Below, one piece after another: positions 1 to 60,946 of a DNA stretch of 60,946 nt. The position numbers were made by a program, and so were the translations under genes. The stretch lies in assembly GCA_042570105.1 (NCBI GenBank), contig JBHPHW010000002.1:1-60946 (forward strand), written 5' to 3'. Origin of the DNA: Candidatus Omnitrophota bacterium (GTDB taxonomy: Bacteria > Omnitrophota > Gorgyraeia > Gorgyraeales > Gorgyraeaceae). Within the stretch, counting starts at the first letter, position 1; every line of letters begins with the position of its first letter. The notes beneath the pieces are model-generated. The model made no database searches, was not told the origin of the DNA, and saw nothing but the letters and a program-made list of their open reading frames with translations.

Positions 1-3000
1 TTCTGGAGAAACCGTAAAATCATATACATAATCTAATATCTGTGGGGTAATGGTCTCAACAACATTGCCAAACATATCTTCCTTGGTGCTCTCTGAAGTT
101 AATGTTGCTGACTGTATTAGGTAGGCAAATTTATCATTGTCATCTTTTTTAAGCGTGTATATATTATTTGTAATGACCTTAGAGCTATAAGGCCCTCCGA
201 AAATATCCAATCCTTCGGTCTCAGATATATTCTGTATAGCCACTGGTCTTCCATAATGCTTGGCTCCTGCTTCATAAGTGGTCGTTGTTGTAGTTGTAAA
301 TTCGTTACCTGATATATCCACGCCTTTTACTATCATTGGGGTAATTTCAGTAGCCTTTACTACGCCCCAGAAAGAACCCACTTCATTTGTCCTCGGATCA
401 ATAAAATCCATCAATCCATAATCCGAAATAATCTCTTGAGATTGGATAGATTCTTGTTTGTTGCCAAGCATGTCTTCGCTTGAGGAAGAATTTGTGGTAG
501 TGGAAGAAGTGGCTAAATACGCGGTCCTACTGTCTTTGCCCGTAACTGTTGAATAATGATATTCGACGCTTGAACTAACCCCAACAATATTACTGAATAT
601 ATCGACATTGCCATCTTTACTTGTAGTAACAGAACTTGCAATATGAACCTGACCCTTTTCTACTGTGTATGCACTATCAGTATGAGTGCTGATGACAGAG
701 CCAAATATATCCCTACCTTCTGTATCTGCATACCCACTCACCCCTATCAAAACACCTTTTCCTTCTCTTCCCGTGTCTGGATCGCTATGGGCTCCATATT
801 CATATTCCATGCGAGAGGTAGTAGTCGTGTTAACACCCAGAAATGTCTCATCTATCCTTGTAGTATCAGCAAAATCAATTTTTGGCTGTCCTTCAAGAAT
901 ATCGTAACTATAACTATTTATCGTAGTAAATGTGAAGGTATTTCCAAATATATCCTGGCCTTCACTAATAGAACTTCCATCGACATTCTTTATAAGGCCT
1001 AGTCTTATAAGGCCGGTATCTGGATCAAGATACGCCTCTTTAATACTGCCGTCTTCATTGAGATATACATATGGAAGTTCTTCTTTGAATTCTGTGCCAT
1101 CTGTATATTCATAATCTACTGTATTGGTCGTATGAACTATATTTCCCTCAAACGTCAGAGCATCAGTAGTGGTGACAGCGGTCTTAATCTTTGCCTCTCC
1201 TCCTACTATTCTATATGTATTCAGCGTGACACTCTCAAAAGGATTACCAAAGATGTCTTCGCCAAGACTAATGCTTGTAGCTGAAAGTTTCACAGCATCA
1301 TTTAGGCCATCTCCATCTGTATCTACAAATGCAAGATAATCTGGGAAATCTCCGTCTCTAATCCATGTTCCGATATAATCTAAATCAGCTTCGTCAAGCT
1401 GACCCTCATCCAAACTAAATTTATCGAATGATATCACGCTGTCAGAATCTGCATCTATCAAAATGCCTTCTTCATCATAAATATAATGGAGTGCGCCAAT
1501 AGAGGTATTTATTGAACCGTCAAGATTTTCAGAATTTGTAAGGGAAATTGAATGGATTACTTTTGCCTCTCCTCTAATAATCTGGTATATGTCTGTACGT
1601 TTAGTTATATAGCGATTGCCAAAAAGATCTTCTCCCCACGTGGTACCGCCACCCTTGGCATTGATAAGCTGGCCCACTTCATTATAGCTATATTCAACCC
1701 ATGAATCTGTCCTGACATATGTTCCATCGAGGGAAGTAGCGGTAATACTTGTCCAATGTCTTGAGCCTTCATCCCATACTGGGGCTGGAGGAGGCGGAGG
1801 GAAGAAAGGTTCTTCTGGAGGAGGTAAGGGGGTCCCTGAAATTATAACAGGGGATTCAAACAATATCTCTTCCTTCTCAGGAGGACCTCTATTTGAAAGG
1901 ATAAATCCTACGAACTCCTTTTTAAATTCTTCTATATCTACTCCGTATAATTTCCCATCTGACTCCAATAGATATACTATATCGTCTTTTACATCTGTAA
2001 TAACAACTGCATGGTCGCCGCCGATCTCAGCAATTACAGGTCCCTTAATCTCTCTAAGCTCATCAATGGTTACATTATAAAGTTTTAAATCCACGCCTTT
2101 TGTAAATGCGACCTTATGTAAGGAATAGAAGGATGAATAAAGGATCGGTGTCTGGCCAGGCTTAATGAGTCCTGATGATAGGTCACTTAGGATTGTTTCT
2201 ACTGCGAGGTCTTCGATAGAAGTCCTGATACCCATCTTTACTAAAGTATTATACAATGCCTTTGAGGCACAGTTTATTACATAGGTACCCATTCTGCGTA
2301 ACCAATCTCCTATCTTTTTAAGACCGCCCGCTTGTTTTACGAAATTATTAGCCCCTGATCCGAGCTGCTGCATTCTTATCTTCAAAAATTCCATTACCCT
2401 ATTTACAATATTTTTAGCTGTTGAAAGTGTTATGCCAAATGCCCTTCTAATATTATTCTTTAAATCAACCCAGATAGTAGTTGTCCTTTCCCCCGCTTCT
2501 TCATAAGTCACTTTTTCTACACCAACAGCATGCCTCGGTGCGGCTTTTGTCGTAACAAATGCTCTATCATCAGGTGTTAATTCTAGGGTAGTATCCACGC
2601 CTTCAGCATCTACCATATGCACAAGAAAGTTCTCTCCTTTATATTCTACGATTATCTCTTCACCTTCAGCTTTACCTTTTCTTAAAAATCTTGTCCTTCC
2701 TGGCCCTACTTCGTATGGCACAAACTGCTCTACCTCTCCCGTAGCAGTTGATTTTATAATAGAAGTGATTTTACCATCCTCTCCGACCTCGATTATCAAT
2801 GGCGCTGATTCAATATCTGAAAATACGCCTAATGGGTCGGCAGTAAGTGGAGAGTGATGAACTATTGTTGCATTAAATTTTAAACTAGGACCTGAGATAG
2901 ATCCATTATAACTCCCTGTTATTTCTCCAGACGGCATCCACTTATTAGATATATCTCCCCACGGGGCATTCGCTTTTCCATAATTCTTAAATCCTTTTAA

Positions 3001-6000
3001 GGTTTGTATAAAGTAGGATCCTAATTCTAAAGTCCCTCCTTCCACTTCTAGATTATTATAGGTACGAATTAACTTTGGTTTATAATAATCCCCATCTTTC
3101 TCCCATGATAGAGTCTGGGTAAAACTTACGATCTTGTCTATAGAGTCATAGTCTGCCTGAATCTTTTCTATCGCTTTCTCAAGTTCTTCTATTTTTGTTT
3201 CTATTTCTGCTATATCTACCATGTCTGTTCCTGGTTTTGTCTTTTCCTCTTCAAGCTCCGCTTTATCTTCGTTCTTTTGTGATATAGCTTTATCTCGAAG
3301 CATCTTAATGACCTCAGTCATATCCTGATATAAAGTACCAGTTGCACCATGCGCCCAAATAGTAAAAGTTATAACTCCAGTTTTAGTTATTTCTTTGGGG
3401 TCATCTAAGTGGCCTTCCCAGTTCCAATAAGCAGCCTTGTCTATTACTTCCTCTGGCTCATCCGGCACTGTTTCAGTCTTTGTTCTAAATACCGTCTGAT
3501 CTTCCCATTTCCCTCCGGATGAAATAACATTTAATCCTAAGCTGGTCTCGACCCATTCGCTTCCATTCCAATATCCTTCCTTCATCTCGATCTCGCCATC
3601 TCTATCCATGTCCTTAGATATCCATCTTCCGCCAGACCATTTACCTTCAACGCACCCGGAAATATACCCATCCCCATTCGTATCATAAACTACCCATTCC
3701 TTAAATTGTAACCAATAATACTCGTCGTCTTGCCAATCGCCTCCCACAGGCTTGTCCCAAAAGTCTTTCGGCAAACCCCAATATCCTTCAACGCCGCCTC
3801 CATTTTTATTACCATATGTTGCGCCGCTGTTCCAGACCCAGTATTGAGTAGTGACAGGATATGTTGTTTTTACCTCGCGGAAGCGTGGTTCCATATGAGT
3901 CTCTGCCTTTATCCATTCTGGTTTTGCATTTGGATAAGAATTGTACTTCATGTCTATAGTAATCTGTGGGTTCCCGAGAACGTCATATCCTGAAAGCTTG
4001 ATAATAAAAGTTACTGGTTCTGATATTGTATGGGTGACAACTTCTCCAGTATCTTCATCTATATATGTTAACTCAAACTCCATATTTATAATGTCGACAA
4101 GCTCTTCTATTACGCCCGGCTCTCTCCTAGAAAACCTCAGCTCTCCATCAGCATCTTCGCTTCTAACAAATAGATTATCTATCTTTATAACTTTGTCTTT
4201 GTCTCCATCTTTGCCTTTTATAGTAAGAATGACTTTCTTTACTACACCCAATCCTGAGTCATCATAGTAAAATTCGACGCTGAAAATATTTTTTAGACTG
4301 CTTGAGAGAATGTTTTTTTGTAGCCAGCTAGAAATAGACCCTACAAAACCATCTTGCCATGGGGATGTTATTGGATTACCATCTTCATCCGTGTAGTTTA
4401 AATCACCCTTAAATACAAACATCTCTTCTTTTAGAGTAGTTCCGCCTATCCTTCTTAAGAGAGATCTAGTAGTAGTAATCAACCCTTCATGTGAATAGCT
4501 GATCATATCTATTGCGTAGCTATCACCATATGGATCAAATCTCTTGCTTTGGGCAACACCTCCGCTACACCGAACTATTGTTGCATAACCAATGGTCCCC
4601 TCTTCAGTATTTGTGGAATAATAATTTGCCCGGTCAATCCCTGGGCCAACATTATTATCAGCTTCGATAATGGTTATGCCCTTATCTCCACGAATCTCCT
4701 TGTGAATCCATTGACCACCATCTTTGACTGTTACGGTGCCGGCTGGGTTAGGCGTGTATTCTCCTTCTTCTGAAAAATAAGAGCTTTCTGTCCCAGTGCC
4801 CTCTGGTCTTATAATTATTAGGCCTGTCATCTCCATATTTTTCCCATAAGTAGCGTATTCTATATGTGCATTTTCAAAATCCTTTGCATTTCCTTTTCTC
4901 CAAAGCTTGAATCCTCCGGTTTTCTCATTCCACTGCTCAACATGACTATAAGTCTCTACTTCTTCTGTTTCAGGATTTAATACTTCTACTGTTTCCCTGA
5001 TAAATACCGCTATTATCTCGCTTGTTTTAGCATCATATGTATACGAATAACGATCACCATCTTCTTCTTCCCAGGATTCCGTATATTCAATTTCATCTCC
5101 TAATTCATCATATTTTCTCGTCCAAGTGTGATTCAACTTACTCGAATCACTTGTGTCCTTATGTGTACGGCTTCTCTTAGTGCCTTCTGCATCATAAGTT
5201 ATCGACTCGTCGTCACTTATTTTATGAGTAAACCTAACCACCCATATCTGCTGCCAATAGCCTTTATCTTTATTAAAATACCATTTCCAGTGAGAATTAT
5301 TTGTCCAGTCCTCAGGATCGCCTTCTGTATAACCTGAAAACTTTTTATACTCGGTAGGATTAGGTAGGAAATCATCGCCGGGCTGTTCATCTTCATCTGT
5401 TTCTTCAGTAAAATCTTTATCCTCAATGCCTCCTTCAGCCCCTTTTATTTCCTTCATAGTTCCAATATCAATAAGCCCTGCACCTCCTGGAACTATGGGT
5501 GAGAGTATATCCCCTTCCCACATATACATAAAATCATCTATGTAGGCTATGATCTCTTTTCCATCATCAATATAAGTAATTTTCGTATCACTGACTTGCG
5601 TTATGACCACATAATGGTCGCCACCAATATGCGCAATCACTGGACGATCTATCCCTCTTAACTGATCTATGGATACATTTACACCCTGAAGCACTAGGCC
5701 CTGTTTTGCAGCAGCCTTCATCATCGAATAGAATGAAAGCTTAAGCTCCCCTCCTATATTTTCAGGAGTTATCACCCCACTCAAAATATCTACCAATATG
5801 GCATCTCTAGCAATCTCTTTTTCATCCACTTCTACCCCGCCTATATTGAAAATATTTCTCAAGGCATTTACTGCGCAGTTTATAACATTTGTAGATGCCC
5901 TCCAGAGCCAGGTCATGATAGTATTTACATAATCCATTGTGAGATTCGCAATGAAGTCTATCCCCACCTCTGCTCCAACTTCTCGAGCCACTTCTTCTAT

Positions 6001-7833
6001 CTCTATCTGTGGGGCACCAACAAGGCGGGATAAGGTGTTTTCTATATTTGTCAAGATAGCGCCCAATTCTCCGGAAGGATTAATAAGGCCTGGCCCTGTC
6101 TGGGCATATCTAAGTTTTGGCTGGCCATTGACAAGTTCGTATTCATTTACTGTGTGGGTTGAAAAGGTCTCCCCAAAGAGATCGATGCCTGTCGTATCTG
6201 TGTAGCCCTTAGCCCCATCCCCTACGAAATCACCAAGTTCGTCATAGAAATATTCTACATGGTTATTTGTAGTTACCGAATTTCCAAATATAGTCTCACT
6301 TACTGTCTCTGTCTCTGAAGAAACCCTCCTGGGCTGGCTTGCGATAATATCGTATTCGCTTTCATTGCGGCTTTCATACCTCGAGCCAAAGACATCCTCT
6401 CCCTCCGTAGTAGAAACTTCCTTTGCGTCAATCAATAAGTTGGTCTCATCATCATAAACATAGTCAAATCTTGTATGGGTCTTGCTCGTGGAGGTATCTG
6501 AATTTACCTGCTCACTGTCAGAAACCGTATATAAAATCTTGAGCTGGCCATTGATGGCCTCATAAAACTGTTCATTCGTGCCCGCATATGTATAAATTAG
6601 CTGCTCATTGGCATCCTTGGCTTCGCCATTAACCTGGGTAAACCCATATGCGCTCTCAATATTGTTGTCTTTGTCATATTTGTACGTAAGTGTACTATCA
6701 GTTACTGAGCTTGTGCCATCTCTATTGATCTGCGTATCTATTGAATGTGACGATGCCATCCTTCCATTCTTAAATTCTCCATCCCAATCACTGATCGTTA
6801 CGTTGCCATATGCGTCTTTAGCCTCCTGGTGATACCCTGTCAAGTTACTGCCTTCATAGGTCAAATCCGACCAGATAGATGTTGATATTATGTTTCCAGT
6901 GGCATCTTTTATTACGTCGCTGTAAGTCGAAAGTTTCCTATCACTGCCATAGCTGTCTCTAGTAGTAGACCAATCGCGCATAGTTGTGGTCCCATATGGA
7001 TCCGTAATAATCTCTTTATATCCTAGAAGATACTTGCCAGCTGATGTATTTGGGCCTGCCCACCATATTGAATCACCCGAATAAACACCATCAAACCAGC
7101 GTATCTTGGTAGCATTACCTAATGAATCTCTTATTTCAGCATCATATGAGACAAGAAGCCTTCTTGAACTATACGTCATGTTGAGCGTATTTTTTAAAGA
7201 ATACTGCCCCAGGCTGTCGTAAGCCGGCTCATTATAGATCGAAGAGGGGAGGCCATTTTTATAATTTACTCTAGAACCATCCTTATTCATCGTGTAGCTA
7301 AACTCAGTAAACGCTGAAGCAGCATCAAACGTATTGCTTCTAGCCTTCATAATCTGATCACTAACAGATTGTGCTTCCTGAGCCTTCCCTACTGCATCCA
7401 TATACAGCCTTCTATTGATATTATAATTTCTAAATTCTCTTCTCCCGCGATCCTCCTGTATTTGCTGACGTCGCTTCATCTCATCCATCTGACGTTTTAT
7501 CATCTTTTTAACGGATTCTATGCGCAAAAAACCAGACTGCTCCCCGTACTTCTTCCGTGGAATAAGCTGGCTCCTGAAAGAGATCTCTGTCTCTTCCGGC
7601 AATTCGTCCTTTTGTATTTTTTGGGTTTTGTCTAATGCGGATTCTGAAATTGCGGATCCTGAAATGAAATCATCTCCCTTGGGTATGGAGATTTTGGGTA
7701 GAGACTTTGTACCGATAGGCGGGATTGAAATAGGAGAAAAATCAGTGGCCCAGGCTATATCATATGTCAAAAAAGCAGCCACGACAATAATAGCGACCAC
7801 TTTTATCCATTTTTTTTCTTGCCAGTCTAACAT
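1..7833 (-). CDS. giant anchored/secreted YD(Rhs)-like repeat protein with two C39-like cysteine-peptidase domains; start in window, 3' end runs off the left edge (>=2611 codons)
   Basis: My manual translation of the minus strand from ATG 7833..7831 stays open to nt 1. It is absent from the ORF track because no stop lies in the window; all + strand ORFs here are short shadows. N-terminus MLDWQEKKWIKVVAIIVVAAFLTYDIAWA. At least 10 copies of [EQ]D[ILM]FG[NSG] and several YxYDxxG motifs. Two NC[AS]xxAL...GGDH.VVIT modules. Confidence 0.8.
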   Translation of the reverse strand, partial: MLDWQEKKWIKVVAIIVVAAFLTYDIAWATDFSPISIPPIGTKSLPKISIPKGDDFISGSAISESALDKTQKIQKDELPEETEISFRSQLIPRKKYGEQSGFLRIESVKKMIKRQMDEMKRRQQIQEDRGRREFRNYNINRRLYMDAVGKAQEAQSVSDQIMKARSNTFDAASAFTEFSYTMNKDGSRVNYKNGLPSSIYNEPAYDSLGQYSLKNTLNMTYSSRRLLVSYDAEIRDSLGNATKIRWFDGVYSGDSIWWAGPNTSAGKYLLGYKEIITDPYGTTTMRDWSTTRDSYGSDRKLSTYSDVIKDATGNIISTSIWSDLTYEGSNLTGYHQEAKDAYGNVTISDWDGEFKNGRMASSHSIDTQINRDGTSSVTDSTLTYKYDKDNNIESAYGFTQVNGEAKDANEQLIYTYAGTNEQFYEAINGQLKILYTVSDSEQVNSDTSTSKTHTRFDYVYDDETNLLIDAKEVSTTEGEDVFGSRYESRNESEYDIIASQPRRVSSETETVSETIFGNSVTTNNHVEYFYDELGDFVGDGAKGYTDTTGIDLFGETFSTHTVNEYELVNGQPKLRYAQTGPGLINPSGELGAILTNIENTLSRLVGAPQIEIEEVAREVGAEVGIDFIANLTMDYVNTIMTWLWRASTNVINCAVNALRNIFNIGGVEVDEKEIARDAILVDILSGVITPENIGGELKLSFYSMMKAAAKQGLVLQGVNVSIDQLRGIDRPVIAHIGGDHYVVITQVSDTKITYIDDGKEIIAYIDDFMYMWEGDILSPIVPGGAGLIDIGTMKEIKGAEGGIEDKDFTEETDEDEQPGDDFLPNPTEYKKFSGYTEGDPEDWTNNSHWKWYFNKDKGYWQQIWVVRFTHKISDDESITYDAEGTKRSRTHKDTSDSSKLNHTWTRKYDELGDEIEYTESWEEEDGDRYSYTYDAKTSEIIAVFIRETVEVLNPETEEVETYSHVEQWNEKTGGFKLWRKGNAKDFENAHIEYATYGKNMEMTGLIIIRPEGTGTESSYFSEEGEYTPNPAGTVTVKDGGQWIHKEIRGDKGITIIEADNNVGPGIDRANYYSTNTEEGTIGYATIVRCSGGVAQSKRFDPYGDSYAIDMISYSHEGLITTTRSLLRRIGGTTLKEEMFVFKGDLNYTDEDGNPITSPWQDGFVGSISSWLQKNILSSSLKNIFSVEFYYDDSGLGVVKKVILTIKGKDGDKDKVIKIDNLFVRSEDADGELRFSRREPGVIEELVDIINMEFELTYIDEDTGEVVTHTISEPVTFIIKLSGYDVLGNPQITIDMKYNSYPNAKPEWIKAETHMEPRFREVKTTYPVTTQYWVWNSGATYGNKNGGGVEGYWGLPKDFWDKPVGGDWQDDEYYWLQFKEWVVYDTNGDGYISGCVEGKWSGGRWISKDMDRDGEIEMKEGYWNGSEWVETSLGLNVISSGGKWEDQTVFRTKTETVPDEPEEVIDKAAYWNWEGHLDDPKEITKTGVITFTIWAHGATGTLYQDMTEVIKMLRDKAISQKNEDKAELEEEKTKPGTDMVDIAEIETKIEELEKAIEKIQADYDSIDKIVSFTQTLSWEKDGDYYKPKLIRTYNNLEVEGGTLELGSYFIQTLKGFKNYGKANAPWGDISNKWMPSGEITGSYNGSISGPSLKFNATIVHHSPLTADPLGVFSDIESAPLIIEVGEDGKITSIIKSTATGEVEQFVPYEVGPGRTRFLRKGKAEGEEIIVEYKGENFLVHMVDAEGVDTTLELTPDDRAFVTTKAAPRHAVGVEKVTYEEAGERTTTIWVDLKNNIRRAFGITLSTAKNIVNRVMEFLKIRMQQLGSGANNFVKQAGGLKKIGDWLRRMGTYVINCASKALYNTLVKMGIRTSIEDLAVETILSDLSSGLIKPGQTPILYSSFYSLHKVAFTKGVDLKLYNVTIDELREIKGPVIAEIGGDHAVVITDVKDDIVYLLESDGKLYGVDIEEFKKEFVGFILSNRGPPEKEEILFESPVIISGTPLPPPEEPFFPPPPPAPVWDEGSRHWTSITATSLDGTYVRTDSWVEYSYNEVGQLINAKGGGTTWGEDLFGNRYITKRTDIYQIIRGEAKVIHSISLTNSENLDGSINTSIGALHYIYDEEGILIDADSDSVISFDKFSLDEGQLDEADLDYIGTWIRDGDFPDYLAFVDTDGDGLNDAVKLSATSISLGEDIFGNPFESVTLNTYRIVGGEAKIKTAVTTTDALTFEGNIVHTTNTVDYEYTDGTEFKEELPYVYLNEDGSIKEAYLDPDTGLIRLGLIKNVDGSSISEGQDIFGNTFTFTTINSYSYDILEGQPKIDFADTTRIDETFLGVNTTTTSRMEYEYGAHSDPDTGREGKGVLIGVSGYADTEGRDIFGSVISTHTDSAYTVEKGQVHIASSVTTSKDGNVDIFSNIVGVSSSVEYHYSTVTGKDSRTAYLATSSTTTNSSSSEDMLGNKQESIQSQEIISDYGLMDFIDPRTNEVGSFWGVVKATEITPMIVKGVDISGNEFTTTTTTTYEAGAKHYGRPVAIQNISETEGLDIFGGPYSSKVITNNIYTLKKDDNDKFAYLIQSATLTSESTKEDMFGNVVETITPQILDYVYDFTVSPE

Positions 7834-7849
7834 CGGCCTTGCCCCCTTC

Positions 7850-7900
7850 AAAAAAAATAGCCGAGTTGCCTAGAAACTCCTCCTTCGGCAACTCGGCTAT
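7850..7900 (-). terminator. intrinsic-terminator-like hairpin plus T tract inside the 5' leader of the left giant gene (terminator of the upstream gene or an attenuator)
   Basis: Minus strand reads ATAGCCGAGTTGCC - 16-nt loop GAAGGAGGAGTTTCTA - GGCAACTCGGCTAT, then a T run. Perfect 14-bp stem at 7857-7870 / 7887-7900. The T tract ends 16 nt before ATG 7833. Confidence 0.45.
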
Positions 7901-8048
7901 CCTTTGCAGGATCCGTGGTTTTGCGTCCCATGATTACTCATGGTTTGCTATTATCGGAGAGGTAAAAAAATTTGTTTCAAATACTTTTAAAATAACTTTA
8001 ATTTAGACTCTAAAAAATATCGTAGCTCCTTATTTTATCTACACTATA

Positions 8049-8077
8049 AGTATATATTATAGATGGGCGTTTGTCAA
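8049..8077 (-). promoter_or_regulatory. sigma70-type promoter candidate for the left giant gene
   Basis: Minus strand TTGACA (8077..8072) - 17 nt - TATACT (8054..8049), about 216 nt upstream of ATG 7833. Confidence 0.4.
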
Positions 8078-8236
8078 GATAAACTTTTTAAATTTTTTTC
8101 AAAAGTTCTTCATTAATCATGTATATATCTATTGTATATATATCTTCTATTATACGCTAAATAGTGTGAAAACGTTTTCAAAAACCGGATTTATGTCCAA
8201 AAAGGGTCTAACGGGGCAATCTTTAAAGGTGGTTAT

Positions 8237-8491
8237 TTATGCCTCAGGTCCCTTATCGAGCTTAGTGCGTATATCTAAAAGAAGCGCTATTACTCCCGAC
8301 GCTGTGAAGGATATAAAAAAGTAAACCATCCCTAATAGGATAGCAACAAATCCAGTAGCCCGCGGAGCATCAGGTCCTCCTCCGCCTATAAATATTATTA
8401 CTCCAGAAATAAACCCAAATGCTAACGATACCCAGGCCAAAACCTTAAATATTATTGAGCTTATTTTTAAGAACTTACATGTCTTATCCAT
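8237..8491 (-). CDS. small hypothetical membrane protein (84 aa, two hydrophobic helices)
   Basis: ATG preceded by AAGGAGGAAG. Two long hydrophobic stretches flank a GGGGPDAPR loop. No family recognised. Confidence 0.6.
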   Translation of the reverse strand: MDKTCKFLKISSIIFKVLAWVSLAFGFISGVIIFIGGGGPDAPRATGFVAILLGMVYFFISFTASGVIALLLDIRTKLDKGPEA

Positions 8492-8512
8492 TACTTCCTC
8501 CTTTCATTGACT

Positions 8513-8531
8513 ATGGGTTCCCGACTCCCAT
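8513..8531. repeat. REP-like element, half copy (ATGGGTTCCCGACTCCCAT)
   Basis: Same core as the copies at 15638, 21911 and 27936. Intergenic, between tRNA-Glu and the small membrane-protein gene. Confidence 0.7.
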
Positions 8532-8600
8532 CGTATTCACTGCTACAGACTCAATCTATTAAAGTTACATAACAAATGATACGGTTATGATACGGTTATT

Positions 8601-8678
8601 TGGTAGCCCTAAGGGGATTTGAACCCCTGTCTTCAGATCGAGAATCTGACGTCCTGGGCCGGACTAGACGATAGGGCC
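8601..8678 (-). tRNA. tRNA-Glu (anticodon CUC), CCA encoded
   Basis: Hand-folded cloverleaf: acceptor GGCCCTA/TAGGGCT, anticodon stem TCAGA/TCTGA, loop TTCTCGA, T arm AGGGG-TTCAAAT-CCCCT. The D arm TCGTCTAG..AGGAC is typical of tRNA-Glu. Confidence 0.9.
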
Positions 8679-8800
8679 TTAAAACCCCTTGCAATTCAAC
8701 GCTCGCTGAGGAAAAATGACCGCTACTTCTATTGATGACAAAACTGAAAACTTTCCTGATCTGGCTAGACTTAGTTCTTTTCAATTTGAAACCTCTTTTC

Positions 8801-8828
8801 ATTATATTAAAAAAATCACAAAAGTCAA
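8801..8828 (-). promoter_or_regulatory. sigma70-type promoter candidate upstream of tRNA-Glu
   Basis: Minus strand TTGACT (8828..8823) - 16 nt - TATAAT (8806..8801), about 120 nt upstream of the mature tRNA 5' end. Confidence 0.35.
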
Positions 8829-8858
8829 AGGAATTTTTAAAAAAATTGATACATAGCA

Positions 8859-8887
8859 TTGACACTTGAGGGATTATTGTGTATCAT
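8859..8887 (+). promoter_or_regulatory. sigma70-type promoter candidate for the FIST / kinase / regulator operon
   Basis: TTGACA (8859-8864) - 17 nt - TATCAT (8882-8887). The ATG at 8901 is only 13 nt past the -10 box and has no Shine-Dalgarno. Confidence 0.4.
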
Positions 8888-8900
8888 TTGAACTAACGAT

Positions 8901-10070
8901 ATGAGTACACTCATAGGTGTTGGCACAAGTATAAAACTGGATTCTTTGAAAGCCGGCCAGGAAGCTGCGAGACTCGCATATTACAAACTGAACAAACAGG
9001 CCCCGGATATAATAATTGCATTCATATCTACCATCTTTAATCAGATAGAGGCTATAAGAGGAATAAGGTCCATTATAAAAGAAACGCCGCTAGTGGGGTG
9101 TAGCTCTGCCGGCAGCATAAGTGCCTTCGGGGCCTTACGAAATTCTATAGCGGTATGCGCTATTAAGTCTAGCGATATCAGCTTTTCTTATGGCGTAGGA
9201 AACAACATAAGCAAAAATCCACGCTTAGCTGGAATGAACGCTGTAAGGGCTTCTTCCACCAAGTTAAAAAATGTCAAAAGAGGGCTCTACCTCATGTTTT
9301 CTGACGGCCTATCAGGAAAAGGGACAGACGCCCTCAGGGGAGCGCAGGAAATATTAGGGACCAGTTTTCCTATAATAGGCGGGGCTGCAACGGATGATTT
9401 TCATTTTCAAAAAACATACCAGTATCTTAATAATATCTACACGGATAGTATAGTGGGGATCCTTATGAGCGGGAAGATCAATGTCGGCATAGGGGGCGCT
9501 CATGGCTGGCAGCCAATCGGAAGGCCTCACAAAATCACAAGGGCAGAATCCAGCATGCTTAAAGAGATAGACAGAAGAAAAGCCGTTGAACTCTACGAGG
9601 AATATTTAAGTAAGTCCTTTGATGAATTAAAGATGGAGGGAATTGCCAAATTAGGTTCGCATTATCCGCTGGGGGTGCGGATGGAAGGAAAAAAACAATA
9701 CCTCATAAGGGCTCCCATAAAAATGGAGGATAATGGCAATCTAATGTTAACTACCGAGATCCCTGAACGTGAATACATAAACCTGATGATAGGGGATAAA
9801 AACCTGGCCTTGGAAGCTACAAAGAGGGCATGCACAAAAGCCTTAGGGAGCCTTGTAAAATCCAAAATTAAATTTGCGATTGTCTTTAGCGATATAGCAA
9901 GGCTCAAGCTTCTAAAAAAGGATTCACAAAGTGAAGTAGAAATAATAAAAGATATCCTTGGTAAGGGTGTGCCATTTTTTGGGTGTTATACCTGCGGAGA
10001 ATATGCGCCGCTTAATGGGCAATCCTATTTTCACAATCAAGCTATATCTGTAGCAGTTTTTTCAGAATAG
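8901..10070 (+). CDS. FIST-domain signal-transduction protein
   Basis: 389 aa. The C-terminal GCYTCGEYAPLNG..YFHNQ is characteristic of FIST_C. It sits directly upstream of a histidine kinase. Confidence 0.65.
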   Translation: MSTLIGVGTSIKLDSLKAGQEAARLAYYKLNKQAPDIIIAFISTIFNQIEAIRGIRSIIKETPLVGCSSAGSISAFGALRNSIAVCAIKSSDISFSYGVGNNISKNPRLAGMNAVRASSTKLKNVKRGLYLMFSDGLSGKGTDALRGAQEILGTSFPIIGGAATDDFHFQKTYQYLNNIYTDSIVGILMSGKINVGIGGAHGWQPIGRPHKITRAESSMLKEIDRRKAVELYEEYLSKSFDELKMEGIAKLGSHYPLGVRMEGKKQYLIRAPIKMEDNGNLMLTTEIPEREYINLMIGDKNLALEATKRACTKALGSLVKSKIKFAIVFSDIARLKLLKKDSQSEVEIIKDILGKGVPFFGCYTCGEYAPLNGQSYFHNQAISVAVFSE

Positions 10071-10080
10071 GGGCAAAAAT

Positions 10081-11553
10081 ATGGAACTGTATTATATAAT
10101 CTTTTCGGTAATAGTCATGGGGATAGCTTTTATTGTATCTAGCCATGAGAGGGATAAGCGCGTTTCCTCAGAAATAAAAAACAAGAGCCTGCAGGATGTC
10201 GTGGATCAGCTTGATGAACAGGCGAAGATGATTATAAAAACAGACCTTGCCCTTGCCAAAGTACAAGAAGAACTGGACAAGAAAATAACAGGCCTCTATA
10301 CGCTCCACGAACTCGGGAAAAAGATAAACTCTACCTTTAACATAGAAGACCTGTTTATGCTGATAAATCGGCCTCTTGTTTTAAAATTAGGTTTTTCAAA
10401 TGCCCTGATCATGCTAAAAGACAGGGCCTCTGGCACCATCCTCACAAAAACATCTATTGGTTACCGAGAGGCCGAGATCGAAAGAATAGAAAAAGAACTA
10501 AATAAAGGGGATACATCTCTATCTCTTTTTAGAAAACATGGATTTTTATTGGTAAATAGAGACCTGGAAAAAATAGAGCATGAGGACCTCTTTTCAGATA
10601 TATTTAAAACCAGGTCTTTTCTGACGGTCCCTATTGTCGCAAAGGACGAGGCTGTAGGATTTATACTTATAGGAAACACATCCAGTTACAGCAAGGTAAC
10701 AGAGGGTGATGCAGAACTTCTATCTGTATTGGCCAGCCAGATAGGCACAGCTATTGAGAATACAGGGCTTTATACAGAGCTTTTTAATTCCCACCAGGAA
10801 CTGGAAAGAAGGGTAAAAGAGAGGACCCTGGAACTCGCAAAACTCAATGAAGAACTGAAAAGGTTGAATAAGGAAAAATCAAATTTTGTATCTGCCGTAG
10901 CCCATGAGCTCAGGACACCCCTTACGTCTATAAAAGGCTATGCCTCGCTTCTCACAAGAGGAAAATTAGGCGAGCTTTCTCCTGAACAAAAAGAACGTCT
11001 TGAAAAAATAGATAAACATTCGGATAGCCTTGCGCACTTAGTAAATAATCTACTGGATATAGCAAGAATAGAATCGGGCAGGGTGCAGATGGAGATAAAA
11101 GAAATATCCATAAAAGAGCTGCTGGATTCTATCGTAGATATCATTACGCCTCAGATAAAAGATAAAAAAATCTCTCTCAAGGTAAACGCGAAAACAAAGG
11201 TAGATAAGATAAAAGCCGATCCAGGCCAACTAGAAAGGGTCTTTCTGAACCTTTTGAGTAACGCTACAAAGTTTACGCCGGAAAAAGGGAAAATAACTAT
11301 ATATATAGAAGAAAAGGGCTCATCTATTGAATTTGGCATAGAAGATAGCGGCATAGGGATCGCAAAACAAGATCTAGAAAAGGTGTTTGAGGAATTCTTC
11401 AGGACAAGGAACGCTCAGGACCAGAAAATAAAAGGTACTGGCCTTGGGCTATCTCTTGTCAAAAAAATAGTAGCGGCCCATAAAGGCAGAATATGGGTGG
11501 ATTCAGAACTTGGGAGAGGGACAAAATTTAGCTTCACTATACCGAGATCTTGA
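10081..11553 (+). CDS. sensor histidine kinase (TM anchor, GAF-like domain, HisKA, HATPase_c)
   Basis: H box AHELRTPLTSIKGY, N box NLLSNATKFT, G boxes EDSGIGI and GTGLGLSLVKKIV. Confidence 0.9.
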   Translation: MELYYIIFSVIVMGIAFIVSSHERDKRVSSEIKNKSLQDVVDQLDEQAKMIIKTDLALAKVQEELDKKITGLYTLHELGKKINSTFNIEDLFMLINRPLVLKLGFSNALIMLKDRASGTILTKTSIGYREAEIERIEKELNKGDTSLSLFRKHGFLLVNRDLEKIEHEDLFSDIFKTRSFLTVPIVAKDEAVGFILIGNTSSYSKVTEGDAELLSVLASQIGTAIENTGLYTELFNSHQELERRVKERTLELAKLNEELKRLNKEKSNFVSAVAHELRTPLTSIKGYASLLTRGKLGELSPEQKERLEKIDKHSDSLAHLVNNLLDIARIESGRVQMEIKEISIKELLDSIVDIITPQIKDKKISLKVNAKTKVDKIKADPGQLERVFLNLLSNATKFTPEKGKITIYIEEKGSSIEFGIEDSGIGIAKQDLEKVFEEFFRTRNAQDQKIKGTGLGLSLVKKIVAAHKGRIWVDSELGRGTKFSFTIPRS

Positions 11554-11572
11554 TAGATACAAGGAAAGTCTT

Positions 11573-12511
11573 ATGTCAAACGAAAAAATATTAATAGTGG
11601 ATGATGATCCTGACATATTGGATGTATTGAAAATAACGCTTGAAGACGAAGGCTATGAGGTAATAGAAGGGCATGATGGCCAGGAAGCAGTAGATATCAT
11701 TAAAAAGACAATTCCCGATCTATTGATAACAGACTTTAATATGCCTAAAATAAACGGGGATGAGGTCTGCAAAATCTTAAAACAGGACATGCTGATCCAA
11801 CACATGCCTATTATAATGCTGACAGGCAAAGGTGAAGTCAGCGACAAGGTCCAAAGCATAGATGCGGGCGCGGATGACTATATAGTAAAACCCTTTGAGC
11901 CGCAGGAACTTGTAGCAAGGGTCAAAATGGCATTACGCAAAACTGTCAGGGATCTAGATGCCAATCCTTTGACAAGGCTTCCGGGAAACGTCTCCATCCT
12001 CAATGAAATGCAGAGACGTATAGACAATAATGAGCTTTTCGCAGTCTTTTATATCGATCTGGATAAATTTAAGGCATTTAACGATAAATATGGCTTTAAA
12101 AGGGGGGACGAGGTCATAAAAAATACTGCCAGGTTCCTGATAAATTCAGTGCAGGAAAAAGGCGCGCCCCAGGATTTTATAGGCCATATAGGCGGCGATG
12201 ATTTTGTAGTAGTAACAACCCCTGAGACGATAGATGAGGTATGTAAATCTATCATAGCCAATTTTGACTCAATGGTGCCAGATCTATATACTAAGGAAGA
12301 CAATAAAAAAGGTTACGTAGTCGGCAAGAACAGGCTTGGGAAGAAAGAAAAGATACCTCTGATGTCTATTTCTATAGCTGTAGTAACTAATAAAAAGAAA
12401 AAAATAAACCACGTGGGAGAAGTGGGAGAGATAGGCGCAGAGCTAAAAGAATACGCTAAAACACTAAAAGGAAGCAATTACGTAACAGAACGTCGCAGAA
12501 AAACTACCTAA
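11573..12511 (+). CDS. response regulator: receiver domain fused to a GGDEF-type cyclase domain with variant GGDDF signature
   Basis: Start moved to ATG 11573 (MSNEKILIVDDD, AAGGAAAG upstream), because the track start at 11510 overlaps the kinase. REC motifs DD...D...K. Cyclase motifs LTRLPGN, DLDKFKAFNDKYGFKRGD, GHIGGDDF. Confidence 0.85.
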   Translation: MSNEKILIVDDDPDILDVLKITLEDEGYEVIEGHDGQEAVDIIKKTIPDLLITDFNMPKINGDEVCKILKQDMLIQHMPIIMLTGKGEVSDKVQSIDAGADDYIVKPFEPQELVARVKMALRKTVRDLDANPLTRLPGNVSILNEMQRRIDNNELFAVFYIDLDKFKAFNDKYGFKRGDEVIKNTARFLINSVQEKGAPQDFIGHIGGDDFVVVTTPETIDEVCKSIIANFDSMVPDLYTKEDNKKGYVVGKNRLGKKEKIPLMSISIAVVTNKKKKINHVGEVGEIGAELKEYAKTLKGSNYVTERRRKTT

Positions 12512-12551
12512 ATAGCGTTCGCTCGTTTCAAATCCTTTTGCTATCATATTG

Positions 12552-12637
12552 TGGTGCGCGGAACAGGATTTGAACCTGCATAGGATTGCTCCCGCTAGCC
12601 CCTCAAGCTAGTGTGTCTGCCATTCCACCACCCGCGC
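12552..12637 (-). tRNA. tRNA-Leu (anticodon GAG), long variable arm, CCA encoded
   Basis: GCGCGGGTGGTGGAATGGCAGACAC..., anticodon stem CTAGC/GCTAG, loop TTGAGGG; 86 nt. Confidence 0.9.
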
Positions 12638-12638
12638 A

Positions 12639-12712
12639 TGGCTGGAGGAGATGGATTCGAACCATCACAACAGGTTCCAGAGACCTGTGTCCTACCATTA
12701 GACAATCCTCCA
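12639..12712 (-). tRNA. tRNA-Gln (anticodon CUG), CCA encoded
   Basis: TGGAGGA...TCCTCCA-G-CCA with the U1:A72 pair typical of bacterial tRNA-Gln. Anticodon loop CTCTGGA. Confidence 0.9.
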
Positions 12713-12728
12713 AAAAATATTGTAGCCT

Positions 12729-13091
12729 TTATTCCGGCCTTAGCTTTCTTTCCTTTATTTCATTGTTAATATACGTCATAAAGCGTTTTTGGTCTTTCGG
12801 CTCTATCTCGATAAACTTAACTCCTACCTCGAAAGTTCTAGTATGCGGCTCGCCAACCTTTTTTACCCAGACAACCTTTCCTTTTACAAATATAGGCATT
12901 GAATCAAAAGGGACCTGGAGCTCTATACTGAGATTCGTTTCCTTTGGCAGTCTCTCATATACAATAAAGCAAACACCGCCTTCACTTATATTGCTGCTAA
13001 CGATCTGATCTTCTGTGCATGGTTCTTCAAGTGTCTTATAATATACTACGACAGGCCACTCCAGCCTTACAAATCTTCTCTTTTCTTCCAT
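12729..13091 (-). CDS. PilZ-domain protein (c-di-GMP receptor type)
   Basis: RRFVR (RxxxR) followed by NISEGG (D/NxSxxG). 120 aa. The ATG lies 1 nt after the gltX stop. Confidence 0.8.
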   Translation of the reverse strand: MEEKRRFVRLEWPVVVYYKTLEEPCTEDQIVSSNISEGGVCFIVYERLPKETNLSIELQVPFDSMPIFVKGKVVWVKKVGEPHTRTFEVGVKFIEIEPKDQKRFMTYINNEIKERKLRPE

Positions 13092-13092
13092 A

Positions 13093-14370
13093 TTAAAAGT
13101 CGCCTCTTAAAACTCCTTCTAACCTCTCTATAGTCTTTTCTTTCCCCAAAAGCGCCAAAACCTCGAATATCCCTGCTGAAACACTTTTTCCTGTAACAGC
13201 TACTCTCAGAGGATGTATTAAATCCCCTCCCTTTAAACCCAGTTCCTTTACAAGGGCCCTTAGCTGAGTCTCAATACCTTCAAGCGTAAAGTCTTCTATC
13301 CCTTCTATACGTTCCTTCGCTAGTTTCAGTATACCTAAAACTCCTTCTTTTTTCAAAAATTTTTCTACCTCTTCACTTCTATAATGTACTTTTCTGGAGG
13401 TAAATATATCAAGTTCTTCCTTAAATTCGAGAAGGGTCTTTACCCTATTGTGATAGAGTCCGACAAACTTCCTGAACCACTCTGGGTCATGATCGCCTCC
13501 AATAAATGCAGTGAGCATATTCGTCAACTTGTCTACGTCTAATTTCTTTATATGCTCGCCATTGAGCCAACGCAGTTTCCCCTCATCAAACTCTGCGCCT
13601 CTTTTATTGACACGCTTTAGGCCGAATCTTTTTATTATTGTGTCTACCTCCATAAATTCTCTATTATCCCCGGGCGCCCATCCTAAAAGCGCAAGGTAAT
13701 TAACCATCGCTTCCGGGAGATACCCTTTTTCTTTATATTCCGATACGGCCACTGCGCCAAACCTTTTAGAAAGACGGGATTTATCTGGCGCCAGTATCAA
13801 TGGTATGTGGACAAATTTTGGCGGTTTTGCGCCAAGCGCATTATATAAGGCGATCTGTTTATTTGTATTTGAAATATGGTCATCTCCTCTTATAATATGC
13901 GAGGTCTTCATCTCAATATCGTCGACAACGCAGGCAAAATTAAATGCAGCTCTCTTGTCTGATTTTATCAAAACAAGTTCACCTATGAGGGCATTGTCCA
14001 CTTCGATCTCCCCATGTATAACGTCATAGATCTTTATCTTTTCAGGCGGAACTTTAAAGATAACCGCTTCTCCATCTTTATACGCCATGCCTTTTTTGAG
14101 CAGCTTTTCCGCATAAGATAGATATAGATCCAGACGTTTACTCTGAAAATATGGCCCTTCATCCCAGTCCAGGCCAAGCCACTGGAGACTTGAAAGTATT
14201 TCCTTCAAATAGGAATCTTTTGAGCGGTCCTTATCTGTATCTTCTATCCTCAGGATAAATTTTCCAGACTGAGACCTTGCGTATAACCAGTTAAAAAGGG
14301 CTGTCCTTGCGCTTCCTATATGCAAATTTCCTGTAGGGGATGGCGCAAATCTAACGCGAACCATACTCAT
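13093..14370 (-). CDS. gltX: glutamate--tRNA ligase
   Basis: RFAPSPTGNLHIGSARTALFNW (HIGH motif), RLSKR (KMSKS motif), RIEDTD. 425 aa. An alternative start exists at 14364. Confidence 0.9.
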   Translation of the reverse strand: MSMVRVRFAPSPTGNLHIGSARTALFNWLYARSQSGKFILRIEDTDKDRSKDSYLKEILSSLQWLGLDWDEGPYFQSKRLDLYLSYAEKLLKKGMAYKDGEAVIFKVPPEKIKIYDVIHGEIEVDNALIGELVLIKSDKRAAFNFACVVDDIEMKTSHIIRGDDHISNTNKQIALYNALGAKPPKFVHIPLILAPDKSRLSKRFGAVAVSEYKEKGYLPEAMVNYLALLGWAPGDNREFMEVDTIIKRFGLKRVNKRGAEFDEGKLRWLNGEHIKKLDVDKLTNMLTAFIGGDHDPEWFRKFVGLYHNRVKTLLEFKEELDIFTSRKVHYRSEEVEKFLKKEGVLGILKLAKERIEGIEDFTLEGIETQLRALVKELGLKGGDLIHPLRVAVTGKSVSAGIFEVLALLGKEKTIERLEGVLRGDF

Positions 14371-14890
14371 AACCCTTTCTTATTGCCTCTTCGTTTACAG
14401 GTATCATGTTCAGGCGACTCTTTGGGATGACATCTTTCAGTGAGGCTATCAAGGACTCTACCGGTAAAATATTTTTTTTCGCTAAAAACGAACCGAGTAT
14501 GATCATATTGCTAACACGCATATTCCCTAATTGCACAGCCATGTCTGTGGCTGGAATTTCCAAGATATCGATGTCGTCCCTCTTGGCCTTGATCTCTATT
14601 AAAGACTTGTTTATGATCAATATTCCTTTGGCCTTGATTTTATCTTCAAATTTCTGAAGCGATGGCTTATTCATGACTATACATGCGCTCGGCTCTTTTA
14701 CTATAGGAGAAGCAATTGACGAACTTGAGATAACGACCATGGAATGAGCTGTGCCTCCTCTCACCTCTGCGCCATAAGAAGGCATCCAGGTAACAAATTT
14801 CCCCTCATTCATTGCGGCATAAGACAAGGCCTTACCCATTAACATTATACCCTGCCCGCCGAATCCTGCAAAAATAATATCTTCCCGCAC
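14351..14890 (-). CDS. 2-oxoacid:ferredoxin oxidoreductase, gamma subunit
   Basis: FAGFGGQGIMLMGK N-terminus. The GTG start overlaps the beta-subunit stop (TAGTG). Confidence 0.85.
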   Translation of the reverse strand: MREDIIFAGFGGQGIMLMGKALSYAAMNEGKFVTWMPSYGAEVRGGTAHSMVVISSSSIASPIVKEPSACIVMNKPSLQKFEDKIKAKGILIINKSLIEIKAKRDDIDILEIPATDMAVQLGNMRVSNMIILGSFLAKKNILPVESLIASLKDVIPKSRLNMIPVNEEAIRKGYEYGSR

Positions 14891-15630
14891 TATTGACCCT
14901 CGTTTTTAAATATGCCCAATGGATATTCCTTTACCATGCTTTCTCCCATCCACTTAACAGCATCTTTAGGTGAAAGGCCTAGATAAGTAGGGCATGGTGA
15001 AAGCACCTCAACAATAGAAAAACCCCGCCCCTCGATTTGATTCTGGAGGGCCTTTTTTACTGCCTTTTTCGCCTTTAAAATATGCTGCGGCGTATGGACT
15101 GAAGCCCTTTCTGCATAAAAAACACCCGGGAGAGTAGCTATCAATTCGCATACCTTGACCGGGAAGCCGTCTCTTTTTTGATCTCGCCCAAGAGGCGTAG
15201 TGCTTGTCTTTTGCTTTAGCATTGTCGTAGGGGCCATCTGCCCCCCTGTCATCCCATAAACTGCATTATTAATAAAATAGATCGTTATGTTTTCTCCTCT
15301 ATTCGCCGCATGTATTATCTCTGCGGTGCCTATTGCTGCGAGGTCTCCGTCTCCCTGATATCCAAAAACTATATTTTTTGGACTCGCCCTCTTTATGCCT
15401 GTTGCAACTGCCGGCACCCGGCCATGCGCTGCCTCTGTTACATCAAAATCCCAATAATCATACGCTATAACTGCGCAACCAACAGGGGCAATGCCCACAA
15501 CTGACTCTCTTATACCAAATTCATCGATTGCCTCACAAATAAGCCTATGCACTATCCCATGGCCACAACCACTACAATAGTGGGTAGCTACATCCCTCAT
15601 ACTTTTTGGTTTTGAGAATATCTTTTTCAT
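14890..15630 (-). CDS. 2-oxoacid:ferredoxin oxidoreductase, beta (TPP-binding) subunit
   Basis: CSGCGHG near the N-terminus; GDGD...NNAVYGMTGGQ TPP motif. Confidence 0.9.
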   Translation of the reverse strand: MKKIFSKPKSMRDVATHYCSGCGHGIVHRLICEAIDEFGIRESVVGIAPVGCAVIAYDYWDFDVTEAAHGRVPAVATGIKRASPKNIVFGYQGDGDLAAIGTAEIIHAANRGENITIYFINNAVYGMTGGQMAPTTMLKQKTSTTPLGRDQKRDGFPVKVCELIATLPGVFYAERASVHTPQHILKAKKAVKKALQNQIEGRGFSIVEVLSPCPTYLGLSPKDAVKWMGESMVKEYPLGIFKNEGQ

Positions 15631-15637
15631 AATCTTA

Positions 15638-15678
15638 TGATGGGAGTCGGGAACCCAATAGGTTCCCGACTCCCATCA
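15638..15678. repeat. REP-like element, full palindrome (18-bp perfect stem, 5-nt loop)
   Basis: TGATGGGAGTCGGGAACC-CAATA-GGTTCCCGACTCCCATCA. It fills the gap between the alpha and beta subunit genes. Confidence 0.8.
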
Positions 15679-16734
15679 TATCCCTATCTTTGCAATTTCC
15701 TTCAATATCTCTTCCTCTGTCGGGACCCCCCCGCCAGAACGGCCATAAAAATGAACCGGCTTACTGCAATCTATACTGAGCTTGACATCCTCCACCATCT
15801 GGCCACAGCTCATCTCTACCACTAAAAATGCATCTACATCTTTTGCCAATTCCTTTAACTCTTTTTCTGGAAACGGCCAAAGACTTATCGGCCTGAACAT
15901 GCCGACCTTTTTGCCATCCCCTCGTAATCTCTCGACAAGTTTTCTACAGATCCTGCTTGGGGTACCATAGGCCACTATCATGATCTTACTATTATCCCCA
16001 TATAAAATTTCACAGCGGGTCTCTTTTTTCCTGATCTGATCATATTTTTTCTGTAATTTCTCGTTCAGTCTCTCCAACACCCCTTCTTCCAGCAAAAGCG
16101 ATCTTATAATCCTCGGGTTTCTTCCCTTGCATCCAGTTAGAACCCAATCTTTTTCGCCGCTCGCCGCTCGCTGTCCGTGATCCGCTCTTAGCTCCACCGG
16201 CTCCATCATCTGGCCCAGAATGCCGTCACCTAAAATCATTACAGGTGTCCTATACTTATCGGCGAGGTCGAAAGAAAGTATTGTCAAGTCTACTACCTCC
16301 TGCAGGGATGCCGGCGCCAGTACTATCTGGCGATAATCACCATGGCCTCCCCCTCTTGTGGCCTGAAAATAATCACTCTGGCTCGGCGCTATATTCCCAA
16401 GGCCTGGCCCGCCTCTCATCATATTTACGATCACTGCAGGAAGCTCACACGCTGCAAGATATGATATCCCCTCCTGCTTGAGGCTGATACCCGGGCTCGA
16501 AGAAGATGTCATGCCTCTTGCGCCTGTAAGAGATGCGCCAAAAACCATATTTATAGCAGCCAATTCACTCTCTGCCTGTATAAAGACTCCGCCCACTTCT
16601 GGCATGCGCCTAGACATATAGGCTGGGATCTCATTTTGCGGAGTAATAGGGTATCCTGCATAGAATCTGCATCCTGCCAGTATAGCCGCCTCTCCCAAAA
16701 CCTCATTTCCGCACATCAAGACTTTTTTTGCCAT
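15676..16734 (-). CDS. 2-oxoacid:ferredoxin oxidoreductase, alpha subunit
   Basis: MCGNEVLGEAAILAGCRFYAGYPITPQNEI is typical of KorA/PorA-type alpha subunits. Confidence 0.9.
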   Translation of the reverse strand: MAKKVLMCGNEVLGEAAILAGCRFYAGYPITPQNEIPAYMSRRMPEVGGVFIQAESELAAINMVFGASLTGARGMTSSSSPGISLKQEGISYLAACELPAVIVNMMRGGPGLGNIAPSQSDYFQATRGGGHGDYRQIVLAPASLQEVVDLTILSFDLADKYRTPVMILGDGILGQMMEPVELRADHGQRAASGEKDWVLTGCKGRNPRIIRSLLLEEGVLERLNEKLQKKYDQIRKKETRCEILYGDNSKIMIVAYGTPSRICRKLVERLRGDGKKVGMFRPISLWPFPEKELKELAKDVDAFLVVEMSCGQMVEDVKLSIDCSKPVHFYGRSGGGVPTEEEILKEIAKIGI

Positions 16735-16736
16735 AT

Positions 16737-16940
16737 TTATTTATATACCGTTACGCAAGTTTCAGGACACACAATCGCACAAAAAGAACACCCCGTGCAA
16801 TCGTCCTTGTTCGAAAAGAATACCGGGTTTATGCCTTTTCTATTTATAGCGCCATCCACCTTGATGCAAGTCTTTGGACAATAAATCAGGCAAAGTTGAC
16901 AGCCCTTACATTTTTCTTTATTGATCTCTACTTTCGGCAT
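16737..16940 (-). CDS. 4Fe-4S dicluster ferredoxin-type delta subunit of the oxidoreductase
   Basis: Two CxxCxxCxxxCP motifs in 67 aa. 2 nt upstream of the alpha subunit gene. Confidence 0.85.
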   Translation of the reverse strand: MPKVEINKEKCKGCQLCLIYCPKTCIKVDGAINRKGINPVFFSNKDDCTGCSFCAIVCPETCVTVYK

Positions 16941-16952
16941 AATATCAAAAAT

Positions 16953-18878
16953 TTACTGTTCTAGCGAGCGACGAAGCCGCCCCGCCAGGACTCCCTTTAT
17001 CTCTTTCTTGATTCTTTCTGTAGACAATCCGTATCTATCAAGTAAAATTGCCCTATCCCCATGTTCGATAAATCTATCAGGTAGTCCTATATTTTTTATA
17101 ACAATATCTTCTGGCATTTTATTGACAATGGATTCCAGAATAAATGTACCAAAACCGCCGCTCACTACCCCTTCTTCGATCGTAAAGAGTTTCTTTGTCT
17201 TTAAAATAGACTTGGATATTAATTCTACATCTAAAGGCTTAATAAATCTGGCATTTATAACTTCACAATCTATGCCTTCATCTAATAGGGACTCCGCCAC
17301 CTCTAATGAAATATAGGACATATAACCAACGCTGAGTATTGTCAGGTCCTTGCCTTCCCTTAATAACTCTCCCTTCCCGAGGCTGATACCAGGCACTGCC
17401 TTTCTCTCAGAAGAGCAAAATCGAGACAAATACCTCTCACCACGCGGATATCTTATGGCAATAGGCCCGTCATTATATGAAACAGCAAATCTAAACATCT
17501 CTTTTAATTCATCTTCATCCATCGGCGCCATGACCACCATATGCGGCAGATTCCTTAAGTATGCGATGTCAAACACGCCATGATGAGTCGGGCCGTCTTC
17601 TCCGACCAAACCCGCCCTATCCAACATAAATATTACATTGAGATTTTGAAGGCATACATCATGTATTATCTGGTCGTAAGAACGCTGCAGGAAAGTAGAA
17701 TAGATCGCTACCACTGGTTTTAATCCACCCCTCGCCAAGCCTGCCGCAAAACCTACTGCATGCTGCTCTGCCATCCCGACATCAAAAAATCTATCTGGAT
17801 ACACCTTTGAAAATCTATCCAGCCCTGTCCCTTCCGGCATTGCGGCAGTTATAGCTATGAGCCTTTTCTCAGTACTTGCAACATCAACTATTGCCTCGCT
17901 AAATGTATTTGTAAAACTTCTTTTAGGTACCGGGTCTTTTTCTTTCTCTCTACATAATTTCGCACCAGTAGCAACGTCAAACGACTCTACCCCATGAAAT
18001 TTCTCAGGAATCTTTTCTGCGTATGAATAACCCTTTCCCTTTTTTGTAATTACATGCAGTAGCACAGGTTCATTCATGTCTATAATATTTCTTAACGTAC
18101 TGACTACTGTACGTATGTCATTGCCGTCAATAGGCCCGAAATATCTAAATCCCATTTCCTCAAAGATCATTCCCGGGACCAAAAGATTCTTGAGCGCTTC
18201 CTCTAATCGCCTGGCGGAGCGGACCACCCTAAAGCCAAAACGCGGCACGCGCTTCAAAAGATGTTCTATGTCTTTCCTGATCTTGTTATAAATAGGCGTT
18301 GTTATGACCCTGTTTAAATATTTACTCAACGCTCCTACACTTTTGGATATACTCATCTCATTGTCATTAAGGATAACTAGGATTTTCTTGCGGAGGTGCC
18401 CTGCATGATTGAGCGCCTCAAATGCCATGCCTCCGCCCAAAGAAGCATCTCCTATAACAGCAGCCACTCTATATGCCTTTTCTTCCAGATCCCGGGCCGC
18501 AACCATACCCAACGCAGTAGAGATCGAAGTAGACCCATGACCTGTCGTAAAAACATCGAATTCACTCTCATATTTATTGGGAAAACCGCTTAGGCCATCG
18601 AGCTTACGCAGCGTATTAAATCTATCCTTCCTGCCGGTCAAGAGCTTATGGGCATACGCCTGATGGCCGACATCCCAGATAATCTTGTCTAGGGGCGCAT
18701 TCAAACAATAATGGATCCCTATTATAAGTTCTGTAGCGCCGAGCGAAGAGGCCAAATGTCCGCCCGAAGAGGATACTGTCTTTATGATAGTATCCCTTAC
18801 TTCTTGCGCTAGGATCTTTAACTCATCCAAGCTGAGTTTTTTTAAATCATCTGGGTTATTTATATTATCTGACAACAT
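16953..18878 (-). CDS. dxs: 1-deoxy-D-xylulose-5-phosphate synthase
   Basis: GGHLASSLGATEL, GDASLGGGMAFEALN and the transketolase-like C-terminal half. Conserved xseB-ispA-dxs gene order. Confidence 0.95.
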   Translation of the reverse strand: MLSDNINNPDDLKKLSLDELKILAQEVRDTIIKTVSSSGGHLASSLGATELIIGIHYCLNAPLDKIIWDVGHQAYAHKLLTGRKDRFNTLRKLDGLSGFPNKYESEFDVFTTGHGSTSISTALGMVAARDLEEKAYRVAAVIGDASLGGGMAFEALNHAGHLRKKILVILNDNEMSISKSVGALSKYLNRVITTPIYNKIRKDIEHLLKRVPRFGFRVVRSARRLEEALKNLLVPGMIFEEMGFRYFGPIDGNDIRTVVSTLRNIIDMNEPVLLHVITKKGKGYSYAEKIPEKFHGVESFDVATGAKLCREKEKDPVPKRSFTNTFSEAIVDVASTEKRLIAITAAMPEGTGLDRFSKVYPDRFFDVGMAEQHAVGFAAGLARGGLKPVVAIYSTFLQRSYDQIIHDVCLQNLNVIFMLDRAGLVGEDGPTHHGVFDIAYLRNLPHMVVMAPMDEDELKEMFRFAVSYNDGPIAIRYPRGERYLSRFCSSERKAVPGISLGKGELLREGKDLTILSVGYMSYISLEVAESLLDEGIDCEVINARFIKPLDVELISKSILKTKKLFTIEEGVVSGGFGTFILESIVNKMPEDIVIKNIGLPDRFIEHGDRAILLDRYGLSTERIKKEIKGVLAGRLRRSLEQ

Positions 18879-18893
18879 AGTCGTTTGCTTTTC

Positions 18894-19706
18894 CTAAGCT
18901 TGCCTTTCTAAAATAAGATCTGCGATCTCTTTTAATCTGCGGGCCTTTTTTTCAAAAATCTTCAAGTGGCCCTTTGCCCTTTCAGTCAAAACCTCTGCCC
19001 TTTTCCTAGCATAACGAGCGCCGTAAATCTCAACATACCCATCTCCATCTATTAAATCATCTATAAGCTGAAATGTAAATCCAATACATCTGCCAAAATT
19101 ACCAAGTTCGTCTCTCTTTTTCCTGCTAACACCTTTAAATATACCTGCCGCCTTTACAGCTGTCTCAAAAAGCGCTCCTGTCTTGTGGCTGGCAATATAA
19201 TCTAATTCACTCTTTTCTTTTTTTGCCTCTCTCTCATGCCTTAATATATCTACAACCTGGCCTCCTACAGTGCCGCCAGTACCTATGGCCCTTGAAATCT
19301 CCTTCACTATATCCACATTGCCTGATTCTGAAAGCAGCTCGAAACTTAGAGTTAAAAGCGCATCCCCTGCTAAAAGTGCAAGGCCCTCATTAAATTTTTT
19401 ATGGCAGCTTGGCCTACCGCGCCTAGAATCATCATTATCCATATATGGCAGATCATCATGGATAAGAGTATATGTATGTATAAGCTCTATTGCGCAGGCA
19501 ACTGGCAGGATTGAGGAGACTCTACCCCCACAGGCCTCGAAGCTTGCAAGGGTCAATACTGGCCTTATCCTCTTACCCCCGGGAAACACGGCATATCGCA
19601 TTGCATTATGGATCACTTGGGGTTTCGCTTTTGAAGAAGGAAGATACCTATCTAACGCATTATCGATAAGTTTCTTTTTGTCTAGGATGTATTGCGTTAT
19701 ATCCAT
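18894..19706 (-). CDS. ispA: polyprenyl (farnesyl/geranylgeranyl) diphosphate synthase
   Basis: First Asp-rich motif IHDDLPYMDNDDSRRG and second FQLIDDLID. The start overlaps the xseB stop (TAATG). Confidence 0.9.
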   Translation of the reverse strand: MDITQYILDKKKLIDNALDRYLPSSKAKPQVIHNAMRYAVFPGGKRIRPVLTLASFEACGGRVSSILPVACAIELIHTYTLIHDDLPYMDNDDSRRGRPSCHKKFNEGLALLAGDALLTLSFELLSESGNVDIVKEISRAIGTGGTVGGQVVDILRHEREAKKEKSELDYIASHKTGALFETAVKAAGIFKGVSRKKRDELGNFGRCIGFTFQLIDDLIDGDGYVEIYGARYARKRAEVLTERAKGHLKIFEKKARRLKEIADLILERQA

Positions 19707-19927
19707 TATTCCTCGAATGGCTCAAGAGACAGCTTGCTGCCTTTTTTAACAAGGATCTCCACTTTACGTTTTGTCTCATCCAGGCGTTTTCTACAAAGCC
19801 TGAGAAGCTTTACTCCTTCTTCATACTTCTTTAATGACTTCTCTAGCGGCATCTGACCACTCTCCAGGTCATCTGTGATCTGTTCTAATCTTTTCATCAT
19901 CTCTTCAAATTTTACTTCTTTTGACAT
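19706..19927 (-). CDS. xseB: exodeoxyribonuclease VII small subunit
   Basis: 73 aa, FEEMMKRLEQITDDLESGQMPLEKSLKKYEEG. Confidence 0.9.
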   Translation of the reverse strand: MSKEVKFEEMMKRLEQITDDLESGQMPLEKSLKKYEEGVKLLRLCRKRLDETKRKVEILVKKGSKLSLEPFEE

Positions 19928-19958
19928 ATCTTCGCCCCCCTACCTTTACAGACGTTTC

Positions 19959-21098
19959 TTATCTTACAATCTGCTCGACCCTGCTCTTGAAAATTCCTCT
20001 CGAGAGTTTAGTTTCGACCATATCCCCTCTCTTAAGAGATCTACCGTCTTTAATGATCTCTTTTCCAGGAAGTTTAAAACTGATGCTATATCCCCGCCCT
20101 AAGATACCCAAAGGGCTCAATATCTCTATCTTTTCAGAAACCAACCTAAAGTCCCCTTCTTTCAATTCAATATAATGCTTAAATCTTAAAGCCAGATTTT
20201 TTTCTATCTCATCCAGGCGCTGCTCGTATTCTTCTATGATATCCAGAGGGTATTTTTTAAGTCTTTTTTCAATGTCATCCAATCTTTCGATAAGCTCGCT
20301 TTTATCGGCAATAACACGTTCTGCCGCAACAGAAGGCGTAGGCGCCCTTAGATCCGCCACAAAATCACTAATAGTCCAGTCTATCTCATGACCCACTGCG
20401 CTTATAATAGGCACTTCTGATCTATAAATCGCCCTTGCAACTATTTCCTCATTAAATGCCCATAGATCTTCCAAACTCCCTCCGCCTCTCCCCACTATAA
20501 TAACATCTACATTGGTAAGCCTATTGAAATCTTCTATGGCATCAGCTATCTCTTGCTTGGCTCCTTCGCCCTGCACCCTTACAGGATTTATAATAATCCC
20601 TACATTGGAAAATCTCCTCTTTAACACATTAAGCATATCTCTTACAGCAGCCCCTGTCGGGGATGTTATTATCCCTATTCTATCCGGAACTACTGGAATT
20701 GGTCTTTTGCGGGATTCGTCAAAAAGCCCTTCCTTAAAAAGTTTTTCTTTTAACTGCTCAAATGCAAGCTGTAACGCCCCGATGCCCTTCGGCTCCATTT
20801 TTGTGACCTTTAACTGATATTGTCCGTATTTCTCGTATATAGATATCCCTCCAAAACAGACTACATGCATTCCGTCTTTTATCTCAAATTTTACCTTTTC
20901 ATTGTATCTCTGAAAAAAAGTACAGTTTAACTTGCTCCTATCGTCTTTTAAAGTAAAATAAAAATGGCCTGAAGAATGAGCGGTGAAATTCGATATCTCT
21001 CCTTCGACCCATATATTTGAAAAAGAGTCTTCCAGGACGATCTTTATGCCCGAAGTGAGTTCGCTTACCTTGTATATGTATTTAGCGTCCTGGACCAT
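19959..21098 (-). CDS. xseA: exodeoxyribonuclease VII large subunit
   Basis: N-terminal OB fold (VWVEGEISNF...HFYFTLKD) and catalytic core (GRGGGSLEDLWAFNEE). Confidence 0.9.
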   Translation of the reverse strand: MVQDAKYIYKVSELTSGIKIVLEDSFSNIWVEGEISNFTAHSSGHFYFTLKDDRSKLNCTFFQRYNEKVKFEIKDGMHVVCFGGISIYEKYGQYQLKVTKMEPKGIGALQLAFEQLKEKLFKEGLFDESRKRPIPVVPDRIGIITSPTGAAVRDMLNVLKRRFSNVGIIINPVRVQGEGAKQEIADAIEDFNRLTNVDVIIVGRGGGSLEDLWAFNEEIVARAIYRSEVPIISAVGHEIDWTISDFVADLRAPTPSVAAERVIADKSELIERLDDIEKRLKKYPLDIIEEYEQRLDEIEKNLALRFKHYIELKEGDFRLVSEKIEILSPLGILGRGYSISFKLPGKEIIKDGRSLKRGDMVETKLSRGIFKSRVEQIVR

Positions 21099-21099
21099 A

Positions 21100-21882
21100 C
21101 TATAGGTAATCCTTCAGTCTCTCTTTCACCCTTTCCATGGAAACTGCCTTTCCGCTCTCCTCGTCTATATCAACTATCGCGCCTTGAAGCTCTACATCCT
21201 TATCTGCCATCTCAAATTTTGCAGGCATACATGTAATGAAATGTTCTATGATAACTTCGACCTTACGGCCTATCACTGAATCCTGAGCGCCTGTCATGCC
21301 TACATCTGTAATATAGGCGCTATGTTGCGGCAAGATCTTTTCATCCGCGGTCTGGACATGTGTATGGCTTCCAAATATAGCGCTCACCTCTCCGTCTAAA
21401 AATCTTCCCAGGGCGATCTTTTCACTCGTGGCTTCTGCATGCATGTCTACTACGATTATTTTTGTATCTTTCTTGATCTTCTCGAGCTCTCTTTTTGCCG
21501 CCTTGAATGGGCAATCAATATGATTCATGAAAACCCTTCCGAGGACATTTACCACGCCTACCACTTTACCTGAATTTGATTTAATGAGGGTCGCGCCTCT
21601 GCCAGGACACATTTCTGGAAAATTTGCCGGCCTTAAAATCCTCGTGTCTTTCTCTAGCCTTCCGTACATCTCCTTTTTCTTCCAGACATGGTCTCCTGAG
21701 GTCAATACATCCACCTGGCTATTTAATACCTCATCAGCAGTATCGGATGTCAGACCAGAGCCTCCGGCGATATTCTCAGCATTGCCAATTACAAAATCTA
21801 TGCCCTTCGACTTACGAAGCTCAGGGATTATCTTTTTAATAGCTTCCCTGCCGGGACGACCGACTATATCACCTACCAGCAA
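21100..21882 (-). CDS. YmdB-like metallophosphoesterase (TIGR00282 family)
   Basis: GDIVGRPGR, NAENIAGGSGLT, DMHAEATSEK, GSHTHVQTADE, DVGMTG. The track start is a TTG. In-frame CTG (21891) or ATT (21894) behind a GAGAGG are possible alternative starts. Confidence 0.85.
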   Translation of the reverse strand: MLVGDIVGRPGREAIKKIIPELRKSKGIDFVIGNAENIAGGSGLTSDTADEVLNSQVDVLTSGDHVWKKKEMYGRLEKDTRILRPANFPEMCPGRGATLIKSNSGKVVGVVNVLGRVFMNHIDCPFKAAKRELEKIKKDTKIIVVDMHAEATSEKIALGRFLDGEVSAIFGSHTHVQTADEKILPQHSAYITDVGMTGAQDSVIGRKVEVIIEHFITCMPAKFEMADKDVELQGAIVDIDEESGKAVSMERVKERLKDYL

Positions 21883-21910
21883 TATCTTCAGAATAACCTC
21901 TCTCGAACGA

Positions 21911-21952
21911 CTATGGGAGTCGGGAACCCATATGGGTTCCTGACTCCCATAG
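21911..21952. repeat. REP-like element, full palindrome (one G:T mismatch)
   Basis: CTATGGGAGTCGGGAACCCA-TA-TGGGTTCCTGACTCCCATAG, between the rny stop and the ymdB-like start. Confidence 0.8.
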
Positions 21953-21960
21953 CACCATTT

Positions 21961-23532
21961 TTATTTCGCGTATTCTATCGCTCTTGTCTCTCTGATCACA
22001 GTTACCTTTATTTGACCGGGATACTCAAGGCCCTCTTCGATTTTTTTTCTTATCTCTCTTGAAAGCCCTATTGCCTGCAAGTCAGTGATCTTATCGGGCT
22101 GCACGATTATCCTTATCTCCCTACCCGCTTGTATTGCAAAGGTCTTTTCAACACCTTTAAATGAATCTGCTATTGATTCTAATCTCTCAAGACGTTTTAC
22201 ATAATTTTCAAGTGATTCCCGTCTTGCCCCAGGTCTTGTTGCGCTGACCGTATCCGCAGCCTGCAAAAGCACTGCATAGACAGAGGTCGGCTCCTCCTCC
22301 TCATGATGAGATAGTATCGCATTGAGGATCTCTTTTGACTCCCCATATTTTCGTGCTAGATCTGCCCCGATCTTTGCATGAGGACCTTCTATTTCGTGAG
22401 TCACTGCCTTTCCGATGTCGTGTAAAAGGCCTACCCTCTTTGCTAGATTAACATCTAATCCTAACTCTCCAGCCATGACCCCCATAATAAGACTGACCTC
22501 TTTTATATGCTGCAAGGCATTCTGACCATAGCTGGTCCTGTATTTTAGTCTACCTATGAGTCTTACGATCTCGGGATGCACGCGCTGAAGGCTTAACTCA
22601 AAAACAGTGCGCTCGCCTTCCTCTTTTATAGCCTTATCGATCTCCTGTTTTGCTTTATTCACAACTTCTTCTATGCGTCCGGGATGGATCCTACCATCTC
22701 GCAGGAGTCTTTCAAGGCTTATCCTGGCTATCTCGCGTTTTACAGTATCAAAACATGAGAGTATAACGGCCTCCGGCGTATCGTCAATAATCACATCGAC
22801 CCCTGTAGCAATCTCAAGTGCGCGTATATTTCTGCCTTCCCTGCCTATGATCCTGCCCTTCATCTCGTCATTTGGCAGCGCCACCACAGACACGGTAGTA
22901 TTTATCACATGTTCGGCAGCGCACTTCTGTATGGCAGTTGTAAGGATCTCTTTTGAGTTTCTTTCGGCAGATTCCTTTGCCTTATCTTGTATCTGTTGAA
23001 AAAGTTTTTGCGCCTCTCTCTGCGCATCGTATTCTATCCTCTGCAAAAACAATTTCTTTGCCTCTTCGACGCTGAGGCCCGAAATCCTCTGGAGTTTTTG
23101 CCTCTCCTCTGCGATGAGCCCCGAAAGCTCACTATATCTCCTCTCGATCGACTTCTCCTTATCTACTAAAAGACCCTCTCTTTTTAAGATGTCTCTCTCT
23201 TTCTTCTCAAGTATGTCTACTTTTCGCTCTATATTTTCTTCTTTCTGAGCGATCCTCTTCTCTAGATTTGAAAGTTCATTGCGCCTATCCTTTGTCTCTC
23301 GCTCAAAATCTGAACGTAGCTTGAATTTCAAGTCCTTTACTTCAAGCTCAAGCTCCTTCTTCTTGTTACCTAATTCCTTTTTTGACTCTTCGAAAAGTTT
23401 CTTAGCCCTCTCTTCGGCCTCCCTCAGATGTCTCTCTGAAAAAAACTTCCTTATAAAATATCCTGCAAAAAACGTCAGTATAAAAACCAACACTTCTACA
23501 GCATAAACAATGATCTTCAAGTTTGAATCCAT
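21961..23532 (-). CDS. rny: ribonuclease Y
   Basis: N-terminal TM helix, coiled coil, KH domain ([15 protein letters not shown]) and HD domain (LLHDIGK). Start set to ATG 23532, behind AGGAGGTG; the track start is a GTG inside that SD. Confidence 0.9.
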
Positions 23533-23651
23533 ACAAAACACCTCCTGACTATATATATTATGTAGGAGTATGGTTTTTTATAGGCCCGTCTATAGTTACA
23601 GCACCTGATTAGGTACTCTCAAGAGGCGCATAAGCACACACTCTTACATTA

Positions 23652-24212
23652 TCAATTGGTAATAACCCTGGTAAGGGAGATGTCGCTTTTTGTGGTAGGT
23701 ATCTTCTTTAATAACTGGAATCTAAACCCAAGACCTATCTTTGGCGTATCTTCTGGCAGACGCTTTAAAAACCGATCGTAATAGCCCTGCCCATGACCAA
23801 GTCGGTTATTTTTATTATCAAATGCAAGGCCAGGCACTATCACCAGATCTATGTCTTTTATTCTGACAGGTCTTCTACGCTTAGACTCCCTTATTTCATA
23901 AATACCATACGGGCCTTTTCTTAGGCCCTGTTTAGGATCTTCTAAACACACAGGTTTTATTATCCTTTTTTTTACCAAAGTAACCGGCAACACTACGCTT
24001 TTTCCCTTACCAAGGGCCTTTTTTATTATAGGCCCTGTTTCGACTTCTTTCGTCCCCTTGGAAACATAAAGCATTATACACTTTGACGAAAGAAATTCGC
24101 TTTGCCTAAATATCTTTTTCTGTATTATTCTACTCTTTTTTCTCCTTTCTGATAGTCTTTGAGAATTGAGTCTATGTTTAATCTTTTTTCTTAAGAGCTC
24201 CTTTTTATTCAT
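23652..24212 (-). CDS. 5-formyltetrahydrofolate cyclo-ligase
   Basis: GLAFDNKNNRLGHGQGYYDRFL motif. The start overlaps the upstream stop (ATGA). Confidence 0.85.
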   Translation of the reverse strand: MNKKELLRKKIKHRLNSQRLSERRKKSRIIQKKIFRQSEFLSSKCIMLYVSKGTKEVETGPIIKKALGKGKSVVLPVTLVKKRIIKPVCLEDPKQGLRKGPYGIYEIRESKRRRPVRIKDIDLVIVPGLAFDNKNNRLGHGQGYYDRFLKRLPEDTPKIGLGFRFQLLKKIPTTKSDISLTRVITN

Positions 24213-25861
24213 TGTTTACTTATTTTATCCCACTGAAGTGCGCCTAAGACAGCCTGCGCGACATTCGTGAGATGATCCCCTATCTTCTCAAGATTATTGA
24301 CAAAATCCAGAAATATGACACTTGAAAGAGGCGTGCATTCTCTGTTATTTAACCTGCGGATGTGATTTGCCCTCAATTCCAATTGAAGCCTATTTATCTC
24401 TTCTTCTCTTTTGAGCGCAGCATTTGCTCGTTCTTTGTCTTGTGAAAGAAAGGATTCTTTTACATCCTCCATCATACTATCAACCTCATGGTAGATATTG
24501 TTCAACTCTTTGATTGCCGTATCGCTAAATGGCAATTTCTCCTCGATCGCCCTTTCTACGAGCTCTGCAAGATTCTCTGCGTGGTCACCAATTCTCTCTA
24601 CGTCATTTACTGAATGTAAAAGAACTGGTAATTTCTCAGACTCCTCAGGTGTCAACTCCCTCTGAGAAATCTTCACTACATAATTCGTTATCTCAGACTG
24701 CAGATTATCTATTGCATTCTCCTTTGCGCTTACGTCTTTCAAAAATCTTGCCTCTTTATCAAAAAAGGCCCTCATCGCTTCTCCGACAGCAAGTCTTGAG
24801 ATATCTAACATTCTCACGATCTCTCTGACAGACTGCTCAAGCGCTATTGAAGGTGTAGCCAATAAATGTTCTTCCAAGTATTCGGGCTGGGCACGATCCA
24901 GCTCTACTTCTCCGGGGACTAAAAGAACGGATACTTTTTCAACTAAACCTATTAGAGGTATAAAAATCATGGTAGCAAGGACATTGAATGCTGTATGGGC
25001 ATTTGCAACGTGTCTCATTATATTATCATCGGTCATGTTTCCAGGCGTTATAATATCTATAAATCTTTGAAACACGCCGCTATAGATAAGAGGCAACATA
25101 ATCAATACCCCCATCGTCTTCTCCATAGTATGCGCCATGGCTACCCTGCGGCTCGAAATACTCGTACCTATAGAAGCTAATTGAGCGGTAACAGTGGTTC
25201 CGATATTACTCCCAAGCATTGCTGCTATGGCAGTTGTAAGATCTATTACACCCACAAGGGCCAAGGCCATTATAAAACCTACTATAGCGCTTGAAGATTG
25301 CAAAAGTAATGTCAGCGCAAGTCCAGCAAGTATTCCCAATAAAGGATTTGAACTGAATCTAACAAAAAAATCTGAAACCACCTGCATTTCTTTTAATGGA
25401 GCAAAGATCTGTTTTATGACTACCAGGCCAAAGAATAAAAGTCCAAAACCCAAGAGCACCTGTCCCCAAAACTTGATCTTTCTCTGCTTTCCAAGAAACA
25501 TAAGAGCAAAACCAACACCTATTGCAGGGAGAGCGTATGTATCTAGGCGAAACGCTATCAATTGCGCAGTAATCGTGGTCCCGATATTTGCGCCCATATT
25601 TACGCCTATTGCCTGACGAAGGCTCATAAGCCCTGCATTAACAAAACCTATCATCATAACACTGGTCGCGCTAGAAGACTGGATTATTGCAGTAACAGAC
25701 GCCCCTACTAAAACCCCTTTAAGAGGCTTATCTGTTAAAAATTTCAAAATCTCTTTGAGTTTTGCGCCAGCAACTTTCTGAAGGCCCTCGGACATAAGCG
25801 TCATACCAAATAAAAGAAGCCCTAACCCGCCTATTAGCCCAAAACTTATTTCTTTAACCAT
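24209..25861 (-). CDS. Na/Pi cotransporter family protein with C-terminal PhoU-like repeats
   Basis: Duplicated QSSSA(T/I) membrane repeats. Two IGDH(A/L)xN helices in the C-terminal third. Confidence 0.85.
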   Translation of the reverse strand: MVKEISFGLIGGLGLLLFGMTLMSEGLQKVAGAKLKEILKFLTDKPLKGVLVGASVTAIIQSSSATSVMMIGFVNAGLMSLRQAIGVNMGANIGTTITAQLIAFRLDTYALPAIGVGFALMFLGKQRKIKFWGQVLLGFGLLFFGLVVIKQIFAPLKEMQVVSDFFVRFSSNPLLGILAGLALTLLLQSSSAIVGFIMALALVGVIDLTTAIAAMLGSNIGTTVTAQLASIGTSISSRRVAMAHTMEKTMGVLIMLPLIYSGVFQRFIDIITPGNMTDDNIMRHVANAHTAFNVLATMIFIPLIGLVEKVSVLLVPGEVELDRAQPEYLEEHLLATPSIALEQSVREIVRMLDISRLAVGEAMRAFFDKEARFLKDVSAKENAIDNLQSEITNYVVKISQRELTPEESEKLPVLLHSVNDVERIGDHAENLAELVERAIEEKLPFSDTAIKELNNIYHEVDSMMEDVKESFLSQDKERANAALKREEEINRLQLELRANHIRRLNNRECTPLSSVIFLDFVNNLEKIGDHLTNVAQAVLGALQWDKISKQ

Positions 25862-26252
25862 CTTTCCTCTTCTTCTTTTCTATATAATCATTTATCGCTG
25901 ACCTAAGCGCCTCTTCTGCCAGAACCGAACAATGCATCTTTATAGGAGGCAAGCCGCCTAGCGCCTCTGCAACAGCCCTATTAGAAATCTTCAGCGCCTC
26001 TTCGATGGTCTTTCCCTTTACAATCTCTGTCACCATGCTGCTTGTGGCAATAGCGGCGCCGCATCCAAAAGTCTTGAATTTGGCATCGACAATCTTATCA
26101 TCCTTGACTTTTATATAGAGCCTCATGATATCTCCGCAAACAGCATTTCCGACATTGCCTATGCCATCTGCATCGGGGATGTCTCCTACATTCTGTGGAT
26201 TTTTAAAGTGCTCCATTACCTTTTCACTGTATTGACTGCTAAAGCCATCCAT
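25854..26252 (-). CDS. NifU/IscU-type Fe-S cluster scaffold
   Basis: YSEKVMEHFKNPQNVG, AVCGD, GCGAAIA, HCSVLAE (three cluster-ligand Cys). Confidence 0.85.
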   Translation of the reverse strand: MDGFSSQYSEKVMEHFKNPQNVGDIPDADGIGNVGNAVCGDIMRLYIKVKDDKIVDAKFKTFGCGAAIATSSMVTEIVKGKTIEEALKISNRAVAEALGGLPPIKMHCSVLAEEALRSAINDYIEKKKRKDG

Positions 26253-26263
26253 AATATGTTCTC

Positions 26264-26923
26264 CTACTTTTCTTTTATGACAATATTTCTTGGTTTATTT
26301 CTCTTGGAATAATCCTTTGCTGGTTTTAGATTTTTCAGATTCTGAAGTTCGTTAAGTTCTTTGAGCCTATTGTATATTAGTATCCATGCGCAATCCTTTT
26401 CTTTGTCTACCTCACACTTTCCCTTATCTGAACCGCCGCAAGGCCCATTTAAAAGCCCCTTTGCGCATACTGTCACAGGACATATCCCGCCTGTAATATT
26501 AAGGACACACTCTCCGCACATACTGCATCTTTCAAAAAATCCCAACCCTGTTTTATCCAAAATAGACCCAAACATCGTATCGCACCCTATATAAACAGGC
26601 CTTTTCGCCCTATCGTTTTCTAAGACAGACTGGATCCCCAGCCCGCACGCAAGGATTAAAAATGCCTCCGCTTCATCAACCGCCTTCCTATTTTTGGCAA
26701 AGTGTAGCTTTACCTGGCTTGCGATACACGGCGAATCAGGTATAGCGTATCCTGTAACTATTTTCCCTTTCTCCTCAAGCAGCTTCTTCATCTCTATTAC
26801 TTCTTTTTCTCCGCCGGTCTTGCAAGTCGCAGCACATTCCCCGCACCCCACTATAAAGATCTTCTTTTTAGGACCAAGGAATTTCAATATCTCTTCAAAT
26901 TGTTTTTTCTGGGTGACTATCAT
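26264..26923 (-). CDS. Cys-rich protein with a methylenetetrahydrofolate reductase C-terminal-like (MetV-type) domain
   Basis: CSMCGECVLNITGGICPVTVCAKGLLNGPCGGSDKGKCEV..CAW pattern. AAGGAGAG Shine-Dalgarno. Confidence 0.65.
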   Translation of the reverse strand: MIVTQKKQFEEILKFLGPKKKIFIVGCGECAATCKTGGEKEVIEMKKLLEEKGKIVTGYAIPDSPCIASQVKLHFAKNRKAVDEAEAFLILACGLGIQSVLENDRAKRPVYIGCDTMFGSILDKTGLGFFERCSMCGECVLNITGGICPVTVCAKGLLNGPCGGSDKGKCEVDKEKDCAWILIYNRLKELNELQNLKNLKPAKDYSKRNKPRNIVIKEK

Positions 26924-26932
26924 AATCTCTCC

Positions 26933-27466
26933 TTATAACAACTCCTTTATATCCTCCTCAAACACCCTTTTATGCGTAAATCCTCTGTATTTTTTTCTTA
27001 TCCCGCCTTCTCTATCAATAAGAAATGTCGTAGGTATAGATACTATCCCTCCATATAAAGCATCGACCTTCCCGTCCCCTAAAAGGATAGGATAATTTAT
27101 CTTATTTTCCTCTATAAAAGGACCGATTATCTTATCTGGATTCTGGTCCAGCGCTATCCCTATTATCTCTAGGCCCTCGTCTTTATACTCATCGTAGAGC
27201 TCGATAAAATCTGGGATCTCGGCTCTACATGGCGGACACCAGCTGGCCCAAAAATTAAGCACTATTACACTGCCTTTAAAATCGGACAATCTTTTCTCAT
27301 CTCCATTTACATCCAAAAGCGTAAAATCAGGCGCTTCCTTAAAGGCCCCTTCTTCGAGTTCAGCATTAAGCTCTGAGATGCCGCCTTTATTCACAAGTTT
27401 TACGACGCTAAATATAATCGTAATGGAGAGTATAAGAAATATGATGATAACGAATTTATTCTTCAT
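26933..27466 (-). CDS. TlpA/ResA-like membrane-anchored thiol:disulfide oxidoreductase
   Basis: N-terminal TM helix and FWASWCPPCRAE thioredoxin motif. Confidence 0.85.
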   Translation of the reverse strand: MKNKFVIIIFLILSITIIFSVVKLVNKGGISELNAELEEGAFKEAPDFTLLDVNGDEKRLSDFKGSVIVLNFWASWCPPCRAEIPDFIELYDEYKDEGLEIIGIALDQNPDKIIGPFIEENKINYPILLGDGKVDALYGGIVSIPTTFLIDREGGIRKKYRGFTHKRVFEEDIKELL

Positions 27467-27637
27467 TTTTCTCCTTCTGCGGTAAGTGTCCTAAGGGACT
27501 TATTAGTTTTATATTTTATGTATTGAGACAAAAAGGGATAAAGTGCAGCGAGGGAGAGAAAGGCCAAAATTTCAACGGCAAAGGATATGACAATAAAGAC
27601 TTCGCTTCCGTTACATACACTATTCTTCCGCTAAACG

Positions 27638-27868
27638 CTATCTTCGCGAAGCCCTAATCCTTATTATATCGAGCTCTTTTTTTATGTCTTCAAGCTGAGC
27701 TATTATATCCTGTTGATTTTTTAAGATCTCGTCTATTTTCTCTGAGATAGCGCTTGAATCATTTTTCTCCTCAAGTTTTTTCTCCTTACCAAAACCCTTA
27801 AGAGCAAAAACTCCCAGAGAAATTACCATCACTATTAAAAGCGATAAGCGCCATATCTTTCTCGCCAT
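27638..27868 (-). CDS. small hypothetical membrane-anchored coiled-coil protein (76 aa)
   Basis: ATG behind AAAGAGGT. One TM helix followed by a charged heptad-like tail. No family recognised. Confidence 0.5.
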   Translation of the reverse strand: MARKIWRLSLLIVMVISLGVFALKGFGKEKKLEEKNDSSAISEKIDEILKNQQDIIAQLEDIKKELDIIRIRASRR

Positions 27869-27932
27869 GCATACCTCTTTTTCCTGTCCCTATTTGTATT
27901 ATAACAAATCCAATTTGACCAGTCAATAGGGT

Positions 27933-29654
27933 TTATGATGGGTTCCCGACTCCCATCATTTCACTTAGCTTGTCAAATGGCAGGGTATTTAATATATCCC
28001 CTTTCTCCAGCCATCCTCTCCGCGCAATAGCTACGCCAAACCTCATCGTCTCAAGCTGGTCGGCAATATGCGCATCTGTATTTATTGCCAATCTAACTCC
28101 AAGATCCTTTGCCATACGGCAATTGACATCATTCAGATCCAGCCTCTGCGGAAAGCTATTTATCTCCAAGGCTGTATTTGTATCCTTCGCCACTCTAAGG
28201 ATCTCTTTAAGATTGATCTCGTAAGGCTCTCTTGCCCCCCAAAGCCTTCCGGTAGGATGGGCAATAATATGCACATATTTATTCTTGCACGCCTTTATAA
28301 TGCGCCCTGTCGACTTCTCACTTGATTGCTTAAACCCTGAATGTATAGCCCCTATTACAACATCCATATCCCTTAAAACATCATCCGGATAATCCAGTTT
28401 CCCGTCCGAATCAATATCCACCTCTGCGCCGAATAAGATCTTTATATCCTTGTATTTTCTGTTTAATTTCTCTATCTCTTTTTTCTTGGTCTTTAATTCT
28501 TCCTTATTGAGGCCTCCTGCGATCTTTAGCCCCTGCGAGTGGTCAGTAATAGCAATGTATTCATAGCCCAGTTTCCTCGCCCTTACAACCATCTCCTCTA
28601 TAGAGCTACCGCCATCTGACCAGCTGGAATGTACGTGTAGATCCCCCTTTATATCATTGAGTGTTACGAGATCCGGCAACTTTCCTTTTATGCTGGCCTC
28701 GACCTCTCCCCTATCTTCTCTCAATTCAGGAGAGATATATGAAAGGCCCAGTTTTTTATATATCTCTTCTTCGGTCTTGCCAGCAACCTGCTTATTTTTT
28801 TTGAATAGGCCGTATTCGTTTAGCTTGAAACCCTTTTTTATGGACAATTGACGCAATTTTATATTATGCTCTTTTGATCCGGTGAAATACATTAAAGCTG
28901 CCCCATAAGAAACCCCTTTTATCACCCTCGCATCCACCTGTATGCCATCCTCGGTAACTATTGATGATTTAGTCGGGCCTTTTGCCACAATATCCTTTAC
29001 ATGAGGTAGCGTCGTGAATACATCCATCACCTTTCCCTGCTCTTCCGATGAAACCAATATGTCAATATCCCTTACTGTATCCTTCATCCTCCTGAGGCTT
29101 CCGGCCGGGTTTATCTTCGCCACCTTTTTTGATTTTTTGAGTTGGTCTATAATGGATATGGCCACATCCATTGCTGTCTTTAGATCCATCCTGTCCCGGC
29201 CTCTTTTTAAAAGCTCTATACCGTGCAGGATATTTTCTTCGGTCTTTTCTCTTATACCGGGGAGTTTTCTTATCTTACCAGAATGGGCCATCCTCTCAAG
29301 CATCACTAGATCCTTTATGCCCAGCTCTTCATATAATAACTTTGCTGTCTTAGGCCCTACCCCGGGTATAGTCAATACCTCGAGGATCCCTTGCGGCAGA
29401 TCCTTTTTCAGATCCTCCAGATATTGAAGTCTTCCCTTAGAGACGATCTCCTTTATCTTTTCTTCAAGGTCTTTACCAATACCAGGAATACTTCTAAGCC
29501 TATCCTCCTTGATAAAAATCGCTACATCTTCCGGGATCGATTCTATATTCTGCGCCGCGCGTTCATACGCTCGGATCCTAAATGGATTATCCCCTTTTAT
29601 TTCCAGGATATGCGCGATCTGTCTGAAGATATTGGCGATCTCTTGATTTTTCAT
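27933..29654 (-). CDS. polX: family X DNA polymerase with C-terminal PHP domain
   Basis: NIFRQIAHILEIKGDNPFRIRAYERAA (HhH) plus the PHP motifs DLHVHSSWSDG and ITDHS. Confidence 0.9.
   Translation of the reverse strand: MKNQEIANIFRQIAHILEIKGDNPFRIRAYERAAQNIESIPEDVAIFIKEDRLRSIPGIGKDLEEKIKEIVSKGRLQYLEDLKKDLPQGILEVLTIPGVGPKTAKLLYEELGIKDLVMLERMAHSGKIRKLPGIREKTEENILHGIELLKRGRDRMDLKTAMDVAISIIDQLKKSKKVAKINPAGSLRRMKDTVRDIDILVSSEEQGKVMDVFTTLPHVKDIVAKGPTKSSIVTEDGIQVDARVIKGVSYGAALMYFTGSKEHNIKLRQLSIKKGFKLNEYGLFKKNKQVAGKTEEEIYKKLGLSYISPELREDRGEVEASIKGKLPDLVTLNDIKGDLHVHSSWSDGGSSIEEMVVRARKLGYEYIAITDHSQGLKIAGGLNKEELKTKKKEIEKLNRKYKDIKILFGAEVDIDSDGKLDYPDDVLRDMDVVIGAIHSGFKQSSEKSTGRIIKACKNKYVHIIAHPTGRLWGAREPYEINLKEILRVAKDTNTALEINSFPQRLDLNDVNCRMAKDLGVRLAINTDAHIADQLETMRFGVAIARRGWLEKGDILNTLPFDKLSEMMGVGNPS
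27936..27958. repeat. REP-like element, half copy, embedded in the last codons of polX
   Basis: TGATGGGTTCCCGACTCCCATCA. Its reverse complement encodes the polX C-terminal residues (M)GVGNPS. Confidence 0.7.
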
Positions 29655-29710
29655 GATGCGATTATTTTAACATAGATTTTTTTGGATATAAAGGATATAA
29701 TGGGGGCACT

Positions 29711-31285
29711 ATGGTATTAAAATTCTTGCGTAAAAAAAAGCACATGAAGCGCATAATATGGGGCTTGGCTATCTTGATAATACCTGCCTTTGTCCTGTGG
29801 GGGGCCGGTAGCGCATCTAGAAAAAAGGGAAAGGGCCCAAACTATGCAGGAAAGGTCTTTAATCGAAAGGTCTCCTTTGATGAATATCTAGATATGTGGC
29901 GGGTCTCAAGAGACTATGCCATAAATACATTCGGCAATAAGGTGCCACCTGAATTTATCGACGAGTTATCTTGGAATAGGGTCATCTTATTGGAAGGCGC
30001 AAAAAAGGAATCTATAACTGTAAAAGACGATGAAGTAGTATGGAATATCATCTCGTTTCCGATCTTCCAACGCGACGGTTCATTTGACAAGAAATTATAT
30101 AAATCAATGCTGGGTGAAGGCGTAAGAGGATTTGAAGAAAAATTGAGAGACGATATACGCATCGCCAAACTCAGGGCAAAGATTACCTACGATATTTTTA
30201 TAACCGATGAGGAAGTAAAAGAGGAATACAAAAAGCAATTTGAGAAGATAAAGGCATCGTATATACCCATACCATTTGCCGGATCAAGGGAAGGCATCCA
30301 ATATGAAGAGGGTAACCTCACTGAACATTATGAAAACAATAAAGAGAGTTTTATAAAACCTGACCATATAAATCTTAAATACATAGAAATCCTCTTTTCT
30401 AGGTTTGAGGACGAAGTCCAAATAGAGGAAGAAGCGATAACGCGATATTTTGAGGAACATATGGCGGATTTTGAAAAACAGGATTCTGAAGAAACACCCT
30501 TGTTAGACGACGAAATAAGAAAAACTATAAATGATTTATTGAGTTCGAAGAGGAAGACTGCCATTGCTGAAGAAGTTGCTTACAGGGCCCTGGATGATGT
30601 GCTCGAAGAAAAGGATCTGGATAAAACAGGCGCTTCTTTCTCATTGGAAATCAAGGAGACAGGATTCTTCAATATGCAGCAAGAGATCCCGGGCATTGGC
30701 TGGTCATATGAACTTGCAAAAAAAGGGTTTGAGCTTGCTCCAGAAGAAATCTCTAATACCCTTACTAAAACCGACAAGGGCTTTTATATTATACAATTAA
30801 AGGAAAATAAGGAAAGCTATATACCTGAACTAGCGGAGGTCAAAGACGATGTAATAGAGTCCTACATAAAGAGTAGATCTATGGAACTTTCCAAGGGGAT
30901 AGCAGAAGAAACTCTATCTAATATAAAGGATAAGATGCGAGATGGAATGAGTTTTAAAAACGCTGCAACTGAATTTAATCTCGAGATCAAAGAAACTGAT
31001 TTTATAAATCGCTCCGGCTATATACCAGGCCTTGGCCCTGCCAAAGATTTTGCTGATATTGCCTTTTCTTTAGAAAAGACTGCTATAGGCGGCCCTGTAA
31101 AGATGCAGGAAAACTGGGCGATCTTAAAGCCTGATGGATACGAAGAGATAGATGAAGTCAAGTTTATTGAAGAAAAGGAAAGTTTTAAAGAAGAGCTTTT
31201 ATCGAATAAAAAAAATACCGCCTTTGATGAATGGTTTGAAGATCTAAAAAAGGAAGCGAATTTCGTAAGCTATACTTCAGAATAG
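29711..31285 (+). CDS. PpiD/SurA-like periplasmic chaperone (membrane-anchored, degenerate parvulin-like region)
   Basis: N-terminal basic stretch plus a TM helix (KRIIWGLAILIIPAFVLWG). Length and composition resemble PpiD. No clear rotamase catalytic motif seen. Confidence 0.6.
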   Translation: MVLKFLRKKKHMKRIIWGLAILIIPAFVLWGAGSASRKKGKGPNYAGKVFNRKVSFDEYLDMWRVSRDYAINTFGNKVPPEFIDELSWNRVILLEGAKKESITVKDDEVVWNIISFPIFQRDGSFDKKLYKSMLGEGVRGFEEKLRDDIRIAKLRAKITYDIFITDEEVKEEYKKQFEKIKASYIPIPFAGSREGIQYEEGNLTEHYENNKESFIKPDHINLKYIEILFSRFEDEVQIEEEAITRYFEEHMADFEKQDSEETPLLDDEIRKTINDLLSSKRKTAIAEEVAYRALDDVLEEKDLDKTGASFSLEIKETGFFNMQQEIPGIGWSYELAKKGFELAPEEISNTLTKTDKGFYIIQLKENKESYIPELAEVKDDVIESYIKSRSMELSKGIAEETLSNIKDKMRDGMSFKNAATEFNLEIKETDFINRSGYIPGLGPAKDFADIAFSLEKTAIGGPVKMQENWAILKPDGYEEIDEVKFIEEKESFKEELLSNKKNTAFDEWFEDLKKEANFVSYTSE

Positions 31286-31287
31286 CC

Positions 31288-34200
31288 TCACACATTGTCC
31301 AAATGCCTTCTGGCATCCTCAAATCTATCAGGCGTTAACCTTAATCCTTCTTTTCCAACCTCATTATCATGCACTGCGAGTAGGCTTATAAAATATAATT
31401 GCATTGTTTTATCCTGTAAATTATCTAAGATAATATAATGTCTATCTTTGGATGATTCAATATAGTCTTCTATTTTCTTTCTTTGGTCCTCGTTATCTAC
31501 AGCAATCACTGCCTCTTCATTGGCTTCGAGTTTACTTATCTTTTCACCAAGCTCTTCTAAGCCAACTCTATCTAGTTCACCTTGCTCAAATAGATTCCTT
31601 CCATCAAATAAAACAGGGGTTAGTTCTCGTGCCTCTCTTGAAGCAGGCTTCTGAAACACCCTGGCTATCATATGCCTCGTATTTTTTGCATATTTATTGA
31701 CACGCCATTGCCATTTTTTGTGCGGAAGGATATCCAGCTCTTCTAATCCTGCTGATTCAGCATCTCGATCTACATCTCTCTCTCTGTAAACAAAATTATC
31801 CTCCTGTATATCTTTATAAGTGACTGTATCTGAGAAATATATCAATCCACTGGTTTTGGAAAGTGTCCCAAGATTCCTTACAAATGTCATTCTTACCTCA
31901 TCCTGGAAGAATCTCTCAGCATTTATCACATAGCCACTTTTTTTTGCTTGTGGGAGGTCATGGTGTACAAATAACTCTTGGTAAGCGTATTCCACCATAG
32001 ATAATGGCAGCTGACTATAAACCCTTTCTGCCAGAACTAAATCTGCAGAATCTTGTTCCATGGTCTCTATCCAGGCCCCGACATAAAGCTCTGTATCTCT
32101 TAGTAGAGCAATATAGGCGTCGACTACTTCCCTGTAATCAGAAGGGCCATTGCGTATTTCTTCTATCCTATCACAAAATTCTCTCACCATGCCTGAGACA
32201 TCTGACTGTCTAATCTCTACGCGCCCTCGTAATGCTTCAGGGACACTATTATAAGCAAACTCCAAGGCATCCTTGTCTAAATCTACCAGGATTACTCTTT
32301 TAAATGCTTTCACTAGCTGACTTACCTGATTTGCTCCTGCACCTAAAACAATGGCTACACCTCTCTCGTTGTCAGAGAGATCTTCAATAACCGCCTCTAA
32401 ATTTTCCCGTCTTATCTCTAAATCTTTTTCATCATCTAAACCAGCAAATCCTCCTTTATACCCTTTGAGCCTGCGTGTCCCTTCCATAAAGAACATCTCC
32501 ATGAACCTATCAAAAGGTGCGGGTTGCTCCTGCGCGGTTTCTCCAGGACCAACCTTTTTTTCTTCCGTTTCAGTGTCGGAGGCGTCACCGGGGATACCGC
32601 GCCCTGCCATGTGGATTGGCGCGGCATCAGTAGCAGATGATTTGACCAGTACATACCCTCCGGTAGACCCCTGCAGTACCCTCACATGAAACCCTGCATT
32701 TTCAAAAGCAGGAATAAACTCTGGGTTTGGGGCTATTATACCAACTCTCACCAAGAATCGTCCGTCGGGTTTCAGAACACGGCTAATTTCCTCTGCCGCT
32801 CGTTCATAAAACGCTTTGGCATCCTTAAAACCTTCTCTATGCATACCTCTCATTCCGAAGTATTCCTCATTGAATAATCCAAAGCTGATAACTAGGTCAA
32901 ATTTCCCATCAGCAAAAAATGGCATATCTTGGACAATGCCTTTATAAAAAACTGGTTCAGAGCCATCCTCTATTTCTGGACTTAAACCAACTACATCTTT
33001 ATCTTGAGCCCGCAAGGAGTTCACGAGATCAGTCTTCAAAATTCGATACTTTGGTGCCTCTAATCCCACATCCAAGATACTGCCACGCAGGAGGTCTTGA
33101 GAGTCAAATCCAAGCTCATGAGCTTGCTCATCAATCGCACGCAGCAGTGCGTTAAGCGCACGAACGTCGGGACTTACATCCTGAAGTCTTCGCCTATCTT
33201 CTATTATCGCATTGTAAGTCATCATGGCGCGCAGATAAGAGAAAAGTATGCCCATTGGCTTTCCAGGTTTATATCCAGCTTCGATTGGTGAAAGCAGGAA
33301 TTCACAGGCGACCTTTTCAGCATAACTAAGCCCTGATCCTTTTATCTGTTTAAAATTATTTTCTTTTTCCCTTACTATAAATAACTTTGCCTTTATCCTG
33401 CCTTCACTGAAATGCTCGGCAACTAATTTTATGAATGAAGTGGTTGCCCCTGTACCCCAAGAATCTACAATTACTAGACGATTGTGTACCAATATGCCTG
33501 CGCGGTCCATCTGTCTATAGAGCTCTCTGGCAGCTCTTCTAAATTTAGGATCAGTTTCTAGTAATCCTTCGAATCCCTCACGTAATTCACGCTCAAAATC
33601 CTTAAGTGATAAATTCTCCAATCCCTTGCCTAATCTAAGCATCTCTTCTCTTACATCTATGTAATTGTTCTGTAGGCTTACATAGATCAAAGAAGAATCA
33701 GACCTACTCGACCCTGAACGACTTGATAAATAATCAGTTTCATAAAATGGGCCTGCATCCCTGGCAATAAAGACTTTATGTTCTCTGGGAAACTTTTCAG
33801 AGATATCCCTTAAAAGCCTAGGATACAGGGGAACGGCACCCTGCAATCTTCTGTAATCAGTTACGAAATATTCATAATCGGATAAAAGGCTCGCTTTTAA
33901 TCTTTGCAATTCTTCCGCAGTCGGCTCTTCTCCTCTCAATAACATACCAGCCAAAAATACAATATCATCTATTATGCGGTCTTTTGAAGGATCGCCTTTC
34001 TTAAGCTCTTTGGTCTTCTCTTTTAATTTCGCAAGCATATCATCTGGAGAAAGCGGCCTATCTTTAGGTAAATCTTCTAAATCCTTTAAGGTAAGGCTCT
34101 GGTAAAATCTATTTATTCCTGATTCTAATCTGCGGCGATAATTTTCATATAATGCCTTTATATGGTTAATATCGACTTCTTCTAATTCTTTCTTATAGAC

Positions 34201-37200
34201 CTTATACAAGGCTATCAAATGGACCAAACTAATACTTCCATACTCAATAGAGTCGACACCGGGAAGCATACCTTTTTTAGCTATCTCCGTTAAAGCAAAA
34301 ACTGGTATTTGAGATATACCGTCTCTCGTCACATCTGAGGTGCCGATTCCTTCGGCCTCCAACTCCTCTTCCTCTTCCTTAACCTTCAAATCCCTTAAAA
34401 TATCAAGTGTCTTCTCTAATCCCTTATCAGTTCTAAATTGCTCAAGGGCAGCACTCATCCATTCACCTAAAGAGGATAAAGTTATACTTTCCTCATCTAA
34501 GAGCCCATGGAAGATTGTTTTTATTTCATTGGGCATATCTATATTGAGATAAGCACACAACTCATCAACGCTTTTAACTTGCAGCTCGAGAGACGCAGCA
34601 TACTCTTTTCTTTTTTCCTCCCGTAGATACGACGGCAATTTGGACAATCTCTCTTCAAGACTAAACCTATCATTCGCCTCCATGCCAAACTCTACATCCT
34701 GCAGGCCATAAAGACGCTCTATACCTATTCTTCCTTCCCGGGCATTGTATCTAATAAGTGCAAATTCTGCTTGATTGAGTCTTTCTCTGGTGAGGTGAGG
34801 TTGTTCGAGGAGAACTTGCCTTAGGCGCTCTATTAGTTCATACTCTGTCATATTAAAAGGATTCTTGCCTTCTTGATTCTCGCCTTTTTGTCTAAGTATT
34901 TGGTAGGCCCTTCTTACATCTTTACCGCATCCCCTTAAGAATGTGTGGGGATTTACTCCTTCGGGTAGTTCGTCAGGATGCCCAGCATAATATGCCTCTT
35001 TTAGTTCATGGAATATAGCGATAGGATTATCTTGAAGGGATTCTGCAATATAAATATTATCTCTATCTCCAAAGCCTCTTATATGAGTATTGTCCTCTAT
35101 TAATCTTATCTCCTGGCCTGATTTTGTAGTTATTGTTTCATCTAGCAATTTTACCCTAGCTTCGTTTTTATCTTCAGTATAAAGAGTAAAGAGCCTCCTG
35201 CTACTGCGATACGGCTTATAGTATAATACAAGATCTCCATTCTCTTCCGTTGCAATAATATTTTCTTTTACCTGTTTTAGTTTCCCGCCTTCTTTAATAA
35301 ACAGCTTACCTATGAGATTGCCTGCTTTTGTCTCTTTAATACTCCGTCTTGCCCATTCTAGATAATCCTTTTCATATGGTGGTTTGGTCTCAGGGATAAA
35401 ACCTCCATGCAATATTTCCGCAACAATAGACCAGCGATCAGCAATCTTATGTTGAAAATAACTTAAGGTTTTATTATTAATGAAATGCTCACGATATATT
35501 TCGCTCATGAGAAAATAAAGCTTTTCTTTATCTCTATCTTCCTGTATAGCAGCATTAAATATATCGATAATTGTATCTATGTTTTGTTGTTTATACAGTT
35601 GGATGTGGACATTTTTATTCTCGCTAAATCCGACTTTAATAGTCGCTTCTGCTTCTCTAGTTATAAATGGTATAATTATATGGAGATTTACCTCTTCTGT
35701 GATTCCTTCTTTCTCCATTTTAGACAAAACTTTATCAATCATTACGTAGAGTTGTCCTTGCGGTGAATAAGCAACATCATCTATAATCACTATGTCATAG
35801 CCTTCTTCAATAAACTCTCCTATATTCTCTTGGATTTCTTCATCTTTACTTACATAAAGGACTTCCTCTGCAGGAGGCAGTCCTTTTTCCCTGGCTAGTT
35901 CATCAACCCAGGCATTGCTCTTTTCCAGATGTGTGGGTTCTGACTCGGGGTCCTCTTCTCGGCCTTCGGGTTCCAAAAGTTTCCTCCGCAGCACAACAAT
36001 ATATGGTCTACCTTTATTATTATCATTAAACTTTTCTACAGACTTCTCCAGCGCTGCTTCAAATTCTTCCTGATTAATATACGTGATATGATCTATAATG
36101 AATCTCGCAAGTTCTTGTAGCTTAGGGGGATGGGCAGTTATCCATTCTTCAGCTTTTTCTGGATCTATGGAATTATCAAGAAGTGGTCTTTGGACTACAG
36201 TTTCAGGAGAGACTGGTCTTTCTCTATCATTAAGATAAGTCTTGAGGATTGCTCTCCTGCTTGGGTCTGGCATTTTGAAACCTTCAACACCGACGTTTCT
36301 CTCTATTTCTTCAATGACCCCTAAAATCTCATTAATCCTACTCTCTAGCGCCTCTATATCATCATATGCAGAGATAATATCGTCGTAATACTCTCCTCCT
36401 ATACCTTGCCCTTCAAGCAAACCCCTGACGTGAAGGTCTATATCTGCACCTCCTGCAACTATTCTTAGCTTATCATCTGGTCTACTGGCCCTCCATGCGG
36501 TAAAGATTTTTTTTCCATCGGGATGTTTTAAGGTTGCCTTCTCAGGATCGGTCAAAAAACCAAGTTCAAGATAAGACAATAGTCTTTTTTCATGTTTATT
36601 CTCGTATGGGGTTGTCGAAACATAGCCTGCCCCAATGAAATCTGTTACAATTGACCCTCCCTGTATCAATACTGGGATAAGCGCAATGTTTGTAATATTA
36701 GTTGCATTATAAGAATCCCAAGGCACTATATCGCCGCCTTTAACAACTATTCCACCAATGTTACTCGCCACAACAGTTCTCATGGGCATCAATTTAAGAC
36801 TGTCAAGCTTCTCTCGAAACTTGTCTTGTTTCATAAGATCGACTTCAAGAAGAAAGAAATCCTCGTTTTCCTTCAGACCATTGAGTTGGAGATTAAGACG
36901 CGCTTCATTTAATCTATCAGGATTTTTTTCGCACAAAATAACTTTTCCTGCTCCAAGTTTAGCTGCTACCAAAGAAAGCATACCATCGCCTGCGCCCATG
37001 TCTACGAATCGTACTCCATCTAAGTCAGTTTCGAATAATAACAGCATAGTCACTATAGTATGTAGCCCAAGACTGTCATTAACTCCCTGCGTAGCAATAA
37101 TACTCTTGGATAGTTTGTTTACCAAAATAACATTATTACTCAAGTCTTGTTTTAAATCATCACTGAGTAGATCGTACGACTTATCATCTAGAAAGAACAA

Positions 37201-40200
37201 AAATCCAACTCGGATAAAACCGATACCTGATAACGTAACCCATGTTTCCCTACCATAACTTTTATCTTTATGCCGAAGATCACTGCGATAGGGTGGCCAA
37301 TTTCTCCAATACCACAGAGCAAGCTCATCAACAATCCGTTCACTGAGTTTATGACTATAATCTTCATCCCAACGCTCTGCAAGAGTAGGTTTTTCACCAC
37401 GCACCTCTTCGATAGCCTCGCGCACCCCACCATGAATCCATCTACCCGGAGTCATAACTTCATCATAAATCGAAGAGAAAAGTGCTGGTTCTTCTTCTAT
37501 AATCTCTCTCAATGCCTCAATTTTAATCTCGCGTGTGTCAGCCAAAAATAGAAGATCAACTAAACTCAAGAGAAACTCATCGACTTCTCCTGCAGGCCCG
37601 ATACTGCCTGGGTCGATTATTTGGATACGACCTTCAGGAGTAACATAGTACTGGAAATCTTCATCAACTATAGCTAATCCACGCCTGGCGAGCCTGTCTT
37701 GGATACCTCTGAGGTCTCTAAATGTCGCAGCAGTTATAAACTCAGGTACTACTTTTGGGAAATCTCCCGGTACAACATCCATGACGATATTCGGATTTCC
37801 TTCTCCGTCTACAAAAATACCATGAACACTCGGTCCAATTCCTAGTTCATCAAGGATCAATGCGCTCTGGTAATCCTTGAGGAATCCATGGAATAGATCT
37901 TTAGTTTCACTTGAGGTAAGCTCTAGCGAATCAACTTTAGAGCGCAGATCATCTGCAATTTGCAAGCCCTGGTATTCTCTCAGTAGCGCAACAAATTTAT
38001 GAACATCTTCTTTGAAATCATTGAACAAAAGATGCGTTCTTATGGCAACGGGGCGTCCATCTTCTAAATATCCTAACCTCACGTAAGAATTCGAACCGCC
38101 ATGTTCTTTGCCTAACAAAAACACACCATCAACATCATCTGGCATGTTCACATCCACAATTCGATGAGGTACAGGGGCTGTCTTAGGATCTCTCATGTGC
38201 GTTGGATACGGTAGGTTTTCGGATGAAATATTCTTGGTAGTAAGATATTTAGCCGTAAAGCCTGGCTGATTACTATAAAAGGGTACAGCGCGGGCCTTAA
38301 CGCTTCTTCCAATCTCATCATCAGCCTTGGCAATAAGTTGCTGCACTAAAGGCGGGATAGGTTGAAACGCGTTGATTTCTCGCATAATCCTAAATATTTC
38401 TCTTATTCTTCCTTCTCCTAAGGTCGTAGCGTGATCATATAAAATACCTAGTTTCATATATTCTCTTATGTGCTCAGGAGGCACATCTTTTAGAATGCCT
38501 GCCGTTCTCTGAGCCATCAATGTAGATAATGCGACAAAAGAACCTTTGACTGACATCAAGTTTCCTGGCGTTATTAAGTCTTTGGCCTTCGCAATCAAAT
38601 CCTTATATTGTGGCTCGATCACTAAATCAGTACCACTGAGTAGCACGCCGTTCGAATATACCATACTAAAATATACTGAATGCATTGACTCTCTTGATTG
38701 GACTGATGGCATACTGTCTTTTCCAAATATCTTAATATCACAAAACATACGACGGGAATTAATACCCAATCTTTCCCTCAATTCTCCCTTCATCTCTTCA
38801 GAAAAATCGCCTTCTTTACTATGATAATCAACCTCATCTCTGACTATCGCTACTAAATCTAAATCGGTCGGATTTTCCTTAAACAAGAAACTCCCTATAA
38901 TATATACTGCCTCTATGGAATCTTTATATTGAGGGACTATATGATCGATTATTTTAGGAAGCAACTCTTGAAGTGTTGCTATTCTTTCTCTAGCAATCCT
39001 TTTTTCCTCATCGGTTAATATAGACCAAAAAAGGTTTCTGGATAGGCTAGGTTCCCCTTGCAACTTTTCTTCAAACTCTTCCCTTTCCATCATAGCATGG
39101 ACAAATTCAGCATGTGACCAGGTGAGATCTCTTACTCCCTGCGGCTCTCCTGTATCTCTATTTATCTGCTCACTCATTGAGCCATCAAGAGGGATATGGG
39201 CTAATGACCATCTGAAGAAATCAGTGCTTCTTTCATATGCCTTCATGGCTTTCTTGCGATCATCTTCATTCCCTCCTTCTTTGTATCTTTCAAGGAACAC
39301 TCTCGCAAGCCTTGCGTAATATTGACTGACTCCCAAGGTAGTAATAAACCATGGGTTGCCTTTTTCATCTTCAGGCCTCTTTTCATATACAACTGTATCT
39401 CCGCTATAGTAATCCTCAGGAAATCTCCCGATACCAAATCCAACTCCAACCTTTTTAGACCAGGCCTGGTCATGTCTATATTCATCCCTAAACATCTCGA
39501 CCTCTCTCAGATCAAGCTCTTCTATTCTCCCGACAGAATCATCAACATCATATGCATAAATACTACCTAATATGCCTGATATATCCAGACCCTGTCGATT
39601 CTTATACTCAAGACTAGTAGGCGCTGAATTAAGATCTTCAGAGCTTAATTCTTCAGGGTCTAAAAAGCTCACTATAAAACCTTCTTCCTCATTATAATAT
39701 CTTTCGATTCTCTCTTTTAAGCTAGCTGCTGTGTCTTTGTATCTTTCTGTGTCTTCATTATACGTAAGAGCAGTGGCCAATTTGGAACCCCTTACTAATG
39801 CTGCTCTCATCTGTTTATCTGTAAAGAAGTGATGGGCTAATATATCTTCCCATAGATCAAAACACTTCTTATGCCAATTATCCACAATATACTCAAGATC
39901 TAATCTGATATCTGAATAAATTTCCTTTACCTGTTCTATCTTGCCTTCTTTTAAAAGTTCTTCACAATACTCAATAAGCGCTACGCTTCTTAATGCTGGG
40001 CCATCGTGTTGGGGATTAGGACTCCATAAAAGATCTGGCTCTCCAGTCTCTGCATCGTATTTAGCATATCCTTTTCCAAATCTACTAAATTCTCTAAGCT
40101 TATCTATTTTAGCTCGCAATTCATCCTTGGATACAACCCCGTCTGCCGCTTTATATAACCTAGTTAGCATCCTAAGTGCTCTACTTGAATCTCGTACCCA

Positions 40201-43200
40201 ATGCCTATTTGAATAGTCGTGCGTCTCTTCGCCAGTAACAACAATTGCGCCATTATCCTTACAGTTGCCTAATGCCCTTCTAATGCTTGCTTCTTTCTGC
40301 CTTGATGCTATTATGCTTTCTACGGTATCGATAAAATCAGTGGTATTTAGATAATTTTGCAGTGCACTCCTAAATTCATAAAATTCTTTATTACCGAGGC
40401 CTTGTTCCCTCATAAGCTCATAGAAAAATTCTGCATCAAGCTGGAGGTCTTCTTCTGTTAATCCTGCTTCATGGCGCAGTTCGTGGGCCAGGCCTACTGT
40501 GAATAAGATACGGGCTAATTCGGGATTTTCTTTGGCAATATCAAGGAAGGTACGATTAATTCCTATAAAGTTATTTTCTCTGTGATCTTCGAAGAGACGT
40601 TTGGAGGCATTTTCTTCAAGAAGGGCGATGAGGATCTTTGTATCTCTAATACTATCTGTAGTAATGCCGCTTCTCTCTAACGTAGAAAAGGCCTTGTGAA
40701 TAAGCGCGCCAAGTTCTCCTTCGCTAAGATTTAAGGCTCTCTTAAGTTCATCAAGTTCCCCTTCGGTCATCTCAAATACATCTACATCCTTATCCTGTGC
40801 ATCTTTAATACCAACTCCACGAACAAGAATTCTTTCTCTCTCTGGCCTAGCTTCTACTTCCCTCGACACATTAATGTCGTTTCTTTCGCCTTTAAGCAGA
40901 AGGGCTTCGAAGTGAAGAGGAGGTTTTTCCTGGTCAGGAGCGGGTAGCTCCTGATTAGACAACCATAGCCACCGCGCTGCAACATATTTCATATTGTCCG
41001 CAAAAGTACCTACAGGCTGATGTGTAAAACCCGCCTCGTGCGAGACATAACCTTTTTCTAACAGCTTGTCTCTATTACTAGTACGTTCAAGCTCTTCACC
41101 AAAATGAGCCAACTCATGATTAACAGCATCTGTTGCGACATCAAGTATCGAAAGTCCTGGTTGTCCAAGGCGATTAGCCAGGGAACGATTCAGTATCATC
41201 GTGGATTTTCCTTTATATATTGTAAATACCCCATTAACGACAACATCCTGACTGACCAATATAACCTGCTCTAAACCAAGTAGTTCTACAATGGGACGCG
41301 CTAGGTTAATCAGCTCTTTGTCTCTATCAGAATAGTTACCAGGGTCAATAATGAAGTCCTCTATTTTTCTCATCTGTTCATCTAGTGTTACCAAGGCCCT
41401 GGCTTGAAAAAGTTTTTTTGTAGAATCAGGGACATCACTCAAGCTAGGAATCTTAATAGTCGATAGACCCAGTTTTTCCAAAGTCTCTGCCTGAAATCTT
41501 GCCTTGGCTTCATTTATCTCTTGTTGAATCGCTAACCGGCGAAGAAATAGACTGGTCCGCTCATCTGGTTTACTAGGATCGGTTGAAACTTCCAAAAGTA
41601 CTAGAAGTCTAATAAGCTTCTTTTCTCTATCCCTCTCCCCTGATTTAACTACAAGAGCACTCAAATCCTCTTCAGTTACAGCTTCGTATCGGCCCTGATT
41701 GATATTCTCTGCAAGCTTTACAAGCATACTATCCTTATAACTAATAGAATCCCAATACTGGTTGTTGGTTTCCCAGTCACTAGGAAAATCCTCAAACACA
41801 AACGGGGGATCTCTTTGGGTCAAGGTCTTATAGGCAATGGCCTTGTAAAATTCAATAGCCACGTATTTCTGGATCACGGGAAGGTATTCTTGCTCATGCT
41901 CAAAACCACTTCGGGTACGAATCAAAGGCAATGGAATTTGGATTACTATCCCCAGTTCTTTAATAAAGTCACGAAGCGAGGATGGGATCAGCGCCAGGTA
42001 TTCCTCCTTTATCTCCCCGACGCGAAAGCCTGCTTTGGATACCACCTGTACAGGCATATCCTTTGTACTCATAATCCGCATGGTGCCAAAACTTGTGGAA
42101 CTCCCCTCTCCAGGTCTTATCGCCTTAAATGTTGTCTGGCTAAGCACGTCATAATCAACCTTTAATTGCCCTTTCTCACCTTCGTGGTCCTTAAAGAAGA
42201 TCTTAAAATTATCATCTTGCGACAATCCTGCAAAACTCTTCCAAGCCCGCATGCTAAGCATCTGGTCAAGCTCCGGGATAGTATTACTAACTATCTTTAT
42301 GCGTCGAACCGTAACACCCTGCATTAAGCTGGGGTCGGTTATCCTTCGGATACGGGTTAGCCGGATACTAGTGGGGTTGCCAGATGTATCTTTCTCTACT
42401 GTGTAAGTAAACATAAATGCACGATCTTCATTCTTAGTGATGATCTCAAGACGATCAACTCCCTCAAATATTGTATATTTTCCAGTTCCGTAAAATCCTT
42501 CTAGATCTATCTGTTCCCCGATTGCCTTAGTGGACTTTGGAATAAGAAGCGCGACTTCTTGAAGCGCACCAGTTCCATCATCTCTTGCCTCCTCTACATA
42601 CTCCTCCTGCCCTAACTCATTTAATTGCAAGAAAAAGTCCACTATTAACTCTTTTGCTCCAGCATCCTTAGAGTTTTGAGGAATCTCGCGAGCTGAAGCG
42701 CCAGATTCTGCTTGTTTGGTCGCATTACGAAGAACTGTAGCTTCACCAGTAGTTAAAAGAGGAGGGAGTTTCTCTCTACCTTCAACATCATCTCTTATGC
42801 GGTCAAGGAGATATTCTATATCCATGACTACATCATCTGGGTCTTTCTTTGGCCGTTGTTCCTCTAAGCTAACCATCTGGGAAGTCCCAATTCCACCGTA
42901 TGGAAGACGTCCATCCTGACCCTCTGGAACCACTCGCAGTTCCTGCCTGATTTGCCCAGCAATATCATTAGTCAGAAACACTGCGAACGGACGGGCATCC
43001 CCTAGGGCAATAGGTTGGTCAGGGTCATCGAGATATCTGCGGAGAATGCTATGATCGATCTGACGAAAAGCTCCTCGCCATGTAGTAAGAAATCTCTCTT
43101 TAACCCCTGGCTTGGCATGCAATATCTTCCCAAGCTGCTTCGTGACGATCTCTATAGTCTCCGGCGGGCCCCTGGAAGCTGCGTACGAGAGAAATTCAAT

Positions 43201-46200
43201 CATGGCTTTGATCTCAGCCAGTTCAATCTGGCCATAAGATAGTTCTCGTAAGTCAATGATTAGCTGGGCGATGAGCGGGACAGCATCAAGCTGCTCCTGT
43301 GTATCAACCTGCCAATCAAGCGCTAAAACTTCAAACAACTTTTCATTGGTGACTTCTTCTGAGAGTTTTAGATTTGGATTTTTACTTACTTCAAAAAGTC
43401 TGATAAATAAATTAAGATAGAAGTCCTTTTGAAGAGAAAATCGTTCCTGCAAGAGGGGGCCTTCCACTGATTCCAGGTAGCCAGGAAGTCTTTGCACGAT
43501 CCTTTCCATGCGTTGAGCGAATTTATCAAAAGGAAGCGGCGTATCAATATCTAGCTCTTGATTTTCCTGGACTGCTTTTTGAAACCGTCTCTGGATAGCC
43601 TCTTGTTGCACTTTGTAGAGCTTATCGATCTCTTCCTTGACTCGCTGCTCAATCTCTCGTCGGTATTCTTCCGGCACAAGCTCCAAGAACGGTCGATAGC
43701 TTCTTCTAGCTTGAGCAATAAATTCATCCCTCCGTGCCACAATCTGGGCATTCCAGATCTCAAGTGCCTGCTCTTGTCTCCTGCGCTCCTCAGGGCTAAG
43801 TTCTTCCATTTCAATATCTTTTGAGGTACTGATTACGTGGGGAGTAAGATATTTTATTTTTCCAGTTTCAGGACTCACAAAGACAAAGTATTCGCCATTG
43901 GCTTCGGTCGGGACAAATCCAAAAGGAATCTGGCTGGTGATATCATTGACATTGCCCTCTCCATCGATAAGAATATAGTCTAAAGAGTCTCTTGCTCTTC
44001 CTAAGATAAAGGTGCGGGTTTGATTAACCAGTCCTTCCTGTTCTTCAAAGTCAAAGGTCTCCCCAGTAAGGATCGCAACATTAAGAACTGCTTGAGACCC
44101 CTCAGCGCGAGCTGTCCTATACCAGACCTGTCCTCCCTGTAGTGAACCAAATGCATGAAGAGGACCACTACCAATAAAACTATTTCCCGGCCCCATTCCT
44201 GTTTCGAGATCCTTCACAGAAACTTTAAACTCAGATCCGGCGTACCACTTTTTGATCAACGTGGACCCAATTAGCGACGCAGTAGCTACTGTAGATGTTG
44301 GAGGATGTCCCTGATAACCTCCAGAAACAGTAAGAGCATAATTCGTTTCGTCTCTTTCCCTATCCCAGATAGTCTTTTGTCCCAGATCGTAGGATTCCCA
44401 AAAGCGCGGCAATTCAACCTCTTCAGGTTTTCCGAACCAATCCCAATTATCTTCCGCTCCTTCAGGATTATACCTGTAAGCCCGAGGCCCAATACTGAGC
44501 CCATATTCCCATATCATATAGTAACCTGTCTCATCTGAAGCTAGTCTTATTCCTTTGACAGCACCATTTACTAAAGTCTCACCACTTATAAGATCAATTG
44601 TATGCAATGCACCTTGCCACCTGGTATCAACGCCGATTGCTGTCTTTCCCGACGAATCAATTTCAATATGATCATATGCCGGCAAATGTAGCTTTCCTAA
44701 GGATAAATTGTACAGCGTATACTTACCATCCATATTCTTTATAATCACCACATCTGCCAGGTCATGCACAAGATATTCTTCGTAAAATCCATCATAAATA
44801 ACCTTTGGAACTGGATTTTCTTCCTCGTGGTCATAATAGACCAGCTCCCCATCCGGATCCTTGTGGACAGAAAACCTGCCAGAAGCTGAAATAGAGACTT
44901 TTTCAGGACGTTTGTCCATTTCAATAGGAACATATGTCATATCTCTAACATCAAGCACCCTCTCATGTTCTACGAGTCCCAATACAACCAATTCATCAGA
45001 ATGTTCGACAATATAAGGTTTCTCTTCACCAGGATAGAAGCGGCTTCCACCTATAGTCCCATTTTCTATCTTAAAAATATTAAGCAATTTTTCGGTCTCT
45101 CCAGCGAATGTATCTCTATTGATTCGTCTCAGTTGCTGGTAATCCTGAGCAAGAACAACACGGCTCTTTGTTTCCGTGTCATATATATATACGCCACTTG
45201 CATCATCCCCTATTGCATCTCCGCCAGCCTCATCCTCTAGTATCACATACCGATTCGGGGCATCAGCGGGTTTCTCATCCAAGAAGGCCTTTTTGCCTGA
45301 GACAAATATTGGCTTATTGGTATTATCACCAGGGGCAACATGCTGAAGCTCGTAATAGGCTACATCTCCGGTCTTGGGGTTACTAAAAAGAAAATACTTC
45401 CCATCAAAAGATACTTGAGGGTAAGCTTCTCGAGCAATGGTCTTAGGTATCACTTCCATGGGTGATCTGGGATGCACATCCTGCCGTACGACGTACTGCG
45501 ATCTGCCGGAATCAAGGGGAATAGACCACAGAAAATGACCAGGCTCCATATCTAAAATGACCTCGTACGTACTTGCTCCGTCTCGGATGTAACGTTCTAA
45601 CTCAGCTTTGTCCCTGGGTTCCCCTTTATGACCTCCTATATGATAATTAGTCGCTGTGCTTCCTTTACGGAAGGTGATGAAGTCCTGCCTAAAATCCCGC
45701 TCCTCGCGATTCACCCAATTATGCGAGATAATCCTGCCCTTATAGGGTAGTCGTCTGTCCGTCTCCGGATTGACCGCCACAGGATTATCCGGGTAAGAGT
45801 TATCAATAACGAGTTCAAAATCAGGATGTTTATAGACACAAGGTCTATCTAGTCTCTGTAGAGGATCTAATCTGTCAATATCCTCATGTTCAAATCCCGC
45901 ATCAAAGGCAATGTCCAAATTCATAGCGCGGTCCTTCATCCCCATAAAGAGTAGAAGCCGACGCCTTGTGAATGTTTCGCTATAATGGTCCTCGTCCTCC
46001 TCAGGCCTTGAAAATAGTGTAGCGCGACCAGACCGTGTGTCGATCTGAAAAGAGTGAGGACCTTCTATCTCAATTGCAAAGATTGTCTCTTCGTCCTTCC
46101 AGAAGGTTGTTGCGCTTATAATCTGCTTACCCCCAAAATCGTCATTTGTAAAAAGTCTTCCCAAATCATGGAAATACACAGACATCTTACCGTCTCTACC

Positions 46201-49200
46201 AATCATTGACGTATAGGTTCCAGTCGAGTCAGTACGGGCATATCTCACCACGCGTTTAAAACCACTGGCCAGATCAATGACCTTGACGTCGTCTGGTCCG
46301 TGAATGTCTGGAATCTTGATAAATACTACATTTGCGAACGGATTGATAGCATATTCGATTTCATAGTCAATACCGGCACGAAAGAGATTTTCCTTCAGGA
46401 CCTGGCGTCTTGCTTCCAGATCCACTACAATAAAGTTTACCCCTTCCTCTTCTGAGCGCTCCAGATACGTCAGGTATTTTCCATCCTGGCTGAACTGTAG
46501 ATTATAGTTATACAATGTTCTGGAAAATTCATCTGCACCACGAGCTACTGAAAAACCTGTCTCTAGACAATATTCTATTCCGGTCTCTAAGTCGATCATG
46601 GTCCTAGTTTGATAAAAACGGGGCTCGCCCACCCTCGGATGATGATCAAGGTAAGCAAATTTCTTGCCAGGGGAAGTAAGGATGATGCCTATTTTTCTAT
46701 TAATAAAAATATCCGCTTCGGAATCCATGCCAATGCCAAATTTTTGCATGGCTCCCCCTTCTAACTTGACAAGCCTATCTAAAGTAACGTTGTCTTCAGT
46801 AGTTGTAAGCTTATAATACCCATTGATGAGCGGCTCGATTGCTTGAACATCGCTCGTTACAATCTCTCCTGTCCCGATCTCCATCAGGTCACCATTCTCA
46901 AGCAGGACGTATCTCTGGTTGCTATCTGTAGGAATGCGCTCGGTTCCTGGCCGGCTCACCTCGAGCCCCAGAATAGGCGGCTCACGTAAAAATCGGTTAA
47001 ATCCATTGACTGCATCTGAATCAATCTCACCTATGCTTTCTTCAATATCTATTTGTGGTGCCAGGACTACATTTTCTCTTGGCTTTGTCACCTCGTATGA
47101 GGTGACAACTGCCTTTGCTGTCAGGGTATTGACAAGCTGAGCCAAAGAAGTAAAATCCTTTGCCTCCTTCTCAGTCAATGTAACGGTAGGGTTAACCCTT
47201 TTCTTAGCAAGCTCGAGTAGTCGCGCGCCGAGCTGTACAGGAATTGCAATAAATCTATCAGTCTCGACAATCGGCAGCTTATCTTCTATCATCCAAATAT
47301 CTTCTGATGCCTCATATCCAGTAACGCCTTTGACAGCCTCCTCTGTGAACGTAGTTACCATTAATGGTAACTCTACTTCGCGATCTCTATCCTCCTCCAG
47401 AGGCCGACGTAGCGTAAAACCCGGCACTACCTCTGCTCCGATCTCCTTGAGGTTTATAACTCCCTTCCAGTCAAACAAGTGTTCGTGCAAAAAGAAGACC
47501 TTTTTGTCTTCAGGAATGGCAACTTGCGCAAATTGTTTATTATGAGGGAGAATAACAAAACCTTCTCGTCTTAACTCCTCAATCAGCCCAGCTGAGGTCA
47601 ATCCTTTCTGAGCATTAGCGCGAATGGCCCTGACCACATGGGCATAGTTTTCATTGCCCTGTACGAGGCTATCAAGTCCTACTACAATCGTATTGATGAG
47701 TCTCGCTTTACTAGCTACAGAGAGCTCTGGATGATTGATAAGTTGGTTGATAGCATATTCCATGGCCAACTCAAAATTAGACCTCTCGCCAGGCTTCAGA
47801 TCCAAAGGAATAATTATCTGGTCTCTAGATTCTGGCACATCTAACAAACTTCCCATCTCAACCATCAAGCCGCCAGGCACTGTTGCATCTTCCAGGATGT
47901 CTTCAGTAGCATCAGGCGCAAAGATAACCTCTCCATTCCGGGCAAAGGATATCCGATGCGGCAAAGTGGGATCATGCACAACCATGACATTGGTAAGCTC
48001 GACCTGTGCTGCCTCGCCACTTAATGGCTGTGGAGTCTTGGTGCCCTCTTCTGGGACAAACATGCGCGAAAAGATTTCACTGTCCATACCGAAGCCATTG
48101 TCAACTATTGTGATAGTGTTATCAGTTAAAGCTACATGGACTTTTCTATCAGCGCTATCCTCTGGCCTATACCGTGGTATGCCACTAGGTACAATGACTT
48201 CTTTCTCTTCAAAACCATTTACTGTTTGTGGCTTGGCATCCAACTCTGTCTTTGTACTTACCCTCACCGATGGCACATATGCAAAGCGCCTATGCACGCC
48301 CTCTGCAATACCGGCCTGGGAATTGCGGTGTTCTAGATCACGGTCCTGATCTGTTCGCGGGATAGCCTCGCTCGTCGTCACCCGCACTACTGTACCCTGT
48401 TCGTAAGGCTCGCCTGCGGCTTCCTGGAATGTCTCTACACCAATCTGTTTAATTTGGAGATACATCTGTCCTTTTGTGTCCTTGAGAATTGTAAGTTGAT
48501 ATGCAATGCCGGCCTGGCTAGCCTGAGACGTAAAGACATCTATCCGATCTGTCCCGCTCATCTCAAGCCAATCGACGATCTGCTTTACACCTTTGCCAAA
48601 CTGCCCTATCTTAAGGCCCAAGGCATCCAGACTGTTTGATACTGCTTCGTAAACTCCTTGTGCGCGGGGATTGGGATTTTGGCCAACAATACTGACTCCT
48701 AATCGCGGATCAGCATAGGTACTATTACCTTCGCTATCACTATTAATTAGATCGATAATCTCTTTTGTATAATTTCCATCGGCAAGTTTTCTGTAGATAA
48801 CTGGATAGGCCCTCTCGCCTCCTAATTCAGGCGATAAGCCCAATTTCTCTAAAACCTCCCCCAGGATCTGGGGAGGCAATATTCTCTTTGCCAGCCTACG
48901 CTGCGCAACAACAAAATGCTCCATGTCCACACCCAAGAAATCCTGAGATGGATCTTCGTACTCAAAGGACATGAGATTTCTTTTTACTGTCTTTGGATCC
49001 GATGATTCTATAGTTGGAACCCTCGGCCTTCTACCCTCGGTCTCCGCGGCTAAAACTCCTTCTTCTCTACCTATCGTTCTAATCTCCTGACTATATCTCT
49101 CAAGGAGCATATTTATAAAATCCTCAAACTCTAGTCCGGGCTCTTCCCTTGCAATCTCCATGGACAATCTAAAAAGTGCGCTCCATGCAATAGGTAAGCC

Positions 49201-52200
49201 ATCTCTTTCTAACTCTTCACTAACCTCCTGTATCTTTACACGGGCAAGTCTCTGTGAATCGCTAAAGACAGCTCTACTGAGCTGGGTGTACCCTAATACA
49301 TCTTTTTGCATATACGGTATCATTGTCCCCCAGCCTATCCCTTCAAAGACAGAAAAATTGCCGCTATCCGTGATGAATTCCTCTACGGGGCCTTTAACTC
49401 CTGGAGGGACAAAATTATGCGCAACCTCATGGGCTAGCATGCCTATAAAAAACTCTTTTGAGAGAGGTCTTACGCGAGGGGTCCCTATTCTAAAACTAGC
49501 GTCTGTAGTGTTATAATTCTCGTCAAAGTAGGCAAACGTCAAAATCTTAATGACCAGAGCATCATATTCTTCCCTATCTAAGAAAGAAAATGAATTCTGA
49601 TAAATAAGTAAAATTGCTAAAAGGTGAGTTTTAAGCTCTCTATCTCTCCTAGATTTGGCCAAGAGAGTTTTCATGCTCAAATCTCTTCCTAATAGAAGTC
49701 TTGCTTCTTCTGAATGCTGTTTATTGAAAATCCCTTCTGTATCTAAAAGAAATGCATACTCTTCTTTTATCTTTTCTATTAATTTCTTAAATTTCCCAAC
49801 CCCTGTCTGGGAAATTTTATGTAAGGCCCTACCAAACTCAAAACGATCTCTCTCTAAGCTACTAGTTACTCTATCCTTACCTAAAAGATCAACCAATTCT
49901 CTAAACTCTTCTATGCCCATCTCTGAGACATCATCTAAGATGTTAACAAGCCAATAGGGAGCTACAGGATCAGGGCTCTTAAGGTCACTAGCTACTCTAT
50001 CTTTACCTAAGATATCGATTAATTCTCTAAATTCTTCTATACCCATATTTGAGATGCTATCCAAAATTTTACGAGCCTTATAGGTATCTTTCTCGAAGGC
50101 AATAGCTATCCTTTCTTTACCAAAGAGATTTTCTAATTCTTTTCTAATTTCATCTTCGGATATTCTATCCCTTCTGAAACGCTTAAATGTGCGACGAGCC
50201 ATGGCCCGAAGCCCGCCTTCCATCGACCTATCTATATCCGCGCCCTCGTGGGCTCTTTGTCGCCTCTTCCGATCTTCTAGGTCAACCTTGGCCTCTGCCA
50301 ACTTGCTGGTCTTAATTTTATATATTCCATCTCCCAAGATTCTTTGTACTTCCAATAAAAATCTACCTGTCTCAACACTATCCCCCTGTCTAATGCCATA
50401 TGCCTCGTTATCTGTAATGGCAACTGTGGTTTCGTCATAGCGTATATTGGCCAGTCTTGCAATATCAGCTCTCCCGAGATTATCATTTAAATCAACTTCT
50501 TTTTCCCACAGATCTTCCTCTTCCTTTGTAAGCGCAAAACCAAAGACCCGTTTTGCAAATATATCAGCGAGTCGCTCTTCCTGATCTTCATCTAGAGAAA
50601 TTTCAAGTTTCTTAACCAATGCATGGAAGAGTTCGTGGGCGTGGACAAAACCAGTTACTTTATGACTATCTGCATCACCGAGTTCTGGGGCGACTATCTT
50701 AAATGCCCTTCTTGAATTTTCTATATCTATTACTATTTCATTCGTATTAGGATCAAACTCTCCGTATGTAACCCCATTGCGCTTAAGGGGTTTAGCATCT
50801 CCTTCACCTATGTCTTCTAGGGCGCCGTCTGTATCAGGCAGAAATATTGCTATTCTCCTAGATAGAGTAACGGAAAGATAATCCTGAATTTCTTCCCTCT
50901 GGGGGAAATATTCTATAGGTACATCGCCTAATATACCTAACGCATTTTCTCGATGAGAGCTAAGCCTGTCTAGTATTTCAGGAATCCCTTTTTCTGCTCG
51001 GTCATCAACCCTTCGGTCAACCATAGCCCCGTCCAATTCTTCCTTTAATTTTTCTATCTCGGACAAGGCCTTGTTAACCAAATCTATCTGCCTCTTAATA
51101 GCCTGAATTTCTTCTAATCTACTAGCGGTCTCTGCAATTTTATCACTTTTTTCTGGATAAAATTTTTCAGGTACTTCGTCTAAGTTACCTAAAGCAGTAC
51201 TTAAATGACTTTGAAGACTAGCTAATGTCTCAGAAATCCTCTCCCCATTTTCATCAGCAATAGCTTGCTCTAAAGCCTCCTCTGCAGTATCTATATTAGA
51301 CAAATCACTCTTTACTACATCTATCCTCGCCTGAATAATTTCTCTCTCTGTCTGGTCTAGTTCAGACAATGCTTCATTGCCCCTTCCTCTCCCATCGCCT
51401 GTGTCTTTTGGGGTACTGAATACAGCTGACTCCTCCAGCATAATCAACTGTATTACTTTATATCTTAGACCGTGTGTGCGAGTAATATAGGCTAGTTGTC
51501 TTCTCCCTTGGCGCACCTCTTCAATCATTGCTTTTAATACAGAGCTGGGATGGTATTCCCTTTTTCCCTGCAAACCACCAAGAGAATCTAATGCGGCATA
51601 AAGTTCATCAAATGTATGCGCTCGTCCGAGACCAATAGTTTCTTTTATCACAGCGGGCTGCAGAGCAAAACGTAACTCTTCTTCTATTTTTTGCACTATA
51701 CGATCTGGGTTATCTATAGAATCTCCCTGCAACGGCCTAACACTCCCTGGATCAATAAAGACAATATCTCCGCGACGCCGACCATGGCCATCCTGCGTGA
51801 CTATCAAGAACTGGGCATCATCTGCTCTATAGCCGGCTTCTATAATTTTTCGTGCCATCATCCGCGCCTGTTGGATACGTTCTTCGGTAATGAGTTCATG
51901 CGCATCAGCTGTGGTCAATTGTTCGGCATGAACGCCTTTTATCAGTTCCATTGCGAAAGCTGGATTACCATTTACATCTACGACACCATAAAACTTCGGA
52001 CCTATGCCTAGGCGTTCATAAAGCTGAATACCTTTGATTTCTTGTAAAAAGTAATCCATTCCATACTGCCAATCATCTACGAGAGGATTGCGATAGACTT
52101 TAACCGCAACAACCTCATCGACACCTTCCAACTGAGCTTCAAAAATATCGGCACTTGACCCTTCGGTATTAATCAAGTGTGCTAAGGCAGCTGTTGGCCC

Positions 52201-54501
52201 TTGCGGCAACTGGGCCAATCGACTGCTAAATTCTCTCTGAAGTTCTACAGGCAACTCAAGAAAACCCATATGCTGAGGACCAAGCAATATGCTGTCTTTT
52301 TCTGCTACCTTCACTCCTGCAATACCAATCTGCCTCCCGGTAAAGTACTTTGCAGGAATATTGGCCTCATAAATAGGCCTATCATTTTCATCAAGTCTTA
52401 CTCTGGAGTATTCGACTTTGCCTGTTTGCGGATTCTCATATCTAAATGTAAAAGCCCTTTGTCCCTGGCTAAGCTTTACTGAAAAACCTGTTTGTGTTGC
52501 AAAATCCTGAAGGGCTGACCATCCAGATAAAATTCCTGCTATATTTTTCCTTTTATTTTTTAGGGCGCTTGCGAAAAATGCAGGTAAAAGGGCTTGCCAG
52601 AATCTATGTCTACCTTTTTCTATCTTTAAATCTTCTGGATCTTCTCCTGTAGCTTCAGCAACTTTAAATCTTATATCCTCATTCCACTCATCTATCATTT
52701 CATCAGAGGCAAAGGCCTCCATTACTTTTAAGGTCTCGCCAAGATGAAGCAATAGCTCGCTTATAGGTTTTCTTTTCCCTGACAGAAGAAAATGATAATT
52801 TTCTTCATCTATGTCTGTAGATGAATATGGGGAGACTACGATGTAGGAATAACCCCTGTCTCTTAATAGGCTGGTGATGCCCTTAGTGTGGAATCCTCCT
52901 GCAATGAGGGTGGCTACTTTTGCGTCTCTTTTCTCTATTTGGGAGAGGGAGTTTTCTACCATTGCAATGTCACGGTCTTTTACTGTCTTATAGAAATCTT
53001 CGAGTTCCTGTAAGTATGGGTCTATTAAAGAAGGGTTAAAATCTATGAAACTTGAGAGGTTGTATTTTTTAAGAGTTGGCTTCATGAAATCTTCAAAAAA
53101 CTTTACTTTGTGTGAAGCTCTATTTTCTAGATAGTAGTCTAACTCTTCATTGGAGACCTTGAGGCTAAAGAAGCCTTCCAGGAAATCTGTATTTCTTAGG
53201 GCCTTTGTGAAGGTCTTTTCCTCGGGTGTTCTGGAAAGAAGATTTTTTATCTCGTAAGTCAAATCCTCTATTTCATTGAAAAGCTTTGTAGAATCAAGGG
53301 AGTTTACCTTGGTGAGGTAATCCACAAAGTTATTGAGATTCGGGTATTTCGCAAGTTTATCCGGAAGATGTTTTAGGGCTAAGTCTTTTAAATAACTATA
53401 AAATGAGAAAGGCGAGATCTTCTGGTCTTTGAAAAGTTCGGATTTTACCATTAGACTATCTTTGGTTTTACGTAAAGTCTTGCCTGATAGAGCTGCCCTT
53501 AGATTTAAAACTAGGCCCTGGGATTCTTCGGTTATCCTCGCATGATCAATATTCTTTTCCTCTTCCATGGTTTCAGTTAGAAGCGTGATATTTTTGTAGT
53601 TTTGGGTGGGGATATTGAGTCTTTTTACATAACTAGTCAAGTCCTTCAGATATTCATCGGTCTTTATCGTCCCATCCTTAAAATCTACATGCCTTTTGTC
53701 CAAAGCGAGAAGCTCTTTCGAATATATCTTGGGTTTAAGTTCAGTAAGGGCCTTTTTGGTTTGGGAGATAAAGACCTGGCTAGATGCTGAGAACTTCATT
53801 ATCCGATTAAACTCTATGATATTCTTAAAGTATATGTCTCTATCTTCTATTCCCCAGATGAGTAGGTCTGGGTATTTTGTAATGGACAGGTATTCTTCCC
53901 CTGTCAGTTCACCTGAATCTATGAATAGTCTTGCGGTCTTTTCCCTAACCTGGAAATCAGGAAAGCTTGATACGCTGGAGGTATCTACTATTCCATCTGC
54001 GCCTTCTGAACATACAAGATCCAAATCATAGTCTTTTATTAAAAGTTCTAAGATGCTTGCTAGATTCAGCTGGGCCTCTGGGTTTGTGTGAAGGTCTTGG
54101 ATGTGGACTATGAGCCTATCCTTCTCGCCCTGGACTCTGGGGCCCTCATATGCCTCTGTAACCCTGCCTAATGTAGCTGGTATATATATACTAGATAGGT
54201 CTTTTAAAGATGCTAGCTTTATTCTATTAGATAGAGCTTTATCATATGTGGGCTTTTTGGTCTCTTTTTTCCCGGAAAGGATATCCTGTTTCTTCTGTAA
54301 AGTATCCTGACGTTCTCTCTGAATAGCCTTATAATTAGGCCGTTTATCTTTAAATAGACTCCTTCCTGAAGGCGCAGCATAACCTAGATTGGTAACAAGA
54401 AATACCTGCGCCATAAGGATGGCTACTACTTTTGTAAATATTCTCTTTTTACCTACTTGCCAGTCTAACATATCGTTACACCACAAAAAAATCCCGGGCA
54501 T
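31288..54501 (-). CDS. giant multi-domain protein (7,737 aa): anchor, 4x HExxH, 2x GHKL ATPase, 2x kinase-like, GH15-like, NTase motif, 3x MTase/Rossmann, beta-propeller-like region
   Basis: Uninterrupted 23,214-nt frame. Motifs were located by back-translating to nt coordinates (see findings). The true start may be ATG 54471 (MLDWQ...), which matches the start of the left giant gene. Confidence 0.9.
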   Translation of the reverse strand: MPGIFLWCNDMLDWQVGKKRIFTKVVAILMAQVFLVTNLGYAAPSGRSLFKDKRPNYKAIQRERQDTLQKKQDILSGKKETKKPTYDKALSNRIKLASLKDLSSIYIPATLGRVTEAYEGPRVQGEKDRLIVHIQDLHTNPEAQLNLASILELLIKDYDLDLVCSEGADGIVDTSSVSSFPDFQVREKTARLFIDSGELTGEEYLSITKYPDLLIWGIEDRDIYFKNIIEFNRIMKFSASSQVFISQTKKALTELKPKIYSKELLALDKRHVDFKDGTIKTDEYLKDLTSYVKRLNIPTQNYKNITLLTETMEEEKNIDHARITEESQGLVLNLRAALSGKTLRKTKDSLMVKSELFKDQKISPFSFYSYLKDLALKHLPDKLAKYPNLNNFVDYLTKVNSLDSTKLFNEIEDLTYEIKNLLSRTPEEKTFTKALRNTDFLEGFFSLKVSNEELDYYLENRASHKVKFFEDFMKPTLKKYNLSSFIDFNPSLIDPYLQELEDFYKTVKDRDIAMVENSLSQIEKRDAKVATLIAGGFHTKGITSLLRDRGYSYIVVSPYSSTDIDEENYHFLLSGKRKPISELLLHLGETLKVMEAFASDEMIDEWNEDIRFKVAEATGEDPEDLKIEKGRHRFWQALLPAFFASALKNKRKNIAGILSGWSALQDFATQTGFSVKLSQGQRAFTFRYENPQTGKVEYSRVRLDENDRPIYEANIPAKYFTGRQIGIAGVKVAEKDSILLGPQHMGFLELPVELQREFSSRLAQLPQGPTAALAHLINTEGSSADIFEAQLEGVDEVVAVKVYRNPLVDDWQYGMDYFLQEIKGIQLYERLGIGPKFYGVVDVNGNPAFAMELIKGVHAEQLTTADAHELITEERIQQARMMARKIIEAGYRADDAQFLIVTQDGHGRRRGDIVFIDPGSVRPLQGDSIDNPDRIVQKIEEELRFALQPAVIKETIGLGRAHTFDELYAALDSLGGLQGKREYHPSSVLKAMIEEVRQGRRQLAYITRTHGLRYKVIQLIMLEESAVFSTPKDTGDGRGRGNEALSELDQTEREIIQARIDVVKSDLSNIDTAEEALEQAIADENGERISETLASLQSHLSTALGNLDEVPEKFYPEKSDKIAETASRLEEIQAIKRQIDLVNKALSEIEKLKEELDGAMVDRRVDDRAEKGIPEILDRLSSHRENALGILGDVPIEYFPQREEIQDYLSVTLSRRIAIFLPDTDGALEDIGEGDAKPLKRNGVTYGEFDPNTNEIVIDIENSRRAFKIVAPELGDADSHKVTGFVHAHELFHALVKKLEISLDEDQEERLADIFAKRVFGFALTKEEEDLWEKEVDLNDNLGRADIARLANIRYDETTVAITDNEAYGIRQGDSVETGRFLLEVQRILGDGIYKIKTSKLAEAKVDLEDRKRRQRAHEGADIDRSMEGGLRAMARRTFKRFRRDRISEDEIRKELENLFGKERIAIAFEKDTYKARKILDSISNMGIEEFRELIDILGKDRVASDLKSPDPVAPYWLVNILDDVSEMGIEEFRELVDLLGKDRVTSSLERDRFEFGRALHKISQTGVGKFKKLIEKIKEEYAFLLDTEGIFNKQHSEEARLLLGRDLSMKTLLAKSRRDRELKTHLLAILLIYQNSFSFLDREEYDALVIKILTFAYFDENYNTTDASFRIGTPRVRPLSKEFFIGMLAHEVAHNFVPPGVKGPVEEFITDSGNFSVFEGIGWGTMIPYMQKDVLGYTQLSRAVFSDSQRLARVKIQEVSEELERDGLPIAWSALFRLSMEIAREEPGLEFEDFINMLLERYSQEIRTIGREEGVLAAETEGRRPRVPTIESSDPKTVKRNLMSFEYEDPSQDFLGVDMEHFVVAQRRLAKRILPPQILGEVLEKLGLSPELGGERAYPVIYRKLADGNYTKEIIDLINSDSEGNSTYADPRLGVSIVGQNPNPRAQGVYEAVSNSLDALGLKIGQFGKGVKQIVDWLEMSGTDRIDVFTSQASQAGIAYQLTILKDTKGQMYLQIKQIGVETFQEAAGEPYEQGTVVRVTTSEAIPRTDQDRDLEHRNSQAGIAEGVHRRFAYVPSVRVSTKTELDAKPQTVNGFEEKEVIVPSGIPRYRPEDSADRKVHVALTDNTITIVDNGFGMDSEIFSRMFVPEEGTKTPQPLSGEAAQVELTNVMVVHDPTLPHRISFARNGEVIFAPDATEDILEDATVPGGLMVEMGSLLDVPESRDQIIIPLDLKPGERSNFELAMEYAINQLINHPELSVASKARLINTIVVGLDSLVQGNENYAHVVRAIRANAQKGLTSAGLIEELRREGFVILPHNKQFAQVAIPEDKKVFFLHEHLFDWKGVINLKEIGAEVVPGFTLRRPLEEDRDREVELPLMVTTFTEEAVKGVTGYEASEDIWMIEDKLPIVETDRFIAIPVQLGARLLELAKKRVNPTVTLTEKEAKDFTSLAQLVNTLTAKAVVTSYEVTKPRENVVLAPQIDIEESIGEIDSDAVNGFNRFLREPPILGLEVSRPGTERIPTDSNQRYVLLENGDLMEIGTGEIVTSDVQAIEPLINGYYKLTTTEDNVTLDRLVKLEGGAMQKFGIGMDSEADIFINRKIGIILTSPGKKFAYLDHHPRVGEPRFYQTRTMIDLETGIEYCLETGFSVARGADEFSRTLYNYNLQFSQDGKYLTYLERSEEEGVNFIVVDLEARRQVLKENLFRAGIDYEIEYAINPFANVVFIKIPDIHGPDDVKVIDLASGFKRVVRYARTDSTGTYTSMIGRDGKMSVYFHDLGRLFTNDDFGGKQIISATTFWKDEETIFAIEIEGPHSFQIDTRSGRATLFSRPEEDEDHYSETFTRRRLLLFMGMKDRAMNLDIAFDAGFEHEDIDRLDPLQRLDRPCVYKHPDFELVIDNSYPDNPVAVNPETDRRLPYKGRIISHNWVNREERDFRQDFITFRKGSTATNYHIGGHKGEPRDKAELERYIRDGASTYEVILDMEPGHFLWSIPLDSGRSQYVVRQDVHPRSPMEVIPKTIAREAYPQVSFDGKYFLFSNPKTGDVAYYELQHVAPGDNTNKPIFVSGKKAFLDEKPADAPNRYVILEDEAGGDAIGDDASGVYIYDTETKSRVVLAQDYQQLRRINRDTFAGETEKLLNIFKIENGTIGGSRFYPGEEKPYIVEHSDELVVLGLVEHERVLDVRDMTYVPIEMDKRPEKVSISASGRFSVHKDPDGELVYYDHEEENPVPKVIYDGFYEEYLVHDLADVVIIKNMDGKYTLYNLSLGKLHLPAYDHIEIDSSGKTAIGVDTRWQGALHTIDLISGETLVNGAVKGIRLASDETGYYMIWEYGLSIGPRAYRYNPEGAEDNWDWFGKPEEVELPRFWESYDLGQKTIWDRERDETNYALTVSGGYQGHPPTSTVATASLIGSTLIKKWYAGSEFKVSVKDLETGMGPGNSFIGSGPLHAFGSLQGGQVWYRTARAEGSQAVLNVAILTGETFDFEEQEGLVNQTRTFILGRARDSLDYILIDGEGNVNDITSQIPFGFVPTEANGEYFVFVSPETGKIKYLTPHVISTSKDIEMEELSPEERRRQEQALEIWNAQIVARRDEFIAQARRSYRPFLELVPEEYRREIEQRVKEEIDKLYKVQQEAIQRRFQKAVQENQELDIDTPLPFDKFAQRMERIVQRLPGYLESVEGPLLQERFSLQKDFYLNLFIRLFEVSKNPNLKLSEEVTNEKLFEVLALDWQVDTQEQLDAVPLIAQLIIDLRELSYGQIELAEIKAMIEFLSYAASRGPPETIEIVTKQLGKILHAKPGVKERFLTTWRGAFRQIDHSILRRYLDDPDQPIALGDARPFAVFLTNDIAGQIRQELRVVPEGQDGRLPYGGIGTSQMVSLEEQRPKKDPDDVVMDIEYLLDRIRDDVEGREKLPPLLTTGEATVLRNATKQAESGASAREIPQNSKDAGAKELIVDFFLQLNELGQEEYVEEARDDGTGALQEVALLIPKSTKAIGEQIDLEGFYGTGKYTIFEGVDRLEIITKNEDRAFMFTYTVEKDTSGNPTSIRLTRIRRITDPSLMQGVTVRRIKIVSNTIPELDQMLSMRAWKSFAGLSQDDNFKIFFKDHEGEKGQLKVDYDVLSQTTFKAIRPGEGSSTSFGTMRIMSTKDMPVQVVSKAGFRVGEIKEEYLALIPSSLRDFIKELGIVIQIPLPLIRTRSGFEHEQEYLPVIQKYVAIEFYKAIAYKTLTQRDPPFVFEDFPSDWETNNQYWDSISYKDSMLVKLAENINQGRYEAVTEEDLSALVVKSGERDREKKLIRLLVLLEVSTDPSKPDERTSLFLRRLAIQQEINEAKARFQAETLEKLGLSTIKIPSLSDVPDSTKKLFQARALVTLDEQMRKIEDFIIDPGNYSDRDKELINLARPIVELLGLEQVILVSQDVVVNGVFTIYKGKSTMILNRSLANRLGQPGLSILDVATDAVNHELAHFGEELERTSNRDKLLEKGYVSHEAGFTHQPVGTFADNMKYVAARWLWLSNQELPAPDQEKPPLHFEALLLKGERNDINVSREVEARPERERILVRGVGIKDAQDKDVDVFEMTEGELDELKRALNLSEGELGALIHKAFSTLERSGITTDSIRDTKILIALLEENASKRLFEDHRENNFIGINRTFLDIAKENPELARILFTVGLAHELRHEAGLTEEDLQLDAEFFYELMREQGLGNKEFYEFRSALQNYLNTTDFIDTVESIIASRQKEASIRRALGNCKDNGAIVVTGEETHDYSNRHWVRDSSRALRMLTRLYKAADGVVSKDELRAKIDKLREFSRFGKGYAKYDAETGEPDLLWSPNPQHDGPALRSVALIEYCEELLKEGKIEQVKEIYSDIRLDLEYIVDNWHKKCFDLWEDILAHHFFTDKQMRAALVRGSKLATALTYNEDTERYKDTAASLKERIERYYNEEEGFIVSFLDPEELSSEDLNSAPTSLEYKNRQGLDISGILGSIYAYDVDDSVGRIEELDLREVEMFRDEYRHDQAWSKKVGVGFGIGRFPEDYYSGDTVVYEKRPEDEKGNPWFITTLGVSQYYARLARVFLERYKEGGNEDDRKKAMKAYERSTDFFRWSLAHIPLDGSMSEQINRDTGEPQGVRDLTWSHAEFVHAMMEREEFEEKLQGEPSLSRNLFWSILTDEEKRIARERIATLQELLPKIIDHIVPQYKDSIEAVYIIGSFLFKENPTDLDLVAIVRDEVDYHSKEGDFSEEMKGELRERLGINSRRMFCDIKIFGKDSMPSVQSRESMHSVYFSMVYSNGVLLSGTDLVIEPQYKDLIAKAKDLITPGNLMSVKGSFVALSTLMAQRTAGILKDVPPEHIREYMKLGILYDHATTLGEGRIREIFRIMREINAFQPIPPLVQQLIAKADDEIGRSVKARAVPFYSNQPGFTAKYLTTKNISSENLPYPTHMRDPKTAPVPHRIVDVNMPDDVDGVFLLGKEHGGSNSYVRLGYLEDGRPVAIRTHLLFNDFKEDVHKFVALLREYQGLQIADDLRSKVDSLELTSSETKDLFHGFLKDYQSALILDELGIGPSVHGIFVDGEGNPNIVMDVVPGDFPKVVPEFITAATFRDLRGIQDRLARRGLAIVDEDFQYYVTPEGRIQIIDPGSIGPAGEVDEFLLSLVDLLFLADTREIKIEALREIIEEEPALFSSIYDEVMTPGRWIHGGVREAIEEVRGEKPTLAERWDEDYSHKLSERIVDELALWYWRNWPPYRSDLRHKDKSYGRETWVTLSGIGFIRVGFLFFLDDKSYDLLSDDLKQDLSNNVILVNKLSKSIIATQGVNDSLGLHTIVTMLLLFETDLDGVRFVDMGAGDGMLSLVAAKLGAGKVILCEKNPDRLNEARLNLQLNGLKENEDFFLLEVDLMKQDKFREKLDSLKLMPMRTVVASNIGGIVVKGGDIVPWDSYNATNITNIALIPVLIQGGSIVTDFIGAGYVSTTPYENKHEKRLLSYLELGFLTDPEKATLKHPDGKKIFTAWRASRPDDKLRIVAGGADIDLHVRGLLEGQGIGGEYYDDIISAYDDIEALESRINEILGVIEEIERNVGVEGFKMPDPSRRAILKTYLNDRERPVSPETVVQRPLLDNSIDPEKAEEWITAHPPKLQELARFIIDHITYINQEEFEAALEKSVEKFNDNNKGRPYIVVLRRKLLEPEGREEDPESEPTHLEKSNAWVDELAREKGLPPAEEVLYVSKDEEIQENIGEFIEEGYDIVIIDDVAYSPQGQLYVMIDKVLSKMEKEGITEEVNLHIIIPFITREAEATIKVGFSENKNVHIQLYKQQNIDTIIDIFNAAIQEDRDKEKLYFLMSEIYREHFINNKTLSYFQHKIADRWSIVAEILHGGFIPETKPPYEKDYLEWARRSIKETKAGNLIGKLFIKEGGKLKQVKENIIATEENGDLVLYYKPYRSSRRLFTLYTEDKNEARVKLLDETITTKSGQEIRLIEDNTHIRGFGDRDNIYIAESLQDNPIAIFHELKEAYYAGHPDELPEGVNPHTFLRGCGKDVRRAYQILRQKGENQEGKNPFNMTEYELIERLRQVLLEQPHLTRERLNQAEFALIRYNAREGRIGIERLYGLQDVEFGMEANDRFSLEERLSKLPSYLREEKRKEYAASLELQVKSVDELCAYLNIDMPNEIKTIFHGLLDEESITLSSLGEWMSAALEQFRTDKGLEKTLDILRDLKVKEEEEELEAEGIGTSDVTRDGISQIPVFALTEIAKKGMLPGVDSIEYGSISLVHLIALYKVYKKELEEVDINHIKALYENYRRRLESGINRFYQSLTLKDLEDLPKDRPLSPDDMLAKLKEKTKELKKGDPSKDRIIDDIVFLAGMLLRGEEPTAEELQRLKASLLSDYEYFVTDYRRLQGAVPLYPRLLRDISEKFPREHKVFIARDAGPFYETDYLSSRSGSSRSDSSLIYVSLQNNYIDVREEMLRLGKGLENLSLKDFERELREGFEGLLETDPKFRRAARELYRQMDRAGILVHNRLVIVDSWGTGATTSFIKLVAEHFSEGRIKAKLFIVREKENNFKQIKGSGLSYAEKVACEFLLSPIEAGYKPGKPMGILFSYLRAMMTYNAIIEDRRRLQDVSPDVRALNALLRAIDEQAHELGFDSQDLLRGSILDVGLEAPKYRILKTDLVNSLRAQDKDVVGLSPEIEDGSEPVFYKGIVQDMPFFADGKFDLVISFGLFNEEYFGMRGMHREGFKDAKAFYERAAEEISRVLKPDGRFLVRVGIIAPNPEFIPAFENAGFHVRVLQGSTGGYVLVKSSATDAAPIHMAGRGIPGDASDTETEEKKVGPGETAQEQPAPFDRFMEMFFMEGTRRLKGYKGGFAGLDDEKDLEIRRENLEAVIEDLSDNERGVAIVLGAGANQVSQLVKAFKRVILVDLDKDALEFAYNSVPEALRGRVEIRQSDVSGMVREFCDRIEEIRNGPSDYREVVDAYIALLRDTELYVGAWIETMEQDSADLVLAERVYSQLPLSMVEYAYQELFVHHDLPQAKKSGYVINAERFFQDEVRMTFVRNLGTLSKTSGLIYFSDTVTYKDIQEDNFVYRERDVDRDAESAGLEELDILPHKKWQWRVNKYAKNTRHMIARVFQKPASREARELTPVLFDGRNLFEQGELDRVGLEELGEKISKLEANEEAVIAVDNEDQRKKIEDYIESSKDRHYIILDNLQDKTMQLYFISLLAVHDNEVGKEGLRLTPDRFEDARRHLDNV
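49740..50215 (-). repeat. in-frame tandem repeat (3-4 units of 114-126 nt) inside the giant ORF
   Basis: DNA units starting at 49861, 49987 and 50101 (ACTAG(T/C)TACTCTATC(C/T)TTACCTAA...). Peptide units are ILD(S/D)(I/V)S(N/E)MGIEEFREL(I/V)D(I/L)LGKDRV. Confidence 0.8.
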
Positions 54502-54507
54502 GCCTCC

Positions 54508-54663
54508 TTAAACATGACTAGCCTGGGCCCTTGCCATGGGAGAAAGGACCTTGTCGTTTAATAAGAGGCAATACCCGAGATGTTTAATCCCCATAATAAA
54601 ATAGCCGGGTAAATACAAAACCCGGCTATAATCAATATAACAATACTTAACATAGAGACCCAT
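54508..54663 (-). CDS. candidate 51-codon leader ORF upstream of the giant gene (below the ORF-track size cut-off)
   Basis: ATG 54663 lies behind GGGAGAG (4-nt spacer). Product MGLYVKYCYIDYSRVLYLPGYFIMGIKHLGYCLLLNDKVLSPMARAQASHV. Its TAA (54510..54508) overlaps the AAGGAGG in front of ATG 54501. Confidence 0.3.
   Translation of the reverse strand: MGLYVKYCYIDYSRVLYLPGYFIMGIKHLGYCLLLNDKVLSPMARAQASHV
54601..54629 (-). terminator. terminator-like hairpin in the leader of the giant gene
   Basis: Minus strand ATAGCCGGGT-TTTGTATTT-ACCCGGCTAT followed by TTTATTAT. The stem ends (ATAGCCG.G / C.CGGCTAT) match those of the hairpin at 7857-7900. Confidence 0.4.
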
Positions 54664-54725
54664 GGCACTCTCCCTGTTAATTAAGGTAAAATATACTACT
54701 AAATACTTTTATAATCTCCTTAATA

Positions 54726-54754
54726 ATTATACCCTATATAAGCCTTTTTGTCAA
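54726..54754 (-). promoter_or_regulatory. consensus sigma70 promoter for the giant gene
   Basis: Minus strand TTGACA (54754..54749) - exactly 17 nt - TATAAT (54731..54726). Confidence 0.55.
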
Positions 54755-54826
54755 GGGTTATAGAAACCTGTAACTATTAATGAAATAGGAGGTTAGAAAA
54801 AATATCTTAGGCGGGATATAGCGTAT

Positions 54827-55285
54827 CTACTTGCTGTGATTCAAAATGCCTTTAAGCTCCTTCATGAACTGGTTTATGTCTTTGAATTGCCTGTACACAG
54901 AGGCGAATCTTACATAGGCAACCTCGTCTAACTCGTATAAAAGCTCCATTACTAATTCGCCTATATGAGGTGCCTCTACCTCTTTTTCAAATTTACTCTG
55001 CAGGGTATATTCTATTTTATCTGCAAGCTCTTCAAGGTGTTGAATACTTATGGGCCTTTTCTCGCATGCCTTTTTTATTCCAGACAAGACCTTCTTTCTA
55101 TCAAATGACTCACGTCTTCCATCTTTTTTTATTACCATTAAGGATGTCTCTTCTATGTTTTCGTAGGTGGTAAAACGTCTATCGCAATTGAGGCATTCTC
55201 TGCGCCTGCGAATCGAACGGCCTTCTTCAGAAGAACGAGAATCGATCACCTTGTCTTCCTTGTGACCACAGAATGGACATTTCAT
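54827..55285 (-). CDS. nrdR: transcriptional repressor NrdR
   Basis: [17 protein letters not shown]...[12 protein letters not shown] zinc ribbon plus an ATP-cone. Confidence 0.95.
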
Positions 55286-55287
55286 AT

Positions 55288-56544
55288 CTAAGTCTCCTTT
55301 TTGTTCAAGGATGGATAAAGAGGAAATCCCTTAACAAGCTCTGCCACTCTCCCTGCAGACTTCTTTAATAGGGATTTATCCCCTTTCTTTGTCAATGCGA
55401 TATTTATTATATCTGCTATCTCCTGCATCTGGGCTTCCTTCATGCCCCTTGTTGTGACTGCAGGTGTGCCGAGCCTTATACCGCTGGTTAGAACCGGGCC
55501 TTTTTTATCAAAGGGTATAAGATTTTTATTAACTGTTACATTGACACTACCCAGGATATCAACTGCTTCCTTTCCTGTAAAACCCTTGGATCCCAAATCT
55601 ATTAAAGAAAGGTGGTTATCAGTCCCTCCCGAAACTACCCTGAAGCCTGCTCCCTTCAGGTGTTTTGCAAGTTCCCTAGAATTTTTTACGATCTGCACCT
55701 GATATTCTTTAAATGAACTGGTTTCTGCCTCTTTTAATGCCACTGCCTTACTAGCTATAACATGCATTAAAGGCCCGCCCTGAATACCAGGAAAGATCTC
55801 CTTGTCTATCTTTTTAGCGAATCCCCTCCTACAGAGTATCATTCCGCCTCTTGGCCCCCGTAAGGTCTTATGCGTCGTAGTAGTTACTACGTCTGCGTAA
55901 GGCATAGGGCTCGGATGTACTCCTGCAGCAACAAGACCTGCTATGTGTGCCATATCAACAAAAAGATATGCGCCTACGGCATCTGCTATCTCTCTGAATC
56001 TTTTAAAATCGATAGTGCGCGGGTACGCACACGCCCCTGCAATGATCATCTTTGGTTTATGCTTTTTCGCCAAGAAATCTATTTCACTGTAATCAAGTTT
56101 CTCATCGCGCTTACTTACGCCATATGGCACCACATTGAAAAACCGTCCTGAAAAATTATGCGGGTGACCGTGTGAAAGATGCCCTCCGCATGCAAGGTCC
56201 ATCGCTAAAACAGTATCACCTGTTTCAAGCAAGGCAAAATAAACAGCCATATTTGCCTGGGTGCCTGAATGAGGCTGTACATTGGCATGCTCTGCGTTAA
56301 AAAGTTTCTTTGCCCTTTTAATCGTCAGACACTCTGCCTCATCAACACACTCACAGCCGCCATACCATCGCTTAGATGGATAACCTTCGGCATATTTATT
56401 GGTAAGTACGGAGCCCTGCGCTTCGAGGACTGCAAGGCTTGCAAAATTTTCACTTGCTATGAGTTCGATATGATCCTGTTGCCTCTTTAGTTCTTTCTGT
56501 ATTGCCTTAAAAACCTCTGGATCAGAATCTCTTAATGAATTCAT
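55288..56544 (-). CDS. glyA: serine hydroxymethyltransferase
   Basis: [31 protein letters not shown] (PLP lysine). Confidence 0.95.
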
Positions 56545-56984
56545 CTCATCCTCTCTATCTTTTTAATCTGCCTGACCCTTTTTCTGTGCCTTCCACCTAA
56601 AGAAGGCGTAGAAAGCCAGGTGCTTACTATTTTTTTTGCCTTATTGCTGGAAACAATATTTGCCGCAAGAACTAAAATATTACTGTCATTATGAAGTCTA
56701 CTTGAACGGGCAATATCTACCCTGTCGCAGAGTGCAGCGCGAACCCCTTTGACCTTATTCGCGACCATTGACATGCCAATACCAGTCTTACATATAAGTA
56801 TGCCTCTCGAATATCTTTTTCCTCCGATAGCCTTTGAGACTTCATAACCTACGGGAGGATAGTCGCAATTCTCTTCAGAAAAGGTCCCAAAATCTTTTAC
56901 GCTGTGGCTCGACTTATTTAGAAATTTTATGAGAATTTTTTTCAGCCTAAACCCGCCATGGTCTGCGCCGATTGCTATCTTCAT
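56541..56984 (-). CDS. rpiB: ribose-5-phosphate isomerase B
   Basis: [32 protein letters not shown]. Confidence 0.9.
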
Positions 56985-58033
56985 TGATCTTTCTCCTTTT
57001 TAAATAATTCCAAAAATATGTTGTCCACTTGAGTGTTTATAGTATCCCGGACTCGCCTGTATTCTTCAAGGGATTTCCCCATCGGATCCGGTATCTCCCC
57101 GCCTTCTTTGAGAAGCTTGACTTTTAAAGCAACGCCAGGAAGTCTACTTGAAATGATATCTCTTTGTGTCTCTTCCATCACAAAGATAAGGTCTGATTTT
57201 TTTAATATTTCCTGGGTGGTATTCTTTCCTTTATGTCTTGAAACATCCATGCCTTCTTCCTGCATAACCTGTATTGTATTAGAGGCTGCTGCGATACCGG
57301 GATATGCGCCTGTGCCCGCAGAATCAACCCGTACTTTTTTAGAAAGGTCTGACTGCCTCAGGAGCTTCTCTAATATTGCCCTTGCCATAACGCTTCTGCA
57401 GCTATTTCCTGTGCATACAAAAAGTATGTGGTAGTCAGCCAGTAAATCGTCTTTAGATATCGCGCCTTCTCTTAAAACAGTAAAAGGATGTACTGTAACA
57501 TCTAAAACAGTAGACTCTATTCCTATTTCTGCGGCACCGCCGTCCAATATCATATCGATAGAACCTGACATCATAGAACTGACAGCTTCACATGAAGTAG
57601 GAGGCTTCTCCCCGGAGATATTTGCGCTGGGGGCGACTATAGGGAAATCTACTTTATCTATAAGAGATAGCGCTATTTTATTATTGGGCATGCGAATGCC
57701 TATTTTTTCTTTTTTCTTATTGAATGCCACAATAGTCAAAGGCCCTGGCCAGAATTTATTTATGATCTTTCCTGCTGGTTCTGATAAATTTATCTTTAAA
57801 TCTTCCAGCGCCTCAAGCCTTGAAATATGGACAGTAAAAGGCTTGTTTCTGGGCCTTTTTTTTATCTTATATAATCTATCTATGGCCTTTTTATCCAAAA
57901 AATTTGCGCCAATACCATAGACTGTCTCCGTAGGAAACGCAACCAGCTTACCCTCTCGCAAAGCCATTGCAGCTTCTTTTATCAAATCTTCTTCTGGAAA
58001 ATTGGGATTAATTTTTATGATCTTAGTCTGCAT
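56981..58033 (-). CDS. fusion protein: TsaC/YrdC-type threonylcarbamoyl-AMP synthase + low-molecular-weight phosphotyrosine/arginine phosphatase
   Basis: N-terminal half has KLVAFPTETVYGIGANF and KKRPRNKPFTVHI. C-terminal half has LFVCTGNSCRSVMA (CX5R P-loop) and IPDPMG (Asp loop). Confidence 0.85.
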   Translation of the reverse strand: MQTKIIKINPNFPEEDLIKEAAMALREGKLVAFPTETVYGIGANFLDKKAIDRLYKIKKRPRNKPFTVHISRLEALEDLKINLSEPAGKIINKFWPGPLTIVAFNKKKEKIGIRMPNNKIALSLIDKVDFPIVAPSANISGEKPPTSCEAVSSMMSGSIDMILDGGAAEIGIESTVLDVTVHPFTVLREGAISKDDLLADYHILFVCTGNSCRSVMARAILEKLLRQSDLSKKVRVDSAGTGAYPGIAAASNTIQVMQEEGMDVSRHKGKNTTQEILKKSDLIFVMEETQRDIISSRLPGVALKVKLLKEGGEIPDPMGKSLEEYRRVRDTINTQVDNIFLELFKKEKDQ

Positions 58034-58057
58034 AAAGTTAATGTGTTATTCCAAATC

Positions 58058-58233
58058 TCCCAAGGTAAGGCTACGGGTCTTCGGCACTGAAACAATTTGC
58101 CGTGTGCTACGGTTTACGGCTCGTTTTTCTTTACGACTATCGTATAGCAAACGACCAAAACTCGCCGTAAATCCTTGCACACATTTGGCAAAATATTTCT
58201 AATGTGCCGAAGACCCGTAGCCTTACCTTGGGA
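58058..58233. repeat. 176-bp long-hairpin element bounded by 30-bp perfect inverted repeats (MITE-like or structured RNA)
   Basis: Left arm TCCCAAGGTAAGGCTACGGGTCTTCGGCAC (58058-58087) is the exact reverse complement of the right arm (58204-58233). The interior also pairs imperfectly (ATTTGCC..TGTGC..TTTACGGC on both sides). Confidence 0.6.
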
Positions 58234-58241
58234 ACCGTGCA

Positions 58242-58664
58242 TCATTTAACCGCGCTTAAAATCCTCGCAGCAAAGATTGCTGCGTTTTTAGCGCCTGATT
58301 TCCCTATAGCCATGCTTGCTACAGGGACCCCGGACGGCATCTGGACAGTCGATAAAAGCGAATCCAGGCCCTTTAATGCCTTTGTCTCGATTGGAACCCC
58401 GATAACCGGTAGATCCGTATATGAACTCACTACCCCTGCTAAAGCAGCTGCGCCTCCTGCACCGCATATTAAAACCTTAAGACCTCTCTTTTTAGCAGAC
58501 TTAGCGTATTTACGCACAAGGTCCGGAGTCCTGTGCGCTGAGAGAACATTTACCTCATACGGTATTTTGTGTTTCTTCAGGATGTTTTCTGACTCGCTCA
58601 TCACCCCGCTATCAGACTTACTACCCATCAAAATCCCAACCAAAGCCTTTTTGTTAGTGCCCAT
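58242..58664 (-). CDS. purE: 5-(carboxyamino)imidazole ribonucleotide mutase, short variant (140 aa)
   Basis: [38 protein letters not shown]. Confidence 0.85.
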
Positions 58665-58665
58665 A

Positions 58666-59940
58666 TCACTTCCCCCTTATAGCTCTGTCACCTATGTCGC
58701 TTCTACAATAAATACCCTCAAACTTTATCTTACCTATTGCCTTATATGCATTTTCCTTTGCAGATTTTATATCCTGGCCAAAACCTGTTACGCCTAAAAC
58801 TCTGCCTCCGCTGGTAAAGATCTTTCCATTTTCGCAGACTGTACCGGCATGAAATACCTCGATGCCTTTTGTGCCTTTTAGATCTTCCAGGCCGCGTATC
58901 TCTTTATGCTTCTCGTATTTCCCGGGATATCCATGGGAGGCAATAACCACACAGATACATGCCCTCTCATCCCATTCAAGCTTTATTTTATCAAGACCCC
59001 CATCTATACACGCTAGCACTACATCCACTAGATCCGAGGTCAGCCTCGGGAGAACAGCCTGAGTCTCAGGATCTCCAAATCGGACATTAAATTCCAATAC
59101 CATTGGGCCATTTTTTGTAATCATAATACCAGCGTACAAGACGCCTTTATAGATCTTGCCTTCGGCCGCAAGTCCATTGATAATAGGCCTGAAAACACTC
59201 TCTATAATATCGTCAAATATCTTCCCGGAAACTACAGGCGCTGGCGAATACGCCCCCATGCCTCCTGTATTAGGGCCTTTGTCGCTATCAAAAATCCTCT
59301 TATGATCCTGCGAAGAGACAAGCGGCACTATATTTTTCCCGTCACTAAAAACCAGTATGGACGCCTCTTCTCCCTCAAGGCAGTCTTCAAGGATTATCCT
59401 TTCCCCGGAGGAACCAAAAATCTTTTTGACCAGGATAGAATCTATGGCAACTTCTGCCTCTTCAATAGTTTTGGCTACTATAACCCCCTTACCGGCTGCA
59501 AGACCATCTGCCTTTACTACTATAGGCGCACCGGTCTTTTTCAAATACTCCCTTGCCTTACCTGCGTCATCAAAAACTTTAAAATCCGCAGTGGACACTT
59601 TAAATTTTCCCATTGTCTCCTTCGCAAAAATCTTACTTCCCTCAAGAAGCGCAAGCTCTTTAGGCGGACCAAATATCTTTAAGCCGGCTTCTCTAAATCT
59701 ATCTACGATACCTCCGACCAATGGCACCTCAGGCCCTGCAATAGTCAGATCTATTTTCTTTTCTTTTGCAAAATCCAAGAGCGCGTCGATGTCATCTGCC
59801 TTTATATCGGCCAATTCTGCGAGTTCTTTTATGCCACCATTGCCAGGCGCGCAGAATATCTTATCTACTTTTTTACTCTGGGATATTTTCCAGACAAGTG
59901 TATGTTCCCTGCCGCCAGAACCTACTACCAAAACTTTCAT
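58666..59940 (-). CDS. purD: phosphoribosylamine--glycine ligase
   Basis: [13 protein letters not shown]. Start set to ATG 59940, behind AGGGAG; the track start is a TTG two codons upstream. Confidence 0.95.
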
Positions 59941-59952
59941 GCCCAAACTCCC

Positions 59953-59990
59953 TATAGCGTAGGGGAGGTTTAAACCTCCCCTACGCTATA
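59953..59990. repeat. 38-bp perfect palindrome between purM and purD
   Basis: TATAGCGTAGGGGAGG-TTTAAA-CCTCCCCTACGCTATA. The right arm overlaps the purM stop codon (59986-59988). Confidence 0.75.
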
Positions 59991-60946
59991 TTATAACCCT
60001 GTTTCTTCCCTTAATAATCTCCCCGATAGTCCATGACTTCAGCTTGTATCTTTTTATAATCTCGTGCGTCTTTTTAACATCCTTCTTGCCTACTACGAGT
60101 GCCATACCAACACCCATATTGAATGTGCGATATATTTGCCTATCATCTATTTTTGCGCGTTTCTGAATAGTCTTAAAGATTTTAGGGACAGGCCATGAAT
60201 TTTTATATACTAAAGCTGCGGTATTCTTCGAGAGAACACGCGGGATATTGTCATAAAAGCCGCCGCCTGTTATATGAGCGATGGATTTTATATCAGCTAT
60301 TTCCAATAATTTCAGGATTAATTTAACATAGATTATTGTCGGCGTAAGAAGGGTGTGCCCGATTTTTCCTTTCAGCTCATTTTTACTAAAAACCTTCCTT
60401 GCAAGGCTAAAGCCGTTTGAATGCAGCCCGCTTGACTGAACCCCGATAATCTTATCTCCTACTTCCACGCTACTGCCATCTATAATTTTATCTTTCTCAG
60501 CCACCCCTACACAAAAACCAGCTAAATCATACTCCTCGCCTTTATACATCCCAGGTAATTCAGCTGTCTCGCCCCCTATGAGGGCGCAGCCAGCCTGCTT
60601 ACAGCCTTCAACAATGCCTTTTAAAATATCCTTTGCCTTTTTATTATTAAGTTTGCCGGTTGCAAAATAATCCAAAAAGAACAAAGGCTCTGCCCCTGTA
60701 ACCACAATATCATTCACGCACATGGCAACGAGATCTATGCCGACCGTTGTGTGCTTTTTTAAGTTTTCGGCAAGCATAAGTTTTGTTCCCACGCCGTCTG
60801 TTGAAGAACAAAGAACAGGTTGTTTGTATTTTTTAGGAATCGTGGTAAATCCGCTAAATGCACCGATATCTCCCATTACTTCTTTACGTCTTGTTGTAGA
60901 CACAAGCTTTGAGATATCCCTCACAAATCTATTTGCCTTATCTATG
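59986..60946 (-). CDS. purM: phosphoribosylformylglycinamidine cyclo-ligase (AIR synthetase), 5' end outside the window
   Basis: The frame stays open upstream of the track start to the window edge (IDKANRFVRDISKL...). Motifs DGVGTK, DYFATG, GGETAE. Confidence 0.9.
   Translation of the reverse strand, partial: IDKANRFVRDISKLVSTTRRKEVMGDIGAFSGFTTIPKKYKQPVLCSSTDGVGTKLMLAENLKKHTTVGIDLVAMCVNDIVVTGAEPLFFLDYFATGKLNNKKAKDILKGIVEGCKQAGCALIGGETAELPGMYKGEEYDLAGFCVGVAEKDKIIDGSSVEVGDKIIGVQSSGLHSNGFSLARKVFSKNELKGKIGHTLLTPTIIYVKLILKLLEIADIKSIAHITGGGFYDNIPRVLSKNTAALVYKNSWPVPKIFKTIQKRAKIDDRQIYRTFNMGVGMALVVGKKDVKKTHEIIKRYKLKSWTIGEIIKGRNRVII

Follow-up and report, generated by a model that had tools for sequence, protein, structure and literature searches.

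The giant genes of Omnitrophota are among the largest known. Are their products single chains or cut pieces, and how are the genes regulated? Both questions have been asked in the literature (10.1101/2023.11.21.568195), and both arise at one end of a contig from Candidatus Omnitrophota. The window, that is, the whole stretch of DNA analysed here, is the entire contig (60,946 nt). Its minus strand reads open from an ATG at position 7833 to base 1. We consider it fairly probable, judging all parts of our explanation together, that this ORF encodes the N-terminal 2,611 residues of an exported, Omnitrophota-specific giant protein.

Extent and organization of the giant gene

Machine translation of 7833..1 (minus strand) gave 2,611 codons and no stop, so the open frame in the original prediction holds and no stop codon had been missed; the motif and codon coordinates given there were all correct on re-check. 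Since the window is the entire contig, this 5ʹ part of the CDS (1..7833, minus strand) belongs to a gene truncated by the contig end. The ORF is absent from ORF lists only because ORFs running off a source end go unlisted. A non-coding or artefactual ORF was ruled out by domain matches and by conservation in more than 70 loci of the family. All homologues of the protein are from Omnitrophota, with orthologues at 44–61% identity, and the orthologues already carry the NCBI name “cysteine peptidase family C39 domain-containing protein”. A genome scan with the single protein found no loci; the family alignment as query found them. The window's other giant ORF (7,737 aa) has no BLASTP similarity to the 2,611-aa protein.

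In every family contig the gene is broken by the contig end. The longest open frames are 5,379, 4,310 and 4,228 aa, the first being that of the orthologue L079. The full-length protein is probably much longer than 2,611 aa, at more than 5,000 aa. One candidate for a complete orthologue (P0011, 2,029 aa) was rejected because an overlapping ORF then runs to the contig end, indicating a frameshift or a split gene. Likewise, N-masking accounts for the apparent stops in L017 and L025, which are not real ends.

The conserved “head” of ~800 residues comprises the MLDWQ signal or anchor, a charged helical region, a YD/Rhs-like beta-hairpin array and the first C39 module. It is followed by a variable middle region, a second C39 module, a proline-rich linker and a long, open-ended second hairpin array. 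The N-terminal leader (aa 1–29; 7747..7833, minus strand) consists of MLDWQEKKWIK, a hydrophobic segment and an A-W-A|T junction, and is a putative Sec signal peptide or signal anchor. It holds the sole hydrophobic 19-mer in the 2,611 aa, and its motif is invariant across the family and also present in other Omnitrophota giant proteins. These features suggest that the giant protein would be exported via its N-terminal signal. The middle region (aa 800–1800; 2434..5436, minus strand) is acidic and rich in Trp, and contains DxDxDG motifs resembling Ca loops as well as a coiled-coil stretch. Identity among orthologues is 17–43% in this region, with patchy coverage, and 45–64% in the head. In Pfam, the middle region has no more than EF-hand and coiled-coil matches below threshold; EF-hand, TSP3_bac, DUF4298/coiled-coil and Imm17 were all rejected as family assignments, being sub-threshold and judged not meaningful.

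Regulatory leader, neighbouring operon and far C-terminus

Between the giant gene and its divergent neighbour lies a 76-nt aptamer of the c-di-GMP-I clan (7883..7958, minus strand), which matches Rfam RF03168 over its full length (67.2 bits, gathering 65.9, E 2e-12). This regulatory leader sits just outside the coordinates of the original prediction and was missed there. The orthologous leaders match RF01051 (c-di-GMP-I) at 58–69 bits against a gathering score of 35, and our own model, R1, places the aptamer in 21 of 23 genome loci and in 25 metagenome loci of the family. An intrinsic terminator (7850..7900, minus strand; stem 7900–7887 / 7870–7857, T8 at 7857–7850) overlaps the aptamer, whose 3ʹ strand doubles as the 5ʹ arm of the terminator. 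This overlap recurs in 8 of 9 aligned leaders and in all 21 aptamer-bearing genome loci, with compensatory changes, and the minimum free energy structure of the leader (−52.5 kcal/mol, z −4.8) forms the terminator. A ribosome-binding site, GAAGGGGG (7842..7849, minus strand), is positioned 8 nt before the ATG at 7833 and is conserved in the leader alignment. The promoter-like site TTGACA-17-TATACT (8049..8077, minus strand), ~90 nt upstream of the aptamer, is an 11/12 consensus match only. An Rfam match to bglG-cis-reg (20.8 bits versus 80) was discarded, as it is just the terminator hairpin.

The giant gene seems to be under the control of a c-di-GMP riboswitch that turns it on. We propose that transcription would pass the leader terminator only with a cyclic dinucleotide, most likely c-di-GMP, bound to the aptamer; the shared strand is consistent with such ON-switch logic. 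The leader resembles c-di-GMP-I (GEMM-I) riboswitches in scoring above Rfam gathering, in its terminator-type platform and in having a large exported protein downstream. It differs from the usual members in occurring in Omnitrophota, before a giant gene, and in being paired with a FIST-kinase-GGDDF operon. It counts against our explanation that the window's aptamer scores best, marginally, on the “UAU” variant model. The variant label was considered, and rejected, as evidence for a different ligand: the canonical consensus nucleotides are kept (the G before CAAAC and the 3ʹ GCC), and five orthologues score as plain c-di-GMP-I. We therefore treat the UAU label as a close call within clan CL00126.

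The divergent operon (8901..12511, plus strand) encodes, by Pfam, a FIST sensor (8901–10070), a GAF histidine kinase (10081–11553) and a response regulator with a GGDEF-type domain of motif GGDDF (11573–12511). The three genes keep this place beside the giant gene in 7 of the 8 loci fetched, and GGDDF is invariant in 7 orthologues of the response regulator. That this cyclase has GGDDF in place of GG[DE]EF counts against our explanation. The conserved proximity suggests a link between operon and riboswitch signal, in which the ligand would probably be made by the adjacent FIST/kinase/response-regulator-GGDEF system.

What would such a switch turn on? The original prediction placed a variable toxin just beyond the window, a placement that is not supported in that form: orthologues run at least 1,200–2,700 residues past the point where the window ends. 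In L079, a pretoxin-HINT domain is found at about aa 5,180 (E 1.2e-5; 26.0 bits, below the gathering score of 27.7), and another 55 aa on the contig stops, before any toxin. All 55 relatives of this segment carry PF07591, and several have a toxin domain (LHH, Ntox, SHH, deaminase or REase) following the PT-HINT. No family locus other than L079 reaches a Hint domain, no toxin domain was found in the more than 70 family loci, all of which end inside the gene, and no immunity gene was seen for the family. By analogy with that one relative, a C-terminal toxin in the window's gene is plausible, thousands of residues beyond the window.

Polymorphic toxin systems that combine releasing peptidases with pretoxin-HINT domains were reportedly described by Zhang, Aravind and colleagues in 2012. 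They include the giant filamentous toxins of the CdiA type and the MARTX toxins, which self-process by an internal cysteine protease. The giant protein is like polymorphic toxins in its predicted export signal at the N-terminus, in the succession of a conserved head and a variable body, in its extended beta repeats and internal peptidases, and in the PT-HINT of one orthologue, L079. It is unlike them in that the peptidase is C39 and not C80 or another known releasing peptidase, and in that no toxin or immunity gene is seen. We tentatively suggest, as a possibility short of even chances, a second-messenger-gated, self-dismantling giant protein that would be cut by C39 modules at internal double-glycine sites, releasing a head, a YD-sheathed body and a HINT-released toxin. 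In our preferred explanation, by analogy with that single relative, the far C-terminus may carry a toxin released by HINT, and the whole may be a polymorphic-toxin-like device for the epibiotic or predatory lifestyle of these bacteria. We infer the mechanistic steps as a whole from sequence.

Alternatively, though less probably, the product could be a c-di-GMP-induced adhesin or surface fibre without a toxin, whose arrays and Ca-loops would build a long structure for host or prey attachment and whose C39 modules would do no more than mature or shed it. Adhesins and surface structures are typical of what c-di-GMP riboswitches turn on, and the switch here is ON-type in architecture. The repeat-rich, Cys-poor, acidic sequence with EF-hand/TSP3-like loops also favours an adhesin, as does the lack of a toxin domain in the family loci. 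However, L079 has a pretoxin-HINT domain, which precedes toxin modules in relatives. The adhesin differs from our preferred explanation in the C-terminal payload only.

C39 modules and a predicted internal cleavage site

Is the protein equipped to cut itself? The two paralogous C39-like peptidase modules recognized in the original prediction are supported. Both exceed the Pfam PF03412 cutoff of 22 (37 bits for module 1, 35 for module 2 and 65 for the protein as a whole), both keep the Cys, the His and an acidic residue, and they are 45% identical to each other (E 4e-27). Module 1 (aa 640–782; 5488..5916, minus strand; 37 bits) has Cys653 (nt 5875–5877), His740 (nt 5614–5616) and Asp757. Module 2 (aa 1842–1985; 1879..2310, minus strand; 35 bits) has Cys1855 (nt 2269–2271), His1941 (nt 2011–2013) and Glu1957, and is 68–73% identical in close orthologues. 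The AF2 model of module 1 superposes on LahT (6mpz_B) with a Foldseek TM of 0.70 and an rmsd of 3.9 Å over 136 columns; as in a papain-like fold, Cys653 sits at the N-terminus of a helix and His740 begins a strand. C39 membership of module 2 is based on profile and paralogy.

Every one of the 24–26 family modules aligned has the Cys and the His, and the acidic residue is conserved among them; an invariant Asn directly precedes the catalytic Cys. The two catalytic Cys are among only four Cys in the 2,611 aa. Searched against PDB sequences, the module profile has PCAT1 and LahT as its sole matches. The Pfam alignment covers PF03412 model positions 45–126 only, with a divergent N-terminal half of the C39 domain, and this counts against our explanation. 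So does the lack of the usual Gln six residues before the Cys: in the family module alignment, Ser, Gly or Thr stands at −6. The LahT paper (PMC6363468) has cast doubt on the function of that Gln. The profile, the fold of module 1 and the conserved residues support both modules as C39 peptidases.

A complete double-glycine-type motif, I788..M793-K-E-I796-K-G798-A799 followed by E800 (5437..5472, minus strand), lies downstream of module 1, and self-cleavage is therefore predicted. The motif (segment MKEIKGA|E, aa 793–800) follows module 1 in 13 of 13 relatives. Position −12 is hydrophobic in 12 of the 13 and −7 is Leu or Met in 12, while −4 is Ile, −2 is Gly and −1 is Ala or Ser in all 13, in agreement with the LahT/ComA recognition rule (PMC6363468). 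Orthologue conservation collapses exactly at this motif. Among 34 distant modules, 16 have a double-glycine motif, against a background of 6% per 50 aa, and in 14 of the 16 its offset from the His is 52–57 residues. The third module of L079 also has such a motif downstream. Two observations count against our explanation: there is no double-glycine-type motif after module 2, and the confidence of the AF2 model is low around Gly798-Ala799. We propose that module 1 would cut its own chain after Gly798-Ala799, parting the conserved head from the variable body, and that relatives with extra module-1-type units, such as L079 at ~aa 3,629, would be cut again.

This arrangement both resembles and departs from the PCAT/AMS systems. 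The fold and the Cys-His-Asp triad are those of the C39 domains of LahT (6MPZ), PCAT1 (4RY2/7N87) and ComA, and the predicted site, like that of PCAT/AMS substrates, has hydrophobic residues at −12, −7 and −4 followed by Gly(−2)-Gly/Ala/Ser(−1). In contrast to those systems, there is no ABC transporter fusion, a giant protein that is predicted to be exported carries two or three of the modules, and the Gln at −6 is absent. Neither the protein nor the neighbouring genes gave a Pfam match to an ABC transmembrane or ATPase domain. Furthermore, the motif is C-terminal to the protease and in the same chain, and a head of several hundred residues replaces the short leader peptide.

The modules might instead spare their own chain, cutting double-glycine leaders in trans or binding without catalysis like HlyB, in which case the motif would be a helix cap. 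The missing site after module 2, the missing canonical oxyanion Gln and the disorder of the GG residues in the model would all accord with this, as would the top match of the whole-family profile in the PDB, which is the HlyB C39-like domain and is non-significant. Nonetheless, we regard it as unlikely. The Cys and His are invariant in every module, and the Cys present here is absent from C39-like domains (PMC6363468). All five recognition positions are matched, beyond the Gly-Ala pair, and the conserved neighbourhood of the fetched loci has no small GG-leader genes that could supply substrates in trans.

Hairpin arrays and relation to known giant proteins

The original prediction also described YD/Rhs-like repeats. 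The resemblance stands at the level of fold, as judged by AF2 and Foldseek, and fails at the level of the Rhs core motif and of sequence profiles, where the original prediction had itself set a refuting condition. Array 1 (aa 180–581; 6091..7296, minus strand) is modelled with ~25 long strands, in which DxxGx turns alternate with 2-residue turns (AF2 model mb50ae90b061d, mean pLDDT 81.5; 10-residue blocks of the array mostly 79–95). The “DIFGN” array 2 (aa 2035–2611; 1..1731, minus strand) is modelled with ~30 strands of 12–20 residues (mf2223bd525b1, pLDDT 78.5) and continues off the contig; its tails in orthologues extend for more than 1,200 aa. DIFGN and YxYDxxG both make 5-residue turns in array 2, and nearly all hairpin turns in the models are D-x-x-G-x.

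The recurrent motifs are real and far above shuffled chance. The DxFG motif is present 10 times, against a shuffled mean of 0.16 and maximum of 3 (2,000 shuffles), and YxYDxxG 4 times (shuffled mean 0.18, maximum 2). At the positions quoted in the original prediction, D[ILMV][FLY]G[NSGE] motifs of the minus strand start at aa 480 (nt 6382–6396) and 551 (nt 6169–6183), and at aa 2069 (nt 1615–1629), 2193 (nt 1243–1257), 2294 (nt 940–954), 2375 (nt 697–711), 2543 (nt 193–207) and 2586 (nt 64–78). YIYDEEG starts at aa 2117 (nt 1465–1485, minus strand).

The best Foldseek matches of the arrays are RhsA, a teneurin-like protein, teneurin-3, the Yersinia BC component and TcdB2-TccC3, at probabilities of 0.85–0.99. 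Array 1 matched RhsA (7q97) at E 5e-11, 9ifo at 2e-8, 8r54 at 6e-8 and 4igl_D at 4e-7 in the PDB; for array 2 the best were TcdB2-TccC3 (6suq, 6e-6) and 9ifo (1e-5). The TM-scores against Rhs shells, for the fragments modelled, are very low (0.04–0.11), and argue against a closed Rhs cocoon as the global shape. RHS_repeat (PF05593) and YD (TIGR01643) had no match in Pfam/NCBIfam searches of the whole protein, of 300-aa segments (E ≤ 10) or of the arrays alone, or in L079, and the whole-family profile had no Rhs or teneurin match among PDB sequences. The Rhs core motif PxxxxDPxGL is absent from 15 relatives and from the L079 protein (5,367 aa), the available sequences falling short of the true C-termini.

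The arrays are thus predicted to be Rhs-like in fold and not members of the Rhs family. They share a long antiparallel hairpin sheet and Y-x-Y-D-x-x-G turns with the Rhs/YD shells of RhsA (7Q97), TcB-TcC (4IGL/6SUQ) and teneurins (8R54/9IFO), and differ in lacking profile homology and a core autoprotease motif, in being interrupted by C39 modules and much longer, and in their TM-scores. A true Rhs-family toxin, with repeats closed into a cocoon around a C-terminal toxin that the aspartyl protease of the Rhs core sets free, would suit the Foldseek matches, the YxYDxxG turns and the pretoxin domain of one orthologue, yet is very unlikely given the lack of RHS_repeat, YD or Rhs-core profile matches and of DPxGL in 16 sequences, the splitting of the arrays by peptidase modules, the TM-scores, tails of more than 1,200–1,700 aa that far exceed an Rhs shell, and the open tubule that West-Roberts et al. 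predicted for such Omnitrophota regions (10.1101/2023.11.21.568195). In our preferred explanation, the arrays would assemble into a sheet or tubule of Rhs-like type and serve as a fibre or sheath on the surface.

The class of giant genes itself is already described. Omnitrophota giant proteins have been reported to have C39 near the N-terminus and Rhs-like beta-helix tubules, and their cleavage into smaller peptides has been proposed (10.1101/2023.11.21.568195); long Omnitrophota proteins include a 24-protein cluster with a PF03412-only architecture (Nielsen & Lui 2026, 10.64898/2026.06.07.730766). The protein described here is like these in its phylum, its signal peptide and N-terminal C39, its long Pfam-free regions and its beta-helix regions “sharing features with RHS repeat proteins”. 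It is unlike them in having no glycosyl hydrolase, transferase, methyltransferase, SecA or dockerin within the 2,611 aa. The class of West-Roberts et al. is defined by at least 7,000 aa; the protein here has at least 2,611 aa, and that of L079 at least 5,379 aa. The new points are the riboswitch, the predicted in-chain cleavage site and the pretoxin-HINT domain of one orthologue. As far as a search of their full texts shows, the two studies (10.1101/2023.11.21.568195, 10.64898/2026.06.07.730766) mention neither a riboswitch nor a cleavage site.

What is the significance of the riboswitch and the site? If true, they would set three precedents: double-glycine processing in cis in a protein other than an ABC exporter, a defined map of cleavage in an Omnitrophota giant protein, and demonstrated control of such a gene by a riboswitch. 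They also offer handles on both of the questions with which we began: a predicted scissile bond, Ala799-Glu800, with a mutable catalytic Cys, and a 76-nt aptamer with its terminator. The adjacent sensor-kinase-cyclase operon, which could supply the signal, is a further handle. The conserved head, variable body and pretoxin-HINT domain tie the family to the logic of polymorphic toxins, and this would fit the predatory or epibiotic lifestyle proposed for these bacteria.

The giant open frame and its family

The minus strand reads open from the ATG at 7833 to nucleotide 1, and machine translation of these 2,611 codons gives no stop. The original prediction was right about this frame and about its absence from the ORF listings, which omit ORFs that run off the source; its coordinates for the DIFGN-type motifs, for YIYDEEG, and for the catalytic Cys and His codons are all exact. 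The window spans the entire 60,946-nt contig, so the gene is cut short by the end of the assembled sequence.

All homologues come from Candidatus Omnitrophota MAGs; they are large proteins, most of them incomplete, and their best local alignments show 44–61% identity. Several are named “cysteine peptidase family C39 domain-containing protein”. With aa 1–1200 as the query, an exhaustive search returned 473 relatives. Every true orthologue among them is cut at a contig end (3,237 aa or less), and the C39-like module and the N-terminal module (aa ~90–350) are each present in many other proteins. In species genomes and metagenomes, scanning recovered 72 loci, and the gene is interrupted by a contig break in every family contig; the three longest frames that stay open measure 5,379 aa (locus L079), 4,310 aa (locus L044) and 4,228 aa (database protein P0013). 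The sole orthologue annotated as complete, P0011 (2,029 aa; locus L006), is overlapped by a 1,103-aa ORF (12044–15352) that then runs to the contig end, so the gene there is either frameshifted or truly split. The tail of another orthologue, P0003 (locus L002), has a ~140-aa unit in near-identical tandem copies at aa 2719–3109, with 72 exactly repeated 15-mers. Such copies may explain short-read contig breaks inside the gene; unlike P0003, however, most other orthologues have few or no exact repeats.

The genes around the giant gene are ordinary chromosomal genes. Giant Omnitrophota proteins have already been described as a class in two preprints, one of which reports a cluster of 24 proteins with a PF03412-only architecture among very long Omnitrophota proteins (10.64898/2026.06.07.730766). 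The giant protein is a new member of this described class.

C39 modules and a predicted self-cleavage site

The two predicted C39-like peptidases score 37 and 35 bits against Pfam Peptidase_C39, which has a cutoff of 22, and are 45% identical to each other (E 4e-27). The only PDB sequences significantly matched by a 20-module profile were PCAT1 (E 5.5e-8) and LahT (E 1.6e-4). In an AlphaFold2 model of aa 170–815 (pLDDT 81.5), module 1 superposes on the double-glycine protease LahT (TM 0.70, rmsd 3.9 Å), with Cys653 at a helix N-terminus and His740 at the start of a strand. All 24–26 modules of 13 relatives retain the Cys, the His and a third, acidic residue; two of only four cysteines in the 2,611-aa protein are those of the C39 modules. 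In contrast to canonical C39 domains, the modules have a divergent N-terminal half and lack the usual Gln six residues ahead of the Cys, and the protein has no ABC transporter.

About 53 residues past His740, the motif [EA][LM]xxI[KRT]G[AS] is present throughout the family. The copy in the window reads I788 ... M793-K-E-I796-K-G798-A799, followed by E800. Of 13 relatives, 12 have a hydrophobic residue at -12, 12 have Leu or Met at -7, and all 13 keep -4 (Ile), -2 (Gly) and -1 (Ala or Ser). This matches exactly the recognition rule of LahT and ComA, which requires hydrophobic residues at -12, -7 and -4 on a two-turn helix, and then Gly-Gly, Gly-Ala or Gly-Ser (PMC6363468); a short helix is predicted at aa 790–795 in the AlphaFold2 model. 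Conservation between orthologues ends precisely at the motif: the alignment with L079 (49% identity) stops at residue 801, and identity is 45–64% in the head versus 17–43%, with gaps, in the middle region. Furthermore, 16 of 34 distant C39-like modules have the motif 25–75 residues past the His, 14 of them at 52–57 residues, against a background rate of 6% per 50-aa window. Together, the stop in conservation, the contrast between head and middle, and the recurrence in distant modules support a functional site, and we infer from sequence that the protein would cleave itself between A799 and E800. No such site was found after module 2.

Hairpin arrays and the C-terminal tail

The proposed YD/Rhs-like repeats hold at the level of fold but not of family. 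D[ILMV][FLY]G[NSGE] occurs 10 times (shuffle mean 0.16) and YxYDxxG four times (shuffle mean 0.18). Both arrays are predicted to be uninterrupted antiparallel strands of 11–20 residues (pLDDT 78–82), with two-residue turns alternating with long turns. Nearly all long turns are D-x-x-G-x, which makes DIFGN and YxYDxxG variants of a single YD-type turn. The best structural matches of the models in the PDB are RhsA (E 5e-11), a teneurin-like protein (E 2e-8) and teneurin-3 (E 6e-8), followed by the Yersinia BC component (E 4e-7) and, for the tail, TcdB2-TccC3 (E 6e-6). TM-scores to Rhs, teneurin and Tc shells are just 0.04–0.11, so the resemblance is in the type of sheet and not in a closed cocoon. 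RHS_repeat, YD and Rhs-core profiles gave no match at any threshold tried, among PDB sequences the family profile matched neither Rhs proteins nor teneurins, and the DPxGL core motif is absent from 16 sequences. The giant protein acts or looks like an Rhs/YD sheet, yet is not a member of the Rhs family. DxDxDG calcium-loop-like motifs lie at 3658–3693 and 1294–1323 (minus strand), with sub-threshold matches to EF-hand (aa 1381–1392) and TSP3_bac (aa 2171–2180).

What lies at the C-terminus? In L079, the DxFG hairpin tail continues to about aa 3,490 and is followed by a third C39 module with its own double-glycine-type site, YD hairpins, ~1,000 aa of helical repeats, a Gly-rich linker and a Hint domain. 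The helical repeats (aa ~4100–5100, nt ~13350–16350) are ~60–70 residues long with a recurring (F/L)W(D/E)YL...G(G/S), and matched no family. The Hint domain (CFVAGTKV ... TPNH ... VHN) matches Pretoxin-HINT with a score of 26.0 bits (E 1.2e-5), slightly below the gathering score of 27.7 bits. All 55 database relatives of this segment have PF07591, followed in several by LHH, Ntox, SHH, deaminase, HNH or REase toxin domains. The L079 contig stops 55 residues past the Hint domain, and no other family locus reaches as far. On the evidence of this one relative, the family may plausibly end in a C-terminus of the polymorphic-toxin type. The toxin had been expected just beyond the window; the Hint clue lies thousands of residues past its end.

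Riboswitch leader and neighbouring genes

A c-di-GMP-I-clan aptamer lies upstream of the gene on its own strand (7883–7958, minus; Rfam full-length match, 67.2 bits, E 2e-12). It overlaps a terminator (7900–7850, minus) with a 14-bp hairpin and U8, whose 5ʹ arm is the 3ʹ strand of the aptamer, AGCCGAGUUGCC; an RBS and the ATG at 7833 follow. The terminator forms in the minimum-free-energy fold (-52.5 kcal/mol, z -4.8). Given the shared arm, a ligand-stabilised aptamer should block termination, and we infer that the leader is an ON switch. RF01051 matches orthologous leaders at 58–69 bits. With a covariance model built in this analysis, the aptamer was found directly upstream of the gene in 21/23 species-genome loci and 25/25 metagenome loci of the family, and its overlap with the terminator is kept, with compensatory changes, in all 21 aptamer-bearing genome loci. 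No aptamer was detected by this model in distant giants with only the MLDWQ leader in common, or upstream of the other giant gene in the window. PilZ genes and GGDEF domains have been described near or inside giant genes (West-Roberts et al., 10.1101/2023.11.21.568195); full-text literature searches gave no report tying Omnitrophota giant genes to a riboswitch.

An operon for a FIST sensor, a GAF histidine kinase and a response regulator with a GGDEF-type domain (8901–12511, plus) divergently adjoins the giant gene in 7/8 fetched loci. The regulator's signature is an invariant, unusual GGDDF, and for this reason cyclase activity is only plausible. Between a tRNA and the riboswitch there is always a conserved ORF of 81–84 aa (8237–8491, minus), with two hydrophobic segments separated by a GGGG loop and no significant family match. 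Of three minus-strand tRNA genes (8604–8678, 12555–12637 and 12642–12712), the first shows conserved synteny with the giant-gene locus in the other genomes.

The N-terminal leader MLDWQxKKWxK...F(L/I)xYD(I/V)AWAxDFSP (7747–7833, minus) is common to otherwise unrelated Omnitrophota giant proteins (P0012–P0016; loci L032–L042 and L066–L078, of SecA and DUF89/methyltransferase types), which points to a phylum-specific signal for export or sorting rather than a generic signal peptide. The other giant ORF in the window (7,737 aa; 31288–54501, minus), Archaeovorin-like with GH15 and methyltransferase domains, has MLDWQ at residue 11 and resembles the SecA-domain protein P0014 near its N-terminus. 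It adjoins a SurA-like Rotamase_2 PPIase gene (29711–31285, plus), a type reported in giant-gene neighbourhoods (West-Roberts et al., 10.1101/2023.11.21.568195). P0013 (locus L007) and P0012 (locus L026) share the riboswitch and the first ~350 residues of the giant gene, and P0013 also shares the upstream operon, but their bodies are completely different, lacking C39 and containing many YD hairpins of canonical appearance. It appears that different bodies reuse one head and regulatory module.

The original observation is confirmed, and its interpretation was largely right in spirit, with the C39 assignment upheld and the repeats resembling Rhs in fold though not in family. Our analysis adds a precise predicted self-cleavage site in an Omnitrophota giant protein, a conserved c-di-GMP riboswitch next to a signalling operon, and pretoxin-HINT as a clue to the payload.

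Follow-up and report, generated by a model that had tools for sequence, protein, structure and literature searches.

The open reading frame (ORF) on the minus strand at positions 31288..54501 (23,214 nt; 7,737 codons from the first ATG in the ORF listing) represents one authentic gene of a member of the Omnitrophota, and its product carries about 15 different enzyme modules behind an export signal (Table 1). At least 10 distinct module types are present, each in at most two copies. What is new is the reading of this giant protein as a core with additional modules on either side. The conserved core consists of the signal peptide, a head domain, a first GHKL ATPase (GHKL-1), a beta-rich region, a second GHKL ATPase (GHKL-2) and an HExxH module. 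We favour, with middling confidence, a Sec-exported, modular multi-enzyme protein composed of this core and its extras, which would act at the cell surface or on a host or prey cell.

The analysed window is a single NCBI contig of 60,946 bp, taken in full. Nearly all named homologues of the head and of the central double-GHKL cassette come from Candidatus Omnitrophota/Omnitrophica, and the contig belongs to an Omnitrophota MAG. Housekeeping neighbours place the giant ORF in a chromosomal setting, and the same contig carries a second giant ORF. Independent translation of the frame gave one stop codon, the terminal one, against ~521 expected from base composition (log10 P of none, about -234); the remaining five frames across 31288-54501 contain 249-803 stops each, and GC content at the three codon positions follows a coding pattern along the whole ORF. 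The first-pass annotation, made from the sequence alone, had held that such a frame could not arise by chance, and these counts bear it out. No DNA tandem repeats were found in the ORF, and therefore it has undergone no recent repeat expansion. One could still suppose that adjacent genes, or DNA of different strains, were joined in frame during sequencing or assembly, and that no single 23-kb ORF is present in the cell. The giant protein is on record from this one contig only, and junctions outside aa 1830-4510 are therefore without confirmation from an independent assembly; moreover, aa 590-1830 (isolated modules aside) and aa 4540-7737 are matched by no relative, and in most relatives the ORF stops shortly past the cassette. 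However, joined genes with normal intergenic DNA cannot give 7,737 stop-free codons, the GC pattern by codon position is unbroken, and head and cassette recur within a single ORF in relatives. Furthermore, two other assemblies (loci L016 and L028) contain cassette-bearing giant variants of at least 7.1-7.3 kaa, and long reads have verified giant ORFs in Omnitrophota. We thus regard an artefact as extremely improbable.

Met11 (nt 54471) is likely the true start, because the public gene call begins the same protein there (7,727 aa) and because MLDWQ-type leaders are seen again in relatives. The hydrophobic N-terminal anchor or signal noticed in the first pass reads as a Sec-type signal peptide, the only clearly hydrophobic segment of the giant protein in the hydropathy scan; a 19-residue Kyte-Doolittle mean above 1.7 was reached by one segment (aa 21-39), with three others marginal. 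In the head family, every complete N-terminus (47/47) shows an n-h-c layout with a small-x-small site before (A/E)P. Cysteine makes up 0.17% of the giant protein versus 1.04% of 23 neighbouring proteins (P ~1e-20). It is also scarce in the contig's second giant ORF, and the SurA-like chaperone is Cys-free; a SurA-like PPIase is encoded by the convergent gene downstream of the giant ORF. For the giant protein, a search for a shared C-terminal sorting element found none. Export is likely. The 'secreted multi-effector' suggested earlier is in line with the signal peptide, the scarcity of Cys and the HopBF1-like kinases described below, and we infer an effector role, although none of these features demonstrates it.

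Table 1. Modules and motifs of the giant protein, with positions in the window
Feature	Residues (aa)	Position (nt)	Strand	Basis
Sec-type signal peptide	11-42	54376..54471	minus	MLDWQVGKKRIFTK-VVAILMAQVFLVTNLGYA/AP; hydropathy scan
Head	~100-590	52732..54204	minus	invariant QDxH (H138), SEG (E166), GGFH (H538)
HopBF1-like minimal protein-kinase module 1	~754-971	51589..52242	minus	K, D-x-Q, D-P-G all kept
Duplicated coiled-coil unit	~1050-1215	50857..51354	minus	pairwise Z=13.8; 0/300 shuffles reach score
HELFH module, putative zincin-like	1239-1324	50530..50787	minus	motif
Three to four ~40-aa helical repeats (MGIEEFRELxDxLGKDRV...)	~1430-1590	49732..50214	minus	read from sequence
HEVAH motif	1691-1695	49417..49431	minus	motif only
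Double-GHKL cassette	~1830-4530	40912..49014	minus	GHKL-1, beta-rich region, helical linker, GHKL-2, HExxH
GHKL-like ATPase 1	~1931-2260	47722..48711	minus	ExxxNxxD N-box, invariant GQFGKG, DNGxGMD G1 box ~170 aa downstream
Beta-rich, PD40/WD40-like region	~2535-3551	43849..46899	minus	weak profile matches
GHKL ATPase 2, Hsp90-like	~3919-4200	41902..42747	minus	E-IPQ-N-SK-D N-box, DDGTG, GFYGTGKYT
HELAH...FTH module, putative zincin	~4440-4510	40972..41184	minus	family-invariant H-E-x-A-H and T-H
HELRH motif	4673-4677	40471..40485	minus	motif only
GH15 glucoamylase-type (alpha/alpha)6 catalytic domain	4767-5136	39094..40203	minus	DLWED and SEQ kept
Pol-beta-type nucleotidyltransferase (NTase) motif IIGS-x10-DLD	~5188-5237	38791..38940	minus	motif read from sequence
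HopBF1-like kinase module 2	~5407-5708	37378..38283	minus	beta3 Lys replaced by Arg
PrmA-like class I SAM methyltransferase	~5790-6010	36472..37134	minus	Pfam PrmA 27.3 bits, cut-off 22; NCBIfam prmA E 1e-7
Phosphoribosyltransferase (PRTase)-like module	~6119-6316	35554..36147	minus	IVIIDDV PRPP-loop-like motif
Methyltransf_11-type SAM methyltransferase	~7130-7290	32632..33114	minus	PF08241 33.1 bits, cut-off 21.2
Rossmann/MTase-like motif VLGAGAN...VDLD	~7371-7442	32176..32391	minus	weak NCBIfam methyltransferase match, E 0.08

The core occupies the first ~590 aa and aa 1830-4530 and is found in many Omnitrophota proteins, being in other genomes a protein of 2.4-4.4 kaa; head and cassette are joined in one ORF at loci L001, L003, L010, L012, L018, L019 and L035. 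Compared with core-only proteins, the giant protein carries two additions. An insertion of 1.2 kaa contains a HopBF1-like kinase, the coiled coil, the helical repeats and two of the HExxH sites; a C-terminal extension of 3.2 kaa contains a further HExxH site, GH15, the NTase motif, the second kinase, the PrmA-like and PRTase-like modules and one or two more methyltransferases. Beyond isolated modules, neither addition had a sequence match: a word-based search with aa 621-1830 returned a single partial match, and a metagenome scan with aa 4540-5160 returned no relative. Over the first 4,750 aa NCBIfam gave nothing further, and GH15 was the sole significant match in a single-sequence search of the whole protein against the PDB. 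The earlier remark that this architecture is known from no protein family holds for the full mosaic but not for the core, which many Omnitrophota proteins share, and giant multi-enzyme ORFs have been published before. The search for syntenic relatives that had been proposed led to one locus (L008), partly syntenic on the purD-sua5-glyA side, at which the gene is cassette-only/core-only (2,391 aa).

The first-pass module map agrees with the tool results in the positions of the head, both kinases, the coiled-coil duplicate, the helical repeats, both GHKL modules, GH15, the NTase motif and the methyltransferases, and had overlooked the PRTase-like module. Support is strong for GH15 and two SAM methyltransferases (PrmA-like and Methyltransf_11) and good for two paralogous HopBF1-resembling kinase modules, all of them, like GHKL-2, backed by profiles. 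It is moderate for the two GHKL ATPases and the erythromycin-esterase/ChaN/Tiki-like head, with GHKL-1 and the head, the former 'His-motif domain', supported at the level of motifs and fold, and weak or motif-only for the beta-propeller, the nucleotidyltransferase, the third Rossmann module and the four HExxH sites.

In the head, a long helical insert divides the alpha/beta core, and the His, Glu and G-x-H residues of the domain are invariant columns of the family alignment. Its 69 homologues are stand-alone (~40 proteins) or fused to varied cargo (~28), which elsewhere includes PGK, NagB, response regulators, HATPase plus receiver, and HTH domains. When the AF2 model (pLDDT 77) was compared using Foldseek, the top-probability matches were EreC and the Ere-like structures 3b55/2rad (probability 0.6-0.69; TM 0.18-0.26), at an E value of ~0.02 that is not significant. 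PF04187 was weakly matched by 5 of 33 family members (best E 0.035), and a search of the family profile against PDB sequences found nothing. The invariant His motifs of the domain first placed at 52850-54130 stand, and the model points to a putative hydrolase of the erythromycin-esterase/ChaN/Tiki superfamily. The head shares with Ere/ChaN/Tiki/TraB proteins the alpha/beta core with a helical insert, the conserved His and Glu and the C-terminal G-x-H; it differs in that its insert is much larger and that a signal peptide and a conserved box of basic character (RSxFKxKKVDY) always precede it. The His-to-Glu spacing is 28 residues, as in EreB.

Homologues of the cassette measure 2.1-2.9 kaa and were found at 37 genomic loci. 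The L001 protein aligns to the giant protein at 44% over aa 1836-4511 in a single segment, and one cassette protein (P0076) is identical across 4 assemblies; the cassette proteins that were looked up have no Pfam match on record. Both GHKL modules carry an N-box (ExxxNxxD) and a G1 box (DxGxG) that are invariant across the cassette family, as expected of the two GHKL ATPases proposed in the first pass; the resemblance between the two is no more than marginal (hhalign probability 14%). For GHKL-2, the cassette profile matched the Hsp90 N-domain in the PDB (E 6e-4), aligned at the G1/G2 boxes, whereas for GHKL-1 the Foldseek matches of the AF2 model (pLDDT 80), with Topo VI-B first followed by MORC2 and many Topo II ATPase entries, fell short of significance (best E 0.12). 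HATPase_c_3 was matched by 5 of 9 cassette-family members, the module not being resolved; the giant protein itself has no Pfam GHKL match. The region between the ATPases, described earlier as beta-propeller-like, lies where it had been placed and carries (S/F)xDGKY(L/F) motifs, but its profile matches are weak (Prp17 WD40, E 0.009; YncE propeller, E 0.026). One cassette homologue matched the Pfam NUP159 beta-propeller model, and the region varies in length, being short or absent in some homologues.

The two kinase-like modules were upheld, since their family profile matches protein kinases in both lobes (Fes N-lobe, E 1.6e-7; HopBF1 C-lobe, E 8e-5), the HopBF1 match falling on the catalytic D-x-Q...D-P motif. 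The aligned motif, which spans the catalytic loop and the metal-binding site, is D-[FL]-Q-[FY]-x-V-x3-G-x-[VI]-x-[IV]-x-D-P (Lopez et al. 2019, as reviewed in PMC9950578); HopBF1 is there a T3SS effector of ~200 aa, whereas here the module lies within large Omnitrophota proteins. Single family members matched Pfam Kdo, ABC1 and Pkinase. One member contains a Colicin D domain, which together with the HopBF1 motif lends the family an effector flavour. A functional link between the HopBF1-like kinase and GHKL-2 was considered because HopBF1 phosphorylates Ser99 of Hsp90 and GHKL-2 has the sequence PKSTKA in the aligned segment; it was rejected as a conserved feature, the cassette being present in 1 of 149 kinase-family proteins, namely the giant protein.

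The PADLOC match to LmuB at the coiled-coil unit reflects coiled-coil similarity only. A segment 55% identical to the HELFH module lies directly upstream of the cassette in L024, and the HELAH module accounts for invariant columns H2633, E2634, A2636, H2637, T2664 and H2665 of cassette alignment A2. All four HExxH motifs are at the coordinates first reported, with 0.25 expected by chance. Searches of Pfam, NCBIfam and the PDB matched these modules to no peptidase family or structure, and no paralogy was detected among the four.

In the C-terminal extension, the GH15 barrel proposed at first pass was matched by Pfam PF00723 (E 6e-38; 131 bits against a cut-off of 22) over profile positions 40-425 of 427, by PDB glucoamylases (E 2e-29) and by the NCBIfam oligosaccharide amylase model (E 3e-23). 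The Glu residues of DLWED (aa ~4893) and SEQ (aa ~5120) are the catalytic general acid and general base, as in Aspergillus niger glucoamylase. The NTase motif gave weak Pfam matches (DUF6932, E 0.006; Polbeta, E 0.08), and the PRTase-like module was hit by Pfam PRTase-CE (E 1.6e-4, below cut-off) and PADLOC PRTase_III-A (E 3.9e-4). The PrmA-like methyltransferase was recovered by both Pfam and NCBIfam; of the two further Rossmann/MTase modules claimed, the Methyltransf_11 module scores above its cut-off and the last one is weak. No paralogy was detected among the three methyltransferase modules.

Under the favoured reading, the giant protein would cross the inner membrane and function on the cell surface or while touching a host or prey cell. 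Alpha-glucans would be the substrate of the glucoamylase; modules dependent on ATP, SAM or PRPP would be active only with access to host cytoplasm, and the HExxH modules may cleave the chain into separate effectors. That requirement for cofactors also speaks for a different picture, in which the N-terminal helix is not cleaved but serves as an anchor, and the chain remains intracellular as a membrane-tethered scaffold, its ATP/SAM/PRPP enzymes and a glycogen- or trehalose-type GH15 forming a regulatory or metabolic hub. The ATPases, kinases, methyltransferases and PRTase, most of the modules, require cytoplasmic cofactors absent outside the cell, and intracellular trehalases and oligosaccharide amylases are among the GH15 relatives. 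The cargo of the head elsewhere includes typical cytoplasmic enzymes and regulators, which fits an intracellular role too; the mature N-terminus is strongly basic directly after the hydrophobic segment, unusual in exported proteins; and 46% of long Omnitrophota proteins are 'TM-only' with a cytoplasmic bulk (Nielsen & Lui, 10.64898/2026.06.07.730766). However, the hydrophobic segment is short (~15 residues), a helix-breaker and the small-x-small site in every one of the 47 family members give the layout of a cleaved signal peptide, and the Cys depletion resembles that of the other giant ORF and the Cys-free SurA-like chaperone, unlike that of the cytoplasmic neighbours. We therefore consider the scaffold somewhat unlikely.

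The giant ORF might instead be a packaging or co-regulation device, encoding a polyprotein precursor from which its own HExxH modules or a partner protease release stand-alone enzymes. The excess of HExxH sites, their placement between other modules, the invariance of one of them in the cassette family and the independent occurrence of modules elsewhere are in keeping with such processing, and self-cleavage by C39/S8 domains of giant proteins has been raised by West-Roberts et al. (10.1101/2023.11.21.568195). Yet the HExxH modules resemble no peptidase, are not mutual paralogues, and cleavage sites are not identifiable. We judge a polyprotein rather improbable; it is compatible with, and not exclusive of, the Sec-exported multi-enzyme protein.

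Against the favoured reading, no gene family is conserved beside the cassette genes across the 37 loci and the window, and the giant gene has no linked immunity gene, secretion system or translocation domain. Polymorphic toxin systems combine a variable C-terminal toxin with a cognate immunity gene, a combination that the giant gene does not have; no toxin family was detected at its C-terminus. By analogy with polymorphic effectors, the Ere/ChaN/Tiki-like head, together with its signal peptide and basic box, could nevertheless represent a hitherto undescribed export system of Omnitrophota, of the form 'head plus variable cargo', in which the cassette would be a new ATP-driven machine and the commonest large cargo. 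This bolder idea is speculative and probably wrong; if it were true, one conserved N-terminal module would deliver interchangeable enzymes, spanning PGK, NagB, kinases, GHKL ATPases and a 7-kaa mosaic, either to the surface of the cell or to the interior of host cells. Giant genes make up a large share of very small host-dependent Omnitrophota genomes, and most of their sequence is unannotated. The present protein is small enough for dissection, and its GH15, in which the catalytic residues are intact, one HopBF1-like kinase and the pair of GHKL ATPases can be tested as enzymes; many unannotated large Omnitrophota proteins could be classified by way of the head and cassette families.

Earlier work has documented both giant ORFs >20 kb and giant proteins of the 'multi-enzyme' kind in Omnitrophota. 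The giant ORF, at 23,214 nt and in an Omnitrophota genome, belongs by size and taxon with those of >20 kb described by Seymour et al. 2023 (PMC10066038), which it resembles in having few annotated domains, poor conservation and a small genome with host-dependent traits. The type example, the 39,678-aa protein of V. archaeovorus (Kizina et al. 2022, as cited in PMC10066038), is far longer and has dozens of TM helices; the giant protein has one hydrophobic segment and is without adhesin-type repeats. The 'Archaeovorin' class is based on genes >90 kb whose products have numerous TM regions and divergent SecA_DEAD domains (West-Roberts et al. 2023, 10.1101/2023.11.21.568195). The giant protein recalls it in combining domains of the glycoside hydrolase, methyltransferase, peptidase-like and HATPase types, GH15 and methyltransferases being present and the peptidase consisting of HExxH motifs only, and in a mostly unannotated N-terminal region. 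It differs in lacking the many TM regions, no SecA family was matched across the whole protein at E<=0.1 (Pfam, NCBIfam), and Pfam matched no glycosyltransferase or NUDIX domain.

Another counterpart is the Class 1 'multi-enzyme metabolic cluster' of Nielsen & Lui (2026, 10.64898/2026.06.07.730766), in which many Pfam families tile the chain and none is dominant, as in the giant protein, although its 7,737 aa lie below their threshold of >=10,000 aa. The PF08241 methyltransferase and GHKL/HATPase domains are among their commonest families and both occur here, and 80% of their clusters are singletons, the sequence of the giant protein being likewise unique. Text searches of that study turned up neither the head family nor the double-GHKL cassette nor the HopBF1-like kinases. 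The signal-peptide-only topology class of that study matches the giant protein, and Omnitrophota giant proteins have been read as extracellular and host-directed (PMC10066038; 10.1101/2023.11.21.568195; 10.64898/2026.06.07.730766).

The giant ORF (31288-54501, minus strand) starts with ATG and comprises 7,737 codons, the only stop in its translation being terminal. The coding strand's base composition predicts approximately 521 stops in this frame (log10 probability of none, approximately -234), and the other five frames across the same DNA contain 249-803. Furthermore, GC content split by codon position stays coding-like along the entire ORF, confirming the uninterrupted 23.2-kb frame proposed in the first-pass annotation; a search of this DNA for nucleotide tandem repeats found none. 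The more likely start is Met11 (nt 54471), judging from an identical public protein that begins there (7,727 aa), from the MLDWQ leader that this residue opens and that recurs on the other giant ORF of the contig and in relatives, and from the Shine-Dalgarno sequence AAGGAGG lying merely 1-2 nt upstream of the first ATG (54471-54501). Met11 itself has no obvious Shine-Dalgarno sequence.

Most of the enzyme modules named from sequence inspection were recovered. The beta-propeller, nucleotidyltransferase, last Rossmann and HExxH assignments remain weak or motif-only, and a PRTase-like module, matched by two independent profile libraries (E about 2-4e-4), had been missed. The GH15 domain covers nearly the entire Pfam model (E = 6e-38), matches glucoamylases in PDB (E = 2e-29) and an NCBIfam oligosaccharide amylase (E = 3e-23), and contains both the DLWED and SEQ motifs, which we take to bear the two catalytic glutamates of glucoamylases. 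Four HExxH sites are present against a chance expectation of 0.25; they show no mutual paralogy, and none matched a peptidase family. Both the coiled-coil duplication (Z = 13.8) and the ~40-aa helical repeats were confirmed.

Modules of the giant protein (aa) and other features of the contig (nt)
Feature	Position	Strand	Support or content
Kinase-like modules 1 and 2	aa ~754-971, ~5407-5708		good
GHKL-1	aa ~1931-2260		moderate
Beta-rich region	aa ~2535-3551		weak
GHKL-2	aa ~3919-4200		moderate
GH15 catalytic domain	aa 4767-5136		strong
PrmA-like methyltransferase	around aa 5821-5892		strong; exceeds Pfam cut-off
PRTase-like module	aa ~6119-6316		moderate
Methyltransf_11	around aa 7176-7250		strong; exceeds Pfam cut-off
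NTase motif			weak/motif-only
Last Rossmann motif			weak/motif-only
Second giant ORF	1-7869	minus	at least 2,623 aa; extends past left contig end
FIST / GAF-histidine kinase / receiver-GGDEF operon	8901-12511	plus	
tRNA-Glu(CTC), tRNA-Leu(GAG), tRNA-Gln(CTG)	8601-8678, 12552-12712		either side of FIST operon
Neighbours	upstream of giant gene	same	purM, purD, sua5/LMW-phosphatase, glyA, nrdR
Neighbour	downstream of giant gene	convergent	SurA-like PPIase
Other genes	further along contig		PolX, AhpC, RNase Y, ymdB, xseA, ispA, dxs, 2-oxoacid:ferredoxin oxidoreductase, gltX, tRNAs

The N-terminal head (~590 aa) defines an Omnitrophota family of 69 proteins (E<=1e-5), about 41 of them stand-alone (~560-720 aa) and about 28 carrying varied C-terminal cargo: GNAT, ParB-N, phosphoglycerate kinase, glucosamine-6-P deaminase, HTH, FHA, HATPase with receiver, or methyltransferase. 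All 47 complete N-termini display a signal-peptide layout, with a basic n-region, a hydrophobic core of ~12-17 residues, a TN-type helix breaker and small-x-small before (A/E)(P/E), followed by a conserved basic box, RSxFKxKKVDY. In the AlphaFold model (pLDDT 77), a long helical insert divides an alpha/beta core, for which the most probable Foldseek matches were the erythromycin esterase EreC and Ere-like proteins (E only ~0.02, TM 0.18-0.26). Weak ChaN/Tiki-superfamily Pfam matches were found in 5/33 members, and a distant Elusimicrobia relative has a family of this superfamily on record. The invariant His138, Glu166 and His538 agree with what we take to be the His/Glu/His pattern of the Ere/ChaN/Tiki superfamily, to which we tentatively assign the head.

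The double-GHKL cassette (aa ~1830-4530) consists of GHKL-1, a beta region, a helical linker, GHKL-2 and an invariant HExxH...TH. Its profile matches the Hsp90 N-domain at GHKL-2 (E = 6e-4) with the G1 and G2 boxes aligned. GHKL-1 has an invariant ExxxNxxD box, GQFGKG and DNGxGMD, and a Foldseek search with its AlphaFold model (pLDDT 80) ranked Topo VI-B first and also listed MORC2 and numerous Topo II ATPase entries, with a best E of only 0.12; Pfam HATPase_c_3 was matched by 5/9 cassette homologues and not by the window sequence. The beta-rich region gave weak profile matches to WD40 (E = 0.009) and YncE (E = 0.026) and contains PD40-like motifs. In other genomes the cassette makes up most of proteins of 2.1-2.9 kaa, one of which (P0076) has the same sequence in 4 independent assemblies, and a genome scan located it at 37 loci within ORFs of 2.4-4.4 kaa. 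Seven loci encode head and cassette in one ORF; at one of them, L001, these two parts alone form the 3,313-aa ORF, which aligns in a single segment over aa 1836-4511 (44% identity). Two other giant variants (L016 and L028) are open-ended, at >=7.1-7.3 kaa. In some cassette proteins (P0072, P0077, P0078, P0080), the Ere/ChaN-like head is replaced by another conserved N-terminal domain (FWVNLRPD...IGKILLEADLQLKKD...YYSLILAQW); thus, the cassette partners at least two alternative heads. Similarity over the last 200 aa links 43 large cassette and kinase-family proteins (P0073, P0078-P0080, P0083 and about 38 others), and may mark a sorting or binding domain; the C terminus of the giant protein does not match this cluster. 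Several cassette proteins end with a GG(I/V)(D/N)L... element.

The two kinase-like modules are paralogous (local alignment Z = 13, 0/300 shuffles), and their joint profile retrieved 187 proteins (E<=0.001) from 1.84 billion representatives, many of 2-7.5 kaa. A family profile of 31 sequences matched Fes kinase in the N-lobe (E = 1.6e-7) and HopBF1, a type III effector kinase, in the C-lobe (E = 8e-5), the HopBF1 alignment spanning D-[FL]-Q-[FY]...G...[IV]-x-D-P. Module 1 retains the family Lys, Asp, Gln and Asp; in module 2 the Lys is replaced by Arg. Kinase module and head recombine freely among other large proteins, and among 149 kinase-family proteins only the giant protein combines kinase and cassette. 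In the family alignment (A6), a Colicin D (tRNase toxin) domain occurs in one small member (E = 4.5e-21) and another member matches TCAD9, a conflict-system domain, which hints at a toxin/effector context. Separately, LLIPKSTKA of GHKL-2 (aa 3986-3998, nt ~42508-42546) aligns with IAKSGTKA of yeast Hsc82/Hsp82, a segment that includes Ser99, the HopBF1 phosphorylation target; the Ser is kept in the cassette consensus, and the kinase modules are non-conserved partners of the cassette.

Compared with head-plus-cassette proteins, the giant gene has two additions: an insertion of 1,240 aa that separates head from cassette, and a 3,200-aa C-terminal extension. The extension was matched at none of the 37 cassette loci, and from the insertion only the HELFH module was matched, at one locus (L024); a word search with the insertion gave one match, the kinase-family protein P0081. 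Locus L008 (JAYEMH010000002.1, 1-17253, labelled Candidatus Ratteibacteria) has a 2,391-aa cassette-only gene preceded by purD-sua5-rpiB-like-glyA, an upstream neighbourhood common to the window (identity 58% for PurD and 62% for SHMT). At this locus, small genes occupy about 3.6 kb between glyA and the cassette gene, a toxin-antitoxin-like pair among them. This partly syntenic core-only relative suggests a growth path: in the simplest reading, a conserved core would have gained modules stepwise, the alternative being that the relatives lost them.

Three observations favour export of the giant protein across the inner membrane: the conserved signal-peptide layout, a single hydrophobic segment, and strong Cys depletion (0.17% versus 1.04% in 23 neighbouring proteins, P about 1e-20). 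Cys amounts to 0.15% in the second giant ORF and is absent from the SurA-like chaperone. Against a simple extracellular role stand the ATP, SAM and PRPP needed by most modules, the basic mature N-terminus, and the negative outcome of the search for a linked secretion or immunity gene. Weighing these six points, we give an even chance to an exported, host-contact multi-enzyme protein; what goes beyond an exported modular protein, host contact included, we infer. A membrane-tethered cytoplasmic scaffold is somewhat unlikely, and self-processing of a polyprotein, which could overlay either export or scaffold, is rather improbable. The protein is on record from a single NCBI contig, of 60,946 bp, and the window is therefore the entire contig; with the frame open throughout, an assembly artefact is a highly improbable account of the ORF.

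The neighbours of the giant gene are ordinary chromosomal genes, and homologues of its conserved parts are almost always labelled Candidatus Omnitrophota/Omnitrophica. The second giant ORF has an MLDWQ-type leader and a Peptidase_C39 domain (aa ~711-789), in agreement with published Omnitrophota giant genes of the 'C39 near the N-terminus' type; it also contains YD/Rhs-like short repeats.

The architecture, for which the first-pass annotation knew of no protein family, is not categorically new. ORFs of >20 kb with few annotated domains and poor conservation occur in most Omnitrophota classes (Seymour et al. 2023, PMC10066038), and Nielsen & Lui 2026 (10.64898/2026.06.07.730766) catalogued 916 Omnitrophota proteins of >=10 kaa, including a "multi-enzyme" class, with PF08241 and PF02518 among the commonest families, singletons forming 80% of sequence clusters, and a signal-peptide-only topology class. 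The giant protein shares this phenomenon and multi-enzyme style but, at <10 kaa, falls outside that catalogue's threshold. "Archaeovorins" (West-Roberts et al. 2023, 10.1101/2023.11.21.568195) combine glycosyl hydrolase, methyltransferase, peptidase, glycosyltransferase and NUDIX domains with many TM regions and SecA-like domains; the giant protein differs in its lone hydrophobic segment and in having no SecA domain in a Pfam scan. In text searches, GHKL, erythromycin esterase and glucoamylase did not occur in West-Roberts et al. 2023, nor did ChaN/PF04187 or PF00723 in Nielsen & Lui 2026, and neither preprint describes HopBF1-like kinases. The present analysis contributes four elements: a conserved family of N-terminal heads, the double-GHKL cassette, kinase modules resembling HopBF1, and the partly syntenic core-only relative.
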